Shown: in pieces, positions 1-64,000 of the stretch
Layout of the letters: every line of letters starts with the position of its first letter
How positions within the stretch are numbered: position 1 is the first letter of the stretch
From: an uncultured virus (IMG/VR IMGVR_UViG_3300001687_000011)
Taxonomy: Duplodnaviria > Heunggongvirae > Uroviricota > Caudoviricetes
Virus record (IMG/VR): IMGVR_UViG_3300001687_000011
Length of the DNA stretch: 64,000 bases
Direction: 5' to 3' (one strand)
Position numbers and translations under genes: made by a program
The notes under the pieces: generated by a model
Told to the model about the DNA's origin: nothing
Database searches by the model: none
The model's input: the letters and a program-made list of their open reading frames with translations, nothing else

Positions 1-783
1 TCAAGCCATTCCTTATACTTGTTTTTCATTTAATATTCTCCACTTAATTCTTTAATATTATTTGGAAAACAACCATGTTCATATAAATACATTTCATCTT
101 CATCTGTAATATATTCATATGATATATCCTTACTCGTGAAACCATACTTTTCAGCCATTCCTATATAATAGGAGGGATCATGACGGGCTAATTCATGTGC
201 TTGTGCAACCAATTCCCCATCTATAAATAAACCTTCCCAATAATCATCATTTGCACTTAAAACTATTACTTTCATTTTTTTCTTCTTTTCCTTTCTAAGT
301 TTTTCAAAATATTCCATACCAAGACGAAAGGCCCTCCATATTCTTTTATGATATTCTACCCCTGACTCTGGTAAATTTTTAATAGATAAAGAAGCTACTT
401 CCCATGCTATCTTTTGACTTTCATTTATTTCGATCATATTTTATTCCATCTAATTTGTCTAAAGCTTCTTCCAGGATAGCTAATAACTCCCTATCTCCCC
501 CTAAATTGTCCAATACTTGTGTGTGAAGGGTATCCACTGCCTCATATAATTCTTCAAGGTCTTCGATGAAAATGGTAGGCCCCTCATCTCCCACATAATA
601 GTTAATGCTCATCTTCAAATTCCTCCAAGACTGTATAAAATTCTTTATGTATAGGATGTCCTGGGGAGTTGTGAAAACATAAAGCACAACCAGGGGTATG
701 ACATTCATCCCCTTTACCTTCCAAACATTCCTCACATAACCATATTTCAACCTTCTTTATTTTCATTACACCTCCTTCAGTAT

Positions 784-942
784 TTAGCCGTACATACACC
801 AATCAGCATAAATCAAGGGATAATTCAGTTCCAACCAAGTTTCCAGATCCAAATTGGTATATTCTTCCCGATAATCCATATCATACTCTTCCAGGATATC
901 AAGATATTCCTCTTCTAAGTATTCCCTGATTTCTTCATCCAT
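784..942 (-). CDS. Small, very acidic aromatic-rich protein (52 aa; absent from supplied ORF track), DNA-mimic candidate
   Basis: Manual translation MDEEIREYLEEEYLDILEEYDMDYREEYTNLDLETWLELNYPLIYADWCMYG*; GGAGG RBS upstream; 18/52 D+E, 2 R, no K. Confidence 0.7.
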   Translation of the reverse strand: MDEEIREYLEEEYLDILEEYDMDYREEYTNLDLETWLELNYPLIYADWCMYG

Positions 943-1703
943 TATAGTTTCCTCCAAAAAGGTTAAATAGCAAGAGGATTTGCTTTCACAAATCCTATAC
1001 CTTCAACCGAGAACAACCTTTCACCTGTTGTTTTGTGTACTCCAAAACTAATGAGTAATGACTTATTGTTCAGAGTAATCCCCCCTGCCCCTGCCCACTC
1101 ATAACCAGTAGGTTTAGTTTTAAGGATTTCGATCTCTTTGATGTTGAGAAAAGACTTTCTTAATGCTTCTTTTAACTTATCCATCTGTGTCACCTCTTTC
1201 TTAGGATAATAGTTTTCTAAAGCATAATATTCGTCATCAAACATCCCTGCTTCAGCAGCCCTCTCATCAAGTTCATTTTCGGTAAAGAGATCCTCAGGCT
1301 TAAGACCTAAGGTTTCTATTACTTTTCTGATTTCAGCAATTTGTTCTTGTTTATTTTTTTTCATGGAGAGCTTTTCCCCTTCCATTATATACTTCACAGA
1401 TCTGACCAGTGCCATCATTATAATAAATGGAAATAACCCCACCACCCAAACTAAAAGAAACAAGCTTATACTGATCCCTTATTCTCTTTAAGATATTTTG
1501 CTGTTTCACTGTAAGAGAATTAATCAATCTTGCCTCTTTGAATGCTTTATGATTAGCTTCCTCTTCTGGGAGAGAAAACTTATCTATTAACTCTGATTTT
1601 CTGGATTCAAAAAAGTCTAAAGCTCTTTGTATTGCATCATGAGACTTCTTATAATCTCTATTGGTTCCGAGTGCCATAATTTGTTCCCTCCCTTCTATAT
1701 ACT

Positions 1704-1731
1704 ATATCGGCATATTAGGGAAAAAACTTCA
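1704..1731 (-). promoter_or_regulatory. Repeated phage promoter motif, copy 1
   Basis: Minus strand TGAAG-TTTTTTCCCTAATAT-GCCGATAT, followed by an RBS-like GGGAGG and the 1351..1677 gene. Confidence 0.8.
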
Positions 1732-2752
1732 TCTACATTCATCGAGCATACCTTCTTTTAGCTCATAATAATTATGGACAAACCCTTTTCTTCCAAGTTT
1801 TACACGTCTCCGAAGTTTATGAGTCATTTTGCTTAGACGTTTCCTAATAGTTTGAGGGTGTGTCACTTGATCAACCCACTTATTAGGAATCTTTACAAGT
1901 TTACCCTTCCTCATTCTGTAATAGGAATTACCTATTCTTATTCTTTTCACCTTTTATTTTTCCTTTTAATTTTTTATATAGGAATTTTATTGTCCCTGGG
2001 GTTTTCTTTAATATCTCAATTAAATAACAAATACCAAAAATAATAATGTGTAGAGAAATGACTACCCACATAATAGGCCCATATATTATGAGACCACCAA
2101 GTGATTCTAAACAAGTCCCATAATAATTATCAAATAAAAATAATATAATACCCAATACTGTCCAAAATATAAGTAAAATATTTATTATCATGTTTTAATC
2201 CTTTATAAGTTTATTAAGTCCCCACTTTATAACAGGAACAATGAGGAGGTAATATGGTATATAACAAACCATACTTACTATTAATGCACCAAACAACCCT
2301 GTTGATTCAATGAAGGTTATTATGAATTGTCCCATAGTTATTAATAAGAGTCAGAATGATTTACATGACGCTTATTTGCTATACGTGTACGATTTACCGA
2401 GATAAATCTTTGTACTGTAGAGTGTAAAAATCCAAGGCTAAGAATGAGTATCAATCCATCTACTATATTCCCTAACCCTACCAACATATACCACATTCTA
2501 TTTTCAAAAAAATTGAACTCAGGCCACTCTGGGATTCTGCTTTTAAAGTAAATAGCTTTTACAAACTCAGTTACAAAGCTTATAAGATTTGCACAGTGGT
2601 TAATAATATATTCTATCTTTCTCGCTCCACGTTCTTTTCCGAATATTAATACCAGCAGGATAGATCCAACTGCACAAATGACCAGCATGGCCCATATAAG
2701 AAGAAAAAAGAAACATATTGTATTTATAATAAAAGATATCATGTTATCCTCC

Positions 2753-3325
2753 TCAATTTTCTAAGCAGTGAATAAAGCATCCACTATCTGGTTCAGGTGG
2801 ACTATCCTTTGACATCTGAGGAATAGTACCACTGTCACGATATTTCTTCAATGCTGCTTTGCATTTAGCCCTGGTAGCCTTGGGATCATTCTTCACAGGT
2901 CTGGCCTCTAACTTAGCAATAGCATCCGATAAATTTTGTTTTAGGTTCTTAGATAATTCCATAAGTTCTTCAATAATCTTATCCTTTTCTGCAATTATCT
3001 CATCTTTTTCTGCTACTACATCTACAGGTACAGCCTCAACAACCACTGGTTGAACTGTTCCATTAAGACCAACAACATCATTTGCATCAAAAGACATTAA
3101 TTTTCCATTTGTTTCCAGGATAATCAATCCATCTTCCGTAATTCCTTTTAGAGTTCCTGTGGTACTTGTGAGATCCTTAGGAGTAGTGGTTAGTGTGTTG
3201 TAATGAATAATCTCTACCTCCTGGCCTGGTTGAAAAGGGACATTTGTAAAATAGGCTTTAGGAGAAGATACCACCAAGATTGAAATAATTAATACTACCA
3301 AAGTTAATGTAATAAATTGTTTCAT
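2753..3325 (-). CDS. Exported/membrane-anchored protein with coiled coil and C-terminal GCFI motif
   Basis: N-terminal signal peptide (MKQFITLTLVVLIISILVVSSPKA), heptad region, C-terminus PPEPDSGCFIHCLEN. Confidence 0.5.
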   Translation of the reverse strand: MKQFITLTLVVLIISILVVSSPKAYFTNVPFQPGQEVEIIHYNTLTTTPKDLTSTTGTLKGITEDGLIILETNGKLMSFDANDVVGLNGTVQPVVVEAVPVDVVAEKDEIIAEKDKIIEELMELSKNLKQNLSDAIAKLEARPVKNDPKATRAKCKAALKKYRDSGTIPQMSKDSPPEPDSGCFIHCLEN

Positions 3326-5020
3326 TATGGTCTACCTCCATTGTGAAGTTTGTTTAGCAGGTCTTTCAAATCCTGCTTATGCATACAAAGCTCTGAAAAA
3401 GATCTACCCATACTCTTTTTGGGTTGATACTCAATTCCATGACAATCGGTAACTGACATATTCCACTGGATACCTATTCCTGTGGGAAGTCTGGTTTCAA
3501 ACACATACACAGCTTTTCCACCAGCTTGAAAAGATACTCCCTTAAAATTTTGTAGTTCATTTGCAGGGACACCCTCTGGTGCCCAGGAAGCTATAAGTCT
3601 AAGCTGACCATCTTGAATCATTGTTTCCCCCTTTTAGAAATCAATGGTGAATTTAACATCCATTTTTGACGGATCAAGCTCTTTTAATGCTTCATATCGA
3701 GTATAAAAAGTAACCATGTTCATAGTAAGTGGAATGTGGGATATTGTTCTGAAAGCAAGAACTAATCCGTCTTTACTGATATGGTCTCCTGCAATATAAG
3801 CAATATGGTATTCATTATCAAACTTCTCATGAACTAAATACCAACTCCCATTTTTTACACCTTTTAAAGGTTTTAGATCCTCTGCTGCTACTGCTACCCA
3901 AGCAAAATATAGGTTATCAAATCTAATCATTGTTTTTTCTCCTTTTGAAAAAATCAACAAGCAGAAAAACTACCCCCAGCAAACCCAAGGAAATAAATAT
4001 CTTTATCATTTCAGCTAATGTTGGCATTTTCTTTCTCCCTGGCAATTATTCTATCCATAAGTTTATCCAGTTCCTCTATAAGGTAGTGATCTTTTACTCT
4101 TTTTATAATATACTTGGATCTTGTCCCCTGTTTCGTTTTTTCAACCCGAAGAACACCCTTAGCTGTGAGGTAATTTACAAGTTCCCTTTGGTATTCAGTC
4201 AACTTTTTATAGTCACAACCATCGAAAGCATTTATAACCATTCCTGAGAGATCCCCAATCATATTTATAGTGAAGACTGTATATATGCTCATGTGTTCAC
4301 ATCTTTCAATCAACTCTTCTTTTGAAGAATCCTCAAATAATGATTTCATTAATTATCACCTTTCATAGTCTGTTACCTTTAAATATTCTCCACAACCACA
4401 ACAAATTTTTATTTCTCTTCCTGGTAATCTGGATTATTTATATCTTCTACTGGTTTAAACCCCTCATTTTCAAGTTCCTCATCTGTTGACAAACCAACCA
4501 TAATTCCAAACATAATATCAGCATATAGACTTGCTTCAAGAAGTTGTAGACCAGCAAGATACTGAAGACTCTGTGTATAAGCATGAAGTTTACCATCTTC
4601 ATCACGTTTAATATTTTCAAATAAAGGAATCCCAGCTTTGTTTAGTTCCTGCTTGAACGTTCTATGTATTGTAGTACACAAGGCACGTACTTTAGATCTG
4701 AATGTATGTTCTACTGTACTACAAACATCATCGATGATTTCAAGTTCACTTTTTTTCTTATCCATTTTTTATCCTCTCATATCCTTCCTTCAAAAGTTTG
4801 AGAACCCATGTTGGAAGTTCTACTACCATTCCATCAGGGCCAGTGAAAAGAACCCCTGGATCAAAAGCATAATGCTTTAAACCAGTCAACTCCTCAAATG
4901 GATGACATAACTTTCTCCACTCTTCAAGATATAGATCAATATTAGTGGTTTCACGTCCATCTGGCAGTCTTCCATAAAACTTTTTAGATTTTTTCACCCT
5001 TAAATTCCTCCTTAATTATT

Positions 5021-5048
5021 ATATCGGCAATAAGCAGAAATTTCTTCG
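5021..5048 (-). promoter_or_regulatory. Repeated phage promoter motif, copy 2
   Basis: CGAAG-AAATTTCTGCTTATT-GCCGATAT then AATAATTAAGGAGG. Confidence 0.8.
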
Positions 5049-5660
5049 ATTATATCCTGGTAACATCCTTTCCTGTCCACTCCTCAAGCTTTTTTAGTTC
5101 TCTCTTATGCTTCATAAGAGCAAAAAGTCTATTTCCACAATCACGGATGATATTAGTTTGGACTTTATAATCAGCATCAGAGATTTCTTCCCCCAGGCAT
5201 AAAACAGTTTTAGGAACTTCTTTCCTATCCTTGTCCTGGTACATAACAGCACCAATCTCTGAGTCAAAATATACAAAAGATCCTGTTTTGTATTCTTCAG
5301 GGAGTTTCTCAAACGGTAAAACCCCATAAATATTCTTTACAGTTCGATACCTGGTAGGAACTTTGTGACCATATTTCTCAATGTCTTTTACATACTTCTT
5401 TGTTATAATTCTGATACTCCCAATATTTTTACTCATTTACTTTGTCTTCCTCCTCATTGATTAATAGTTCTACTACATCAAGTAAGTTTCTCAATGTTTC
5501 AAATGCATGATAATCAGATATATATCCTATATGATGATTTGCAGCATCTAACCTTACCTTAGCTAATTCTTTTTTTTCTTTAGTCATTAGTCAAAGACTC
5601 CTATAAATAGCATAATTAAAATACCCATAGCAATTATGGTTAAGATAGCTTTTCCTATCA

Positions 5661-6440
5661 TTATTTTTTCTCTTTACTGAGAAGGTTTTTTACTTTATCC
5701 AGTTGTTCTTTTGAGATGGGCTTTCCAGTTTCATTTACCCTAAGAAAAGTTCTCAAGACTTGTTCCCTGGTAGCATTTTCAAGCTCAACTACTTCAACAG
5801 GAAAGTTATCTATATGAATTCTATCATGGGGGTGTAATTCTGAGTATTTCATCCCATTGTAAGTAAACCTATCTTCGATAAACTCACATATTGTAGTGAG
5901 TCTCTGTTTTCCATCTATAATCTCATAGAGGTAATTATGCTTCTCAGAGTACGGAAGCTTGTTAAAAACAAATCGTCCAATTGGGACATCATTAAGAATA
6001 GAAGCTATAAGTAATCTCTTATCTTCTATACTCCATACCAAATCTCTTTGATAGTCTGGGTCTAAATTAACCCCGAATGAGTAAACTGTATGCAATAAAG
6101 ATCCTATTTGGGATCTTAGTGAACTTAACCAAATATCACTCTCATTATGGAGTTGTACTTCAGAGTGTACTTTAGAAAACATATAAACCCAACTATGTAT
6201 GTCTACCTTTCTCCCCACATATTTCCCATATGCAATATCATCAGCTTCAATTTTATACAATTTACCACCATAGAATTTATCAAGTATCACAGGATTCTCA
6301 AGACCACCCAGGACAAATTCAGTATCCCCCACCTCAAACTGCCTGGTAGGTTCAGGAATAAGATCAACATTAAAATAAAGAGCAATCTTTTCCAGGTCAG
6401 TCATTTCTACTACTTTCTTTTTGGCTTTTTTCTTAGGCAT
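5661..6440 (-). CDS. DUF262 (ParB/Srx-like, GmrSD N-terminal type) domain protein
   Basis: Motifs PDYQRDLVW, IIDGKQRLTT, FLRVNETGKPIS; no C-terminal HNH domain. Confidence 0.8.
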   Translation of the reverse strand: MPKKKAKKKVVEMTDLEKIALYFNVDLIPEPTRQFEVGDTEFVLGGLENPVILDKFYGGKLYKIEADDIAYGKYVGRKVDIHSWVYMFSKVHSEVQLHNESDIWLSSLRSQIGSLLHTVYSFGVNLDPDYQRDLVWSIEDKRLLIASILNDVPIGRFVFNKLPYSEKHNYLYEIIDGKQRLTTICEFIEDRFTYNGMKYSELHPHDRIHIDNFPVEVVELENATREQVLRTFLRVNETGKPISKEQLDKVKNLLSKEKK

Positions 6441-6883
6441 GTTTATCTCCCTCAGGATCTCTTCCTGGTATAAGCTCTTCTGGATTTGTTATAATACGTT
6501 TTTCTAAAAGATCAGGAACAGTAGGCATGTATCCAAAATTATATTCCCAGTCTAAAAAATATTCACTATTACAGATTCTTATCAAATCCAGTTCAGCAGG
6601 AGAAATGCCAATAAGATCTATGGTTATCCAACAATTGGGGTTGCTGTTTCTTATCATGATTTATCCTCCAATTTTTTATTGATTATTTTATCAACAACTT
6701 TATAAAAATCTTTGTTAGAGAACCCAGGGTCACAACTATCATGAATGTATCCTTCACATGTACCATCTTTTAATTTCCAGACATGAGCATAAGGATCACA
6801 ATTAATGGTTTGCTTTATCCAGTATAGATTATCAGTATCAGGGTCTCTAACTATTATCTGACCTCTATAAGATAAGATGTTCA

Positions 6884-7288
6884 TTATTTCCCCCTTGTCC
6901 ATAAAAGGTTATTATTAAAATCAAAAATCCTACTGGCATAGGCCCCACGATGTTCTATTTCAATGTTGGCATATATTCTACATATCTCTTTTTCAAGTTC
7001 TTTAAATCGTTTGGTATGATTAGAGCAGTAAGTTACAACGTGTACCATTTCGTGTATCGTGTAATAATGAAAGAAAGGTTCACACTCTTCAAAAAATAAC
7101 CAGAGAGGAAATTGAATTTCCCATCTCTCCTCTTCTGGGTAATAAGTTGCTTCCCCCCTTTGTACCCCTGTAAATTCAATAGTAACTTTATCATGATCAA
7201 TAGCCCAATCATCACAGATTTCTCCACATGTCCGTAAAATCCAATCGAGTCTTGCTTTTTGTGAATCTGTTAAATGATCTTCGTTCAT
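6884..7288 (-). CDS. SprT-like zinc metallopeptidase
   Basis: HEMVH...NHTKRFK (HExxH plus a downstream H-x-x-x-F). Confidence 0.6.
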   Translation of the reverse strand: MNEDHLTDSQKARLDWILRTCGEICDDWAIDHDKVTIEFTGVQRGEATYYPEEERWEIQFPLWLFFEECEPFFHYYTIHEMVHVVTYCSNHTKRFKELEKEICRIYANIEIEHRGAYASRIFDFNNNLLWTRGK

Positions 7289-7329
7289 GATTTTTACCTC
7301 CTACAAATAGATAATGCAAAAATCATGCC

Positions 7330-7536
7330 TTATACATCTAATCTCTTTATATCAGAACTATCTTCTGGGTTTATGCTGTAGACTTCACAGGTTCTACCAC
7401 TTTTACGTTCATGACGTATAAACTCTAAGATTGACAAGCCTTTCTGGACAGCATGATCGGCATTATAGAATCCAAAGAAATCAATTACTTTTTTTATCCA
7501 TTTTGCATCAATCTTAAAGGAAACTTTTATCATCAT
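7330..7536 (-). CDS. Putative ribbon-helix-helix DNA-binding protein
   Basis: N-terminal alternating strand (KVSFKI) followed by two helices; pattern similar to 39644..39838. Confidence 0.35.
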   Translation of the reverse strand: MMIKVSFKIDAKWIKKVIDFFGFYNADHAVQKGLSILEFIRHERKSGRTCEVYSINPEDSSDIKRLDV

Positions 7537-9944
7537 AAATTTAACCTCTCAGTTCATATTTTACACAACAAATTGTTCAACAATTAATCACCTTCACCAT
7601 AAAACCATTCTTTTCCAGAATTATCTTCTACATATATCTTATAATTCCCATCAGAGAAGTGCTTTGCAACAATCATAGTAGCCCATCTTTTAGCAAGATA
7701 GTAGGATCGTGGTCTTTGAAGACAATCAAATCGTCTACCCTTACCTTTTGGGTCTTCCCAGGGAGTTGACCAACATTTTTCTTTACTGTTCCAAAAGGGG
7801 TTGTCATGTTCTTCTACACTTACATAATAATGAGATCCTATACCCCAAAATTTCATAAGACGTATAGTAACAGGTCTGGGATCTTCCTTATTCTCATTGG
7901 GCCACCTTCTGATATGGGGTAAGGGGATATCTTTTATAGTTCCACCATAACTACTCCCTTCGTCAAGTTGCTCTTTTGTCCATTTCACAGTTTAATCCCC
8001 CATTTGTATTCTTGCCACTTGTAAAAAGTCATCAGCAGACATATACACATTTACCTCATAATTTTCATCTACATCATCCTTAATAGTAATGTGAGCTAAT
8101 GAACCCGTAAGATCAATATTCGCAATATATATCATGAGAAATAGTATTCTTCTTCTTCGGTAAGTTCAATGCCCATTTTCTTAAGAGCATCTTTCTTTAA
8201 TTCTTTCATCATGTCATATAAGAAGTCTTCATACTGCTGGAATTTTTCTAAGACAAGCTCCTTAGCTTCCTTCTTTATACGATCATCATCTTGCTTCTGC
8301 ATATCCTCAAAGGACTGGATCAGAGGTAGCTCAACTCCATTCATAGTAAGTTTAATATCGAGACCTTCCTGGTCTTTGGTCAGCTTAATTTCTTCCTGAT
8401 CCTTCTTTTTCAATAAGGTAAATGCATGAATAACTACCCACTCCAACAACCATAGGTGTTTATTTCTCATTTCCTGTATTGATATTTTCATAATTACTCC
8501 TTAATTCATAGGCTCATTGCCATTGAAACCGAAATTCATAAACATCTCGGTGAGTTGCTGTTCTTTCTGTTTCTCAGCAAGGGCTAAAAGAAAACTCTTG
8601 TAAGTTCCTACTCCAATATATGAACCCAGAGTAAAAATAACCAAAGCTTTCTCATTTTCATTTTCCAAGGTATTTACAAAGTCTATGATCTTTGTATAGA
8701 CTTCTATAAGGGTTTGGTCAGGTGTATCTAAGATCCCCAGTGTTACCATAGTGATCTCTGCTGCTCTGGCAGCATCAATTCCTAAAAACTCAATATAATC
8801 GACTCCATTCTTGTTATACTTAATCATGTTCTTCTAAATCTCCCTTAAATTGGTTAAATGGTTAAATCCTTGGAAGTCATAAATTCTTTTCGTCCGATAA
8901 GCCAGTTCAGGTCATCGATGGACATCAGGTATCTCAGTCCATCTTTACCATAAGCAATAGCCCCCACTCCCACTGTGGAAGGTACGACTTCCTTTATATG
9001 CACAATTTCCAGATTATCGTGTTTTCCCCCAGAGTCAATTTTCAGTATGGGTTTCCGATCAGCATTCAACATGTTATTGACTTTGGTACAAAGTTCCTGG
9101 ACTAACTTGGTTTTTCCAGTATCTTTTGTTTCTACCTTCTGAGTCTGTTGTTTACCCTTCTTTGCCATTTTTGGCCTCCTCTTTTAAGTTAGCTATTTCT
9201 TCTTCATATTTCTTTACCCTTGATGTAGAAGTACCCCACTGGTCTATAAATCTTTTTGACATGGTTCCGTCTTTCTTTACTTGTTTTAGTGTATACGTAA
9301 TGTACTTATCATAAGATAGGTTATACCCACTAACAAAAGCAGGAATCCACTTTTTACCAGGGCTATTTCCCCAGCCATCTTCATTATAGAGAACTTTTTC
9401 TCCTATTTTATATTCAGCATGTTCGTCAAAATATCTCTGTTTTGCAGTATATTTTTCAGTTTCAAATTCGTGAACTTTCCTGGAAGATTCTCTTCGTATC
9501 TCTGCAATTTTCTCATCACACTCTGAAAATTTTTTAAGTAATTCTTCCCGTGTCATGATTCTCTCCGTATCTTTCTTAAATAATACTCTACATCATGTAA
9601 TTTCTGAGAAGGGGATAGATCATCTCTTTTGAGTAACCCCAAAAGCTTGTCAACAATACCCCAATGATTCTCCAACCGATCTGATAATATTCCAAAGGCT
9701 ATACACTTATGATTGCAATTGGCCCCCGAAATAACTGTTGTTATCCTGGACTCTTTGGCTTTTACTGCATCATCAAAAGTCAAATGTTGAATATCCTCTT
9801 CCTCAATATTATATCTATCCACTTTACCAAAAATAGGAGTGGATTCAAGGATATCTTTTATAGCTTCCAAGTCTTTCTTGGAATATGATGAAATAACTTC
9901 AATAGCGGTCATCTTATTTTGCCACCTTACTAAAGTGTAAATCA

Positions 9945-10055
9945 TCATTGTTCTGTTCTCCCTTTTAGGTAACAACATGTACAAGCTATTAATGTAATGA
10001 TCTGACTTGACCAAACCCAAGCTACAGCAACATAACTTAAAATTGATTTAATCAT
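9945..10055 (-). CDS. Small hydrophobic peptide (36 aa), first gene after promoter copy 3
   Basis: MIKSILSYVAVAWVWSSQIITLIACTCCYLKGRTEQ*; GGGGG RBS; stop overlaps the ATG (9948) of the next gene. Confidence 0.45.
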   Translation of the reverse strand: MIKSILSYVAVAWVWSSQIITLIACTCCYLKGRTEQ

Positions 10056-10076
10056 ATCATTACCCCCTTATTATTT

Positions 10077-10104
10077 ATATCGGCAATTACTACAAAAATC
10101 TTCG
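10077..10104 (-). promoter_or_regulatory. Repeated phage promoter motif, copy 3
   Basis: CGAAG-ATTTTTGTAGTAATT-GCCGATAT then AAATAATAAGGGGG; lies immediately after a terminator. Confidence 0.8.
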
Positions 10105-10106
10105 AT

Positions 10107-10143
10107 AAAAAAAGGGGATAGTAGTATAACCTACTTATCCCCT
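10107..10143 (-). terminator. Intrinsic terminator
   Basis: Minus strand GGGGATAAGTAG-GTTATA-CTACTATCCCC followed by T7. Confidence 0.75.
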
Positions 10144-10566
10144 AACCTTTATATACCTTGTATAATCAATACACCTGTCAGAACAAGTATATTCATGACT
10201 CTCAATATCATACCATTCAGTTCTTACCCCACAAAAGCAACAAGGTTCCTTGGTTGCAGTACGTAAGACTAATGGTTCTGGATCTTCAATCCTTTTTATC
10301 ATATCTCCTATTTTAGTGTCTGGAAAAGTTCTTTTAAAATGACTCATAGTAATATATCATCAGGATCATCAAAATTTTCACCTCCCCATATATCTATAGG
10401 GGTTGAGGATCGTTTTTGCATTTCCTCTTTTACTCTCTTGAAATACCAGTTAATGGAGTCCAACGTCTCATCTCCAATAACTATATCAGAAGAAGTACAT
10501 GCCATAAGGTTGTTTGAATCAATAACAACTTCCTGTTTTTCAAGTTTCTCAGACATCTCCACTCCT

Positions 10567-11793
10567 TTACACCTTTACTTGAGTATAATCATTCTCCTCA
10601 AGTTGTTTTTTGTTTTTCCATCTCTCAATAGCTTTGACATTTACTACTGGTTTAAGTTCAAAAAGGGTATCTACAAGATCTTCCTGGTTATTCATGACCT
10701 CTCCAATATCTTTGTAGGCCCCAGGTGCCTCTCCAAGATCTGTTAATCCTTTCTTATTTCTACCCCATCCTTCATAGATAATCCCTTCCATCTTTTTTGT
10801 TTCTTCCTCAACATTTAAATCTCTACTTGCTTGGTTTCGACCTTTGCAACGTCCTGCTCCATGAGAACAAGAACTGAAACTATCAGGATTACCTTTTCCC
10901 ATTACAATATAAGAAGAAGATCCTTGATCCCCAGGTATAATTCCATATTGACCAAGCATTGCACTTGTAGCTCCCTTACGATGAACCCAGACATCTTCCC
11001 CAAAATGATTCTCAAGAGAAGCATAGTTATGATGAACATCAAGCTCTAAACTAAACTTGACATTATGGAATTCATGTTTAATAGCTTCCATAACTTCACT
11101 CATCATATAATAACGGTTAGCTCTTGCAAATTCTAAAGCATAATTCATAGCTGTAATGTATTCCTGGCCTTGAGGTTTGTCTGGACGTAAATAAGCAAGA
11201 TCTGTATCTCTCATTCTCTCTTGGCAAACTCTTAGGGCTATAGTATGATACTCTTGACAAATTTTATACCCAAAGTTTCTTGAACCAGAATGTATCATTA
11301 TGGCTATTCTATCCTCTGGAAGTAGTCTCTGGATTTCAATGAAATGATTACCTGAACCCAGTGTCCCCAATTGACGTTTAGCAGATTCTAATTCCCTCTG
11401 TATGATTGGGATATCTGGTGCCCGATTAAAACCTTCCCATTCCTGAGGTTTGGAATGGTGTTTATACCCAACAGGTATTTTTTGTTTAATTTTATTTCTA
11501 ATACTAATAAGTATCCTTTGATCTACATCCTTAAGATATAAATTAGTCAGGATAAAATGCATACCACACCCACCATCATTACCAACTCCATAAGGGATTA
11601 TAGCATCTTTACAGGCACATACACCACCAATAGGCATACCATATCCTTTATGCATATCTGGCATATTGGCTATATGATCAAACGTAACAGACAGGTTAGC
11701 CAAATTTATTGCTTGCTGCATAGCTTCCTCTTCAGGATTAGTAGCATAAATATAAATTGGTATACGATAGTCAGTTATTATTTTGGGTTTCAT
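10567..11793 (-). CDS. rtcB: RtcB RNA 3'-phosphate/5'-OH ligase
   Basis: MPDMHKGYGMPIGGV, GNDGGCGM, LGTLGSGNHFIE, HSGSR, HHNYA, HRKGAT, SHGAGR, EAPGAYKDI. Confidence 0.95.
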   Translation of the reverse strand: MKPKIITDYRIPIYIYATNPEEEAMQQAINLANLSVTFDHIANMPDMHKGYGMPIGGVCACKDAIIPYGVGNDGGCGMHFILTNLYLKDVDQRILISIRNKIKQKIPVGYKHHSKPQEWEGFNRAPDIPIIQRELESAKRQLGTLGSGNHFIEIQRLLPEDRIAIMIHSGSRNFGYKICQEYHTIALRVCQERMRDTDLAYLRPDKPQGQEYITAMNYALEFARANRYYMMSEVMEAIKHEFHNVKFSLELDVHHNYASLENHFGEDVWVHRKGATSAMLGQYGIIPGDQGSSSYIVMGKGNPDSFSSCSHGAGRCKGRNQASRDLNVEEETKKMEGIIYEGWGRNKKGLTDLGEAPGAYKDIGEVMNNQEDLVDTLFELKPVVNVKAIERWKNKKQLEENDYTQVKV

Positions 11794-11817
11794 TTTATAT
11801 CCCTCCTTATATACTTA

Positions 11818-12234
11818 TCAGTATAATTTGGAAATTTCTTCAGCCGTCTTTCTATCCTCTAATATTTCTACTACTAAAGGCCCAACAATAGACCAATCAA
11901 CACAAGGTTGTTTAAGATGAGCATATTTTATAATAGGACATCCAAATGCTGCATCATCTATATATAAATTTCCATAAGCCTTTGGGCTTGAAGTCCAGTT
12001 CTTTTGTGTTGGATTTATATTAACTCCAAATAGCTCTATTCCACATTCTTTTAAATAATCTACAGCTTCATTCAAAGGCTCACCCGATCTCATCGTAAAT
12101 AATATAATCTTCGCTCCTAATTTTTGAAATTCCTTTATATATTTTATAGCATATAATACTGGTTTTCCAATATCTGGATAATCGTGATCTACTATTGTTC
12201 CATCAAAGTCAATACAGATATAAAACTCCCTCAT
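11818..12234 (-). CDS. HAD-superfamily phosphatase (polynucleotide-phosphatase-like)
   Basis: DFDGT motif I, LFTMR, K...YIDD; likely start MREFY at 12234; adjacent to rtcB. Confidence 0.75.
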   Translation of the reverse strand: MREFYICIDFDGTIVDHDYPDIGKPVLYAIKYIKEFQKLGAKIILFTMRSGEPLNEAVDYLKECGIELFGVNINPTQKNWTSSPKAYGNLYIDDAAFGCPIIKYAHLKQPCVDWSIVGPLVVEILEDRKTAEEISKLY

Positions 12235-12872
12235 TTTATTCTTCTTCTCCCTCTCTATCTTTAAACATCTCATCGAGTTGAACTAAAACGTCAGACTCAT
12301 CGGTAAGATACCAAGTTATCTCATTTTCAAAAGCTTCCTGAATAACATCATTTATTAATTCCCTGGCCTCCTCAAAGGTTTCACAATCACGGAGATCATC
12401 ATCATCGACTTCTGTAGATTGAGGTCTTTTACCCCCTATATATCCATCATCAACTTCCCAGGTTATTTTCATTAGATATTTTCTCCTTTTATTATTCGTT
12501 TAAATGCTGCAAAGTATAACCACGGAATGAATTTCCATGATTCGTGACAAATAGAGCATGTTACTTCACTTTCCCCCTCCATTTCACCTTCACAATTAGG
12601 ACAAATTTTATTTAGAAGTTTTTGTGTTGTGTTCATTTACTCCTCCTTGTCAAGAAATTTTATATTTTCTACATAAATATTTTTTACTGTTCCATCAGGC
12701 AACTCTACAACTGCTGTTGTAAACATTCCTGGGCCAGACTCAAATTCTTCATAATCAATCCCAAACTGGTGAAATAGTCCTACTTCTCCTGTTGGTTCAA
12801 GAGTGTACCCAAGTTTTGTTTTATGATATATTCGTTTCAGTATTTCAACCTTTCTCATATAACCCCCAAAGT

Positions 12873-12948
12873 TGGTTCCAGGAGAGGGATTTGAACCCCC
12901 GACACTCGGCTCTTCAGGCCAATGCTCTACCAACTGAGCTATCCTGGA
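12873..12948 (-). tRNA. tRNA-Phe (GAA) with encoded CCA
   Basis: TCCAGGA TA GCTC AGTTGGTA GAGC A TTGGC CT-GAA-GA GCCGA GTGTC GGGGG TTCAAAT CCCTC TCCTGGA A CCA; full 76-nt cloverleaf. Confidence 0.95.
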
Positions 12949-14261
12949 ATATTTTCTTTTTTGCAGTTTTCGATAAACTCTATGAATTTCTTAAGATCTA
13001 ACATAGTGTTATTCATAGTATCATCATTTGTCCATAGTGAAGGAAAATGAATACACAATTGTTTATCAACATGCTCTGCATAGATTTTTAGTTTTTTAAA
13101 TGCACATTCCCAGGAACAGAAATGGAGTTCTTTACTTTTATCCTCTCCATATATGTGAAATTCTATGTGAGTTATCTCTTGCTCATTTTTTTCAGTAAGG
13201 AGTATTCCACATCCATCACAATAGATATCTCCAACCCAGGAATACTTTTTTCTACCACATTCTTTACACTCACTATCGAGTACACTATATTCTATTCTCA
13301 TTCTATTCCCCAAAGTCTGAAAATTTAGCCATTCGTCTCAACTGAGACATTGGTATAGTTTTTCCAATATGCCATTCCCCACAATGGTAACAAGGATAAG
13401 CTGACATGGGCTTTTTAAAATGACCAACCCTTATGGCCCTCTTAGCTAACTCTTCAGTTTTATATCCAACTTTATTTTCACAATTTTTGCTTGGATCACT
13501 GTTTTTACTGGCAGCTAAATAAAGGTCATAAAGAATCTTGTCCATCAGTAAGTACCTAATTTTTTTCTAAATTTATCATCCATAATCCATGTAGTACCAT
13601 TCCAAATATATATTTTTACACTTTTTGTAATTGGATGAATACCCTCTTCATCTACTCTGGCTCTACCAGTTCTTACATTTTCAAGTAACCAATATTTAGC
13701 CCCCACTGGGGGAACAAAATTTATGGCATCATCAAACTCTTTAAAATATTTAATAGTCCAAAAAATACCTTTTTTTTCATCTTCTACTTTTCCTATTTCA
13801 TATCCTAAAGGTGCCCCAATTTCTATATCAATATATTTTATTTCTGGCTTTTTAGGTATATATTCTAATGGGTATTTCATTATTGATTTTCCTTTAAGAT
13901 AAATTCATAGTTATCTTTATCAGTAATAATACAGTTAAATTCTATCTTGTCAATTGTTTTTATAGGTGTAATATATGCATTGACCTCTACAAGATCTTTT
14001 GACATATTTATAATTACGTTATATGTGGTTATTTTCTTTTCTTCTACAAGGATATCTAATGCTTCAAGTAGAGTCCTTATCTGTCTAACTTTGTCCATTC
14101 TTCTATCATTTCTCCTATCTTCTGAATAGCATCCTTAGCCCCCTGAGAATATCCATCCTCAAATATTTTCCTAAGGTCTGGGGTATCCTCAAGTCTACTA
14201 AAGAAGTATACATAGAGGGCACGTTTGAATTCACTATCGAGATTTAATGTAATGTCTGCCA

Positions 14262-14741
14262 TTATCTATACCTTTTAGTCCCCTTCTTGCCGTATGTCCC
14301 CCTATGACTTCTTCCATAGAACATAAAATGCTTAGTCAAACTATGACAATTAGGACATAATATTTCAAGATTTTCTCTTTTATTATTTTTTCTATTCCCA
14401 TCCTTGTGATTTACTTGAACAGGAACAATCCCTGTATGAGGATTTAATTCTTCCCAACCACATCTTTCACATTTTCTCCCACGTTCCTCAAACAATCTCT
14501 CCCTCATATGTACAGGTGATTTTAATTCTTCAAGATCTTTACGTTTATATTTTCTATTTTTATTTCCTCTTATAGCTGCTTCAGATAGTTTCTTTCTTGT
14601 TTCGGGAGGAAGAATTCTCTTTCCATTCTTATCTTTTAGTGGAAATCTATTTTTCCAACTTTTCTTTACACTTTCAGAAATCTTTTCTTTCCATTCATCC
14701 TTATATCTTTTTGACATATCTTTAACCTTGTTTATATACAT
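14262..14741 (-). CDS. HNH homing endonuclease with NUMOD3-like basic repeats
   Basis: WKEKISES / ETRKKLSEA repeats; CERC...QVNHKDGNRKNNKRENLEILCPNCH. Confidence 0.85.
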   Translation of the reverse strand: MYINKVKDMSKRYKDEWKEKISESVKKSWKNRFPLKDKNGKRILPPETRKKLSEAAIRGNKNRKYKRKDLEELKSPVHMRERLFEERGRKCERCGWEELNPHTGIVPVQVNHKDGNRKNNKRENLEILCPNCHSLTKHFMFYGRSHRGTYGKKGTKRYR

Positions 14742-14763
14742 ACCCTGTAGGAATTGAACCTAT
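14742..14763 (-). pseudogene. tRNA 3'-half relic (T-arm plus part of acceptor strand) abutting the HNH start codon
   Basis: ATAGG-TTCAATT-CCTAC-AGGGT directly before ATG; no D-arm or anticodon arm upstream. Confidence 0.45.
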
Positions 14764-14767
14764 AAAG

Positions 14768-14800
14768 AAAAAAGTGGGATCGGAGTTTCCCCCGATCCCT
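14768..14800 (-). terminator. Intrinsic terminator, preceded by a second hairpin at 14813-14840
   Basis: GGGATCGGGG-GAAA-CTCCGATCCC-ACTTTTTT; upstream AGGGTTGG...CCAACCCT stem. Confidence 0.8.
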
Positions 14801-14842
14801 TTATACCATTGGAGGGTTGGTCTAATACTACCCCAACCCTAC

Positions 14843-15481
14843 TTATTTCTTATGATAATCACTGATTTCCAGGATAGCCCCATCAGCATTTTTTCCCAGT
14901 TCATTGACCTTGGCATAGAACATTCCAACTGTTCTGATCCGTTTCTTATTGGCCTGAATCTGGGAAACTGTGGCTTTCTTGAACCCAGCAAAATCGAATG
15001 GTCTGATGCCCATCTTGAAGGGGATATTTGTTGCAATCTCTTCCTTGTTAATCCCCACGGTATCCAGGGCATGAAACTGTCCACCGATCATGACATTTCC
15101 GACTTCATCTTTTTCCAGGAGCTTTAAGTAAGACATAACCCGTCCTGGGTCTGCCATGATGTAGGCCCCTGTCACACAGTATGAACCACAACCACGATCC
15201 ACATTCACATGTCCTCCAAAGGACTCATCCATGTAAAGCAGGTCATTGTCACACATTTTTTTGATCAGGTCTTTGTTTTCCAAGGTGATTTTATCAATCG
15301 TAAAATATCCGAACACCTTGCTTCCATTTTTTCCACCCTGGGTCAAGAATACCCGATCTCCCAGGTTCATACTCTTGAAGGATTGAAAAGGGATCTTCCG
15401 AGTAATACCATACTTGTTGGCCTCTTTTACAAAATCTTTTTTGCTGTAATAGCTGTTTCCAACAAAATGTATGAAATCCAT
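14843..15481 (-). CDS. Hypothetical protein, possible PUA/EVE-like N-terminal domain
   Basis: MNLGDRVFL...KVFGYFTI resembles a PUA/EVE strand pattern; visibly more GC-rich codons than neighbours. Confidence 0.3.
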   Translation of the reverse strand: MDFIHFVGNSYYSKKDFVKEANKYGITRKIPFQSFKSMNLGDRVFLTQGGKNGSKVFGYFTIDKITLENKDLIKKMCDNDLLYMDESFGGHVNVDRGCGSYCVTGAYIMADPGRVMSYLKLLEKDEVGNVMIGGQFHALDTVGINKEEIATNIPFKMGIRPFDFAGFKKATVSQIQANKKRIRTVGMFYAKVNELGKNADGAILEISDYHKK

Positions 15482-15775
15482 TGTCTTCCTCCTTTTACAG
15501 GATTACGTGTAATCCCAGTTTATGTATTAACTTCTGAACACGTTCTGGAATGTCCCATCTGTGTTCATCGAATTTTGCTACATAAGCTAAAGGCCCTTCT
15601 GCTAAAGCTCCACTAAGAGCAGAGCTTAAATCCTCCTCTACATAACCAGTATCAACAATATAATCTTCAACCCACATCTGACCGAGTAGAGATCTTGTCC
15701 CTCTCTTTGTGATCCTCATTACTGCATAACGTGTTTTTTCTTCGGTCATGGTTTTGTTTTCCCCCTCTATTTATT

Positions 15776-15803
15776 ATATCGGCATATCATTTAAAAAACT
15801 TCA
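15776..15803 (-). promoter_or_regulatory. Repeated phage promoter motif, copy 4
   Basis: TGAAG-TTTTTTAAATGATAT-GCCGATAT then AATAAATAGAGGGGG. Confidence 0.8.
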
Positions 15804-17128
15804 GTAGTCTACTAATGTATCCCCCAAATAAAATATAGATCCATTGACAGATAGCCCATATAAAGAGGATTACAAATCCAAAAAAGAAGGTTCCAGCTAT
15901 TATAGATCCTATCCACTCTCCAAAAGCCATTATTTGATCTCAGTCACAAAAATTTCTAAAGTATTAGTATTTATAGAGACTCTTTTATAATCAACTTGAT
16001 ACTCTTTATCATCTATAACTAATTCATCATTTTCACCAAGGGAACAAAGTATAGTTAATGTCTCTGGGGCTTTAAATATCTCTGCTTCTTTTAATATCTC
16101 CTCAGTAGAGAATTTTCTTATTAATATGGTCATTTTTCCTCATCCTTTATGATAGTTTTATTAACCCATTTACCACCTTGGTTTATACTCAATACTATAG
16201 TTCCAGAAAATTTATCTTTCTTACCTTCCAAGTATTCCAGATTATCTTCAACAGCTTCCGCAATCTTAACTTCTTTACTTTTCTCTGTGAAATATTTACA
16301 GAATTCCTTAAGAGCTTCAGTAATTCCTCCATTGAAATCCTCTGGCAATTCAAACACAGCATTTTGGATATATAGTATTTTTTTCATTTATTAGCCCAAT
16401 TATCAATTTTATCCTTAAGATAATAAAAACAAATAGGAGTTAGCACAAGAATAAACATCCATATACCAGTAGTACAAAAACATTTCCACCCCAATTTTAC
16501 ATAATCCCAATATAAACTTATATTTGAAGGTATAATATAAAACAAAAAGAACAAAACAAATAAAGCATAGATAGCAGCAGCAATGTGATCTATAAGTCTC
16601 CAAACTACTTTTAAAATGGTTTTAGTTTTCTTTTTCATATCCCCCTTGCCTCTATTTCCTTTAATATTTTTTCAGAAAGATTATCAAGAGCTTCATCTAA
16701 GGTCTCCCTGGATACATCAAATACACAATGATGCTTACTTACAAACTCCACAATATTCTTTTTTATAATATCTTTCTTAGGGTTCCTAACCAAGGCATTA
16801 AATAAACTTTCAGCATGTTCAAACTCCTCAGGATCAACTGGATCAGGATGTTCCAGTATATACATAAATTTTTCCCATTCATCTTCATCGAGTGGGGGAG
16901 GAGACCCAAACATAGGATCACTTTCTAAAATTTCTCTCAATGATTTAGGTTCTTTATCGTCAGTTTCATATTCAACAGTGAGAGTATCACCAGGAGTAAT
17001 GTCAGTCATCCAACATAACCCCTGTTTCCATTGCCCATCATTTATCCTGGATCTGATAAATCTTTTCACACTATAGGAAAAACACAATCGTCCATCATGT
17101 ATTTCTAATGTTTCTAATATTTTCATCT

Positions 17129-17530
17129 TCATCCTCCATAATAGGTATGGGTCATTATACTAACATAATCTTTTGCTCTTGATTGTATTTGAATAAGTTC
17201 ACCTTTCTCAATAGGACAAGAAAATACAACTTTTTTACCCTTTATTTTATAGTCAACACCCAATGCTTGAACAAGACCATTTCTATAGACAATTATATTT
17301 TCAAAATTCTTAAGATCTGTGAATAATTTTATAGATCTTTTTTTGAATACCTTCTCTTTAATATGGTAAAGTTTTGATTTTATCTTAAAAGACAGGCTAT
17401 TTTCTCTTTCCATCTTCATTCTAAGCTTAAGTGTCATAATTCTACAAGATAAATCTTCAACTTTATCGCAAAGTTCATTACTGAGTTCTATAATATCTTT
17501 AAGCTCTTTCTCATTATTTACTTTTTTCAT
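17129..17530 (-). CDS. Coiled-coil protein with a C-terminal virion-type beta module
   Basis: VYRNGLVQALGVDY resembles the V-x-x-NG-x-x-Q-x-x-x-x-DY module of phage tail/baseplate proteins; likely start MKKVN with GGAG RBS. Confidence 0.4.
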   Translation of the reverse strand: MKKVNNEKELKDIIELSNELCDKVEDLSCRIMTLKLRMKMERENSLSFKIKSKLYHIKEKVFKKRSIKLFTDLKNFENIIVYRNGLVQALGVDYKIKGKKVVFSCPIEKGELIQIQSRAKDYVSIMTHTYYGG

Positions 17531-18366
17531 GTTAATCTCCGTAAAAAGCTTTATAAGTAGCCCTGAATATACCATATTTTACAATATATAGAACAACTAT
17601 TACAAAAATTATATCACTCAACATTTTCTTCATCTCCCAGGAATAAACTTTTTTCCCTACCTTCAAGTTCCTCAAAAAATACTTTCTTTGAAGCACAGTG
17701 CCTACAGAGATAAGTCCCCTCTACTGCTTCTGGATTTGTCCTGTACCAAAAGATGTCATGATATTTATAGTTGCATTCATCACACTCTTCATCTGTAAAA
17801 TCACATAGTTCATATCCCAGAAGCTCTAATTCCTCATTATCCAGAAGTTTAATACAATCAGTTCCACATAATACTTTCTTATCATCAAAATAAACTATAT
17901 AACCTTCTTCCAATTCCAAAAGCCTGAGAACGACTCTATCCCTTTTATCCTTCACAATTATTTCGGTTATACCGTCTGAGTATGTGGATATCTCAACGTT
18001 GTCATTCTTCATGCCTGTATATCCTTCCACCCTCATTAATTTTCCATTGGGTTTTCAAGGCTTTTTAGAAGTGCATTTACCATACCATTGTTATCAGGTA
18101 GTTCCTTATTGAGTTTCTCAAGTTCTTTCCCATACTTCTCAGCTATCTCCTTAGGGCCTACTCCATTACATAAAGCTTCCACGGTTCCTGTAATAGCTTC
18201 TGGGAGTTCCTCTCCGTTTTCTTGCAGAACTTCAGTGAATTGTTTTAAGAATTCACCCAAGGCTTGAAAATTACCTGTTGCAAGTGCTACAAAAAGTTCC
18301 TGTAAAAAGGCATAGTCCAACATTTGTCCAAACAGTTCATCATTCATTATTTGGGTTCCTCCTCCC

Positions 18367-18873
18367 CTATTTCCCTGTATGACCAAATCCACCTTCTCCT
18401 CTTTTGGTCTCAGGAAGTTTTGTTACAGTTTCAAATTTAGCCTTTAGAGTAGGACTTACTACAGCTTGAGCTATCCTATCCCCAGGCTCTACAATATAAG
18501 TTACATTTCCTAAATTAGCCATTATAACGAATATTTCTCCACGATAATCAGCATCTACTGTTCCTGGGGTATTAACAATTGTAATACCATGTTTATATGC
18601 TAAACCTGATCGTGGTCTTATTTGTAATTCATATCCAGGTTCAAGAGCAATTTTTATGCCAGTGGGAATAGCTTTATAAATAATATTCCCCAGGTCACGT
18701 ACACAGTATATCATTTCTGGATATTCTATAGCTGCTCTCAGATCAAACCCAGAAGCTTCTTTAGACATGTATTCCAATCCACCCTTTTTATGTGGATAAT
18801 GATCTAAATAAACAACCTTAATTATGGGTTGTCTAAACTCTACCCTATTTATACCCTCTAAATTAAGATTCAC
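18367..18873 (-). CDS. dut: Trimeric dUTPase
   Basis: ASGFDLRA, QIRPRSGLA, GTVDADYRGEI, GDRIAQ, RGEGGFGHTG. Confidence 0.95.
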   Translation of the reverse strand: MNLNLEGINRVEFRQPIIKVVYLDHYPHKKGGLEYMSKEASGFDLRAAIEYPEMIYCVRDLGNIIYKAIPTGIKIALEPGYELQIRPRSGLAYKHGITIVNTPGTVDADYRGEIFVIMANLGNVTYIVEPGDRIAQAVVSPTLKAKFETVTKLPETKRGEGGFGHTGK

Positions 18874-19375
18874 TACCTATTTCCTCCACTACTTTCATCT
18901 CTTCTGCAAGATAGACTGGGGATCTACTATAATCTTTTTTCCAGACCTTTCTCACATATATTTTTACAATTCTCTTTAAATGTTTCCTTGTAGTAAATTT
19001 GTTGATGTAGATCTTAGCATCATCGAGCTTCTTAAAGAAATGAAACCCAGATAGGTACTTCCTTCCAGTACCATCTGATACTAATTTTTTATTTGCTTTT
19101 ATCCAAGTATTGAAAGGAACTGTCATAGATCCTAAAACCCCATGATACAAAAAACAAATCTTTCCATCCCTATAGTCTACTAACTTATATCCAACTTCCA
19201 TATTTTTACCTATTCATAATTTTATAGATATCATCTCCTGTGATTTCAGGGATACCATCGAGATAATTTTCTCTTTCATGTTTTCTACCTTCCAGATGAC
19301 CTTTATAATAAATAGCCACGATTATTCCTATACCCATAAAGAGGGACACTATAAAATTGACCACATGAATTAGAC

Positions 19376-19615
19376 TCATTTCTTTTTGGTCTCCTCTTTA
19401 GTAACAATCCCCCTGGTAATAATCTGCTCTTTGCCACATACTGTACACCGATAGCCATCTTTCTTTCCAAGACAGGCATTGAACACCCGAAGTCCATTAC
19501 CATACTTCTCATCCTGGTATTTGGCTCCACTGGTATTCCCAAAAAAACCAGTACAAGAACACCTACTGATAATTCCTGACTGCTTTCCCCCACCTAACTT
19601 TGATGACTTTGCCAT
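19376..19615 (-). CDS. Small basic zinc-binding hypothetical protein
   Basis: CSC...YQDEKYGNGLRVFN...RCTVC; strong AAGGAGG RBS. Confidence 0.55.
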   Translation of the reverse strand: MAKSSKLGGGKQSGIISRCSCTGFFGNTSGAKYQDEKYGNGLRVFNACLGKKDGYRCTVCGKEQIITRGIVTKEETKKK

Positions 19616-19966
19616 GATAATATCCTCCTTTTAGTGCAGGTAGACCTCCTGCTTTGTTAAGAAAAAGTAACAATCACCCTTATAAAGCTCACCATTAATT
19701 TTTCTCTGTCCTGTCCAACTTCTGAAAGTTAAGTAGTCAACTGTTACCCACCTGGAATCATCAGGATTAAAAACTTCAAAAGTTGCTGTGGGAAGTTCCA
19801 CTTCCAGGAAAGGGTTAGTCTCATCATCGATCATAAGACCAAGATCCCCAGGTTCAAAACCATACTCATCAAACACCTTCCGATAAGCCTCTTCGTATAC
19901 TGATGCAATTTCTTGGGTATTCATTTTGTATCCCTCCATGTGAAGTTAATTTTCCCTCTATTTATT

Positions 19967-19994
19967 ATATCGGTCATTACCCAAAAAATCTTCA
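19967..19994 (-). promoter_or_regulatory. Repeated phage promoter motif, copy 5
   Basis: TGAAG-ATTTTTTGGGTAATG-ACCGATAT then AATAAATAGAGGG; the TGA is the stop codon of the upstream gene. Confidence 0.8.
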
Positions 19995-20504
19995 GTCCAA
20001 CAGTCCAATTTCTTCACAGATTTCTAATAAGATACTTTTGGTCACTTCATCATAATCAAATCTTTTAGCATTAATATCAAGAGATTTCTTCATGGTACTA
20101 TCAGAATGTCTCCTGGTAGCTGCTCTCCAATCACATAACATTTCGATAATATCGAATGTACTCATACGATGTAAAGGACTTAACCAGTCTTCAGTATCTT
20201 TATAATGCTCAGGGTGATGACGTTCCTTCCTGTAATGGTCGTCTATTGCTGGTTTTAATAATTCCATATTCTCTTTATATTCAGGACTACCATAAGTTAA
20301 TTTCTTAAGTTTTTTGCCATACTTCCTAAAATATGGTTCCTGGGTTTTAGAATATTTTGATAAATCATGCTTAATACCCCTCTTTAATAATACGGCACAA
20401 GCTTTTGAAATATACCACATAACCCATAGTTTATGTTTAGTAGTTTCCCAAAATGTTACTATTCTATCTATCATAAGTAACCTTTCCTTCTTAATCTTCT
20501 CCAA
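19992..20504 (-). CDS. HD-like phosphohydrolase (DUF5662-type)
   Basis: HK...HDLSK...HY...RHHPEH...EMLCDW. Confidence 0.7.
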   Translation of the reverse strand: MEKIKKERLLMIDRIVTFWETTKHKLWVMWYISKACAVLLKRGIKHDLSKYSKTQEPYFRKYGKKLKKLTYGSPEYKENMELLKPAIDDHYRKERHHPEHYKDTEDWLSPLHRMSTFDIIEMLCDWRAATRRHSDSTMKKSLDINAKRFDYDEVTKSILLEICEEIGLLD

Positions 20505-20661
20505 GCCTTTAATTGTTGTCTTCGTCTTCTCTGTTGTCTTACCCAGATATCATGATCCATCTTTCTTCCCAGGGCCTCTAACTTTTTTAAGGTCTCTGGA
20601 TCTTTTTTTATAATAAAAACTTCCATCCCCTGCAATGGAAAATTTAGTTTATTAGTATTCA

Positions 20662-20982
20662 TTAGTCATATCTTTCATCTGGATTCTCATCATATATATA
20701 TCCGTTATCTTCAGCCCAATCAGATAATTCACTATCTGGGAATACTTCCCCAGGAGAATATTCTTTAGCAACCTCTTCAACTATTTTGGATTCATGAACA
20801 TACCCATTTAAAATTGCCCAATCCTTTAATTCACTCTCAGGAAAAACATTATCTGGCTCATAATTATTTTTTACCCAATCCTTTAATTCATCACTATCAA
20901 ATATATCTTCTGGGTCGTCACAATTATCTTTTATTACTTTTATTACCTCTTTACCAATGTCATCAAGCCTAAACTTATACAT
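20662..20982 (-). CDS. Acidic protein with three internal repeats
   Basis: PEDIFDSDELKDW / PDNVFPESELKDWAILNGY / PGEVFPDSELSDWAEDNGY. Confidence 0.7.
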   Translation of the reverse strand: MYKFRLDDIGKEVIKVIKDNCDDPEDIFDSDELKDWVKNNYEPDNVFPESELKDWAILNGYVHESKIVEEVAKEYSPGEVFPDSELSDWAEDNGYIYDENPDERYD

Positions 20983-22159
20983 ATCTTTTTTTCCTCCTCA
21001 ACTCTTTTATTTTTTCTTTCTTAGTCTTCTCAGACCACTTATAGACTTTTACTGGTTCCAGGATATCAGGTTTACGTTTTAACACTGATATCCACCAATT
21101 AGCTCTTACTTCTTTGAAAGATCCATAATCCTCTTCCACACCATCTTTTTTCTGTACAGTGCTCATAGTAGTATATGTATCATCAACCATTTTTACTACA
21201 TGATAACTTTTCATTTTAGTACCCCATAATAAATATAAGTAATAATGGAATAAATGATATAGAAACCAATGTTATTATACATATCTTTAGAAGAAAATTT
21301 AATCTTCTCAATTTTTTCTTAGAAGTCTTTATTCTTAAGTCCAAACTATCAGAATCACTAAATATTCTTTTTCTATGCTCCTCAAATATACCAGTAAGCT
21401 TATCAGGCAATTTTTGTAAACCCTTTTGCACCTCATGAAGACCAAGAAAGTAGCGTTCCATTGATTCTAATTCTTCAATATCCATGTTTTTTGGTCTCCT
21501 CCAAATATTTTCTTTGTTCTTCTTTTGCTTCCTCTATTTGAGGTTTTATCCATTCATAGCAGTTAGAACAGAGGTGATGATAATCACTATGCAGACAACA
21601 ATACAAAGGATCTCCTGTTTTAATAGGTTTACCACATCGATCACACTTCTGTAGATACTCATCACATGTAGGACAATATCTAATAGTGAATTCTTTCAAT
21701 ATTGTCTCAATTACTCTTACTTCATGTAGATACATTAAATCACCATATCATCTGGATATTTGGTTGTAAGTGGTCTATAGTCTTCATCAGCTTTTTTTCC
21801 ACATTTTATACATTCCATTTCAGGAATAACATTTTTGTGGAAATTTGTATCATCATATCCACAACCCTTTTCCTCATGACCACAATGTTCACATTCATAA
21901 ATAGCTATAAAATCACGTCTATGTTGTGATACTATTTTTTTAATCTTCATTTTATTCACTCTTCTTTAAGCTCACACATTCTTCGTAAATGTCTGAGCAC
22001 TTGGGCCATTTCACTATCCTCATTAGGATCATCTATAGGCCAAATCTCAAGTAAATCTGCTATTGTACCAGGTTTCTTAACCTTTCTACTCCATCCATCT
22101 TTGTTGTACTCATATTCTTTAATTTCTATTGGTAAATCTTCAAATTTCATATCGGCTCC

Positions 22160-22606
22160 CTACATATCCAATATTTTTTTGGCTAAACCTTCTTCACTTT
22201 CAAAGACAAAAGTTTCCCCATTTTTAAGTTCTGTATAAAAGTCACCTTTTTTACCAGGACTAAACTTCCTGAAGGTATCCGTCACTTTACCAGTTTTATC
22301 ATATACTCTGACACCATTAGAGGATTTAATAAGAACCCCATCCTGGTCATATTTCTTACCCAGAGCAATAATATTTTTCATAAACTTTTTTTCATCCTCA
22401 TTGCTGACAATGAAAAAGGATTCTTCAGCTTCACCCTTCCAATATCCTTTTGTAGGATACACAGAATATCCGTACCTTTTAAGGGTTGCAGCTAATTCCT
22501 TATTTCGTTTTACATTCTCTTCGTATGAGTAATCAGGTCTAAAAGCTGACATAGCTGCAAAAGCTGTTTCAGACTTCATAAGACTCTGTATTGTTTTATT
22601 ATCCAT
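22160..22606 (-). CDS. DUF3293-like hypothetical protein
   Basis: SAFR...N..RN..L...L...GY......GYW...EESFF...LGKKYDQD pattern. Confidence 0.5.
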   Translation of the reverse strand: MDNKTIQSLMKSETAFAAMSAFRPDYSYEENVKRNKELAATLKRYGYSVYPTKGYWKGEAEESFFIVSNEDEKKFMKNIIALGKKYDQDGVLIKSSNGVRVYDKTGKVTDTFRKFSPGKKGDFYTELKNGETFVFESEEGLAKKILDM

Positions 22607-23562
22607 TTTTACCTCCGATACATTATTAAGACACTTCTTAACCTAAAAGTATCTCCATACTTCATTGAGTTTAAAACTACTCCACAAGGTCTCCCATTCA
22701 AGAAGTCATGGTACTCATTACCTTTTTCAGTATCATGCATAAGAATATCAGTTACAATGAATGAATGACCTATACTGGTAGCTTCTGCCAATGTTTCTGG
22801 TTGCCCCCACCCCATATTTCTTACTATTCCAATTTCATTCCCATCACAATATACTGGGATAGTATACCCTTTTTCCCTAAAAACTCTTACTTGCCTCATA
22901 ACCTCATTACATTCCTCAACCTCAACTATTGGTCTTGACTCATCCAGGTCATGAAGCATTTGTGATTTTATAGTTAATTGTTTTAACTCACCCATATTTC
23001 CGTTCTGACTCCATCACATCAATAGCATCATTGAGAGTTAATTCAATATTTTCAATGTATAATCTAAGTGCTTTAAATTTATCCTCAAGATCAGCTTTAA
23101 CTCTTAATGTGCTTTCCTTAGCCTTTCTTTCAAATGCATCTAATTCCAATAACAGTTCCCTACTCCATCTATTAAATTCCTGACTCTTTCTTTCAAGATC
23201 CTTCTGTAAAGAATGCTTCCCAGAAAGACTACAGGGAATATGGACAGCAATTGCTCTTTTTCTATCTTCAACTTGATTCTTTGTTAGTTCCACCAACTCT
23301 TGAATGATCTCATTCCAGTTCTTAGACTTTTCCACTTCTCCTCCTGAATGGCCTTAAAACTAAAGATTGTATCCAGGAACAAAAGTCATAAACTTTTTCC
23401 AATAGTGATAATAACCCTAAACCACCAAAGTACATTACTGCTACTATAACTACAAATCCAACAAATACAATAATAGCCCCTAATACCCATCCCAGGTATG
23501 CTAATATAGCATATCCTAATACTTTTAATCCAGTCAACTCTGCTAAAAACATAATACCCTCC

Positions 23563-23976
23563 TTAAAATTTAAATTTTATACCAAATTGTATCGATTCAT
23601 TATTAGGGTTTACCCTAAAAGATGTGGATGTATCAAAATTATAACTACACCCAGGTCTATTTAACTCATACATAGCTCTAAAATATGGTCTTACTCTTAT
23701 ATTGTAAAGCAATAAATATTTAAGGTCTACATCAGATCCAGCTTTAAAGTGTCTATTTGCACAATCTACAGAGAGGAATGGTTCTATATCTGCTGCAAAC
23801 CCGTGTTTTTTGAAATCAAAATTCAATGTAATTGTATAAGGTACATAAGCTATTCGTGTAGGACTCAAGGTCTTTAGAGACCAGTTATCCTTGACCTCAA
23901 TAAACTTTTTGCAATAGGCATCTGTAGGTAAGCAGATTACTCCTATTACCAATAAAATAAATATTTTCGTTTTCAT
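23563..23976 (-). CDS. Putative outer-membrane beta-strand protein
   Basis: Signal peptide; alternating beta pattern; terminal ...SIQFGIKFKF with C-terminal Phe. Confidence 0.45.
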   Translation of the reverse strand: MKTKIFILLVIGVICLPTDAYCKKFIEVKDNWSLKTLSPTRIAYVPYTITLNFDFKKHGFAADIEPFLSVDCANRHFKAGSDVDLKYLLLYNIRVRPYFRAMYELNRPGCSYNFDTSTSFRVNPNNESIQFGIKFKF

Positions 23977-24420
23977 TGCTTAAAAAATGTAATAAGTGGA
24001 ATATTTACTTTCTTAAAAAATATTGAAACCCAGGTAATAAAAAGACCATACATAATTAACAGAATACAAGACATAGCTACCAAAGATCCCAATATACAAT
24101 TATGTTCCAGGAGTACGGGGACTCCATTGTTCAAAATCAACAATCCCATAGCTACCAATAATGAAGCTTGAAAAAATATACCTATTCTATACAGTACATT
24201 TTTTAACATATGACCTCTCCTTAATCATAGTTTCCACAATACTTCAATTCATCTTCATATTCTGAGATAATATCATTGACAACTTCTTCTACTGAAGTGT
24301 TATCATCACAGTACACATAGACTCTATTATTAACCCACATGTTTTCTTGTTCACACTTTCTGAAACCAACCTTTTTTAATAGTTCTTTAGTATTCATATA
24401 CACTAACCCCCTTATTTACT

Positions 24421-24448
24421 ATATCGGCACATTGATAAAATTTCTTCA
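24421..24448 (-). promoter_or_regulatory. Repeated phage promoter motif, copy 6
   Basis: TGAAG-AAATTTTATCAATGT-GCCGATAT then AGTAAATAAGGGGG. Confidence 0.8.
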
Positions 24449-24449
24449 A

Positions 24450-25034
24450 TTAGAGAATATAATCTACCAAATTATATTTAAGACAAGTCTTGGCATTCCA
24501 CCAAAGATCATGGTTTAATAATCCATCTAATTCATTTTGTGGGACTTTGGTGTATTCACAATATATCTCCTTAAGACTCTTCATAAACATATCATAATTT
24601 TCTTTCACATCAACAATCTTACTATATGTTCCCAGGGCACCTCCACTTATCTGATGTATAAGGATATACCCATGTTCACCTATATACCTCTTCTTTCCTA
24701 TTACACTCAAGAAAGTAGCAGCACTGGCACAGGCCCCTTCAACATAAGTATAAATAGGAACTCTACACTTTAACAGAGAATCCATACCTGCCCATCCTGC
24801 TAATACTGATCCACCATAACTATGAATATGAAGTTTAATAGGTGGACTCTCATCACCATATTCACCTATAAGCTTTGCTTCTATACTGCTGACATTTTTT
24901 ATTAAATCTAAGATAGCAGTATTATTTATATCTGAGTAAAAATAAATATGATTATTAGTAGCTTCTATTTTTGAACCACTTGAATTATCATTATTCTCTG
25001 TATTAACAGAACCCCAATAAAAATCTGACATCAC
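24450..25034 (-). CDS. clpP: ClpP-like serine protease
   Basis: HIHSYGGSV, GACASAAT (catalytic Ser), ILIHQ (His), HDLWW. Confidence 0.85.
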   Translation of the reverse strand: MMSDFYWGSVNTENNDNSSGSKIEATNNHIYFYSDINNTAILDLIKNVSSIEAKLIGEYGDESPPIKLHIHSYGGSVLAGWAGMDSLLKCRVPIYTYVEGACASAATFLSVIGKKRYIGEHGYILIHQISGGALGTYSKIVDVKENYDMFMKSLKEIYCEYTKVPQNELDGLLNHDLWWNAKTCLKYNLVDYIL

Positions 25035-25564
25035 TAACCCCCCTTACTTCTCTTCTTCTTCCTCATATAATTTTCTAAGTTTGGCTAACAAAATTTCACT
25101 TTTACTTTCTACTACAAATGTTCCTGTAGCTAACTCATTAAAGGTTGTATTTGCCATCTTGACAGGTTTTCCACGGATCAATTCACTAATTTGAACATCA
25201 GCATATGGATCTCTTGTTCTAACTGTTTTAGCCCAATTATAGAGTGTATTTGCTATCCTCTTATTCAATCTATTGACATCTATAGACCACCAGTTTTTGT
25301 ACTCCCTAACTCTTATGAAACCTTTTCCTATAGCTCTTATCATAATGGCCTCTCGTGCTGCCCCTTCTGTACCCATCTTTTCCCCATATTTTTCATAAGT
25401 AGCCTGAATAGATTCTTTTGTTTCCCCAAATATTTTTGGATCATTTATAATTGCAGTTATATGAGTAATAGCACTAATCCCTTTCCCTGCTGGTGTAACC
25501 CAATAACCTTCCATCTTAACCTCCTTATTGCATAATAACATAATGATTGTTATTGTGCATTATA

Positions 25565-26029
25565 TTGTATTTCTCCTGCCAGACAGTTTATTTACTTATT
25601 AAAAGTATCCAGTATATTTACAATGATCTGAATCTATTGTTTTACCATTATCATTCATTAAATATAAACTACAATTTGCTGCTATAATAGATGTAATTAC
25701 TTCTTGTTTTTCATCTAAAATATCAATAAAAAATGCTTCAAAGTCATCAATATTATTATAATCTATATGAAATGGAATATGATATGATGATCTTGGAAAT
25801 TTCTTTCCTCTTTTTAGTTCAAAATCTGCATAATCTTTAAAACTTAATCTAAAATAATTTACTCCATTTGCTTCTATTAAATTGAATCTTCTTGGTACTA
25901 TATTACCAAGACAATCATCAGGATCATTATTACCTGATATTCCTTCATCATTTAAAAATTGTTGTAACTTTATAAACATATCTATCTAACCTACCTATCT
26001 ATCTATCTTACCTGGCAGGAGAATTTCAA
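25565..26029. repeat. 18-bp imperfect (12-bp perfect) inverted repeat bracketing one gene
   Basis: 25565-25582 ttgtatttctcctgccag versus 26012-26029 ctggcaggagaatttcaa (16/18 complementary); (TCTA)n-like run at 25981-26008. Confidence 0.75.
25599..25979 (-). CDS. Hypothetical protein inside the inverted repeat
   Basis: 126-aa ORF, visibly more AT-rich than its flanks; ends YLMNDNGKTID. Confidence 0.7.
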   Translation of the reverse strand: MFIKLQQFLNDEGISGNNDPDDCLGNIVPRRFNLIEANGVNYFRLSFKDYADFELKRGKKFPRSSYHIPFHIDYNNIDDFEAFFIDILDEKQEVITSIIAANCSLYLMNDNGKTIDSDHCKYTGYF

Positions 26030-26033
26030 CTAA

Positions 26034-28373
26034 TTAACCACCACAAGCTGTGAAACCACAATTATTACAGTATCCACAACCCCCACTCTCAACATAATTT
26101 CTCGTATTGCACTGAGGGCACACTTCCAATGTTGGAGCAGTCTTATATTGGTTCCTATGTCTTAAAATTTTAATCAATGCCTTAGCAATGGCATCTGGGC
26201 CAGAGTGAACAATCCAGCCATTTCTCATGGTACACTTATCACCACGATTATCTTTTAAGGCATCGATAATCTTTTCAATCTTTGTTCCATCCTGTAAAGC
26301 TATTGAGATCAATCTTCCAATAGCTTCAGTCCAGGATTTATCATCAGATCCACTTTTCCCAGCATTAATGAATACTTCTATAGGAGTGTCATTTACTGTA
26401 TTCAATGTCAAGTACCACTTTGGATCGAAGGGTATTCTGATAGTATCACCCGAAACAATCATCCCATCGAGTTTAATATCATCCTTTAAAACCTCATCCA
26501 TAGTTTTGAGAATACTGTCTTTAGATCCTTGTCTATAGATAGTAATTCCCTTACATCCACTCTTATATGCAGAGATATAAATTTCTCTAATGAGTTTAGG
26601 GGTTGTATCCCTGGGTAAATTAATGGTACTACTTATACTCCCATCTGTATATTTCTGGGCAATTCCTTGAACCTTAACACGGAAATCTGGTTTTATCTGG
26701 TGAGCAGTTTTTATATATTCCACTTTTCCATATGTTTCACTATCTAATAGTTTAAGATCAATAAGATCATCAATTAACCAGTGTTTTACATATTGAGGTT
26801 CCTCAATAGTCTTTACCTTTCTGACATACTCAGTAGCATATATAGGTTCTATACCTGTAGAGCATCCAAGGATTTGAGATGTAGTCCCAGTGGGGGCAAC
26901 TGTAGAAAGTTGACCATTTCTTAAAGCTTTAACTTCTGTCAATAACTCCACGACTTCTGGATTAGTCTCTTTCATTTTCTTTAAATGACCATATTCCATA
27001 GCTACTTCATAATCAAATGCAGGATAACTCCCAAGAACTTTACCCATATATACAGAAGCTTCATAACTGGCTTTTTCTTTACACTTCATAATTTCTTCGA
27101 TAAATAATAAAGATTCTTCCGAGTCATATTTGATTCTGGACAATACTAAAGCATCTCCCAGTCCTGTGATCCCCACTCCAATAAGACGTAAATCTCTTGC
27201 TACTTCCCATTGTTGTTCCAGTGGATATAATTGATCTTCAATAGCTATACTGTTAAGGGTATCTAAGAAGACCACAACCAGTTTTGTTGTAAAAACAAAC
27301 TCATCAAAGTTGAATTTACCAGTAACGGGGTCTACAAACTTCATGAGATTTATAGAAGCTAAATTACAGGCCCCATAGGATGGTAAAGGTTCTTCGGCAC
27401 AAGGATTAACATTTTGTAACTTATGTTGAGTATAACCATAAGGACAATCTTCATTCATTACATTCCAAAATATAACACCTGGGCATCCTACTTTACAAGC
27501 ACACTCTGAAGCAACATCTATTATTTTTCTTGCTTTAACCGTTTTATAGACTACTTTTTCTCTTACAGTATTATCAGCTAATACCTTAAAAGTTTTAGCA
27601 TTTGGATAGTTATAACAATCTGCAATTGTGGGAACTTCAACTTCTATCTTTCGCCTTTTGTCTTCTATAATATGTGGATACCACAATTCCCAATCTTCGT
27701 CATTTTCAACAGCTTTAAAAAACTCATCATTAGTCTTTAGAGACAGGTTCATGTTCTCTAAACTTACATTGTCTTTCTTAGACTCCATAAACTCTATAAT
27801 ATCTGGATGTTGACAATTCATTGCCAATAGTAAGGCCCCACGTCTACCTTTTTGCCCTATAACACCAGTCACAGAATCATATATAGGCATGAAACTTGCT
27901 GCACCAGTGGAAGAAATGGCAGCATTGAGGACAGAAGATCCTCTGGGTCTAAGGGATGAAATATCTCCCCCACAACCCCCTCCCCAGGAATAGGTTAAGG
28001 CCATATCCAAAGCTGCCTTAAAGATCCCTGGAAGACTGTCTTCCAATATAGGAATGACATAACAATTCATGGGAGTCAGTTTATGTTTCTTATCCTCTGA
28101 CATCCGAATAGAGAAATAAGAGATAACTCTTCCCCCAGGTAAAAATTTACCAGCCATCATTTGATTATAGAATACTTCTTCAAATGATGGATTATCTTTC
28201 AAAAACTCTGTTATTTGTAATTCTTTAGGCACTCTCTTTCCAACTTCTCGTGATATGTGCCTAATAACTTTTTCTACATTACCTGACTTTCCATACTTTT
28301 TATTCCAAACACCTAACCTAAAATTGTCTTGTCTAATGACAGACAAATCTGTATTTATAACTCTCATCAACAC
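26034..28373 (-). CDS. nrdJ: Class II (adenosylcobalamin-dependent) ribonucleotide reductase
   Basis: FLPGGR, NCYV, RRGA, NPCAEEPL, CNLASINL, TVAPTGT, GCKGITIYR; C-terminal TSCPD-like region and CPQC...CNNCG zinc ribbon. Confidence 0.9.
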   Translation of the reverse strand: MLMRVINTDLSVIRQDNFRLGVWNKKYGKSGNVEKVIRHISREVGKRVPKELQITEFLKDNPSFEEVFYNQMMAGKFLPGGRVISYFSIRMSEDKKHKLTPMNCYVIPILEDSLPGIFKAALDMALTYSWGGGCGGDISSLRPRGSSVLNAAISSTGAASFMPIYDSVTGVIGQKGRRGALLLAMNCQHPDIIEFMESKKDNVSLENMNLSLKTNDEFFKAVENDEDWELWYPHIIEDKRRKIEVEVPTIADCYNYPNAKTFKVLADNTVREKVVYKTVKARKIIDVASECACKVGCPGVIFWNVMNEDCPYGYTQHKLQNVNPCAEEPLPSYGACNLASINLMKFVDPVTGKFNFDEFVFTTKLVVVFLDTLNSIAIEDQLYPLEQQWEVARDLRLIGVGITGLGDALVLSRIKYDSEESLLFIEEIMKCKEKASYEASVYMGKVLGSYPAFDYEVAMEYGHLKKMKETNPEVVELLTEVKALRNGQLSTVAPTGTTSQILGCSTGIEPIYATEYVRKVKTIEEPQYVKHWLIDDLIDLKLLDSETYGKVEYIKTAHQIKPDFRVKVQGIAQKYTDGSISSTINLPRDTTPKLIREIYISAYKSGCKGITIYRQGSKDSILKTMDEVLKDDIKLDGMIVSGDTIRIPFDPKWYLTLNTVNDTPIEVFINAGKSGSDDKSWTEAIGRLISIALQDGTKIEKIIDALKDNRGDKCTMRNGWIVHSGPDAIAKALIKILRHRNQYKTAPTLEVCPQCNTRNYVESGGCGYCNNCGFTACGG

Positions 28374-28375
28374 AC

Positions 28376-29062
28376 CTAACCTTTAGCATTCAAACAAAAT
28401 TCTCTATATTTGCACTCCTTACACTTTTCTGTATCCCTAAATACTTCTGGGATATAACATGGTAATTTAGTTTTGAGTATTATATAAGCTTTCATCCTGA
28501 GAAATCCAGCATATTCATCATCATAGGCTATTTCTCTACACCAGAATTCACTATCATTCTTATTATAAAATACTACCATTGCTGTAGGTAGTTGTGAATA
28601 ATACATATATGTTTGAACCTGTGCATAATACCCCTTGAAGGTCTCTTTAAAATCCTCTATATATCTGAATCTCTCAAATCGTTCCTTATTAGCTGACTTT
28701 ATTTCCAGGACATGTGAGTTTTCCCATAACCCATCCCAATGACCTCTATAATTACCATCAAAGTCTTGAAAACCTCTTTGCCTGTCAGTTACCGAACCAC
28801 CACCTTTCTTTATAAAAGCTACAACTTCTTCCTCTATAATATCCCCCATCCTAAAAATTCTCTTTTGTTTAGGGGTAAGAGGATCTTCTTTCCACCATAA
28901 CGGTTTATGATATCTAAGCCAAGTATCACATGCATCAAAACCAATCCCACTCATACCTAAATAGGCACCTCTTTTGGGTTTCTGTATTTCAATACGAATC
29001 CTATATAACTTTTCTGATCCCTGTTCAAGCTGACTTAACATTCTCATTTCTGCAAATTTCAT
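28376..29062 (-). CDS. Cas4-like / PD-(D/E)XK exonuclease, stand-alone
   Basis: N-terminal Cys, GHWDG, LEIKS, QVQTY, C-terminal CKECKYREFC (Fe-S ligands). Confidence 0.8.
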   Translation of the reverse strand: MKFAEMRMLSQLEQGSEKLYRIRIEIQKPKRGAYLGMSGIGFDACDTWLRYHKPLWWKEDPLTPKQKRIFRMGDIIEEEVVAFIKKGGGSVTDRQRGFQDFDGNYRGHWDGLWENSHVLEIKSANKERFERFRYIEDFKETFKGYYAQVQTYMYYSQLPTAMVVFYNKNDSEFWCREIAYDDEYAGFLRMKAYIILKTKLPCYIPEVFRDTEKCKECKYREFCLNAKG

Positions 29063-29474
29063 CCCTAACCTCTACTATACAATGTTCTTCAGATAATATT
29101 TTGTATTTACCCTCCGTACATTTCGTCTAACATGGATTTACAGTGATCAGACACTATTTGTTCTAACTCTTCAGGAGAAATTATCTCTTCCGCATAATTA
29201 GATTTATTACATCTATCCACTGACTTTTGAAGTAAATTAAAAGCAACTTGATTCTTGAAACTACTATCACCATGTATTGCAGCAACTTTAAATCCCTCAT
29301 CTACATCAAAATGGACTATAGTAAATCCGTAGTCTACTTCATAACAGTTCAAGTCATCTTCCAAAATAGAGATTTTTTTCTCCAATTCATCAAGTTCTTT
29401 TTCCTTGTTTCTATAAATTACCATCAGTTCTTCTAACTTCTTTTTGGCTTTTACTACTGTATCTACCTTCATAC

Positions 29475-30107
29475 TTAACCTCCAATATCAAAAGGTACTA
29501 TTAGGTTTGCATATCTCTTACTTTGAACAACACAATTGTATTCTTTCTCAAGTACATACTGTCTAAATTCATCATCAGGATTTTCCTTGGCTCTTTCTTT
29601 TCTGAACTCATAAGTATCTGAGATATTACCATCCAGATATATTCCAAAATCTTTTCCTTCAAGATAGTTAGCATACAGTCCTTCTACAAGGATTATATCT
29701 ATATTTTTTGTAAGACAGATAGTATACTCAATACTATCAAGATATCGATGGATTCTTTGAATATATAATTTCTTTTCATTAGATTTGAAATTATTTATTA
29801 TTCTATTCAGTTTTTTCCAATCAATCTCTTCCTTGCCAATTATCCCAGTCTCTCTTCGTACTTCATTTCTGCTGTGAAAATCGGATCTATAGTAATCATC
29901 TAAATGAATGATTTTTGCTCTTATCCTATAGCGTTCAAATAACCACCTTTGTAATAGAGCAGTAACTTCAGTTTTTCCAGTACCACTAACCCCACTCACT
30001 ACTACTACAAGTTTAGTTCCCTTATAAAATATACCTACAATCTCTGGGAGGATAAACTCGGCTTTCTTTATATGGACTTCTCCAATATTGACAATATCCC
30101 CAATCAT
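29475..30107 (-). CDS. Uridine-kinase-like P-loop kinase
   Basis: GVSGTGKT, IHLDDYY, LVEGLYA. Confidence 0.75.
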   Translation of the reverse strand: MIGDIVNIGEVHIKKAEFILPEIVGIFYKGTKLVVVVSGVSGTGKTEVTALLQRWLFERYRIRAKIIHLDDYYRSDFHSRNEVRRETGIIGKEEIDWKKLNRIINNFKSNEKKLYIQRIHRYLDSIEYTICLTKNIDIILVEGLYANYLEGKDFGIYLDGNISDTYEFRKERAKENPDDEFRQYVLEKEYNCVVQSKRYANLIVPFDIGG

Positions 30108-32132
30108 TCATAACCCCTATTCTTCAACCTAAAGATCTATAATTTCATAAATATCCTCTACTTGATCATATCGTCTCTCAAACTTGGCTCCACACTCTGG
30201 ACATTCTACTATTCCCGATCCTTCTATCTCTGATTCAAAAAATTCTCCACAAGAACAATTTATATATAACCTGGTCTTAAATAATTTCTTGGTTAATTCT
30301 TGAGTAAATGTAGCTATATCTGCCTTAACTAACTCTATCCCCTTCTTTACTCCATCTAAAAGAAGATTTACTCCTATAGTTCCATATTTCTTTTTCATTG
30401 ATAACATTACAGATTTCCCGAATTCTTCAATGGTTTCAAGATATAGACCTGTTTCTACAGCTTCAAGAGTTTTTTGTAAGTTATCTTTTCTTCTTTTCTT
30501 TTCTTCTTCAATAAAATCACCAGGAGAATAATCTGGAAGATCTCTTGGAGTTCGACACATTTTGTTTTTAAATGGATCACTCATCTTAATTTTACCCCCA
30601 ATGGTTTACCATCACAATAAACCTCTTCGATACTTGTGATTAATGACTGGATTAATTTATCTACATAAATTCCATCGGATGTATTATATATATTTCCATT
30701 TTGAGATTTCATAGTTTCTACTTCTTCAGGTTGTAAGGGTCTACATATTTTATAAACTATAACATCCTTATCATATCTCCAATACTCTCTAAATTCTGCC
30801 TCTGAACGTACCTCATAGTTAGAAGTTATATGAATAATCCCATCCCTAAGAAGATCATACAACTCCCCAGAAATATTTACTGTAATATAATCCTCATCTA
30901 ATACAACATTATATTTATCCTGACCTTGTGTAAACTTGTAGATACTTATAGCTAATTTCTTTATTTCTTCATCTTGATAAGTATTAGTAAGTATAGGTTT
31001 CAAGAAACCAAAAATTTCATAGACAGTATCAAAATGTTTGTTATTTAAAGCACCTAAACCATAATGTTCCCCCAGGAAAAATAATTCATTCCTTTTCAAT
31101 AAATAATAACTCATATTTTTCTCTCCATAATTTTCCATCCAGGTTTTCTCATATAGAATATGTAATAAATAATATACCAGACAATAGATAACCAACTTCC
31201 AAAAATAATAAAATAGATTATCTTCAAACCGAATTTTATAACAAAATGGTATATAAACTTAATAAATGAATCTCTACTCAGGAAAAAAAGTAGTATTACA
31301 ATTCCTGCAAGATACAACCTAATCATCTTCTATATCCAACATGGATATAGTTTTTAAAAATTTTTCTGCTTTTTCCAGATACTCTTCAGCAAGACATCTC
31401 ATACAAGAAGTGTTTTCTCCAACACAATCTCCCCAATGAGGTTGATCTGTTAAAACTTCATCAAGATAGGTTTTCCACTCATCATATGTTCTCTCTATAG
31501 TTTCTTTTTGATAAAAATCATGTATATGACTTTTCCATACAAGGAATTCTTTCTTACCCTTTTCAGCATACTCAAAATCGAGACCTTCTTCAATATTGGT
31601 CTCATAAAAATAGATTAAAAAGGCTATCATTTGTGTTAAGTCATCAATCTTCATAATTTTACCTCTGTAGCAGTATAAATTATGTCAGTATAAGCTGAAA
31701 TTTCAAATTCGTGGACTTTTCCATAAGCATCTTCTACTATAACAGTAATATTATCTCCATTTACTATTGTGTAATCTCCACTATCCCACTCCTTAGCATA
31801 TTTCTCAGCAGCTTCTTCAGCACTTAGGGCATATATCTCCTTGTGATATTCTGGATAGTCTTCTTCCAGAGATACCTTCCATATAGGAGCACATCTATGG
31901 GGGGCATGGGAACTTTGATACCCCATTGCATACCAATCTATTTCTCCACATTTTGGACAATATATCATACTATTTCTCCTCAATTGGAATACATTTTAAT
32001 GATAGGAATTCCCCACTTTGTTTATCATAACAAGCCATAGTGTCACAAGTTCCCATCATTAAATGTGGTTTATGATGTGGACAACTATTTTTTTCACAGG
32101 TCTTTGCTTTCTCACAGGCAACCTTCTTATTT

Positions 32133-32561
32133 TTATCCACCTATATCTCCCTCTAACAATTGGTTAAGTTTTTCTTTAGCATAGTCAATCTTTTCATCCA
32201 ACTTCTCAAGTTTACGTTTAAGATATTCATTACTTGGATCGACCATTAGGTCTTCCTGTATTCTATCCTTTTGCTCTATAAGAGCATCTATTTTTAGGTT
32301 CCAATACCTTAAGTCCTGTTGTTCTATCAACTGTTGTTGTTGCTGCTGAAACTGTTCCAGGGATTGAACAACATCCTCTTCCAGTTCCATCTGGTCATCT
32401 TTAATTTCAGATCTGACAGCTTCCACTTGGGTTGTTATTTTACTTTCCACCCTACTATCAATCTGGGTAAATAAACCAAATGCAGCACCTATAAAAACTA
32501 AAACAGCAGTTGCAACACTAAGTTTAGTCTTGGTTTCTTTTTTCACGTTCATAGTCCTCAT
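32133..32561 (-). CDS. Membrane-anchored coiled-coil protein
   Basis: One N-terminal TM segment (LSVATAVLVFIGAAFGLF) followed by a long Q/E-rich coiled coil. Confidence 0.5.
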   Translation of the reverse strand: MRTMNVKKETKTKLSVATAVLVFIGAAFGLFTQIDSRVESKITTQVEAVRSEIKDDQMELEEDVVQSLEQFQQQQQQLIEQQDLRYWNLKIDALIEQKDRIQEDLMVDPSNEYLKRKLEKLDEKIDYAKEKLNQLLEGDIGG

Positions 32562-32732
32562 TTAATTTTCTAAGAAGATAATAGTTATATTCTGCATTGA
32601 GTATAGGTTCTATAACCCCACTGATTTCTACCAGTCTATTAAACACATCCCTATCTATTATAACATGGTTTTCATCTATACTTTTGTCCTCTTCCATACA
32701 AGGATGATCATGTATAACAAATTTCCTGGGTT

Positions 32733-33125
32733 TTACTCTATCCATACCCTAACCTCCTCATAAAGCTTTGCTTGTATAATGTCATAGACAATACTTCTAT
32801 GACATATATTATAATCTGTACACCAACAAAGCAAAGCTAACCTGTCTTGATATTTTATCATCTGTCTAACTTCATCAGTTACATTAACAATCCTGTTTGG
32901 GGTGAGATATCTTACTTCATACTCTTCCCAAGTTATATTCCCCTCTTTAAATGGTTTTACCATAGTTTCATAGTCAGGGATAGCCGATTGCATTCTATAA
33001 AGATCCGAAGGTACTTGGGGTACAGTATAACTTATGGATATAGGAGTATATCCTTGATATCCCCATCTTGGAAATTTAGCATAACTTGTAAGTATAATTG
33101 TAGGATTATCTTTATAGCTAATCAT
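32733..33125 (-). CDS. DUF488-like protein
   Basis: TSY...ISIS...WEEYEVRY...LALLCW....CHRS. Confidence 0.65.
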   Translation of the reverse strand: MISYKDNPTIILTSYAKFPRWGYQGYTPISISYTVPQVPSDLYRMQSAIPDYETMVKPFKEGNITWEEYEVRYLTPNRIVNVTDEVRQMIKYQDRLALLCWCTDYNICHRSIVYDIIQAKLYEEVRVWIE

Positions 33126-33257
33126 CTGTTACTCCCCCATTACTTGTTGTCTCTCTTCACAGTTTTCCAGATGTTCTTTTAACTCTTCATACTTAAGGAT
33201 AGCCTTACAGAAAGGACATCGGTATTCAACTTGTTTCTTTGTCAGTGGTCTCACCTC

Positions 33258-34004
33258 CTAATAATCTTCGTCATCCCCCAGGAAATCACTATAATATCTA
33301 CTAACCTGGGCATTAAGTTTGTCAATAATTTCACTAAAATTATATTCTGTTTGTTTCAAGATAACATCATCAACTTTTTCCCCATTTTGATCGAAAAAAT
33401 CTTGTAGTATCATTGTATCAATACCCATAAGATGATGTTGGAGATCAGCATGATTCTCTATCTTTAGATTATTTACAGCTAATCCCAATTTTACCATTTC
33501 CATCCCAGTGATCCGATATCCCTTCTTTAGATATTTTCTAATCCTCAACATTGTATTGAGAGGATATTCTGTTTCCAGGTTTATTACCAACCTTTTACTG
33601 GAATTATCCCTGAAGAATCTTTCACCAAAAATAAATTCACTATGAGAAACATCATAAGCTCCCATACATACAGTAAAATCAAATTTACCAAATATGTCAT
33701 TGACATCTTTAAAGATAAAAACTCTGATTAATTGTATCCGAGTTTTATTCTTCTTACGAAAGAAGCTGTAAGCATTTGATGTCATGGACATATCTTTATA
33801 TTCTTTTTTCAAGCCTGACAAATAATGATAGACAGTTTGTAGATCTTCTTCACTCTTGAAGAATATATCATAGTCGTTTATTTTGTCACCAGTAAAAACA
33901 CTTCTTATGGCCCCTCCAACTATCATGGCCCCATTTTCTTTCAAAACCTCAACAAGTTTATCATCAAGATCTCTTAACAACAAAAATTTCTCATACTCGT
34001 ACAT
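33258..34004 (-). CDS. Nucleotidyltransferase (CCA-adding/poly(A) polymerase head-domain-like)
   Basis: VGGAIRS...NDYDIFF, FDFTVC, RIRKY; likely start MYEYE. Confidence 0.75.
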   Translation of the reverse strand: MYEYEKFLLLRDLDDKLVEVLKENGAMIVGGAIRSVFTGDKINDYDIFFKSEEDLQTVYHYLSGLKKEYKDMSMTSNAYSFFRKKNKTRIQLIRVFIFKDVNDIFGKFDFTVCMGAYDVSHSEFIFGERFFRDNSSKRLVINLETEYPLNTMLRIRKYLKKGYRITGMEMVKLGLAVNNLKIENHADLQHHLMGIDTMILQDFFDQNGEKVDDVILKQTEYNFSEIIDKLNAQVSRYYSDFLGDDEDY

Positions 34005-34130
34005 ATTTTCTCCTTCAGACTTCGTTATAGCCATTCTGAGACACCTAATCTTAAATATACCCTATGATATCTTATTTGACATATGGGCTATTCTACCCCT
34101 ATTTCCTGTCACAGGAGGTGCCTTATTTTT

Positions 34131-34721
34131 TCACCCCCAGGGTTTTTGTTCTGAGAGATAAAAAGTCATATCTTTATCATATGCTTTAAGTATACTACTC
34201 ACAATTAAGTTTATCCCAACATTATCCCCTGCTATTGTCATATACCTTACCTCATACTTAACAAACATATCTTGGATATCTTGATCAACCATTACACATT
34301 GACTTAGATCTTTTTGATATCTACCTACCGAATAGTAGGGCTTAGTAAGATCTCTCACAATGAAATAGTTTAAGTTTCTGAATTGATTATTGATTTTCAG
34401 GATATATTGTTCTTCTTCTGGAAATAGAGTTTCTTTCCTATAAGCAAGATTAAGAAGAAGTGGAGAATCAGTGACCACAATCTCAGGTCTATGATTCTCT
34501 TTAAACTGGGTTCTAAAGATTCTGTGATATTGCTTTCCTAATAAATAACATCTGTTTGCAAATACAGCTTCCCTTTCCTCATAAGCTGCATCACGAGCAT
34601 ATTCTGTAATATATTCACAATTGATATCATGAAGTTTTAATAAACAGCAGATACCAGAGGCCACCATTGTCTTTCCACAAGATGGGCCAGCAAATAAATT
34701 TATGACTAACGGTTTACTCAT
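34131..34721 (-). CDS. NadR/Ttd14-type (AAA_28) P-loop kinase
   Basis: AGPSCGKT, TEYAR, VTDSPLLL, GRYQ. Confidence 0.7.
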   Translation of the reverse strand: MSKPLVINLFAGPSCGKTMVASGICCLLKLHDINCEYITEYARDAAYEEREAVFANRCYLLGKQYHRIFRTQFKENHRPEIVVTDSPLLLNLAYRKETLFPEEEQYILKINNQFRNLNYFIVRDLTKPYYSVGRYQKDLSQCVMVDQDIQDMFVKYEVRYMTIAGDNVGINLIVSSILKAYDKDMTFYLSEQKPWG

Positions 34722-35436
34722 AATGTAGTTTTTTCCTCCTCTCTTTTTTAACCTGTTCTATCAGTTTTTTCCTATCCTCTGATAGATTAAGGTTAGCCAC
34801 TAAATAATCATCTAACACCCTTACAGCAGGATACCACACAGTACCCTTTTGTACTTTTGCCAATAGTTCCTCTGGGATCTCTTCTCCACTCAAGTAGTAA
34901 TCATAGAATTTTGGAATATCTATTATTGATCCACACCACATTCTCTCTACAGGTTCCCCAATAGGTTCAACACGTATGATAATCCCATTTCCATATACCA
35001 GTTGAAATCTTACAGCTTCGATCTCCTCTTTAAAACAGGCAATTCCAAGAGATCTATCAGGAGCTTTCACTATTGACCCCTTAACACTGTAATCAAGATA
35101 AAATCCATCAGTAAGAATACATGCACTTCCACCAAAAGGATTAATAACCTTATATGTTTCATTATCCATTGGCTGGTCTACTTATTACTTCAATAATATT
35201 ATGTAGTTTTTGTTCAAGTTTATCAATTCTATTAGCTGCCCATTGTAACTTATCCGATATGTCATTAGCCACCTCTTCAGGTACTTCTATGTAAATAGCG
35301 TTAGCAGCTTTCCTTAGATCGTTGGTTGTCATTTATATCACCTCCCACCAGTGTATATCACGATTTATAGTAGCTTTATACTCTTCCTCAAATACATTGA
35401 ATTCTATCTCTTTATTAGGAAACAACCAATGTGTTT

Positions 35437-35715
35437 TCATTCTTTTATTTCCTTTACAGCTTTATCTTTGTTGTCACTTTTCCCAGTGGACTCCTCTTTT
35501 GATTTTTTCTCCGATTCTATACCTTCTTTCCTGGACTTAGAGGGATGATCTGATATATACCAACCTTCTCCCTTCAGAATAAATGAGGGAGCAGAAATTA
35601 ATTTCTTCATAATAGATCCACACTCTTCACAAATGATCTCAGGATTCTCACTCATCTTATGTCTTATTTCTTTTATTATATGGCACTTCTCACATGCATA
35701 ATCATAAGTTGGAAT
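35437..35715 (-). CDS. FmdB-family zinc-ribbon protein, probable AUU start
   Basis: PTYDYACEKC...CEECG...FILKGEGWY; SD AGGGTGA 5 nt before ATT. Confidence 0.8.
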   Translation of the reverse strand: MPTYDYACEKCHIIKEIRHKMSENPEIICEECGSIMKKLISAPSFILKGEGWYISDHPSKSRKEGIESEKKSKEESTGKSDNKDKAVKEIKE

Positions 35716-35716
35716 T

Positions 35717-36451
35717 TTAATCACCCTTTCCAAATATGTTATATAAAAGTTTATCTATATCATTCCAGTTATAAACAACAGATTCAATATGGGAATACAC
35801 TTTAGTTTCTTCCATGATCTTAACCCACTCCTGTCCAATTTTATAATTCTTCATATCCCCATACAGGATAGGTTGTATCCCCCCACGAGATTCTTCAAAT
35901 AAATATTTACAGGTCTTTAACTTGTCATCAACAAAGAAGTAAACCCCACATTTATTGAGATAGAATAACTTACGGTCAGTAGAGTTGTAAGTTCTGAAAA
36001 CATGTATCTCTGAGATCTTTGTTAGATGATCATGTAAATATTCCTCCAAAGGTTTCTGCTCAGTCTTGTCTCTATGTGTAATAATAATCAAAGGTCTATT
36101 TTCAAAATGCTTATTTAAAATATCGATAGCCCCCTCCATAAATTTTATCCTATGGAGGTTTTTTGCTTCTACCAGTAAATCTACTACATGGAAAGATTTA
36201 TCTGCTGGTAATCCGTAAATCTTATCCAGATGGTTATTTATATCCTCATTCTTTAAAACAGGAGTCACACCATAAAGTTCAGCATATAACTCTTTCCAGG
36301 CATCAACAAAATTAATAATAACTTCATCCAAATCAAATGCTACAACTGATTGTGGATATTTAGATTTTTCAAACTTTATACCAGCCTTTTTTAGGTACTC
36401 AGTAAGTTCCCTGGCTGACATCTCTCCAATCAACTTGATAAATTTGTTCAT
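35717..36451 (-). CDS. HAD-family 5'(3')-deoxyribonucleotidase-like protein
   Basis: FDLDEV, IITHR, K...FVDD. Confidence 0.7.
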   Translation of the reverse strand: MNKFIKLIGEMSARELTEYLKKAGIKFEKSKYPQSVVAFDLDEVIINFVDAWKELYAELYGVTPVLKNEDINNHLDKIYGLPADKSFHVVDLLVEAKNLHRIKFMEGAIDILNKHFENRPLIIITHRDKTEQKPLEEYLHDHLTKISEIHVFRTYNSTDRKLFYLNKCGVYFFVDDKLKTCKYLFEESRGGIQPILYGDMKNYKIGQEWVKIMEETKVYSHIESVVYNWNDIDKLLYNIFGKGD

Positions 36452-37085
36452 TAAACTTCTCCAAGACCTGAGTATTTTCAGTAATTTGGTCATTCATTTC
36501 ATCTAATTGTATTTTTGCATTTTCGACCATAGAAGGAGCAAACTGTTTCGGGTCATTAACTATTTCTTCATAACCTTCTTTCATATATGTCAAGATATTT
36601 ATCATCCTTGTTGCTACTATTTCACTTCTAACTTGCATCAGGAGTAATCCAAGTTTATTACTACCTTTCCACCAGCAACGAGCACATTTACAGTCCCCCC
36701 AATAATTATCATGCCAACTATTCCCCTCTTCCAGGTAAGCGTCTTCAGTATCGAGTAAATCAGATTGTAACTTCATATCTGAGAATTTTATTCGTAAAAA
36801 GGTCAACATAATAAAATCTTTAACCAGGAGACCGTTAGATAATTTAGACTCCCAATCTGGACGTAATGTGATCTTTCGACCATCTTCACCCCTTCTACTC
36901 CCACGTTTCTTGGCAATATTAGGAGTGGGAGCAGTTCTTATCCATTCATGATCTTCTTCATTCACTGTTTTGAAAGCCTGGTAAGCATGTTCAACAGTGT
37001 TGTAAGTCTTACCATGAAACTCAAAAGGAGACCAGGCAAAATTACTTAAGAATTCAAAAAATCCATCAAAATATTGGATCATCAT
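36399..37085 (-). CDS. NADAR-family (YbiA-like) ADP-ribosyl/N-glycoside hydrolase
   Basis: FLSNF, TVEHAYQAFK, RPDWE, KF, EGNSWHDNYWG, NKLGLLLMQVR. Confidence 0.85.
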   Translation of the reverse strand: MMIQYFDGFFEFLSNFAWSPFEFHGKTYNTVEHAYQAFKTVNEEDHEWIRTAPTPNIAKKRGSRRGEDGRKITLRPDWESKLSNGLLVKDFIMLTFLRIKFSDMKLQSDLLDTEDAYLEEGNSWHDNYWGDCKCARCWWKGSNKLGLLLMQVRSEIVATRMINILTYMKEGYEEIVNDPKQFAPSMVENAKIQLDEMNDQITENTQVLEKFNEQIYQVDWRDVSQGTY

Positions 37086-37104
37086 TGTTTTTCTCCTTTA
37101 CTCT

Positions 37105-37860
37105 TTACCCTGCTACCATAAAAGGTTCTATCAATGAACTAATATCTTTATATTTTGGTAATATATTATCATGTCTTGTTGGATTACTTTGACCTTTTTC
37201 AATCATATAAAACATACCATTTCTAAACTTCTCTGGTAAGTCTGTAGTCCAATTTTTATTAATCTTGTGTAACATTTCGTGGATATCTGCTTGACCTTGA
37301 CCATGCAACTGTTTATCAGAAAAAAACATCCTGGCAAATTTTGAAATACTATTCCTTCGATTATCTAAGGCCCGTTCTAAGAAATAGTTTGATACCTCAT
37401 CTTTTGGCATATTGAAAGCTAAACAAGAAAAAGTAGCTGGTCTTCTATCCATCAGTACCTCAAGGTCGTGTGGAAAAGGATAACTATAAATATTGTGTAC
37501 AGTTTGAATGAATTCGTTAAAATATCCAGTCATTTTTGAAGCAGGATTAGCAACAAGTTTGTGATACTTATTATCAAACCAGGGAGTTGTATTTATTGTA
37601 TCAAAATCTGTCAATAAAAAAGATACCTCATCTGATTGAGTATAAGCAACCTTAAACCCTTGCATATTTTGTATCGTTTGACAAATGGCATAATCAAAAG
37701 CATTTGATATAATCTCACTAAAAGGTGTACATCCCTGGGTATAGGAGTGGAAAGTTTCACCATCTACTCGGATGATAACAGGCATTCTTTTTATGAGATT
37801 AAACCTGAAACAACTTTCATATCCCCTCATACGTTTAGACAATTTACCAGTGTTTCCCAT
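37105..37860 (-). CDS. tRNA(His) guanylyltransferase Thg1-like 3'-5' polymerase
   Basis: IRVDGETFHSYT, YTQSDEVS, RNSIS; likely start MGNTG at 37860. Confidence 0.88.
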   Translation of the reverse strand: MGNTGKLSKRMRGYESCFRFNLIKRMPVIIRVDGETFHSYTQGCTPFSEIISNAFDYAICQTIQNMQGFKVAYTQSDEVSFLLTDFDTINTTPWFDNKYHKLVANPASKMTGYFNEFIQTVHNIYSYPFPHDLEVLMDRRPATFSCLAFNMPKDEVSNYFLERALDNRRNSISKFARMFFSDKQLHGQGQADIHEMLHKINKNWTTDLPEKFRNGMFYMIEKGQSNPTRHDNILPKYKDISSLIEPFMVAG

Positions 37861-37861
37861 G

Positions 37862-38212
37862 TTATGTCCCCTGTTGAGCAAACTGCTCTTTATAAATTTC
37901 AGCAGTACGAGTGAGTATATGCTTATCACACTTACTATATACCTGCTGCCAGTATTTGGGCATGGCCCTCTTAACAACATTTAACTGCTTCTTAGATAAC
38001 CGTTTTCCAGACTTAAACTGCTTTGCAATACTGGTAAGTATTTTAGCATCGAAACTATTGAACCCTATTCCATTAAGATCAATAGTTTCTTTATAACTTT
38101 GTTCTGTAGAAGTCTGGTTTCCATAGACTGTCATTAAGGCCCGTAAAGCCCATTTATTATCAGTTTCTACCTTGAATTTAAGAAAATCTATTACTTCCTT
38201 TTCAGTAATCAT
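37862..38212 (-). CDS. Hypothetical protein with a motif familiar from phage proteins
   Basis: RAL...QTxxEQ...NGIGFxxFDA...LSKKQ...KY motif; function unknown. Confidence 0.5.
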   Translation of the reverse strand: MITEKEVIDFLKFKVETDNKWALRALMTVYGNQTSTEQSYKETIDLNGIGFNSFDAKILTSIAKQFKSGKRLSKKQLNVVKRAMPKYWQQVYSKCDKHILTRTAEIYKEQFAQQGT

Positions 38213-38461
38213 TTCCCCAATCCCTCTTAGATCGTCTATAAGGTTTTTTGTTTGTACAAGCCTTTTCTATCCTGGTAAGATGAGCTTCCACAGCATAATT
38301 ATCAGCCCTGTTCCTAAATAGAGGAACAGAGTGACCTTTGAAGAATTGATGGGCCAACACTTTGATAAAACCAAATCTTACTTTGTGTTTTCTCTGTCTT
38401 CTAAAGTTTTTATCTCTTTGGATACATCTTTCACACATAGAAACAATCCCCCTTATTTATT

Positions 38462-38489
38462 CTATCGGCAATATGTCAAAAATTCTTCG
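38462..38489 (-). promoter_or_regulatory. Repeated phage promoter motif, copy 7
   Basis: CGAAG-AATTTTTGACATATT-GCCGATAG then AATAAATAAGGGGG. Confidence 0.8.
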
Positions 38490-38490
38490 A

Positions 38491-39099
38491 TTAATACTTT
38501 TCATCAGGATCATTGGGATCAATAAAATCATATACTCTGATCTTTAAATCACTATCCTTAACCAAGTATTCAGCAGAGATATCATAATAACTCATCTTTG
38601 TAACTACTATCTCTTTTACCCCATGATTTATAATCTCTACTAAACATGGACTACAAGGTATCCCACATGACATGTACATAGTTGTTCCATAGGTAGAAAT
38701 CCCTAATCTCCCAGCATTATTCAATGCATTACGTTCAGCATGTCCAGCAATACACCATTGTAAACCTTCCCCAGATTTAAAGCCCATCAACTGTCTGGGG
38801 CATTTATTAAATGAGATATGATTATAACCATAAACAGTTTGAGCATATCTCTGTAATTGCAATACATGAGTAACTTTAAAATCCTCCTCTTTCAGTATCC
38901 CACGTTTCTTATATTCTTTCCTTAGGTTATCATCATATTGGTGTCTTACATCACAGTGATGAACCCCACGGGGAGGCCCATTATATCCAGTGCTAACTAC
39001 ACACCCATCTTTGACAAGTACAGCCCCAATCTTTCTGGAAAGACATTTACTATTGCTTGCAACTGATATACAAATATCATATATTGATTTATCAGTCAT
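38491..39099 (-). CDS. dCMP deaminase
   Basis: SKCLSRKIGAV, TGYNG, HAERNA, PCSPC; likely start MTDKS overlapping the upstream stop. Confidence 0.9.
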   Translation of the reverse strand: MTDKSIYDICISVASNSKCLSRKIGAVLVKDGCVVSTGYNGPPRGVHHCDVRHQYDDNLRKEYKKRGILKEEDFKVTHVLQLQRYAQTVYGYNHISFNKCPRQLMGFKSGEGLQWCIAGHAERNALNNAGRLGISTYGTTMYMSCGIPCSPCLVEIINHGVKEIVVTKMSYYDISAEYLVKDSDLKIRVYDFIDPNDPDEKY

Positions 39100-39643
39100 C
39101 TTCAGAACTCTCCAACATCCATTCATCAAATACACACGTAAGAACATGAATGTTAATAATTTTATTATTGACATTTTCAAACTTAACTATATGATCAGAA
39201 GGTGTCAATCCAATTATTTTAATTACACAGTCAGGAATTCCTTTTTGAGCATCTTCGTTATTTTTGTATAGAGTAAATATCATATTTGGTTCTTCATCTT
39301 TCAATTCCCGTATAACTTCAAATACCTTTTTATCTTTAACCTGGTATAGCTCAAAAGTTAAAAAGTTATTTATTAAATCAAACTCTACACTTTTAGTGAT
39401 TATATCAAAAAAATTTCCTTCTTTTAGATCTACTTCAACACTCCATAAATTGTTACTCATATTTATAACCTCACTTTACCCAATGTTTAAAATCCTCTGC
39501 TGTAAGCTGTTTAGCTATCTCTCTCTCTTCTTCACTAAGCCTTTTGATATGATAACCTGGGCCACCCTTATTTCCTTTATAGTGAAGAAGAGTTGACCAA
39601 ATCAATTTCTCAACTAACTCTTTTTTTTTAGTTTCAAAACTTT

Positions 39644-39838
39644 TCATTTAATTAATATCTCCCCTTTAGTCCCATCTTCTCTGAATATAATAATATCAGA
39701 TCCCTTTTCCTTTTCTCTTATTGCTAATTTTAATAGCCCTAAAGCTTTTGGGATAATGTGATCAACAGGACATTTACATTTTTTAGCTAATCTTTCCATT
39801 TCATCTTGGACTATTTCAGAAATAGTAATATGTATCAT
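39644..39838 (-). CDS. CopG/ribbon-helix-helix-like regulator
   Basis: HITIS strand, MERLAKK, IIPKALGLL helices. Confidence 0.45.
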   Translation of the reverse strand: MIHITISEIVQDEMERLAKKCKCPVDHIIPKALGLLKLAIREKEKGSDIIIFREDGTKGEILIK

Positions 39839-40028
39839 CTGTAATTATCCTTATTATATTTTTCTACAAATTTTTCAACCTCATTAGCCATATCAATAGG
39901 AAGCTTACCTATTACATGGGTTTCAAACCCACCAGGAATAGTTCTCCAAGTCATCATTGGAAACTTATTGACTAATTCTACAAACTCTTTCTTGGTAGTA
40001 CAATATACTTCAATTACTTTTTCTGTAG

Positions 40029-40616
40029 TCATCTTTGCTCCCTTATTAAATCAGGATTATCAGGTTTATTCCTCATAATCTCAAGAACTTCATCGAGACT
40101 GATTGGAGTATAGTTCAATACTTCAGCACAAATATTCATAGATTTCCCCACCTCAGGAATTCCTTCATTGTGTTCATGACCAAAACAATGATAAGCATTC
40201 CAATGGGATCGGGGCCACTTAGCCATCCTGTAATGATTCAAAGTAATTTGTTCAGATCCACACTTGATAATATTCATAGTTGGTGGATGAGGTCTCAGAG
40301 ATTTATCATAACCAATAATTTTTAGTTTTGTTCCAAATCTACCATCCCTATACAGTTTGATAGTCTCTTTATCATGACTCCCAATTACCATGTGAATATT
40401 ACCATTCAGTGACCAAATAATTTCTTCCAACTTCTTAGGATGACACCTAAAAGCAAAATCTCCTCCATGATGAACAATGTCTCCAATCCTAACCACACTA
40501 TTCCATTGTACAATCATGTGATGATTCATTTCATGTTCATCTCTGAAATCACGATGACAATACCTGATAATATTTGCATGACCAAAATGTGTATCTGAAA
40601 TAAAAAACTGATCCAT
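40029..40616 (-). CDS. Calcineurin-like metallophosphoesterase
   Basis: SDTHFGH, GGDF, GSHD, NHY, FGHEH. Confidence 0.85.
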   Translation of the reverse strand: MDQFFISDTHFGHANIIRYCHRDFRDEHEMNHHMIVQWNSVVRIGDIVHHGGDFAFRCHPKKLEEIIWSLNGNIHMVIGSHDKETIKLYRDGRFGTKLKIIGYDKSLRPHPPTMNIIKCGSEQITLNHYRMAKWPRSHWNAYHCFGHEHNEGIPEVGKSMNICAEVLNYTPISLDEVLEIMRNKPDNPDLIREQR

Positions 40617-40947
40617 TAATTCAACGTCCTGTCTTCTTTATGTAACCACAACATATCTCCATCTTCTGGTTCTGTTGGATTTCCATCATCATCCCAAACA
40701 AGATTTTCTCCACTTACATATTCCCCAATGTTTATGAACTCATTATCCTTAGAGATAATAAATTTTCCATGAGGATCTTCAGGATAATCTTCTTGGTAAG
40801 GTAATTCTATAATTATTCCTTCACCTTCTTGTAATAAAAAACTTAGTGCTCTTGCCATACAGCGACCACTTGTTTGTAACCCTTTAACATCATCTTCTCT
40901 TCCATCTTTGTAAATATAACCCATAATACACTTCTCTCCTTACTTAC

Positions 40948-40975
40948 TTATCGACACTTTTCTAAAAAATCTTCA
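40948..40975 (-). promoter_or_regulatory. Repeated phage promoter motif, copy 8
   Basis: TGAAG-ATTTTTTAGAAAAGT-GTCGATAA then GTAAGTAAGGAGAG. Confidence 0.75.
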
Positions 40976-40976
40976 G

Positions 40977-41585
40977 CTATCGAGCTAAATTGATATTTTT
41001 ATAATCGGAAATCTCTGTAACGTCTCTCCCTGGGAATTCTATCATATTAGCTGATGCTTTACTTGGAGTTTCAAACTCAACTATAACCAGGTCTCTATCT
41101 ATATAGTTTGCTATCTCCATACAGTTTCCAGGTTCCCCATAACTATAAACAAATTTTTCAACTCGTCTACCATTTGTAAAATCCCACATTTTATCAAATA
41201 TAGCTGGTTGAATCTCAACCTCCACTTCATATCTTATAAGGCCCCCACTACTTTTTATAGCAAAAAACCACTTATTGCACTTTTTTGGGTCATTTGGATA
41301 AGCCTTTTCCCTCAATCTATACTCATTTATTGCAAAACAGATTTTTCTTTCCTTTATATAATTTTCTCTGATAAGATAGTTAAGAAGATAATCTCCATCT
41401 GCTTTATGTAGATATCCTTGATAACAATAGGCCCCCAACTTTTTAACACTATTTACCAATGTATCTGTAAACAAAATATTAGCATAGTAATTACCTTCTT
41501 CTCTTAATAGAAACTTCTTTTCTATCTCAAGACTGGGTTTAACTGGGGGAGTAACCCACTTCATCTTATGTATAAATTCCCACAT
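40977..41585 (-). CDS. CYTH / triphosphate tunnel metalloenzyme
   Basis: EIEKKFLL (ExExK), QGYL, YRLR, RYEVE, VEFE, DVT...YKN. Confidence 0.8.
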   Translation of the reverse strand: MWEFIHKMKWVTPPVKPSLEIEKKFLLREEGNYYANILFTDTLVNSVKKLGAYCYQGYLHKADGDYLLNYLIRENYIKERKICFAINEYRLREKAYPNDPKKCNKWFFAIKSSGGLIRYEVEVEIQPAIFDKMWDFTNGRRVEKFVYSYGEPGNCMEIANYIDRDLVIVEFETPSKASANMIEFPGRDVTEISDYKNINLAR

Positions 41586-41595
41586 AAATACCTCC

Positions 41596-42195
41596 TTATT
41601 TGAACTCTACAAGATTTTCTTTTATTACAAGATCACAAGGTATCCTTACTTCATCCCCATGCTTGTTTTTTAGTATTACCAGGTCTATTTTTTCATGACC
41701 ATTAAAAAAGTAATTCCATATTTTTCTAAACAGTCTGGGTTTGCTTTTATTTTTCTTGTGATTTGTAATAAGTATAACTACATCTAAACAAGTGACTGAA
41801 TTATGTAATCTCACTATTCTGTCAGTGATGGTATTACAAGTATATAAGACATAACATTCATATTCATTGATTATTTCTCTCATCTTATGATTAAAATCTG
41901 TAAGCTGTATATTGTCAGATATAACACATGTTACATCATCGATAAAGAAGAACTTTTTACTATTATTGCTTTTACAGATATCCTCTATCTCATTAAGTAT
42001 ATTACTATAAGATAAATTACAACGACCTTCACATCTAAGAGTGTGAATATCAGCATAACTATATTTTCGGATAATATTTTTTCTTATTTGGTTAAGTAGT
42101 GAAGTCTTTCCATCCCCTGGTTTAGCAATTATCCCTATAAAATAGGAATTTTCACTAATAAACTTGTCTAAAGTTTTTATGCCTGTTAATAACAT
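41596..42195 (-). CDS. Minimal or degenerate DnaB-like RecA-fold ATPase
   Basis: TGIKTLD, AKPGDGKTS, FIDD, DVVILI, KNKHG; only 199 aa, no N-terminal domain. Confidence 0.55.
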   Translation of the reverse strand: MLLTGIKTLDKFISENSYFIGIIAKPGDGKTSLLNQIRKNIIRKYSYADIHTLRCEGRCNLSYSNILNEIEDICKSNNSKKFFFIDDVTCVISDNIQLTDFNHKMREIINEYECYVLYTCNTITDRIVRLHNSVTCLDVVILITNHKKNKSKPRLFRKIWNYFFNGHEKIDLVILKNKHGDEVRIPCDLVIKENLVEFK

Positions 42196-43131
42196 ATCTT
42201 TACCTCCCTAATATATTTTTATTGAAAGAAAATATACTTATTGGTAATACTTCCTTAGTAGGAAATTTTTTATAAATAAGCTTTGCTAAGAAGCTTGAGT
42301 AATATCCATTAGTCCCTGATACTATCAGTATATTCTTGAATGGTTTAAAAGAATTTATATTTATATCAGTCTCCTCCAATGTAATATACTCCAATACTGA
42401 ATTTAATACATTTAGTGGTACTTTTTTATAGGTTCTTAACATTGTATCGAGAACAAGTAAATCATTATTCAGATATTTGTTTCTTATACTTGTTAAGTTC
42501 CACAATAAACTATTTATATTCACTAAATTAGGTATTCCCATAGAAAAATCTGAAACAATAGCATCGAACGGAAAATCATTAGCTATTGTTTCAACAACTT
42601 TATCAACACACGTATGAAATTGTTTAAAAACTTCTTTTGAAACATCTTCATTCCTTATAATTCTTTCAAGAACTCGGATGCTGAATAACTGTGATACTGT
42701 TGGGTATATTTTGTAGATACTATGATACTTTAGAGTGGGGTTTGAGTACAACCTAAATAATTCACCATAGTAATTATACCCAAGATTACAATTATAACTG
42801 AGCATCCGTTTTGTACTGAGTGTCTTAGATGGTTTCCTTTCATAGAATGAAGCAGGTCTTTTATTATCTACCAGGTTTATTATTGACCTGAAAGGGTTCT
42901 TTAGATTAACAATAGAAAACCCATTTACATGTACCTCTCCACTTTCTGTTATTTCAATATGTGTCATTTAATATTACTCCTATAGGTTCATAGTCCTTAT
43001 AAATGTAATGTGGATGATTCACCATAAGAAAAAATGCACCATCACAGAAACGTCTTACTATTTCTATATTTGCCTTATTAAAATTTATTTTTTCTTTCAT
43101 CTCTTTAGCAGTCTTAAAAAACAATTCTGTC

Positions 43132-46100
43132 TCAAGCCAATTTTTTAGCATAAGGCAATAATCCTCCTATCATTATCCTCTCAGAAGGTAGATCCAGGCT
43201 CAGTTGTGGTTCCAAGGCTAATACTCTTAAACTATCTTTCACCCAACCAAATGAAGCTTTCTTAAACCAAGATGGATAGTTTTTACCATTCTTTATACTA
43301 CCAAATAAACAGATTTTTTCTATCTCATCATCAGAAATAAATCTTCTCAAGTTGTAACGTCCATGTGTATCGATTACTATCTCTGTCATAGCTCTGAATA
43401 TCAGTTCCAAATGACAAGGGTAAACAGTAATACCTTCTTCACCATAAATATCCAGTAATCTACTCACAAAAATCCTTCCAGTGAATTCTAAATCAGTTTC
43501 CTTATATAACTTATTAAGATCTGCTTCTCCATATGTCAAAAAATCTCCTTCTTCTGCATAATCACCTGTACCATAATAAATAGGGGAGTCAGTAACTTCC
43601 CCTTGTTTATATCCATCTATGAATATCTCTATAGTAGAAACTTCTGCATCATCTTTCTTGCGAAGAAATACTTTTCCTGACCTTTGGGCCACAACCGTAG
43701 CAGGTATGTGACATTTTCTTTCATTCCTGTCTGGTACTTCAAAATAGTAGATAAGAAAGGCAATAGTATTATTGACATCCTCATTGCCCAGATCTTGTTC
43801 GTATAGAGCTACAACAGATCCTTCTTCTATTTCCTGACCTTCCTTAACCAGGATCTTACCATGTTTAGTCATTACCATATAATGTCTGTTTTCCGATTCT
43901 CCAAACACGGTAATACTGATAATATTTTCATCTATATCTTTCAGCTTTACTCTCCCACCTATTGAACTTATTATTGCCAACGGGGAAGATTTAATACTTG
44001 CTACCCCTGAATGGTGGAATTGTCTCAAAGATAACTGAGTTGTAGGTTCAATCAAAGATTGAGAGGCAATTACTCCCACAGGTATCTTATTCTTAGTAAG
44101 TTTCCTGGTTGATGGGTCTGTACCAAAACATCTCCTACAAACTCCACCTTTGGATTTCATTTCACAAGTTATAGGTGATCTTACAGTAACAAGCCTTTCT
44201 GGATTTTCAATCTTGTTTATCAATCTACCATCGACCGTATACTTTCCCAGAGCATATTTTTCTTTTATTCTAATACCCCTGATAGTTTTACAATCTTCAC
44301 CATCCACATATAAGTCTCTGGCTATAGTTACTAAACGTCTCTCTAAGTATCCACTCTTAGGGGTAAGCAACTTTTTATCAGCTAAACTTTTACGTGCCCC
44401 TGCAATAGTATCAAAGAATTCATATAGAGTTAGACCATCCATAAGACTATGAGTTACGGGATTAGGTAAAATTTCCCCTTTTGCATTAGCTATCAATCCT
44501 TTAGCTACTGTCAACTGAGAAACTTGACTAAAACTTGCCCTGGCACCAGTCTTTAACATAATAATAACTGGATTGGTACTCCCCAACTCTTCAACAACTT
44601 CTTTTCCAAGCTCTTGTATTGTAGTATACCACTTTCTTAGCTTATTCTCATTAGTCTTTGAGGTATCCTTTTCACAAAACTCTTCAACCTCTTTAAATCT
44701 TTTGTCCCTATTCTTAGGGGGTCTAATATCGTCCATAGACAAAGATAATCCACTTAAAGTAGCATAATGGAAAGTCAGATCTTTGAATTCATCCAACATC
44801 TTTTCCATCTCTTCTAAAGAATGATTATCATAATAATCACTCATAATTTTACTTACTGCTTTCTTAGTAAGGGGTTCCGTAATTTTGGTATCCAAGAGTT
44901 CCCCCATAAGAATACGTCCAGCACAAGTAAGATTATTATTGTATGGGATATTTTCTCCCCCATACCAAATAGCTTCATTTATCTGAAGGTGCCCAGTTTG
45001 TAATAAGTAATCCAGTTCTGTTCTATCAGCAATAATCCTACATGACCTTCTGATATCAGATCTTAATAATTCCCTATAATCCTCTTCACGAATATTAGTC
45101 ATTATGTAGGCCCCTATTATCATCTCATGTGATGGTTTTATAATAGGTTGACTATCCCTTGATCCTAACAGATTATACCTGGGCAACATTAAATTTTTTG
45201 CTTCATTGAAAGCCCTTCTTGATAGAGGAACATGTACTGCCATCTGATCACCATCAAAATCAGCATTAAAAGGAGCACATACACAAGGATGTAACCCTAT
45301 AGCATGATAGTCTGAGAGCTTTACCCAGAAAGCTTGTAACCCATATCTGTGTAATGTGGGATGTCTATTTAACATAACAATCTTTTTGCCATCTATGATA
45401 TCTTCCATAAGATCCCAAACCATCGGGTCTTTATCTCTGTATAATTTTTTAGCTTCCTTATAAGCATATTGTACCTTTTCTCTTTTAAGTTTCTTCTTCA
45501 ACTCATAGATTATGAAAGGTTTAAACAGTTCATACACCATTTTACGTGGTATCCTGGCCTCATTTAATTTAAGACTTGGATCTGACACAATCATAGTCCT
45601 ACCAGAATAATCAATCCTTTTACCCAGTAGGTTTAGTCTGAACCTTCCATCTTTTCCAGAGATATTATCTACCAAGGAACTTACATCCCTTCCCTTTGAA
45701 TCTTTTGTACCCTGGACAAATAATTCATTCACTGCCTTCTGTAACAATCTTTGCTCATTTAAAAATATGATCCTGGGAGTTAAAGCTTCATGCTGAAGGG
45801 TTTCAATCCTATTACACCTTCGTATGATTCTCCCATACAATTGATTGTGACAGTGAATAACCCAAAAATCATTAGTCTTCATAACTGGCCTGTGACCAGC
45901 AGGACTTACTAAGATCCTTATCAAGACATAGTTACGTGGATCTATTTCATTCTCTAATAACTTCTTTATATTAGGATTTATTTCAGAAGTTTCTTCAATA
46001 TTTAATTTCAATATTGTTTCTGGAAGAGTATAAGCTGTGTTCCTAAATGCCATAAATTGATTATCCATTAGAGGAACATACTTAAATGATCCTTTCCTTC

Positions 46101-46533
46101 CATCAGCAAGTATATATAAACCTTTATCATCCTCCTCAAAAAGTAGACCACTGCTGTATTCATAGAGTAATTTAATATTAGAGAACTTTAAGAATGGAAA
46201 CATTTTTAATATCCCATTCTCTATTAATGGCCTCATAATAGGTATAGGAAGTTCAATATGACCTAACCTTTGGCATCTTACATAAGAGTTTGTTACTTCA
46301 ACCTGACACTTTTCACACACTTTACCAGCATGTCTCTTTGAAACCAAGGATCGACATTTGCACTCATAATCATTTATGGGGCCAAATATACGTTCACATA
46401 GTAATCCATCCTGTTCAGGTCTTGGTGGATTGAATTTGAAATTTAATGTCCTCTGATTCAAGATCCTACCACTTGATAGTTCTAACATCCTCTCTGGGGA
46501 CATGAGCTTAATCTTTATCTTCATATTTTCCAT
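43132..46533 (-). CDS. rpoC: DNA-directed RNA polymerase beta' subunit (unsplit)
   Basis: GLLCERIFGP..ECKC zinc region, GHIEL, GRFRLNLLGKRIDYSGR, NRHPTLHR, catalytic NADFDGDQMAVH, bridge helix GARK...SGYLERRL, trigger loop EPTTQLSLRQFH. Confidence 0.95.
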   Translation of the reverse strand: MENMKIKIKLMSPERMLELSSGRILNQRTLNFKFNPPRPEQDGLLCERIFGPINDYECKCRSLVSKRHAGKVCEKCQVEVTNSYVRCQRLGHIELPIPIMRPLIENGILKMFPFLKFSNIKLLYEYSSGLLFEEDDKGLYILADGRKGSFKYVPLMDNQFMAFRNTAYTLPETILKLNIEETSEINPNIKKLLENEIDPRNYVLIRILVSPAGHRPVMKTNDFWVIHCHNQLYGRIIRRCNRIETLQHEALTPRIIFLNEQRLLQKAVNELFVQGTKDSKGRDVSSLVDNISGKDGRFRLNLLGKRIDYSGRTMIVSDPSLKLNEARIPRKMVYELFKPFIIYELKKKLKREKVQYAYKEAKKLYRDKDPMVWDLMEDIIDGKKIVMLNRHPTLHRYGLQAFWVKLSDYHAIGLHPCVCAPFNADFDGDQMAVHVPLSRRAFNEAKNLMLPRYNLLGSRDSQPIIKPSHEMIIGAYIMTNIREEDYRELLRSDIRRSCRIIADRTELDYLLQTGHLQINEAIWYGGENIPYNNNLTCAGRILMGELLDTKITEPLTKKAVSKIMSDYYDNHSLEEMEKMLDEFKDLTFHYATLSGLSLSMDDIRPPKNRDKRFKEVEEFCEKDTSKTNENKLRKWYTTIQELGKEVVEELGSTNPVIIMLKTGARASFSQVSQLTVAKGLIANAKGEILPNPVTHSLMDGLTLYEFFDTIAGARKSLADKKLLTPKSGYLERRLVTIARDLYVDGEDCKTIRGIRIKEKYALGKYTVDGRLINKIENPERLVTVRSPITCEMKSKGGVCRRCFGTDPSTRKLTKNKIPVGVIASQSLIEPTTQLSLRQFHHSGVASIKSSPLAIISSIGGRVKLKDIDENIISITVFGESENRHYMVMTKHGKILVKEGQEIEEGSVVALYEQDLGNEDVNNTIAFLIYYFEVPDRNERKCHIPATVVAQRSGKVFLRKKDDAEVSTIEIFIDGYKQGEVTDSPIYYGTGDYAEEGDFLTYGEADLNKLYKETDLEFTGRIFVSRLLDIYGEEGITVYPCHLELIFRAMTEIVIDTHGRYNLRRFISDDEIEKICLFGSIKNGKNYPSWFKKASFGWVKDSLRVLALEPQLSLDLPSERIMIGGLLPYAKKLA

Positions 46534-46542
46534 AGTAACACC

Positions 46543-47136
46543 TTATATGAGTTGTCTTATTATTTCAAATAATGTTTTCCATTCTTTATAGAAAATATTT
46601 CTTGACATTCCTAAGAAATTTAATAGTTCTTCTTTAGAGTTAATGTCATAGATATATAAATCTTCAAGATATTCTCCTACTACCTTAAAGAAAGTCTTAT
46701 TGTACTGTAAAATTTCATCAATCCTATTTATCTTAATATTAAAAGCAAACATATATTTATGACATGGCTTTCTTAAGTGATGAAATATTTCCTCTATCAT
46801 AATAACTGTAGATACTTCACTCTCAAGATCTTTAGATGGATCTATAATTGGTATTAAATTAGGATTAAATGGGATAATGTTGTGTATTTTCCTTGTATCC
46901 CTAAGTTCATCCAAAGCTTTCTTTGTACTTATTGACCCTTTACCATGAAATACTTTTTGATATGCTATTTCTTCTTGTAGTAGATCTTGAGCATTAAAGG
47001 CGTTATCATACTCCTTTAAATCATAAGTACCTTCATTGGTAGATTCTATCATTTCCTTTATATGCTTGGTCTTTTTGATTTTCTTTTTTATAGTATACCC
47101 CTTACATTGTGTTGAATGAACACCATAGTTTCTCAT
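46543..47136 (-). CDS. Divergent sigma-70-family (group 3/4-like) factor candidate
   Basis: AQDLLQE (region 2.2-like), KALDELR (2.4-like), C-terminal HTH SKEELLNFLGMSRNIFYKEWKTLFEIIRQ (4.2-like); ends 9 nt before rpoC. Confidence 0.5.
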   Translation of the reverse strand: MRNYGVHSTQCKGYTIKKKIKKTKHIKEMIESTNEGTYDLKEYDNAFNAQDLLQEEIAYQKVFHGKGSISTKKALDELRDTRKIHNIIPFNPNLIPIIDPSKDLESEVSTVIMIEEIFHHLRKPCHKYMFAFNIKINRIDEILQYNKTFFKVVGEYLEDLYIYDINSKEELLNFLGMSRNIFYKEWKTLFEIIRQLI

Positions 47137-48119
47137 CGAGTCTCCTACTCGTGGGAATATTCTTCTCCGAACGTTTGGAAATAGTAGTCTTGGAATTCCA
47201 GGAATATTCCTGGGTAGATATCCACCAGCTTAAGATATGATTCATATAATAAAAGCCAATAATCATCATCTCCAACTTCATCAGCTTCTCTATTTTTATC
47301 AAAGTTGCCTAATTTGTGGAGAATATCATATGCCTCCTGAAGTATTGGATAGTTATTATATTCAGTAGCGACATCTAAGAATATAAGAAAGGATTCTATA
47401 TCCTTTAATAGACCTATTTCATCACAGTAGAATAACCCACCTCTGTTGAAGTGTTTCAAAAAATTAGAAAATTTTAATGTGTAATGATAAATAAATTCAT
47501 AGCTCTGTTCCGTTATATCTACCAACAGCCTACCTACATGAATACCCATTCTTTCTACACCTCTTCCACTTCAGACCTAAGAATTTCCTCTGTAAAAACA
47601 AAATGACATGGATTACTGTTTATAGCAAGACCTCTCCCAGACCACTCCAATATTTCTTCATCAGTAAGATCTCGTGTAGTTTCTTTGGGAAATTTTACAT
47701 CTATAAAACCAAATCCACATACCCAGTTTCCAATGTAATTTTCTTCATCTTGACTATGAATAACACAAAGATCAGGTTTATCCCTGCTAATATCCCCAAG
47801 TTTGTGTATAGCCTTAGTAGCTATTTTATATCTCTTAAGACCTGATCCAGTAGGTATATATATCTTTACTGGATTATCTTCATCGAGTTCAATACCTTCA
47901 TTTTTTAGATATTGAGCATAATCTGGATGGATAGTTCCGAGTTCATACACTGAACCAGAATGAGTTGTTACTCGTCTACCTTCTGATTTTACTATTGTTG
48001 ATGTAGTAACTTCTATATCCTTACCCAATCTTGGGTGGTTATCAACAATACCATGAAGTTTCTTACTTTGTAGTTCAGGTGCTTGATATGGACTACCACA
48101 TGAAACAACAGACCACTTT

Positions 48120-48485
48120 TCAAGTTTCATCTTTAACCTCCTCCCACTTATCGTGTTTTCTAACCTCTACTTTTATATATCGGTCATTCATCAATTTTTC
48201 TACTGTCTCTTCTATTGTTATTTTATCATGAATGACCTGTGAAACCTTTACTTTCAACCAACTCTGAAATTTTTCTGAATTGACTAATCGTCTAAAAGCT
48301 ATCTTTTTATTTTGAGATTGGGATCGTTCTTCTCTACTTTCTCCCACGGCCCCCGATTCTCTGTGGACTATTCGGACACCAGAACTTGTCTTATTGACCT
48401 TTTGGCCTCCATGTCCACCACATCTAAAAAACTGAATATCAAAGTCCTTCTTCGTGAGAGAGAATACCAATTCCTTCTTAGTCAT
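48120..48485 (-). CDS. Codon-independent class I release-factor domain protein (ArfB/PrfH-like peptidyl-tRNA hydrolase)
   Basis: RCGGHGGQKVNKTSSGVRIVH...ERSQSQNKKIAFRRL; 121 aa, no codon-recognition domains. Confidence 0.85.
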   Translation of the reverse strand: MTKKELVFSLTKKDFDIQFFRCGGHGGQKVNKTSSGVRIVHRESGAVGESREERSQSQNKKIAFRRLVNSEKFQSWLKVKVSQVIHDKITIEETVEKLMNDRYIKVEVRKHDKWEEVKDET

Positions 48486-50121
48486 TTTCTATAACTTCTT
48501 CTAACCTCCCGATAACATTATCAAAAGCATTAACCCAACCCATATTATAGTGCTTTATTGAATCGAGTAACAAAGGATTTCCATTAGTCTTCTCATTAAT
48601 AGCATTAATTTCATATCTCAAAGTTTCAATCAATTCTTCTACTTTTTCTTTCATTATTCTTTCTCCTCTATCTCATTATCTAAAAAATCAAGAATCTTTA
48701 TTTTGGAACATATCTCTTCCATAAAACGTGAATTAGTCCATACATTACCAACTATTTTCTTGAAAACCTTTTTAGGATTAGATTCTTCCATAAACAATGT
48801 TCCTAAGATCCCAGTTAAGAATTCATTTGGTATACGGCACCTGGTTAAGACTACACAACAATGACCAAGTTCCAATTTTGAAGTATCCTCATCTATAACT
48901 GTTAGTTCCAGGTAATCACCTCCATTGTTCCCTTCAATCCTGAAAGATTTTGGTTCCTCTTCTTCTACAGGGAAAGTTATTAATCCTTCAGAAGACTCTA
49001 TACTTTCCAAGAGTAAATCAAAAGTATAATCTCCACTATATGGGTAATCCCTCCTCAATAGTGTACACTTATACACTCCTGGATCTAACTCTATCTCACG
49101 GATGACTATATCATTGAAATCGTCACAATCTTCTGCTACCAATTCACATAGTTCCTTAGGGCCAGTGATAAGATTTAATATCCCTGAGAAATCAACAGAG
49201 ACGATTATATCCATATATCTCATTTTAATAAACCTTTAGTAAGTCCTTAATATAATTAGATGCTTTTTCTACTAAGGCATCCATTTCATTTACATCTGGT
49301 AATTCCTCTCTGTCACCATTTGCTACTTGTTCTGCCAACCGAGTAGCTATAGCCATTTCAACATTACTCTCAATATCATCACCATCACCCCAGAATTCAG
49401 CATAAGTATCTTCACCATCTGATCCAGAAATATGAATTGTTGCACCAGAATGATACTCTATATCCCTTTCTCCGTCTTCTAAATCTTCAATCCTCTGGAT
49501 CTCTTCATTTAACTTTTCAACTTGAGCATACATCCTGACTTTCTTTTGTTCCAATTCTTTAGTTATTTTCTGTACTACTTTGATCATAATCTGTTTCCTC
49601 CATAATTTCATTAAATTTATCGAGTTGTTCTCTTATAACATTACCTACAACCTCTTGAATAGTAGTCCCCTCTCGTGTACAAACAAGTTCCAGTTTTAAC
49701 TCTTCCTCATAAGACAGAGGTATAATCAAGGTTCCTATACTATTCTCAAGATACTTATTTCCCTTCGCCTTCTTTAGTTGATTCAGTATAATGCTTGAAT
49801 CTCTCACCAAAAATCTCCCCTAACTTTTCAAATAGCGTTTTTTCGTTTTTGAACTTTATCTCTAAGGCTCCAATCAATCTCTTAAGATACCCAAGTAATA
49901 TTTGTATCTCCTGTTCTTGAGCTTTTATAATCTTATCATAAGATTCACTTAACTTGTCCATATCATTACTCATAGACTTTATTCCCAATATATAGGCATC
50001 TTTAAAAACTACTTTTGCCATATTAAGTATATTGGATGGATAAGTGTCTTCCACAGGAGCAAAATAATCAAATATAGCTCCCTGGATTTTCAGGTTAAGA
50101 GTAATATTACCTTGAAACTTT

Positions 50122-50622
50122 TTATTCTCCATAATCATTCACCTTTTTAAACAGTTTGAACAATATTTTACAACTCTCACCAAACACATCAAAATTTTCA
50201 GATTGTCTATTACCAGCTATATTAACAGTAATGTAATCCTTTCCCAACAAATTAAACCATTGACTAATATGATCAAGATGTTCTTCTGGACAATGCATAA
50301 GATTTATATCTTGAAATTGTCTTCTATAATACCTTATGGCCTTTAGTGTACAGATCTCCCCAGCAGTGTCAAATTTATAGGCTAATCTTATAGTACAATC
50401 AGAATTTTTTGCATTAAGATAAGTCCTTGGAGGATACCCTGGCTCTTGGCATTCTTCCAGACCATAGGTATCCCTTAGAAGTGTAGGATTAGGCCCCTCT
50501 GATGTCATGTAGTCTTTAGGTGCCCATCCACCAGTTGATATATGAAGTGCCTTAGCAACAAAAAGACCTGCCTGGTCACTACCTGTTTGACCACCACTTA
50601 TTACTTTAATTATCTTTACCAC
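50122..50622 (-). CDS. SLOG-superfamily 'molybdenum carrier'-like protein
   Basis: ISGGQTGSDQAGL, GGWAP, YPPRTYLN, NIAGNR. Confidence 0.75.
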   Translation of the reverse strand: MVKIIKVISGGQTGSDQAGLFVAKALHISTGGWAPKDYMTSEGPNPTLLRDTYGLEECQEPGYPPRTYLNAKNSDCTIRLAYKFDTAGEICTLKAIRYYRRQFQDINLMHCPEEHLDHISQWFNLLGKDYITVNIAGNRQSENFDVFGESCKILFKLFKKVNDYGE

Positions 50623-50833
50623 TTAATCTCCTAACCGAGTAAGGCTACTGTATTTAGTTTTTGCTGGCAATAATACTTATTCCCCCATCAGGGGGTATAA
50701 CTTCAATCTCATTTTCTGTCAAACAAGGAACTGGTCTACCATATCTATTGATATGGCTAACAGGTCTCACTTCATTCATTCCATTTCTAATGACACGAAT
50801 TAACATATTTATCATGTTTACCTCCCCTAAAGG

Positions 50834-50859
50834 AAAAAAGGAAGGTTTACCCTTCCTTT
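50834..50859 (-). terminator. Terminator-like hairpin ~25 nt downstream of promoter copy 9
   Basis: AAAGGAAGG-GTAAA-CCTTCCTTTTTT. Confidence 0.6.
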
Positions 50860-50885
50860 CATAGAAGAATTTGCCTATACTATCT

Positions 50886-50913
50886 ATATCGGTATTTTAT
50901 TAAAAAATCTTCA
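50886..50913 (-). promoter_or_regulatory. Repeated phage promoter motif, copy 9
   Basis: TGAAG-ATTTTTTAATAAAAT-ACCGATAT. Confidence 0.8.
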
Positions 50914-51626
50914 GATATTAATAGTTTTAGTATAATTCTCCTTACATTGTTCCTTGTAGCTAATTTCTAATGCTTTTACTCGTTTCAACCAATCAATACA
51001 GTGTTCCATAATATTTACAGCATTTACTAACTCTTCCAGGGTATAATAATTTCCCTCTCTAAGAATTTCTTCTCTTTCAAGTAAAGCTTCATCCCAACCA
51101 TTATCACAACCAAGAGGAGCATAAATCACATGAACTTTATCATCATGGAACATTGGATAAATACATGGACATTTATTCAGGTATGTCCCTGGTAAAACAT
51201 GTATTGTGTCAATCCCTTCAATTTTCAAAATATGATAATTACGAATATCCCCCTGTCTGGGTGTAAATTCGTATGTTATTTTAATACTCATATGTATTTT
51301 CTTCCACTTCTCCATTTAGCCATTGTTCTCGTGAAATAACCAATGGTGTAAAATCTACTGTTAAAAGATCCAAAGGACACCTATGACAATTAGGGTTCTC
51401 CATAATAGCACAATCATCGGTAAGTATAGAATTTGTATAGATCTCTACTATTCGTCCATTTTCATACACTTCGCCATCCTGATCCTTAATACCATCTCCA
51501 AAAGGAGTAGCTATTACTAATTTCCAGTGATATAAATCTTCCATAACAATAGCAAATTTAGCATCCTTGATATTGAATTCCCTGTTATCACCCCGTACAT
51601 ATGCATTACTTAAAGCTGTCTGGATC

Positions 51627-52196
51627 TCATTTTTTTCCTGCATTTACTTTTCCTCCAATGTCACAAATTATGAATCTGTCATCTAATATATCCGATAAAA
51701 TCCCACTAACCTCTTTCCAGTTTAGCTCTCCATTGGAACACCCAGGTTTAGGAATAGCTACAGATTTCCACCCTTCTTTGTCAGCTAACTCTATTAGTTC
51801 ACTTGCTGATTGTTTTATTAGGTTAATATCTGATTTGCAAGCCCACCCTGGACAAAAATTTGTTATACTCATCTTTGATCTCATATAACTAACTACTTTT
51901 TGATTAAGATCAGAAGCATTCATAATATATATATGGTCTGGTTTTGTTGGAAAACTTACTATATAGGTTCCTTCTATATTGATAATCTTTTGAACATGAT
52001 TTCCATTATCTTTAATAAGTCTACCTAAAGCAAATTCCAATCCAGGCCATTTATCCCTGGCTTGTTTGGCTACACCTTTACCCATAACATTAGACCCATC
52101 CTTCTTAATACAACCATTTGTAGTAATACAGATAGCATCTACTTTACCTACCAAGGAAAAGATGTTTCCATTAAATATACGATTATATACTTCCAT
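51627..52196 (-). CDS. Macrodomain (ADP-ribose binding/hydrolase; DarG/TARG1-like)
   Basis: GNIF, ITTNG, VMGKGVAKQA, SFPTK, AIPKPGCSNGELNW. Confidence 0.82.
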   Translation of the reverse strand: MEVYNRIFNGNIFSLVGKVDAICITTNGCIKKDGSNVMGKGVAKQARDKWPGLEFALGRLIKDNGNHVQKIINIEGTYIVSFPTKPDHIYIMNASDLNQKVVSYMRSKMSITNFCPGWACKSDINLIKQSASELIELADKEGWKSVAIPKPGCSNGELNWKEVSGILSDILDDRFIICDIGGKVNAGKK

Positions 52197-52621
52197 ATTA
52201 AATTTCCAATTCAGCTACTAAAACTCCCTTTTCTGCTTTAACTTTTTTAGCACCAATCTTTAAAAGTTTTAGATACTCTTCTTCTGAAACTTCGTAAATT
52301 CCACTACATTCTCCTGAAGGTAATGTACACTCTTTTAAATTTGTACAGAAAGGTAAAATTACCCTTGCTGCCACATTATGTGTATTCTTTACTCTTCCAA
52401 AGTAAGTAGTCATCATTTCTCCTCTACTGGATTTTCCTTCAAATAATTCATTAATCCAGATATTTTAGCTTGAACAGCCTGGTTCCTGGAAATTTCTAAA
52501 GCTTTTATAAGTCTATCTACTTCTTCAGGAACATCAAACCAATCGGACTTTCCACTGATAGTAAGTGCTACCCTACTACCTTTTACTTCTATGTCCATAA
52601 ATATTTCTCCCTATACTTATA

Positions 52622-52649
52622 TTATCGGCAATATTGTAAAATGTCTTCA
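52622..52649 (-). promoter_or_regulatory. Repeated phage promoter motif, copy 10
   Basis: TGAAG-ACATTTTACAATATT-GCCGATAA then TATAAGTATAGGGAG. Confidence 0.8.
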
Positions 52650-52936
52650 GTTCTTGTAAAAAATACTTCTTTTTCTTAGATTTATAATACGAGAATTTAA
52701 AATATCTATTTGGTCTATAGCACTTACCAATTCAGACTCTACATCACTTAGACATTTATCTCTTGCAGGACTTTCCTCACATGTACCATCATGTGGTACT
52801 AAACTACATGACAAGGTAATTTCAAGATTACTCATATTCTCATAAAGAGAGTTTATTTGTTGTTGTAATGATTGTATAAGTCTATCATATGAAGACAATA
52901 CTTCTGGTTTGTTTTCATTCATAATTATTCTCCTAA

Positions 52937-55900
52937 TTAAAGATTAAAAGTTATATTTCCGTATAGCATAGTTTGTTCAGTACCATAATATTTTGAAAAG
53001 GCCCTCTTAGGTAAAAATAAATCCTCAAGGGATTGATAGTTGGTCTTCTCTTCAGCTATATTAAAATCTATATGATAAAAATTACTTACCCGATCAACTA
53101 TGTTATAAAATGTGTTCTTATTACATGCAAACTCATAATGAATAGCATTACCTACCCTGTTCTCTTTTTCCAGTTTCATCATTTGGTTTCTGTGTATTCC
53201 CAATTCCCAATCTATTTTGACAGGAACTCCAAACTCTTTCTGTAGGTAATCTTCAGCTACATATTTCATTAATGGGATAAAAGAAAACAAATGAGGAATA
53301 TATATCTCAAAATCAGCAGAATCATGAGTAAACAATACTGGTACAGCTTTGATATTGAGATTTACACACTGCTCATATAAATGCCAGATACCATATCCAG
53401 CCACATTACTTGCTGAGGATTGGATAGGCCAGTTCTGGCACCTTCGTTTTATCTCAGCTTTTTTCATCTGAAGAGGTAAATATAAAGGATCTCCAAACAG
53501 AGTATTTACATATCCCCTCTCTGCTTCTTTATGACGTTCTGCTATCCACTCTGCTACTTTTGGAAACCCAGAGAAAAACCCTTCATATATTTCTCTTGCC
53601 TGTTGTATATCTCCCTGACAAAAATCAACTCCAAATTCATAGATCCCCTTACCATAAAGAATAGCGAAACTTGCATTCTTAGCAAATCTTCTCTGTTTCT
53701 TGGATATCTGCTCTTCTGGGATCTTAAAAATCCTGGATGCTACATATCTGTGAATATCTTTTCCTTGCCTGAAGGCATCGAGTAAATTTTCATCACCTGA
53801 TAATGCTGCCATGAATCGAATTTCATTCTGGGAGTAATCATAATGAAGACTACAACAATTAATATCTCTGGGGACATACATCTCATTAAGTGCTGATCCT
53901 GGGGGGACAGTATGTGCCCCAGACTGCCAACGTTTTGTTGCAGCAGTACAGGCAAATAATGATGGAGTAAATATATATCTTTCTTTTTCTCTAAGTTTAT
54001 TGTCTACAGGAAGAGTGTTATAAGATTCATGCCTCATAAGAGGTTTAGTAAAATCTTTATAATCACATACATTGACATTTATTCTGCCAATCTTACCTTC
54101 AATATACACAGAATTAGATTTAATGACCTTTTTGAACCTCTTTAGATAATAGAGAATATTAAACTCATCAGACCAAGTATCTCTATTATCAATATCTAAA
54201 CCACCCCCAGAAATTTCCTTACCACATAGAGGGCATCTTTCCTCTTTTTCATCAGAAACCCATTTATGACATTCTCTACAACAATATCTATATTTCCCTC
54301 CATATTTTATTTGAGCTTGATACTGGAATTCAAGAACCTCTGCTGCAAATCTCTTAAAGTATAAATCCCAAGTTTTGTCTAAATTTTGAACAGCCTTGAT
54401 TATTTCTTTAGCATCTTTCTGTTTTTGTTTAACATCACCAGACAGATCCTTTAAAAGCATATTAGCATAGGTCATGACATTTTCTATTGTCTCATTCACA
54501 TCATTTTTGTTTATAATTGTAGCAAGATCATCTGAAGATGTAGAAGGTAAAGATAATAAAAACTTTTCAAAATAATAAAGAGTTACCAGAGCAGTTGTCC
54601 AATCAGTTCGATAAATATTCCAAAAGGGTAGTTGACTTTCATATTTATTTGAAAGAGGATTGAATATCTTCTTTAGCTCTTCTAACCTTTCATCAGGAGA
54701 CATAGAAGCAAGTCCTATAATTGTTCCTGCTGACATCTTCTCTTCATCAAGTAAATCTAATCCTTGGATTAAATTATATAAACAATTACATGCTTCATCT
54801 ATATAATAAGTTCTCAATTCTTTAGCTTTTTCATCATTCCAATTAGTACCGTAAGATTCCATTACCCCAGCTAATCTGGCCTGGGCTATATAGTTTGGAT
54901 AATACTGACCAAACATGGGCCATAATTTATTTCTGAGTAATAAAGTATAGTAGCTATCATAACAGCAGTATTCAGCTACTTTCTTCAAAGGTACTGCTGC
55001 CATTCCAGACTTCATAGTAAGACCAGTTTTAATTTCTTCATCACTAATCATAGTCTTCAGCTTCTTTAGAATATCATAGATATCCTTGACAGCTTTTTTA
55101 GCATTTAAAAGCCTAACCTCCATGATCTCTTCCATCTTTTTAGTCTCTTTATTTTTTCTCCTTCGGGGTGCTTCCTCATCCAAGTATTCCATAAAGGAGT
55201 TAAAATCTTCCACCAATAAACTATATTCCCCCTCATACTTCTCTTCTAAGGTAGGCATTAACTTGAATATTGAATTGAAAGAATCTCTAACCTGAGCTAC
55301 AAAATCTTCCCAAAAATCTGCATCAAGGTATTTCCTGGCATTTTCTTTTAGCTTACCTGGGCTGCAATCTATATTACAAAGCACCTGACTATCATTAAAA
55401 TCTATTCTTGTCCCAAATTTAGACCAGGTTAATCCCATTTCATATTTACAGTTATAAGTCCAGGGTTGTTTCCTTTTGAAAAAGTTCAGAAGAATATCTG
55501 CTAAATTTTTAGGAAGAACATAATCTTCAGAGGGCCAATAAAAATAAATAGCTTTTAAAGGTTCTATCCCCACTAAAGAGAATCCTAATATTTTGTTATT
55601 TGGAGACCATACTTCAAGATCTGTAGCTTCATAGTCAAATCCAAGATCATTATATTTTTCAAACTCTGGTAAAGCTGTTTCCAACTCTTCAATATTTATT
55701 ATCTCAAACCAGTCAGGGTCTTTAATAATAGGAGTATTTATTATAGTATCACTTGTATCAAATCTTTGTATAAGCTGCTTTATTCGTATTATCCATGATC
55801 TATACATACTACTCCCCAGACCACCATTTCTTGCAATATAGCTTGGATGGAAAGCTGCTCCATATCTAACATCAGCAATTTGATAAGGAGACATATGAGA

Positions 55901-56383
55901 GAGTTTAGTAATCTTATAATCTTTTTTGTAACTATCTGGTAGCATTGAGTAAGCTGCTGTGCCACCTAAGAGAATGACAGTATTAGCATTTAACTCATTT
56001 AAGAATTGTTGTAAATGTATTTTACAGAATTTACACTCATCCTCTTCAGGAGTTCGTGTTCTTCCATCAGCTTTGACGGGCCAACAGCAATTTATATTTG
56101 CTATTGCATAATCGGTAAGACCTAATTCATTTATTGCTGCCCGTAAAATACTTCCAGACTTAGCCTCTGGATAAAAAGGTCTTTTATATTTAGCCTCTTG
56201 TTCCCCAGGTGCTTCCCCTACAAAAATTACTCTAACTTTTTCAGGACTACCAAAAATTTCAAAAGGGGCAAACTTCGTATCCATCTGTCTGCCCCTCATT
56301 GGACAACCTTTATCACAAATATTCAATTTTTCACGTAAATCTACAAAGGTAATATTATCCATACCTAACCAAACACCTTCCAC
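52937..56383 (-). CDS. polA: Family A DNA polymerase with N-terminal family-4 uracil-DNA glycosylase domain and 3'-5' exonuclease (start may be ATG 56362)
   Basis: UDG: GEAPG..E...RPF, Fe-S Cys, FHPSY; exonuclease: FDYEAT, YNCKYE, YCCYD; polymerase: DYSQNEIR, RRFAKNASFAILYG, NWPIQS, THDS. Confidence 0.92.
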   Translation of the reverse strand: MEGVWLGMDNITFVDLREKLNICDKGCPMRGRQMDTKFAPFEIFGSPEKVRVIFVGEAPGEQEAKYKRPFYPEAKSGSILRAAINELGLTDYAIANINCCWPVKADGRTRTPEEDECKFCKIHLQQFLNELNANTVILLGGTAAYSMLPDSYKKDYKITKLSHMSPYQIADVRYGAAFHPSYIARNGGLGSSMYRSWIIRIKQLIQRFDTSDTIINTPIIKDPDWFEIINIEELETALPEFEKYNDLGFDYEATDLEVWSPNNKILGFSLVGIEPLKAIYFYWPSEDYVLPKNLADILLNFFKRKQPWTYNCKYEMGLTWSKFGTRIDFNDSQVLCNIDCSPGKLKENARKYLDADFWEDFVAQVRDSFNSIFKLMPTLEEKYEGEYSLLVEDFNSFMEYLDEEAPRRRKNKETKKMEEIMEVRLLNAKKAVKDIYDILKKLKTMISDEEIKTGLTMKSGMAAVPLKKVAEYCCYDSYYTLLLRNKLWPMFGQYYPNYIAQARLAGVMESYGTNWNDEKAKELRTYYIDEACNCLYNLIQGLDLLDEEKMSAGTIIGLASMSPDERLEELKKIFNPLSNKYESQLPFWNIYRTDWTTALVTLYYFEKFLLSLPSTSSDDLATIINKNDVNETIENVMTYANMLLKDLSGDVKQKQKDAKEIIKAVQNLDKTWDLYFKRFAAEVLEFQYQAQIKYGGKYRYCCRECHKWVSDEKEERCPLCGKEISGGGLDIDNRDTWSDEFNILYYLKRFKKVIKSNSVYIEGKIGRINVNVCDYKDFTKPLMRHESYNTLPVDNKLREKERYIFTPSLFACTAATKRWQSGAHTVPPGSALNEMYVPRDINCCSLHYDYSQNEIRFMAALSGDENLLDAFRQGKDIHRYVASRIFKIPEEQISKKQRRFAKNASFAILYGKGIYEFGVDFCQGDIQQAREIYEGFFSGFPKVAEWIAERHKEAERGYVNTLFGDPLYLPLQMKKAEIKRRCQNWPIQSSASNVAGYGIWHLYEQCVNLNIKAVPVLFTHDSADFEIYIPHLFSFIPLMKYVAEDYLQKEFGVPVKIDWELGIHRNQMMKLEKENRVGNAIHYEFACNKNTFYNIVDRVSNFYHIDFNIAEEKTNYQSLEDLFLPKRAFSKYYGTEQTMLYGNITFNL

Positions 56384-56431
56384 TACTCCCGTTCGGGAAT
56401 ATTCCTGACAATATCCTACAAGATCTAAAAA

Positions 56432-56641
56432 TTATTCCTGTACGGGAATACTGCCTTCATCAATTTCTTCTTCTTCCAATGGTTCATTCATAGACTGTAC
56501 TTCAACAGCATCTTCAATCATATCCTCAGGAACTTCACTGAGAAGAAGATCCTCTTCGGTATTAGCTAAAACTTTACCAGATTCGGCAAGTTTATTTAGA
56601 TCCCCAGGATCAATATCATCTTTCTTAACTTTATATGCCAT
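56432..56641 (-). CDS. Small acidic protein upstream of the UDG-polymerase
   Basis: 22/69 residues D/E; GAGG RBS. Confidence 0.6.
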   Translation of the reverse strand: MAYKVKKDDIDPGDLNKLAESGKVLANTEEDLLLSEVPEDMIEDAVEVQSMNEPLEEEEIDEGSIPVQE

Positions 56642-57268
56642 ATTTTACCTCTTACATAGAGAGATTTGAGAGAAGATTATCTAATTGACTCTTGGCCCCA
56701 TCAGCCTCATCAATCTCTGCACGATGTTCTTTATTTTTGATAGCCATCTCAGTTTTGAGGTCTGCTAACTGTTGTGTTTTCTTCTCCACTACTTCATCAT
56801 TGGAGTCAATCATGGTCTGTTGCTTGGTCTGAATAGTTTCCAGATCAGTCTTGGCCTTTTGGATTTTACCAGCCATCTTTTGTAGCTCTTTTGCTACTGT
56901 GTCTTGTACTGCTTGTACCTTCTTCATTTTAGATCCTCCTCTAAAAGGTTTAGGTTTAAAATAATACTGTTACTTTGACTTTTTGAGGGTTTAACTCTTT
57001 TATGATAATAAATGATCCCTCAACATCATCTACATCACAATTTTCATAACCATTATCTGTGTAGATTATTGCTTCACAACTACCTATGAACATAATACCA
57101 TATGTAGGATGTATATCCCTTGATTTTACAAGATAAATATTTCCTTCCTCTATTTCATCAGGTATTTCATCTTTCATATATTCTTCAGCTAAGTCTAACA
57201 TATAATACCTCCATAAAATATGAGGTGGAGTTAGGGGCCATCGGCTCATGGAAGGCAGCCCCACGTTC

Positions 57269-57387
57269 AAAAAACCAAGAGACAAAAACCCACAGAATAA
57301 AAAAACCAGATAGCAAAAAACCAAGAGGAAAAGGAGTAAACCTCAAGGAAAAAATCACATCTGGAAAAAATCTTCTATAGAAAAACT
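57269..57387. repeat. Array of ~8 imperfect A-tract units (A5-7 followed by CC/TC) at ~14-20 bp spacing
   Basis: aaaaaaccaagag, aaaaacccacag, aaaaaaaccagatag, aaaaaaccaagagg, aaacctc, aaaaaatcac, aaaaaatcttc, aaaaactc in a non-coding gap. Confidence 0.55.
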
Positions 57388-57471
57388 CTTTCCATGATTA
57401 ACGTTATGATTAGTGTCATACTCACACTCCACCCCTATTATATAATAATGTATTTCACACTATATTTTGTA

Positions 57472-59991
57472 TTAGTCCATCCTGTAACTTGATTTTCCCT
57501 CTTCATCCATAGATGTTACAATCTGTGAATTATAATATGGAAAGTTAGCCACATGACTTACCACAAAACAGTTGTCTACAGGTAACTTTTCAGTAATATG
57601 CATAGCTTCTTCAGTGTTCTTTTTATCAAGTGCAGCTAAGAACTCATCAAAGACCAGTAATCCACACCCACCAGCTATCTCAAATAGTTTAGATAAAATG
57701 TATAGATCTATTAAACACTTTTCCCCACCAGAACAATTATCATAATTAATCCAACGTTTGTTTTTCAAATAATAAACTCCGAAATCTGGTTTAATCTTTT
57801 TATTCTTCTGTTGTTTGTAAGTCTCTACTTTAAATTTTTCATTTGTCAAAACTTTAGCTACTCCTGCCAGAATTGTCAATATTACTTCTCCATCAGGGGA
57901 CACCAAATCCATATATTCCTTATTGAGACTCATAATAGCTTTAGCAGCTTCATAATCATCTTTCAAAGAAAGACACTGTTGTTCCAGAGTGCCTATTGTA
58001 TTATATGCTTTATTGATATTTTCTATCCTAAGTTTCTCTGTAAATAACTCATTGAAATGGTTCTGTAATGTTTTAACCTTTTCTTGGAGCATAGCACTCA
58101 TCTCTATCAAATTATCATACTTGCCAGTATCAACTGCTTGTTCCATTACTTCCTGTAACTCTTTTTGAAACTGTTCCTTATTATGCAGAATTCTTTGGGC
58201 CATAGCTTCCATTTTATCTTTATCGATAATTTGACCACAAGCATAACACTTATTATTATGTATATCCGTCAACTGGGTATCACAAACTATTAATTCTCGT
58301 TCTACCCTGGATTTATTCTTCTGTTGAGAAGACATCAATTCTCTCATTGTAGCAATTTGATTACTGACTTGTTCATACATTTTACTGAAAGTATCTTTTT
58401 CACTCTTTACTTTAGATAAATCCCCTTCTACCTCTGAGAGTCTTTTATTAAGACCTTCTAAATCCATAGAGGTCTCAGTAGAAATCATTTTGTTGATCTC
58501 TTCAATTCTGATATTAATATTACTGATGTCTGTTTCTAACTCTCCAACATAGTCTTTAGAAGAATCATATAAAGCCTTTGCAGCATCATAAATATTATCT
58601 ATGGTTGTCAAACCTAAAATATTACTTATCAGTTTTACCCTCTCGGTAAATTTATAACTACTTAAAAATTCTTTTCGATCCTGATTAAAAATCATGAGAT
58701 CGAGACGTTTTATAAAGGGTAACTCTTTTTCCAGAAAGTCACATGTTGTAGAATGAAGACCTTTATCCTCAGGCTTCCCATCAATCTCAACCTTAGTAAG
58801 TCCTGATCCCTTCTCTGTACCCCTTATTATAGTGTAAACATGACCACTATAAGCAACTTTTAATGTTAATTTAAAATCCTCTGCCCACCAAGATACATAA
58901 TCTTTAGGTGCAGTAGCTCCCTCTAAACTAACTCTTATAGCTTTTAACAATGAACTCTTACCAGTACCATTTTCCCCAGACATCAAGGCAACTCCACCGA
59001 GTTCATTAAAATCAACATCCAAATTTGGAATTGTCAAAAAGTTTTCTATAGACAATGACAGCAATCTAAACCTTAGATCTAAAGCCTTATCGTCCATAGA
59101 AACTTTTGTAATAATATTCCCATGTATATCCATTAAATGGTGTTTATCCTCTAAAACCTTATCTAAAATAGTCAGTGGATTAAAAATCTTAGTAGGTTCC
59201 AAGTCAATAGCTTCCTTGATTACTGACTCTAAAGGCTTTTTAGTCTTGATATAAGGATCTTTATAAATCTTATTAGTTGTCAAGAACCTAAGTCTTTTTG
59301 TCCCCTTGACTAATTCTTTAGGAGTCTCTATTCTTTCCCATTTAAGGGTAGAAGAATCGAGCATTATAACCCCAACATCTGGACTATCAGAAAATGAGTT
59401 CTGCAATGGAGTCCCTGGGACTACAATTTTATCCTTTACAATTTGATGTTTGTGTATATCACCCACGAAAGCAAGTTTAAATTTAGATAAGTCTATACTA
59501 AATCCAGATTTCATTTTATATCCAGATCCAGTAGAAACTCCTTGAGGAGTAAAATGACCTACAAAAATATCATGTTCCTCTACTTCATCAAAATTTATAG
59601 TAGGTTCCCATCCAAGAAAATAATATTTAAGTCCTTCTATATTAATATATTCACGATGTAAATATTTAGCATTAGATACCCTATTAACAATAGTTAAATA
59701 AGTATTTTCCTCAAAAACTGTAGTATCACTCCTGACCTCATCTAAATCATGCTGCCCATGAGTCATATAAACTGGGCAATCAAATTTTTCTATAAAATCA
59801 ATTGCTACATTAGTTGTTTTTGCAGAGGGTTTGGATACATGAAATAGATCCCCTGATATAACAACCGAAGTAGGTTTAAATGATGATAACCAATCACCGA
59901 GATACAAAAATTGGTGTAATCGATAATATGGTTCATCTATGTTATATACTCTAAAATCGTTTATATGCACATCTGCAAGATGTAAAATCAT
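57472..59991 (-). CDS. Fused SbcD(Mre11)-SbcC(Rad50) nuclease/ATPase
   Basis: N-terminal DVH, GDLF, GQHD, GH, GDIH phosphoesterase motifs; then Walker A GENGTGKS, coiled coil with CYAC zinc hook, signature SGGE, Walker B LVFDE, SH loop, all in one 839-aa frame. Confidence 0.9.
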   Translation of the reverse strand: MILHLADVHINDFRVYNIDEPYYRLHQFLYLGDWLSSFKPTSVVISGDLFHVSKPSAKTTNVAIDFIEKFDCPVYMTHGQHDLDEVRSDTTVFEENTYLTIVNRVSNAKYLHREYINIEGLKYYFLGWEPTINFDEVEEHDIFVGHFTPQGVSTGSGYKMKSGFSIDLSKFKLAFVGDIHKHQIVKDKIVVPGTPLQNSFSDSPDVGVIMLDSSTLKWERIETPKELVKGTKRLRFLTTNKIYKDPYIKTKKPLESVIKEAIDLEPTKIFNPLTILDKVLEDKHHLMDIHGNIITKVSMDDKALDLRFRLLSLSIENFLTIPNLDVDFNELGGVALMSGENGTGKSSLLKAIRVSLEGATAPKDYVSWWAEDFKLTLKVAYSGHVYTIIRGTEKGSGLTKVEIDGKPEDKGLHSTTCDFLEKELPFIKRLDLMIFNQDRKEFLSSYKFTERVKLISNILGLTTIDNIYDAAKALYDSSKDYVGELETDISNINIRIEEINKMISTETSMDLEGLNKRLSEVEGDLSKVKSEKDTFSKMYEQVSNQIATMRELMSSQQKNKSRVERELIVCDTQLTDIHNNKCYACGQIIDKDKMEAMAQRILHNKEQFQKELQEVMEQAVDTGKYDNLIEMSAMLQEKVKTLQNHFNELFTEKLRIENINKAYNTIGTLEQQCLSLKDDYEAAKAIMSLNKEYMDLVSPDGEVILTILAGVAKVLTNEKFKVETYKQQKNKKIKPDFGVYYLKNKRWINYDNCSGGEKCLIDLYILSKLFEIAGGCGLLVFDEFLAALDKKNTEEAMHITEKLPVDNCFVVSHVANFPYYNSQIVTSMDEEGKSSYRMD

Positions 59992-60379
59992 TCTTCTATT
60001 AACCTTCCCCTATTCCTCTAACACATAATCTCTATACTTACCCTCAAAGACTTCCTCTATCCTGTATCTTAATTTCTCAGACAAATTTGTTTTCATAAGT
60101 AGACACTTTGGACATGGTTCAATACAAGGGTCAAAGCAAGACAAAGCACATACACACTTTGCTTTACTGTAAAAAATCTCACAGTCCTCAATTACAGGAC
60201 ACCCCTCACACTTACACACTCACACTAACCTCTCTCTCTAAATTACTTAGTTTTTTCTTCTAAGCTCCTCCTTAATCTTTTCATATCCTCAATGATCCTT
60301 TCACAAGCTTCATCGATTTTATCACAACATTTTGATATAACTTCAAATATATTTTCAGACACTTTTCCACCTACTTATA

Positions 60380-60407
60380 TTATCGTCACTTTATTAAAAA
60401 ATCTTCA
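60380..60407 (-). promoter_or_regulatory. Repeated phage promoter motif, copy 11
   Basis: TGAAG-ATTTTTTAATAAAGT-GACGATAA then TATAAGTAGGTGG. Confidence 0.72.
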
Positions 60408-61042
60408 ATAGATTTTTATTTGTGTTCTTTTTCAGTATCTTCCAGCACTTCCTCTGTAGAGTTACTACCAATACCACCAACAGCACTTAGGTCAACTTGC
60501 ATATTCTCTTGTTCACCATCTTTAAGTCTAAGATCTGCTTCATATTTCAAGATCTTTTCTTCAAGAAGGGTAATAACCTGTTCCATTTTATTTGGTTCAT
60601 TGAAGATTGAAGCAAGACGATCTGAGTATCTGGCTAATACACCAGAGGTCATTCTGTTATTTATCATAGTGGTAAATATAAATTCTGCAATTTCTTCTGA
60701 AGGTTTATCGAAGAATTTAACAGTAGACTTATTTGCCTTTGCTGCTTCTTCCAGATCACCAGCTTGTTTGTCTATAATACCAAGAAGGGTCAAGAACTGT
60801 TGATAATACATTCTGGCTTCACCAAATTCATTACGAGTGAAGACACCTTCATCCATACATAATTGTATCATAACTTCTACAGTATTCATAAGAGAAGTTA
60901 ATCTCATGTTTAAGACACCAATAGATTGAGCGATCTCACGAATAGTAGCGTCCATCTGAATAAAAGCCCTTTCGATACTCTTTTGTTTGTCCATTTTTCT
61001 TGTTTGATTTCTAAGTTGATTACTCATAAATATCTCCTTATG

Positions 61043-61095
61043 AAAAAGTGGTGATAAACCCCAGGGAAAAAGGAGGAAACCCCAGGGCTATCACC
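61043..61095 (-). promoter_or_regulatory. Long hairpin with anti-SD loop and U-tract (terminator or riboregulator)
   Basis: GGTGATAGCCCTGGGG-TTTCCTCCTTTTT-CCCTGGGGTTTATCACC-ACTTTTT, followed by the AAGGAG RBS of 60416..61027. Confidence 0.65.
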
Positions 61096-61976
61096 TATTA
61101 AAAACTTAACCAGAAGGTATTGAAGGTCTATATACAGGTAATGTAGAATTCGGATACACATATAATTTTACTATATCAGTATCTACATTATCTGAATTAA
61201 ACTCAAAACTGAAAGGACTTCCCAACTGTTGGGTATCACCATAGAACATGACAGTCCTGTAAGAATTTTTACCGTAGCCTCCTAAACCCCCACTCAAAAA
61301 TTTATTTCCAAACTTTTCATTTATTGACTGCTGAAGTTTGTCAGAATACTCCTTTAGATTATCTACAAGATGTTTATAATCATGTTTGTACATAACCACA
61401 ATATAATTTTTAACTATAAGATCCAATATACACCAGGTATATTCTTTATCTCTATTCCTGAGATATTGTAATTCATCATCAAATATAAGATTAACATGTT
61501 TCAATGAGAGACGATGCCAATCCCCATCAAAAATCCGTCTCTTTGCTATATATAAGATCCCCTCCTTATAGTGACTTTCTATAACACTGTTTATGAAGTC
61601 ATATTTATCTGGGACATATACATCACACAATATTTTACTATAATCGAAGAATAGCTCATAAGCTACTTCTTCAGGTGTAACATTGTAATGAGATGGTTCA
61701 AAAGCTGTTGGTTGAACATATAAGACGGACAAGGAATTTTTTTTGTTGTCTATTAAGAATTGAGATAGTTTACCTGCTAAAGCTTTTAGGTAATCTGTCA
61801 TATTAAAAGGATATACGGGCAATAGTTGTACAGGGATATAAATCTTTGGTTTACAGTGCCCAAAATTGAAAGCAATTAAAGATCCATATTTTTTCATACC
61901 TTCTGAACTTATCCTTTGGATATTGGAACGATCAACTAAAACCATACTATCTGTCTTATTAGACATCACATACCCC

Positions 61977-62279
61977 CTATGTTAATGTAACAAGTGGTTC
62001 TTCCTTTGGTTCATCTTCATCATCCAAATCAGTCACATCCATAGCTCTTCCACATCTACTACAAACAAAGATCTCCATAGGATAAGCTTTTACATGCGGT
62101 TCAGGTCTTTGTAAAAGTGGTAACTTCTTAAAAATACATGATCTAAGAAATATTACATTACCACACCTGGGACACACATGATCCTTAAGTTCACTCAAAT
62201 CAACACTTATTGTTTGATGTTGTTTTTGTTTTTCCTGAATCTGCTTCATTCGTTCTTTAACTAAGTCGTCATTATTCAT
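61977..62279 (-). CDS. Zinc-ribbon protein
   Basis: CPRCG...CSRCG. Confidence 0.6.
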   Translation of the reverse strand: MNNDDLVKERMKQIQEKQKQHQTISVDLSELKDHVCPRCGNVIFLRSCIFKKLPLLQRPEPHVKAYPMEIFVCSRCGRAMDVTDLDDEDEPKEEPLVTLT

Positions 62280-62308
62280 ACTTTTACCTTCCTTTTTTAA
62301 CCAATTAA

Positions 62309-62567
62309 TATGTGATGGACTGGCTAACCCCCACCAATCTACCCACTAATAAGCCACAAGAAAAAGTTAATATAGGCCCTCAAACTTTTTCCATACAACT
62401 TATTTGACCATCTTCTCGTTTATCCTATTGACCACAATTACTGGGAGCAGTAATTGTCCCTTCAACAAGAGGTAGTCCTACTCATTCAAGAGGTACGTTA
62501 CGGAAGTCTCAATGGTCGAACTTTCCTGGATATTTATTTTCATCCCGTTCTATATCCACATCACATA
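62309..62567 (-). ncRNA. Candidate structured non-coding RNA (~260 nt, multi-branch)
   Basis: Closing 9-bp stem plus four nested compatible helices; G-U pairs favour the minus strand; no credible ORF in the gap. Confidence 0.6.
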
Positions 62568-62574
62568 AATTTAA

Positions 62575-62865
62575 TTATTCTTCACCATCTAAAGCATCAA
62601 TAGCAGCAACTATCGGAGCAACTTCATCAGCTACACCATATAGCCATGCTTTTACTTTATCAAAACCTGCTTTAACCTTATTTTCATAATAGGTCTCTAT
62701 AGCATTAACAATAGCATCATCCTTCCTGGTAAAAGTAGTAACATTTGCCAGACCAGCCAAGGATTTAATTACCTGGCCTACTGCCAATAAGATTTCTTCT
62801 ACAATACCAATCAAGAGACCAACATTTTTACAAAAATAAGCTAAAATCGCTTTAACCTTACTCAT
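62575..62865 (-). CDS. Hypothetical amphipathic protein
   Basis: 96-aa ORF with GGAGG RBS and an N-terminal hydrophobic helix; function unknown. Confidence 0.6.
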   Translation of the reverse strand: MSKVKAILAYFCKNVGLLIGIVEEILLAVGQVIKSLAGLANVTTFTRKDDAIVNAIETYYENKVKAGFDKVKAWLYGVADEVAPIVAAIDALDGEE

Positions 62866-62885
62866 CTTTTAACCTCCAAAAAATA

Positions 62886-63797
62886 TTACCAATCGTAATT
62901 TACTAAACCATAGACTGTCTCGGAATTATCTTCACGATCATGTCTTACACCTACAGCCACTCCAAAAGCTGAAGTACCATTACTCCAAGTAACTCCATGA
63001 CTGATCGATGTAGTCTTTGAGTCCGTAAATAATGAACTCTTATGATCCAGACCATATTTATTCTCAAGGACAATCCTGGATTGAGCTAATAGCTCATTAT
63101 TCGCATTATAAAACTGTACATAAGTGTTTTCAGTCCAGTAGGTTCCATGAGGCATTGTAACCAAAACCTCAACATAACTTATAGGACTACATTCGGAAAA
63201 TCCCATAACAGGTTTTATCAGAGTCACTACCTTACTGTTGTTCGTTTTGGCATATGCAAAACCAGGAGAATCAGCTTTTACTGCAATAATAAATCTATAG
63301 AACTCTCCCTTTGCCAACTTAACAATAGTCTTATTTGGGGATACAGCAACACCAGTTACAATACTATTGGTATCCATCAGATCTACCGTACCACTGACTA
63401 AAGGTGCCCCTATAGATTCTTGGTAAGTACCACCACTATTTAAGGTATTCACTGACTGATTATAGGCATTTGATTGAAAACCTTCATAGTCTTCCATCAG
63501 TTCATTGTTCACAGTGGTTATAGTATCACCTTCATTTACTACATTGATGGTATTATTTATAACATTTGTATTATTGATGGTATCACCTTGATTAGGATTT
63601 CCATCAGGGCCAGGAGGAGGATTACCATTGTTACCACCCTGACCTGGGCCAGTATAACCAGAACTATGAGGATTATGTGGATTCTCCCACCCATAGGCAT
63701 TTCCATTATCGGGATCTGCATATACTTTTGTACCCATTCCTACACTTACAATCATCAACATGAACATAATCATTACTACTACTGCAATCTTTTTCAT
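62886..63797 (-). CDS. Exported protein with N/G/P-rich linker and C-terminal outer-membrane anchor-like strands
   Basis: Signal peptide ending VYA-D; low-complexity GNNGNPPPGPDGNP/TINN; last strands TTSISHGVTW, SAFGVAVGVRH, TVYGLVNYDW. Confidence 0.5.
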   Translation of the reverse strand: MKKIAVVVMIMFMLMIVSVGMGTKVYADPDNGNAYGWENPHNPHSSGYTGPGQGGNNGNPPPGPDGNPNQGDTINNTNVINNTINVVNEGDTITTVNNELMEDYEGFQSNAYNQSVNTLNSGGTYQESIGAPLVSGTVDLMDTNSIVTGVAVSPNKTIVKLAKGEFYRFIIAVKADSPGFAYAKTNNSKVVTLIKPVMGFSECSPISYVEVLVTMPHGTYWTENTYVQFYNANNELLAQSRIVLENKYGLDHKSSLFTDSKTTSISHGVTWSNGTSAFGVAVGVRHDREDNSETVYGLVNYDW

Positions 63798-64000
63798 ACC
63801 AGTCTCTCCTTTTATTTTAAGGATTAATATTAATAGAAATAACTATAAGCATACCCAACCAGACTAAAAATAGAATAAGAAATTTCTTATCCCCTCCCCT
63901 CTGTACTAAGACTGACTTCCTTCAACCCAAATTACATCATCTTGTGGTCTTAATTTGAACACAGGACAACCTAATGTAGTTGGAGGATACAATTTCATTT

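Follow-up and report, generated by a model that had tools for sequence, protein, structure and literature searches.

Recurrent two-box elements with sigma-28-like sequences, a putative promoter class of an uncultured large phage

The stretch of DNA analysed here (64,000 nucleotides, hereafter the window) is part of a phage genome and carries on its minus strand eleven copies of an intergenic cassette, along with a homologue of the RNA polymerase subunit beta' (Table 1). The genes that the cassettes would serve act in phage replication, nucleotide metabolism and RNA repair or are of unknown function. The closest matches to PolA and to beta' both belong to the group of Rhizobium phage RHph_TM30 (Cuauhnahuacvirus, Kleczkowskaviridae), at 38% identity over 99% and 37% over 99%, respectively. 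Members of this group have PolA and beta' in the same order and a weakly similar orphan gene just upstream of beta', but differ greatly from the present phage in base composition and also in host; their taxonomy line assigns them to a T4-related family. In each cassette a -35-like box (YGAAGwwTTTT) is separated by a variable spacer from a -10 box, (T)GCCGATA(T/A), from which an A-rich stretch leads to a strong ribosome-binding site and start codon.

A sequence-only reading of the window had described eleven near-identical two-box elements on the minus strand and expected a motif scan to return intergenic, co-oriented hits of fixed spacing. Searching the 64-kb window for YGAAG-N15-NNCGATA gave 12 matches where 0.06 (sd 0.24) were expected, every one of them on the minus strand, and no shuffle out of 100 yielded as many. 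Eleven of these are the elements already described, whose starts had been placed one base low relative to the 27-nt cores because 28 bp were counted; all eleven are intergenic, co-oriented and identically spaced, with no match on the plus strand. The remaining match (36749-36775, minus strand) lies inside a NADAR-domain ORF, is without the T-run and without GCC, and scores below 8 bits. Weight-matrix scores of the cassettes are 32-37 bits (leave-one-out, 23.6-34.7); they are followed in the window by sites of 19.8 and 9.9 bits, and the plus strand has no site of 8 bits or more. On the sense strand of the window there are 12 copies of the half-site YGAAGWWWTTT and eight of GCCGATA; neither is present antisense. 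The (T/C)GAAG and CGATA blocks are invariant as claimed (TGAAG in eight copies, CGAAG in three, CGATA in 11/11), and GCCGATA is complete in seven. Box-to-box spacing is the same in every copy while the spacer positions carry almost no information, which argues for selection on the two boxes and not for recent copying.

ORFs leave only 6.7% of the window uncovered, and all eleven cassettes fall within this fraction; six of the gaps that bear them span only 46-52 nt, that is, the cassette alone. In 4/11 (1705, 19968, 50887 and 52623) the upstream ORF has the TGA of TGAAG as its stop codon, as had been noticed for several copies, and at four further sites the upstream stop codon ends directly 5' of the motif. 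The ribosome-binding sites said to follow most copies were found as a Shine-Dalgarno (SD) sequence and start codon 18-27 nt past CGATA in nine of the 11, and the third copy does directly follow a terminator-like hairpin. Two additional sites had been missed: a degenerate twelfth cassette, in which CTGATA replaces CCGATA and which partly coincides with the end of the preceding ORF, and a weak site in the end of an RF-1-domain ORF, upstream of a four-gene run ending in beta'.

Table 1 Coordinates of cassettes and neighbouring features, numbered from the first letter of the window
Feature	Position	Strand	Score	Remarks
Cassette core TGAAG...GCCGATA	1705..1731	-	32.5 bits	TGA = upstream stop; ATG 1677, 27 nt past CGATA
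Cassette core CGAAG...GCCGATA	5022..5048	-	33.8 bits	Upstream stop ends at -1; GTG 4997
Cassette core CGAAG...GCCGATA	10078..10104	-	35.0 bits	Terminator just 5'; ATG 10055 starts 36-aa ORF
Intrinsic-terminator-like hairpin, seven-T run	10107..10143	-	-17.8 kcal/mol	Ends 2 nt before cassette 10078-10104
Degenerate twelfth cassette (CTGAAGAAATTT ... ACTGATAAG)	11814..11843	-	19.8 bits	22 nt 5' of RtcB start 11793
Cassette core TGAAG...GCCGATA	15777..15803	-	32.7 bits	ATG 15749
Cassette core TGAAG...ACCGATA	19968..19994	-	33.6 bits	TGA = upstream stop; first good start 43 nt past CGATA
Cassette core TGAAG...GCCGATA	24422..24448	-	34.6 bits	Upstream stop ends at -1; start 18-24 nt past CGATA
Cassette core CGAAG...GCCGATAG	38463..38489	-	35.1 bits	ATG 38438; block runs to Thg1-like and NADAR genes
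Cassette core TGAAG...GTCGATAA	40949..40975	-	32.2 bits	ATG 40924
RNA polymerase beta' homologue, full-length, 1133 aa	43132..46533	-		All five Rpb1 domains
Orphan protein P0001, 197 aa, all-helical	46543..47136	-		Directly upstream of beta'; no family assigned
Weak site, -10 half good (GACCGATATA), -35 half poor	48176..48205	-	9.9 bits	
11-codon mini-ORF MKGRVNLPFFL	50827..50862	-		Starts 24 nt past CGATA, usual cassette position
Cassette core TGAAG...ACCGATA	50887..50913	-	37.4 bits	TGA = upstream stop
Cassette core TGAAG...GCCGATAA	52623..52649	-	33.0 bits	TGA = upstream stop; ATG 52598
Cassette core TGAAG...GACGATAA	60381..60407	-	32.3 bits	GTG 60362 starts 39-aa ORF; block runs on to SbcD-SbcC fusion gene

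The bipartite make-up, strict spacing, intergenic and co-oriented placement and fixed distance upstream of SD and start codon support the single promoter class proposed in the sequence-only reading, and from motif, placement and geometry we consider it very probable that the eleven elements are one promoter class of the phage. The cassette might alternatively be no promoter at all, acting as an operator for a phage regulator, as a signal for RNA processing or translation, or as a recombination repeat for shuffling gene blocks; T4-type phages can use repeats at the borders of modules for recombination, and the conserved block does reach past both boxes into the leader and SD. No conserved RNA pairing was predicted, however (0 consensus pairs for the 11 aligned cassettes), and the cassette has no dyad symmetry, consisting of two unlike boxes that a spacer of free sequence holds at constant distance. 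The sites also stand where promoters are expected, one of them directly past a terminator, and the boxes agree at 13-15 of 16 positions with a known sigma consensus, that of sigma-28 in E. coli and B. subtilis. We regard a non-promoter role as very improbable.

Consensus sequences of TAAAGTTT-n11-GCCGATAA and TAAA-N15-GCCGATAT have been reported for E. coli sigma-28 (PMC2859248) and B. subtilis SigD (PMC5200910), respectively. The -10 box of the cassettes corresponds to the GCCGATAT/A of sigma-28 (FliA/SigD/WhiG), the octamer being exact in 6/11 (GCCGATAT in five, GCCGATAA in one), a stronger likeness than had been stated. The -35 box with its T-run agrees at 6-7 of 8 positions with the E. coli octamer, and the AAG and T-run of that octamer, the strict spacing and the bipartite architecture are common to the phage sites. 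They depart from it, however, in having TGAAGwTT in place of TAAAGTTT, with TAAA in none of the 11, G at -35 position 2 in all and C at position 1 in three, and in a spacer that is one base longer throughout (16 nt from YGAA instead of 15, and 12 between octamers instead of 11). Sigma-28 promoters of Chlamydia reportedly tolerate 11-12 nt spacing. Sigma-28 promoters serve flagellar and chemotaxis genes, whereas the genes that the phage cassettes would serve are not motility genes.

The -35 and -10 boxes of ECF (group 4) sigma promoters contain AAC and CGT, respectively, for example TGAAAC-N16-CGTA for B. subtilis SigW, and these promoters likewise combine a TGAA-opening -35, a CG-initiated -10 box 17 nt on and strict spacing; the phage sites differ in lacking AAC in 11/11 and in having a 7-8-nt GCCGATA block and not a short CGT. 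With GAAG and CGATA in all of them, the sites do not fit the ECF class. In T4 late promoters, read by gp55, the word TATAAATA precedes the start by about 6 nt; it is present in only one of the 11 cassettes (at 10079), and similar words abut the SD, so that a start 6 nt on would remove it, which argues against the T4 late type. The host primary sigma might also use the sites with the help of an activator, in the manner of T4 middle promoters: a phage activator would bind YGAAGwwTTTT, the TA of CGATA and the next four bases would form the primary-sigma -10 (TAtAaT), and the G of CGA would serve like an extended -10. The six bases in question are indeed TATAAT-like, with the final T in 8/11, no TTGACA-like -35 hexamer stands at 17 bp, and the relatives are in a T4-related family. 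Yet the best-conserved bases, GCCGA, lie upstream of this hexamer and are not needed by the primary sigma, the last four hexamer positions are weakly conserved, the start would land inside or on the SD, PHROGs and Pfam searches gave no MotA- or AsiA-like protein, and the T4 MotA box is unrelated in sequence to YGAAGwwTTTT; this explanation is in our view highly improbable.

Several phages encode sigma factors with promoter classes of their own, among them SPO1 (gp28, gp33/34) and T4 (gp55). The phiEco32 gp36 and phage 7-11 gp47 proteins have likewise been described as sigma factors (PMC4331800). As in our cassettes, these classes consist of a recurrent, phage-specific, co-oriented intergenic motif unlike the host primary consensus, in large phages with transcription genes of their own. 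They differ in that the cognate sigma is encoded there, whereas none was recognised among the minus-strand ORFs of the window. To our knowledge, the box sequences here differ from all of the SPO1, phiEco32, 7-11 and T4 classes, and none of those phages carries a full-length beta' homologue, unlike this one.

Searches of the minus-strand ORFs of the window against Pfam (130 products of at least 50 aa), PHROGs (122 ORFs) and NCBIfam (71 ORFs, E<=0.05) revealed no sigma domain, whether of the sigma70 family, of gp55 type or of another kind. P0001, which had been put forward as a sigma-like protein, gained no support in this role: it has no match in Pfam even at E<=10, in PHROGs, in NCBIfam or among PDB sequences, and its structural models are unusable (pLDDT 35; Atlas pLDDT 0.42). 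Only one homologue was found among 1.84 billion representatives, and there is a weak N-terminal match to the same-position gene of RHph_TM30. The genome of that phage, the nearest complete relative (207.6 kb), lacks the cassette motif, its six pattern hits having neither T-run nor GCCGATA, and gave no Sigma70_r2 match.

The absence of a recognisable sigma gene from the window would fit promoters read by the host flagellar sigma (sigma-28 of FliA/SigD/WhiG type), a reading also favoured by the exact -10 octamers, by the invariant CGATA and by the T-run past the -35 box, which mirrors TAAAGTTT. Early-type small genes abound in this region, and no promoter-like motif other than the cassette recurs in it: in 24 other gaps no 8-mer common to three or more and no dyads were found, and sigma-70-type matches are not enriched in positions 1-20000 (87 against 81.5 +/- 9.1). 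When 185,579 species genomes were searched for the strict form TGAAGWTTTTT-N9-GCCGATAW, 111 loci were obtained, mostly coding or chance, 23 of them transaldolase N-termini. Nine loci with a downstream ORF were picked from these and the ORFs scanned for domains, revealing CheX (L297; L361 and L367 are similar loci), a protein with a receiver domain (L274) and a DUF3391 protein (L278, repeated in four near-identical Pantoea/Enterobacterales loci), besides TAL_FSA and an acyltransferase, with no match for four. Genuine bacterial sigma-28-type promoters may thus tolerate the phage form, which again speaks for the host factor. Against it stand the lack of TAAA and a spacer one base too long for the E. 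coli and B. subtilis consensus, as well as the C at -35 position 1 of three sites, a change reported to cost about 10-fold in E. coli (PMC2859248). Our literature search found no report of a phage using sigma-28 promoters. Sigma-28 is restrained by an anti-sigma factor and present in only part of a population, making it a risky sole route for replication genes. We hold reading by the host flagellar sigma to be possible but rather unlikely; were it correct, most of this 64-kb early/middle-type region would be expressed only with the flagellar regulon on. In a fuller proposal, which we regard as unlikely too, the phage has no sigma of its own and depends on flagellar sigma-28 promoters of the host type for its entire early/middle programme, comprising replication, nucleotide and RNA-repair genes and its own beta'; the motility state of the cell would then gate productive infection. 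Under this proposal the polymerase would perhaps be a hybrid in which phage beta' replaces the host subunit, and in one variant P0001, whose position is conserved in RHph_TM30, may be a non-sigma70-like specificity factor mimicking sigma-28 recognition.

The deviations from the bacterial consensus follow one pattern in all eleven sites (G for A at -35 position 2, C tolerated at position 1, longer spacer), which in our view makes a dedicated phage reader the most probable one. Single -35 changes, T1 to C included, lower activity of an E. coli sigma-28 promoter 4- to 10-fold (PMC2859248); that C1 is nevertheless found in three sites, and G2 and the longer spacer in all, likewise favours a dedicated reader. 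We give about an even chance to the cassettes being read by a dedicated sigma-like factor that the phage encodes and that resembles sigma-28 in DNA specificity. Some phage sigmas, SPO1 gp28 among them, have been reported to cluster with the SigD/SigH/SigI group (bioRxiv 10.1101/2021.11.12.468384). In the proposed mechanism, the eleven elements and the degenerate twelfth before RtcB would be sigma-factor-dependent promoters of a large virulent-type phage. Their -35-like and -10 boxes, exactly 15 nt apart, have the sequences of group-3 (FliA/SigD-type) sigma promoters. If start sites are placed as in sigma-28 promoters, transcription would begin about 7 nt past the -10 box, within the conserved A-rich TAAATA stretch, and the leaders, just about 15-20 nt long, would have their 5' ends shortly before the strong SD. 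The promoters would split an array of more than 64 kb and about 130 co-oriented genes, with few terminators between, into at least 11 restart points. The gene for the phage factor would lie outside the window or be too diverged for recognition. Besides the negative sigma searches, the lack of sigma likeness in P0001 and the absence of motif and Sigma70_r2 match from RHph_TM30, further points tell against this scheme: a phage-made sigma could not start the region if this is the early region of the phage, and the predicted leaders would be short, their 5' ends being just 1-5 nt away from the SD.

The phage factor would act on an RNA polymerase that possibly carries the phage's own beta'. The segment of phage beta' that aligns with the bacterial clamp helices, which we take to be the sigma docking site, is present and diverged, matching at 29 of 65 positions where 24 bacterial sequences agree to at least 80%.

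Downstream of the cassette at 50887-50913, the mini-ORF overlaps a terminator-like hairpin and T-run (-12.6 kcal/mol) that precede the next SD and ATG 50815. Mini-ORF and hairpin together are a possible leader or attenuator.

A search of the window with the pattern YGAAG-N15-NNCGATA returned 12 matches, all on the minus strand, against an expectation of 0.06, and 0 of 100 dinucleotide-preserving shuffles reached that number. Eleven of the 12 are the sites proposed in the sequence-only reading as copies of a sigma-28-like promoter, and their boxes show exactly the variants described there (TGAAG at eight sites, CGAAG at three, GCCGATA in 7/11 and CGATA in 11/11). The twelfth match (36749-36775) lies inside a NADAR-domain ORF, has none of the other conserved features and scores <8 bits with a weight matrix of 30 columns derived from the eleven sites. 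Alignment of these sites gives a cassette comprising, in order, YGAAG, an A/T and T-run, ~9 unconserved bases and (T)GCCGATA(T/A), followed by an A-rich stretch ending AAaTA, a strong Shine-Dalgarno sequence (SD; AGGGGG or AGGAGG type) and the start codon. The eleven sites score 32-37 bits, or 23.6-34.7 bits in leave-one-out scoring, and no place on the plus strand of the window reaches 8 bits; two additional minus-strand sites score at intermediate values (Table). For the half-site YGAAGWWWTTT, the sense strand has 12 occurrences (10 promoter sites, the variant before RtcB and a coding match at 9901) and the antisense strand none; for GCCGATA the counts are eight and zero, respectively, with seven of the eight belonging to promoter sites. 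The lone -35 box at 9901, which has no -10 box, and the lone GCCGATA at 22156, which lacks a -35 box and coincides in part with an SD and ATG, were dismissed as chance.

Approximately 130 ORFs, all on the minus strand, tile the window, and the 6.7% of its length outside them holds 11/11 sites, an outcome with a probability of ~1e-13 under random placement by our own arithmetic. The motif scan thereby bore out the expectation of sites that are intergenic, co-oriented with the genes and fixed in spacing, and not as frequent on the plus strand. Six of the gaps are just 46-52 nt long and consist of the cassette and nothing else. At four sites the TGA of TGAAG doubles as the upstream stop codon, as had been seen in several copies, while the stop codon abuts the 5' end of the motif at four further sites and lies 8 nt upstream at one. 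The terminator recognised ahead of the third copy is also present, site 10078 being located two bases past a -17.8 kcal/mol hairpin with seven consecutive T. On the downstream side, an SD and start codon are found 18-27 nt past CGATA in 9/11 sites. The exceptions are site 19968, with a start codon 43 nt away, and site 50887, where the usual start position is taken by an 11-codon mini-ORF that runs into a terminator-like hairpin ahead of the actual SD and ATG, a layout that resembles a leader peptide or attenuator. The gene strand of the window has few clear intrinsic terminators, which gives the sites the look of restart points within long polycistronic arrays.

Coordinates of the probable promoter cassettes, related sites and other features of the window
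Feature	Position	Strand	Remarks
Probable promoter cassettes (27-nt core, lower coordinate)	1705, 5022, 10078, 15777, 19968, 24422, 38463, 40949, 50887, 52623, 60381	-	
Degenerate cassette	11814-11843	-	19.8 bits; full architecture, CTGATA replacing CCGATA; 22 nt before RtcB start
Weak site	48176-48205	-	9.9 bits; good -10 half only
Mini-ORF MKGRVNLPFFL	50827-50862	-	Directly after promoter 50887; overlaps -12.6 kcal/mol hairpin with T-run; real ATG at 50815
P0001, candidate beta'-associated factor	46543-47136	-	197 aa
RNA polymerase beta' homologue	43132-46533	-	1133 aa, full-length; all five Rpb1 domains present
Family-A DNA polymerase	52937-56383	-	1148 aa; N-terminal uracil-DNA-glycosylase-superfamily domain, as in RHph_TM30
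SbcD-like phosphoesterase fused to SbcC-like ATPase	57472-59991	-	Single 839-aa protein
RNA-repair and nucleotide-signalling genes	10567-11793, 33258-34034, 37105-37980, 36399-37085, 40029-40616, 48120-48485, 50122-50622, 51627-52196	-	
tRNA-Phe gene	12873-12948		
Gap	62280-62574		295 nt; no ORF, no motif copy, no Rfam match
Gap	57325-57471		147 nt; no ORF, no motif copy, no Rfam match

Judged on these sequence features, the cassettes are very probably promoters. An alternative-sigma promoter is pointed to by two different boxes held at an invariant distance across a spacer that is free to vary, by the absence of dyad symmetry and of a consensus RNA structure (0 pairs predicted in the cassettes), and by the fixed strand and position just upstream of translation signals. 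Recent copying of a mobile cassette is likewise made less likely by the variable spacer. No second promoter class emerged from 24 other gaps, in which neither an 8-mer shared by three or more gaps nor a dyad was detected (TTTGTTGTG is present in two gaps only), and sigma-70-type matches in the first 20 kb are at background (87 vs 81.5 +/- 9.1), making the cassette the only recognisable promoter class in the window. The sequence class is new and its kind is known, namely a phage-specific alternative-sigma-type promoter set.

The E. coli sigma-28 consensus is given as TAAAGTTT-n11-GCCGATAA (PMC2859248) and that of B. subtilis SigD as TAAA-N15-GCCGATAT (PMC5200910). The likeness to sigma-28 promoters is closer than the sequence-only reading had noted, as the phage -10 box is the same as the sigma-28 -10 octamer and phage TGAAGwTT matches the E. 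coli -35 octamer at 6-7/8 positions. The phage sites depart systematically from sigma-28 promoters at the -35 box, with G at position 2 in 11/11 sites and C at position 1 in 3/11, and in the spacer, which is one base longer in 11/11. According to the E. coli source, a T-to-C change at -35 position 1 brings an E. coli sigma-28 promoter down ~ten-fold (PMC2859248). We found the strict phage form (TGAAGWTTTTT-N9-GCCGATAW) at 111 loci in 185,579 species genomes, 23 of which are transaldolase N-termini and most of the others inside ORFs. Domain scans of the ORFs downstream of nine hand-picked loci identified CheX, a receiver-domain protein, a DUF3391 protein, TAL_FSA and an acyltransferase, with four having no match. 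A DUF3391 (HD-GYP-associated) gene lies 3' of an intergenic site in five Pantoea/Enterobacterales loci (L278, L305, L321, L342, L352) and a cheX gene 3' of an intergenic strict-form site in Desulfatibacillum-like loci (L297, L361, L367). Both may represent sigma-28 promoters that occur naturally with G at -35 position 2; at most, the strict phage form may be compatible with bacterial sigma-28. Should CGATA(T/A) be the core -10 box, as it is for sigma-28 promoters, the predicted transcription start would fall in the conserved AAaTA and leave a leader of ~15-20 nt. Were the later TAtAaT read instead as a primary-sigma hexamer, the start would land on the SD and the best-conserved bases, GCCGA, would be left unexplained.

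Neither sigma70, ECF, FliA nor gp55-type matches were obtained among 130 minus-strand ORF products of >=50 aa (Pfam domains), 122 ORFs (PHROGs) or 71 unannotated ORFs at E<=0.05 (NCBIfam). The product previously put forward as a phage sigma, P0001, has no match in Pfam (E<=10), PHROGs, NCBIfam or PDB sequences, and its proposed role as a sigma is not supported. A single homologue, P0005, was identified among 1.84 billion representative proteins (40% identity over residues 108-191). Structure models of P0001 were too poor to use (AlphaFold pLDDT 35 from a 2-sequence alignment; Atlas 0.42) and the Atlas provided no usable match. P0001 is predicted to be all-helical, is encoded directly upstream of beta' and has an N-terminus with weak similarity (pairwise E 2e-5) to the gene at the equivalent position in Rhizobium phage RHph_TM30, making it a candidate beta'-associated factor and not a demonstrated sigma. 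P0001, P0005 and the RHph_TM30 gene (L001:8099-8755) constitute an orphan family of three members with a common N-terminal motif, KGY...EE(I/Y).YQ.VFH.K, and in two of the three the gene is immediately upstream of a phage beta'. The clamp-helix segment of bacterial beta' docks sigma, and the phage homologue retains a diverged counterpart of it (matching at 29 of the 65 positions conserved among 24 bacterial sequences). The 64-kb window lacks a beta-like ORF, and PF00562, the most conserved beta domain, has no match in the complete 207.6-kb RHph_TM30 genome. It may be that these phages encode beta' but not beta, suggesting a hybrid polymerase with host subunits.

Phage sigma-type factors have precedents in SPO1, phiEco32, 7-11 and T4, and bacterial sigma-28 is sequestered by an anti-sigma factor. 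We favour a dedicated phage-encoded factor as the reader of the promoters, at about an even chance, because all copies deviate from the bacterial consensus in the same manner, because large phages offer such precedent, and because a sequestered sigma would be a risky dependence for replication genes. Phage sigmas clustering with the SigD group are described in one report (bioRxiv 10.1101/2021.11.12.468384), and our literature search found no paper on phage promoters of sigma-28 type. Recognition by the flagellar sigma-28 of the host is a serious rival that we consider less likely; it would account for the exact -10 box, the lack of a visible phage sigma among the window ORFs and the fact that no other class is apparent in a region of early-type appearance.

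The closest known genomes are those of the RHph_TM30 group of Rhizobium phages (PolA 38% and beta' 37% identity, both over 99% of the length and in the same order), and RHph_TM30 alone has more than beta' in common with the window. The motif is absent from its complete genome (six pattern matches, none alike), as is any Sigma70_r2 match. Megablast of 4.2 kb against 50,697 phage records gave no match, an IMG/VR scan via beta' gave identities of at most 35%, and a metagenome scan was discarded because bacterial rpoC matches, drawn in by the universal catalytic motif, dominated its output. The motif scan of IMG/VR returned at least 106 stretches, with one per locus on different contigs among the matches listed, and application of the weight matrix to ~2.7 Mb of retrieved loci gave no convincing site beyond those chosen by the pattern itself. 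P0005 and alignment A1 gave no match as scan queries, and a 58-nt cassette query yielded nothing beyond chance matches in the phage collection. No relatives closer than the RHph_TM30 group were found in the phage, IMG/VR and metagenome collections as searched. The low G+C of the window (0.34), its purine-rich coding strand and strong SDs give an impression, and only that, of compatibility with a Bacillota-type host; small conserved phage proteins were rejected as host indicators owing to mixed matches (Streptococcus, Yersinia, Erwinia and others).

The cassettes represent a clean, compact and experimentally tractable set of putative promoters in a phage lineage with hardly any relatives in public databases. 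This lineage carries a full-length beta' gene. Should their reader be a phage factor, the sites would belong to a new sigma/promoter pair whose sigma-28-like specificity could make it orthogonal to transcription by the host. Should it be host sigma-28, this would be the first case to emerge from our literature search of a lytic phage with core genes wired to the flagellar regulon, and the success of infection would be tied to motility. In both cases the cassette, which packs promoter, short leader and strong SD into 52 nt, offers a direct way into mapping the transcription units of a genome that otherwise defies annotation. The window also encodes an RNA-repair and nucleotide-signalling set, comprising an RtcB ligase, a Thg1-like 3'-5' polymerase, a nucleotidyltransferase-like protein, a phosphoesterase, NADAR and Macro domains, a cpYpsA SLOG domain and an RF-1-domain (ArfB-like) protein, which together with the tRNA-Phe gene resembles a toolkit for countering host defences that target tRNA or NAD.

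Follow-up and report, generated by a model that had tools for sequence, protein, structure and literature searches.

A predicted sigma region 4-like protein is encoded with a lone, unsplit RNA polymerase beta' subunit in a clade of large phages

The gene for a sigma region 4-like protein and the gene for a lone RNA polymerase beta' subunit form a conserved module of a large-phage clade, one copy of which lies on the minus strand of the window (the whole 64,000-nucleotide stretch of DNA analyzed here). We tentatively favor a reading in which the two products work as a coupled module: the phage beta' would sit in a hybrid core with host alpha2-beta, and the sigma-4-like protein would direct that core to phage promoters.

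Locus organization and conservation of the gene pair

The module and its neighbors were placed from the list of open reading frames (ORFs) and, for beta', from matches to Pfam Rpb1 domains 1-5:

47145..47549, minus strand, 134-aa ORF with no family match, same operon, ending 8 nt before the sigma-4-like ORF
46543..47136, minus strand, 197-aa sigma-4-like ORF
46534..46542, minus strand, 9-nt junction between the sigma-4-like ORF and beta'
43132..46533, minus strand, beta' ORF, 1133 aa, unsplit
42954..43151, minus strand, 65-aa ORF, same operon, overlapping the beta' 3' end by 20 nt

A preliminary description of this DNA had reported that the 197-aa ORF ends 9 nt before the beta' gene, and both the ORFs and the junction were confirmed. 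The junction reads TAA-GGTGTTACT-ATG, and a Shine-Dalgarno-like AAGGTG site ahead of the beta' start overlaps the stop codon of the 197-aa ORF, so translational coupling of the two genes is likely. The start of the 197-aa ORF, 8 nt past the 134-aa ORF, is itself preceded by AGGAG. The 65-aa ORF weakly matched phrog_3119 (E 0.006), and BLAST detected no similarity between it and the 65-aa ORF that follows beta' in Rhizobium phage RHph_TM30 (hereafter TM30). The window genome is AT-rich (33% GC) and comes from a source contig of ~64.9 kb; the phage genome is incomplete, the window representing ~64 kb of probably >120 kb.

Homologues of the 197-aa protein are encoded upstream of beta' in TM30-type Rhizobium phages and in Vibrio phages Va2, 1.031.O and 150E35-1, that is, in every lone-beta' phage examined. 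The partner gene lies 9 nt upstream of beta' in the window; in 1.031.O and 150E35-1 it is the gene right before beta', and in TM30 and Va2 it lies two and three genes upstream, respectively. It is this recurrence close upstream of the lone beta' that marks the two genes as a conserved module. The partner family has few members, which are linked through intermediate sequences: the window ORF matched the relative P0002 at E 3e-11, P0002 matched TM30 gp336 at E 2e-16, and the TM39 gp and P0004 matched the 211-213-aa proteins of the Vibrio phages at E 1e-7 to 3e-10; alignments of the window ORF itself to these Vibrio proteins covered 180 aa with E 0.005-0.03. Annotation of the partner in the Rhizobium and Vibrio phage records goes no further than "hypothetical protein", and our literature search found no paper on the lone beta' of these phages.

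Rhizobium phages RHph_TM30, Y65, TM39 and relatives (Kleczkowskaviridae, Cuauhnahuacvirus) and the three Vibrio phages resemble the window in having an unsplit beta' (1127-1263 aa), 30-37% identical to that of the window over its full length, with a TPKSG-type or otherwise altered bridge helix. TM30 also carries, near its lone beta', a UDG-PolA gene related to that of the window. These phages differ from the window in host and in promoter motif, and, compared with TM30 and Va2, only the window has the partner directly adjoining beta'.

Predicted fold and sequence of the 197-aa protein

Sigma region 4 is the HTH that binds the -35 element and the flap. The region-4-type HTH proposed earlier for the C-terminus of the 197-aa protein was borne out by the predicted fold in two models and by no sequence profile. 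In AlphaFold2 models computed from alignments of 5 rows only, the C-terminal domain (about residues 104-197) had a pLDDT of 86-94, whereas the N-terminal half of both the 197-aa protein and its relative P0002 was mostly <50 (up to 62). The best structural matches of the domain were to sigma region 4 (8x6g_H, Z 7.0, rmsd 1.9 over 67 aa; 6dv9_F, Z 6.9), a Z of ~7 being below the level that the fold-search tool calls safe for helical domains. The model of P0002 yielded the same ranking, with sigma region 4 best, and across both models these matches were at Z 5-7 with rmsd 1.7-2.2 over 58-67 aa.

Among the best 29 rows of the fold search, 18 were titled sigma factor, 5 were RNAP initiation complex chains, 1 was unidentified and 1 was unrelated; the other four we take to be the sigma factors BldN, CnrH, WhiG and AlgU. 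LuxR-type HTHs ranked lower (Z 4.2-4.8), and the weak Foldseek rows also included sigma factors. The predicted domain superposes on region 4 of SigB, SigL, SigK, SigW, sigma-E and sigma-28, with 67 of its 97 residues aligned and a ~30-aa insert within region 4. The assignment of a sigma region-4-like HTH is therefore supported at the level of predicted structure. Since the N-terminal half has no usable model, the term "sigma" holds only for a region-4-like domain.

The segments AQDLLQE and KALDELR, previously likened to region 2 motifs of FliA and ECF sigmas, are both present in the 197-aa ORF, and the stretch between them is indeed shortened (~23 residues, vs ~36 from D43 to A78 in E. coli FliA, which contains DDLLQAG and AMLDELR). 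The likeness itself was recovered by no alignment or profile (BLASTP, hhalign, Pfam). The FliA segments were not aligned with the 197-aa ORF by BLASTP or hhalign, and hhalign of the 197-aa family gave a probability of 0.3% against E. coli FliA and 0.25% against the annotated sigma of Cobetia phage Carin-5. Pfam searches of 5 family members at E ≤ 10 gave no match (Sigma70_r2 PF04542, r3 and r4 included), and PDB profile searches with the family found no sigma.

The family shares a conserved N-terminal helical motif (Y..A..D..EE..YQ.VFHGK ... followed by an IR-type helix) and then a variable linker; by eye only, the D..EE..YQ.VFHGK...IR pattern loosely recalls sigma regions 2.2-2.3. At ~50 aa, this conserved part falls short of the usual length of sigma region 2, and region 3 is not evident. 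ECF sigmas share the layout of two domains with a variable linker between them, while the ~50-aa N-terminal segment, the insert in region 4 and the lack of a Pfam Sigma70_r2, r3 or r4 match set the protein apart from the sigma-70 family. Minimal single-HTH phage sigma factors have been described for group 2 jumbo phages. In the reading that we favor, the 197-aa protein would be a specificity factor of the sigma type, either minimal or highly diverged, or would stand in for sigma region 4.

Promoter motifs

The 11 promoters of the preliminary description form a real motif class: GAAG-N15-RNCGATA (YGAAG in all) has 11 matches in the window, each intergenic and on the minus strand, against 0.11 expected, and 0 of 100 shuffles reached that count. 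The candidate promoters, each a motif match, are:

60381..60406, minus strand, candidate promoter, GACGATA variant
52623..52648, minus strand, candidate promoter, GCCGATA
50887..50912, minus strand, candidate promoter, ACCGATA variant, nearest upstream of the module (3.7 kb before the sigma-4-like gene)
40949..40974, minus strand, candidate promoter, GTCGATA variant, first one downstream of the beta' operon
38463..38488, minus strand, candidate promoter, same class
24422..24447, minus strand, candidate promoter, same class
19968..19993, minus strand, candidate promoter, ACCGATA variant
15777..15802, minus strand, candidate promoter, same class
10078..10103, minus strand, candidate promoter, same class
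5022..5047, minus strand, candidate promoter, same class
1705..1730, minus strand, candidate promoter, same class

A terminator-like hairpin follows the promoter at 50887..50912. Sigma-70-type matches were not enriched in the window (62 vs 60.3 expected).

The consensus for sigma-28 is TAAAGTTT-N11-GCCGATAA (PMC7286023). Its -10 element GCCGATAA is found as exact GCCGATA at 7 of the 11 sites and with one change at the other 4, and at most sites the next two bases after the proximal element are A/T and A. The combination of its -35 element TAAAGTTT and a spacer of 11 nt is not found: YGAAG(A/T)... stands at 11/11 sites, G replacing the second A without exception, and the spacer is 12. This closeness to the sigma-28 consensus makes for a serious rival, as host FliA/SigD could suffice without a phage factor. 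Host sigma-28, on the host or the hybrid core, would then read the promoters, and the 197-aa protein would be an accessory HTH protein and not a sigma: it might act as an activator, replace -35 recognition as a MotA/AsiA-style appropriator, or regulate RNAP by binding it.

We regard this alternative as rather unlikely. It draws on the identity of GCCGATA(A/T) to the -10 consensus and the resemblance of the distal YGAAGWTTT to TAAAGTTT (PMC7286023), on the 197-aa protein having no detectable region 2 or 3, on clamp helices of the window beta' that are near canonical by motif alignment (NEQRLLQKAVNEL vs NEKRMLQEAVDAL) and could bind a normal sigma, and on the position of the sigma-4-like gene downstream of the same promoter class. 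However, GAAG in place of AAAG at 11/11 sites, with a spacer one base longer, suggests a distinct -35 specificity; the host may lack sigma-28; and TM30 and Va2, with the same gene pair, have quite different motifs that are not sigma-28-like. The TM30 motif is GCGAA-N14-GCCTTCC (13 sites vs 0.03 expected) and that of Va2 is ACCYY-N3-6-ACCTTGC (21 sites vs 0.2 expected), the latter with copies ~100 nt before the sigma-4-like gene and close ahead of the gene after it. Three lone-beta' phages thus each have an abundant bipartite upstream motif with fixed or narrow spacing, none of them shared, a pattern that fits reading by a phage-encoded factor that diverges between phages. Of the earlier proposal that sigma, beta' and promoters constitute one system, the gene pair stands through its conservation across phages; the link to the promoters is one that we infer.

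Search for beta and alpha subunits

The window had been described as free of beta and alpha genes, and profile and translated searches agreed. No Rpb2 or alpha family match was obtained for 130 minus-strand ORFs of at least 60 aa (6 ORFs at E ≤ 1, 124 at E ≤ 0.001), and tblastn of the window with bacterial RpoB and the Carin-5 phage beta returned noise only (best E 2.3). As the genome of this phage is incomplete, this negative covers the window only. The genomes of TM30, Va2, 1.031.O and 150E35-1 gave no beta at E ≤ 10 with PF00562, bacterial RpoB or the Carin-5 phage beta, while in the positive controls PF00562 detected the Carin-5 beta at E 7e-31 and PF00623 detected beta' in TM30 and Va2. 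The result in the relatives keeps the hybrid-enzyme idea alive.

A complete phage polymerase (sigma-beta'-beta), with beta in the unsequenced remainder and the 197-aa protein as its dedicated sigma, is distinctly unlikely in our judgment. Its models are the operons of the Carin-5, YerA41 and vB_Yru_GN1 type: in Carin-5 the gene for an annotated 196-aa "RNA pol sigma factor" lies 11 nt before that for an unsplit 1083-aa beta', and next comes a 927-aa beta (PF00562, E 4e-40), so a gene of ~196 aa immediately precedes beta' as it does in the window. This annotated sigma has no detectable similarity to the 197-aa family. For YerA41, beta, beta' and a sigma factor are reported among the virion-associated proteins (PMC7354516), and the window covers only part of its genome. 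Against this, the Carin-5 beta directly follows beta', whereas the 43 kb downstream and 17 kb upstream of the window module contain nothing beta-like, and the four relatives yielded no beta match. The window beta' is also closer to those of TM30 (36.7% identity) and Va2 (31%) than to that of Carin-5 (24.9%), and the tree agrees: TM30, Va2 and 1.031.O share a group with the window and P0007 (SH-aLRT 88), and this lone-beta' group is separated (SH-aLRT 100) from the remaining 18 rows, namely the bacterial copy L003 and 17 library hits. From this placement, the lone beta' looks like an old phage lineage rather than a recent host capture.

Integrity of the beta' subunit

The window beta' is a genuine, unsplit subunit that is apparently competent for catalysis. 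One 1133-aa chain carries all five Pfam Rpb1 domains in order (PF04997, PF00623, PF04983, PF05000 and PF04998; all above cut-offs, E 1e-34 to 2e-9) and matches phrog_25354 at E 1.9e-149 and PDB beta' chains at E ~1e-135. The motifs listed previously are all present: the NADFDGD Asp triad (residues 423-429), the variant bridge helix TPKSGYLERR and the trigger loop QLSLRQFH, with its R and H retained. Motif alignment further indicated that both zinc sites (the N-terminal Zn finger and a second Zn site) are kept.

Five lone beta' were compared (window, P0007, TM30 and two Vibrio phages). The Asp triad, bridge helix, trigger-loop R and H and N-terminal Zn finger are conserved in 5/5; the second Zn site is present in the window, P0007 and TM30 and absent from the two Vibrio phages. 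As identity among the five is ~30-37% (window/P0007, 62%), the retained catalytic residues are a signature of selection on catalysis. This makes it very improbable that the lone beta' is a takeover or decoy protein titrating host sigma, host beta or a defence factor, with the small protein as a regulator, a reading that draws on the relatives having no partner beta found and on the C-terminal 220 residues of the window beta', which do not align with bacterial-type beta' among phage-database records (matches stop near residue 905-922).

A putative hybrid polymerase and related systems

For the coupled module that we favor, the phage beta' would form a hybrid core together with host alpha2-beta(-omega), and the sigma-4-like protein would bind beta' and aim the hybrid enzyme at the strictly spaced bipartite promoters YGAAG-N15-GCCGATA. 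Assembly with host subunits is proposed because no beta was found in four relatives with sequenced genomes, and a hybrid host/phage polymerase of this kind is plausible. Two difficulties were noted: hybrid assembly would require free host beta, and the sigma-4-like gene lies downstream of the phage's promoter class in the window, as it does of that phage's own motif in Va2, a bootstrapping problem if the factor is needed there.

A broader proposition, possible but doubtful, is that throughout this large-phage clade the phage beta' displaces host beta' on host alpha2-beta, with the co-inherited minimal sigma-like protein (a region-4-type domain plus a short N-terminal beta'-binding segment) as its private specificity factor. 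If so, infected cells would hold a pool of chimeric polymerase that reads only phage promoters and that could be immune to the phage's own weapon against host beta'.

The phiKZ and AR9 polymerases are likewise phage homologues of cellular beta'/beta, and the window beta' has weak PHROG matches (phrog_2987, 3015, 2986 and 2962). These enzymes are described as having split beta and beta' (PMC7824862), both DPBB subunits, and no sigma, whereas the window beta' is one chain and no beta was found in the window. T4 AsiA/MotA and gp33/gp55 are small proteins that re-aim polymerase through a supplied or replaced HTH/flap contact (PMC7824862); they act on an all-host core, and no sequence or fold match between them and the 197-aa protein was seen.

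The window ORF at 52937-56383 fuses UDG (residues 45-187) to DNA_pol_A (residues 830-1062), which places it in the SP15-like UDG-PolA group. Phage SP-15 has hypermodified DNA and the same UDG-PolA polymerase type. A search of SP-15 with the window beta' gave no homologue at E ≤ 0.001, which weakens the idea that the module might serve transcription of T-hypermodified DNA. The best phage matches of the window UDG-PolA were TM30 (37.8%) and then phages including RP13, IME392, EP_H11, phiLo, LIS04, Carin-5, SP-15 and YerA41. According to PMC13697223 (section 15), the T-modified SP15-like UDG-PolA group comprises these same phages (the IME phage spelt EcoM_IME92), so that Carin-5 and YerA41 share the UDG-PolA group of the window phage.

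Gene layout of the beta' locus

The window has a GC content of about 33%, and essentially all of its genes lie on the minus strand, including the pair considered here:

46543-47136, minus strand: ORF of the 197-aa protein (sigma-4-like), stop codon TAA
43132-46533, minus strand: unsplit ORF of RNA polymerase beta' (RpoC-type), 1133 aa

Both positions, and the 9-nt gap between the genes, are exactly as the preliminary description gave them. The junction from the stop of the 197-aa ORF to the beta' start reads GGTGTTACT; a Shine-Dalgarno-like AAGGTG overlaps the stop. A 134-aa ORF lies 8 nt upstream of the 197-aa ORF start and a 65-aa ORF overlaps the 3' end of beta'; these four genes are a single tightly packed operon. 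Neither flanking ORF showed similarity to its positional counterpart in Rhizobium phage TM30.

The beta' protein and its relatives

All five Pfam Rpb1 domains were found above threshold in the window beta' (E 1e-34 to 2e-9), which also matched phrog_25354, an unannotated full-length phage family, at E 1.9e-149; solved bacterial beta' chains from many phyla matched it about equally well (E about 1e-135 to 1e-129). In an alignment of the window protein with four related phage proteins, the copy of Cobetia phage Carin-5 and three bacterial sequences, the N-terminal zinc finger, the Asp triad of NADFDGD, the GKR..YSGR segment, the bridge helix, the second zinc site, and the trigger-loop arginine and histidine are kept. 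The clamp helices, the binding place of sigma region 2, are near canonical. The same alignment bears out the altered bridge-helix and trigger-loop residues reported earlier, and the bridge-helix TPKSG is common to the window, TM30 and P0007 (a metagenomic protein 62% identical to the window beta'), which marks it as a signature of the clade rather than decay. That the window beta' is real and intact is close to certain.

The nearest phage proteins come from ten TM30-type Rhizobium phage records (36.7% identity over 99%), followed by those of Vibrio phages Va2, 150E35-1 and 1.031.O (30-31% identity). Megablast did not recover the phage from the phage collection, and the best IMG/VR match for beta' (35%) was rejected as a phage relative, its locus (L003) being a bacterial rpoB-rpoC. 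In a quick maximum-likelihood tree built from 24 chosen sequences, in which long-branch effects are possible, the window, P0007, TM30, Va2 and 1.031.O clustered (SH-aLRT 88) apart from the remaining 18 rows, of which 17 are library hits and one is the bacterial copy of L003 (SH-aLRT 100); Carin-5 fell on a very long branch. In 150E35-1 (locus L097, 4001-8803) beta' is annotated as two pieces, 4001-5341 and 6347-8803, between which lie a 250-aa ORF with a weak T5orf172-domain match (E 0.012) and a tiny ORF; this interruption looks like a mobile insertion (an intron or homing-endonuclease cassette).

A protein family accompanying beta'

Neither Pfam nor PHROG has a family that matches the 197-aa protein; among 5.8 billion proteins a word-indexed search returned only the query itself, and phmmer against 6,749 ORFs of 82 loci gave 0 matches at E ≤ 10. 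HMMER, run exhaustively over 1.84 billion representatives, returned one relative, P0002 (E 2e-7; pairwise with the window ORF, E 3e-11). P0002 matches TM30 gp336 over its full length (E 2e-16) and thereby bridges the window ORF to gp336, which is encoded two genes upstream of the TM30 beta'. A profile search added P0003 (the copy of Rhizobium phage TM39), P0004 and P0005 (a fragment), and local blastp added three Vibrio phage ORFs: in 1.031.O and 150E35-1 a 211-aa ORF that directly precedes beta', and in Va2 a 213-aa ORF three genes upstream of it. Against Rhizobium-type members the Vibrio ORFs scored E 1e-7 to 3e-10; their matches to the window ORF covered 180 residues at E 0.005-0.03. The 186-aa ORF immediately upstream of the Va2 beta' was rejected as a homologue for want of any similarity. 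Scans for loci bearing the family returned nothing from viral contigs or from metagenome contigs, the latter scanned twice.

All members share one layout: an N-terminal pattern Y..A..D..EE..(Y/W)...VFHG(K/P), a helix ending in IR, a variable linker (shortest in the window protein) and a conserved C-terminal domain. The top rows of a BFVD Foldseek search, which are unnamed, resemble family members in length. We consider it likely that the small-protein gene and the beta' gene are functional partners.

Relation of the small protein to sigma factors

The preliminary description had called the protein sigma-like from two FliA-type motifs and a C-terminal region-4-type HTH. FliA does have DDLLQAG and AMLDELR, but there they stand about 36 residues apart versus about 23 for the two motifs of the 197-aa protein, and BLASTP does not align the latter with FliA. 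A sigma identity found no backing by sequence: Pfam at E ≤ 10 gave no sigma family in any of five family members, profile searches of PDB sequences gave no sigma, and hhalign against E. coli FliA returned a probability of 0.3%.

Two predicted structures do favour the HTH. The AlphaFold2 models of the 197-aa protein and of P0002 rest on very shallow alignments (5 rows for the former), and in the former pLDDT is 86-94 over residues ~104-197 and <50 over residues 1-39 and 66-102. A structural search of this model against representatives placed sigma region 4 first, with SigB (8x6g_H; Z 7.0, a value that the tool's own note calls middling for helical domains; rmsd 1.9 Å over 67 aa) ahead of SigL (6dv9_F, Z 6.9), then SigD, SigK, BldN, sigma-H, CnrH, SigW, SigF and WhiG; sigma-28 scored Z 5.0-5.1 versus 4.2-4.8 for LuxR-type HTHs. 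Sigma factor stands in the title of 18 of the top 29 rows and 5 are initiation-complex chains; four others (BldN, CnrH, WhiG, AlgU) we take to be sigma factors, and the remaining two are an unidentified chain (9n9q_C) and an unrelated prephenate dehydrogenase. The P0002 model gave the same picture. Only 67 of the ~97 residues of the C-terminal domain align with sigma region 4, because of an insert of ~30 residues. With Foldseek no PDB entry scored below E 2.4; ESM Atlas had no usable match for the whole protein and, for residues 100-197, sub-threshold leads (scores 0.76-0.80), some of them to viral Sigma70_r4 or GerE clusters.

On these models, the C-terminal half probably adopts a sigma region-4-like fold. 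The N-terminal half is modelled at low confidence, and sigma region 2 is thereby neither supported nor excluded; that the protein is a true sigma is rather doubtful. Minimal single-HTH sigma factors are described for group 2 jumbo phages in excerpts from PMC7824862.

Candidate promoters

The 11 promoter-motif sites claimed for the window were recovered: GAAG-N15-RNCGATA occurs 11 times, always intergenic and on the coding strand, against 0.11 expected. In 9 of 11 the distance from the start of the proximal element to the following start codon is 25-35 nt (64 and 168 nt in the others). Around the module, sigma-70-type matches do not exceed chance (62 versus 60.3 expected). Seven of the 11 sites have GCCGATA exactly; an eighth exact copy (22150-22156, minus strand) lacks the GAAG box and overlaps a start codon (GCCGATATG), and so is probably no promoter.

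GCCGATA is not enriched in TM30, Va2, 1.031.O, 150E35-1, Carin-5 or phage SP-15. TM30 (genome W01) carries GCGAA-N14-GCCTTCC at 13 sites versus 0.03 simulated (12 plus, 1 minus; spacer always 14), and Va2 (genome W02) carries ACCYY-N3-6-ACCTTGC at 21 sites versus 0.2 (20 plus, 1 minus). Both motifs are strand-biased and upstream of genes, and their proximal elements are alike (RCCTTSCT) and unlike the window GCCGATA. A crude k-mer enrichment of upstream regions supplied the leads to them, after which the motifs were checked directly; the window motif, already known, escaped it, probably through over-extension of ORF starts. These patterns were defined after the sites had been seen, so their statistics are descriptive and are not tests.

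About 27 nt after the promoter at 50887-50912 (minus strand) lies a 10-bp GC-containing hairpin with a U-run (50836-50860), followed by a strong Shine-Dalgarno site and a small ORF (region 50815-50912); the sigma-4-like/beta' operon sits downstream of this region. The hairpin looks like a leader terminator or attenuator, or like the terminator of the preceding gene located past the next promoter.

Proposed mechanism and alternatives

In the reading that we prefer, the phage beta' would work with host beta and alpha, and the small protein would be a dedicated sigma-like or region-4-surrogate factor of that enzyme, reading phage-specific bipartite promoters. Taken as a whole this is tentative, with the balance not far from even. 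The main alternative is that host sigma-28 reads the window promoters and the small protein is an accessory. The window proximal element equals the -10 of the sigma-28 consensus (TAAAGTTT-N11-GCCGATAA, in excerpts from PMC7286023) and the distal element resembles its -35, but the window promoters carry G in place of A throughout, and their spacer is longer by one base; we think this alternative unlikely.

The hybrid core turns on the beta subunit (RpoB-type). The earlier statement that the window has none holds for this 64-kb part of the genome, a Pfam scan of 130 ORFs and tblastn both being without a match. In the records of TM30, Va2, 150E35-1 and 1.031.O (the last a partial genome), PF00562 gave nothing at E ≤ 10 and the Carin-5 beta query gave nothing; in TM30 and Va2 a bacterial RpoB query also gave nothing and Sigma70_r2 was not found. 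As positive controls, beta' was recovered in TM30 and Va2, and beta in Carin-5 (E 7e-31). The pairing kept across phages, a catalytic centre that is intact, and relatives in which no beta was matched together point to a phage beta' acting with host beta and alpha, a hybrid core that we regard as possible but somewhat less than evenly balanced.

A beta gene might instead lie in the unsequenced part of the genome, as in Carin-5 (locus L096, 3288-10113), where an annotated 196-aa 'RNA pol sigma factor' precedes an unsplit beta' of 1083 aa by 11 nt and a beta of 927 aa follows directly. The two loci are alike in the gene of ~196 aa just upstream of an unsplit beta' and differ in the beta of Carin-5, whose annotated sigma has no detectable similarity to the 197-aa family. 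That sigma has no Pfam match, and both large Carin-5 genes are labelled 'subunit beta'. In YerA41, beta, beta' and a sigma factor are listed among virion-associated proteins (excerpts from PMC7354516). Set beside the empty beta searches of the relatives, a hidden beta seems quite improbable. A non-catalytic decoy, set beside the intact catalytic centre, is more improbable still.

To our knowledge, characterised phage strategies either re-aim an all-host core (sigma factors, AsiA/MotA, gp33/gp55) or bring a complete polymerase (T7-type, N4, phiKZ/AR9, YonO, crAss). If the preferred reading is right, a phage that supplies one catalytic subunit by itself would be following a third strategy, with an active centre that is part host and part phage. 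A literature search, mostly outside subscription journals, found no paper on a phage-encoded lone RpoC/beta', and the term 'RNA polymerase' is absent from the SP15-like DNA polymerase paper (PMC13697223) and from the Carin-5 paper. Comparison across phages gives the isolated 'beta' subunit' annotation of a few GenBank phage records a context: two genes that make up a defined module, a family of partner proteins, and candidate promoters in three phages. TM30 and Va2 have named isolation host strains in their database records, so the polymerase question is directly testable. Should the module use a hidden beta or host sigma-28, it would still bring a sigma-4-like family that is new, very divergent and linked to beta'.

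Wider gene content of the window

52937-56383, minus strand: fusion of uracil-DNA glycosylase and family A DNA polymerase (UDG-PolA), 1148 aa
18367-18873, minus strand: dUTPase
38491-39180, minus strand: dCMP-deaminase-like gene
35717-36493, minus strand: NT5C-like nucleotidase
5661-6440, minus strand: 259-aa ORF with a GmrSD N-terminal (DUF262-type) domain, E 1.4e-21

The window UDG-PolA is most like that of TM30 (37.8%), and its next best matches include RP13, IME392, EP_H11, phiLo, LIS04, Carin-5, SP-15 and YerA41. Excerpts from PMC13697223 group these (IME392 spelled EcoM_IME92) as 'SP15-like DNAPs', which belong to phages with T-hypermodified DNA. The shared relatives thus place many beta'-bearing phages in the SP15-like polymerase group and, with the dUTPase, dCMP-deaminase-like and NT5C-like genes, suggest from gene content that the DNA of the window phage may be T-modified. 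SP-15, the type phage of the group, has no homologue of the window beta' at E ≤ 0.001, so a link between beta' and DNA modification is not general, and the idea that beta' serves to transcribe T-hypermodified DNA was set aside as at best not general. The GmrSD N-terminal domain, in bacteria part of restriction enzymes targeting modified DNA, is odd in a phage whose own DNA may be modified.

A further group of genes concerns RNA repair and ADP-ribose:

10567-11793, minus strand: RtcB ligase
37105-37980, minus strand: Thg1-like tRNA-His guanylyltransferase
48120-48485, minus strand: RF-1-domain (ArfB-like) protein
36399-37085, minus strand: NADAR protein
51627-52196, minus strand: Macro-domain protein
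50122-50622, minus strand: circularly permuted YpsA SLOG protein

The set of six proteins suggests counter-measures to host defences that target tRNA or translation. Separately, a tRNA-Phe (GAA) gene at 12873-12948 (minus strand) is the only Rfam or ARAGORN match in the window; two called ORFs, 12637-12933 and 12939-13313, overlap it with their ends.
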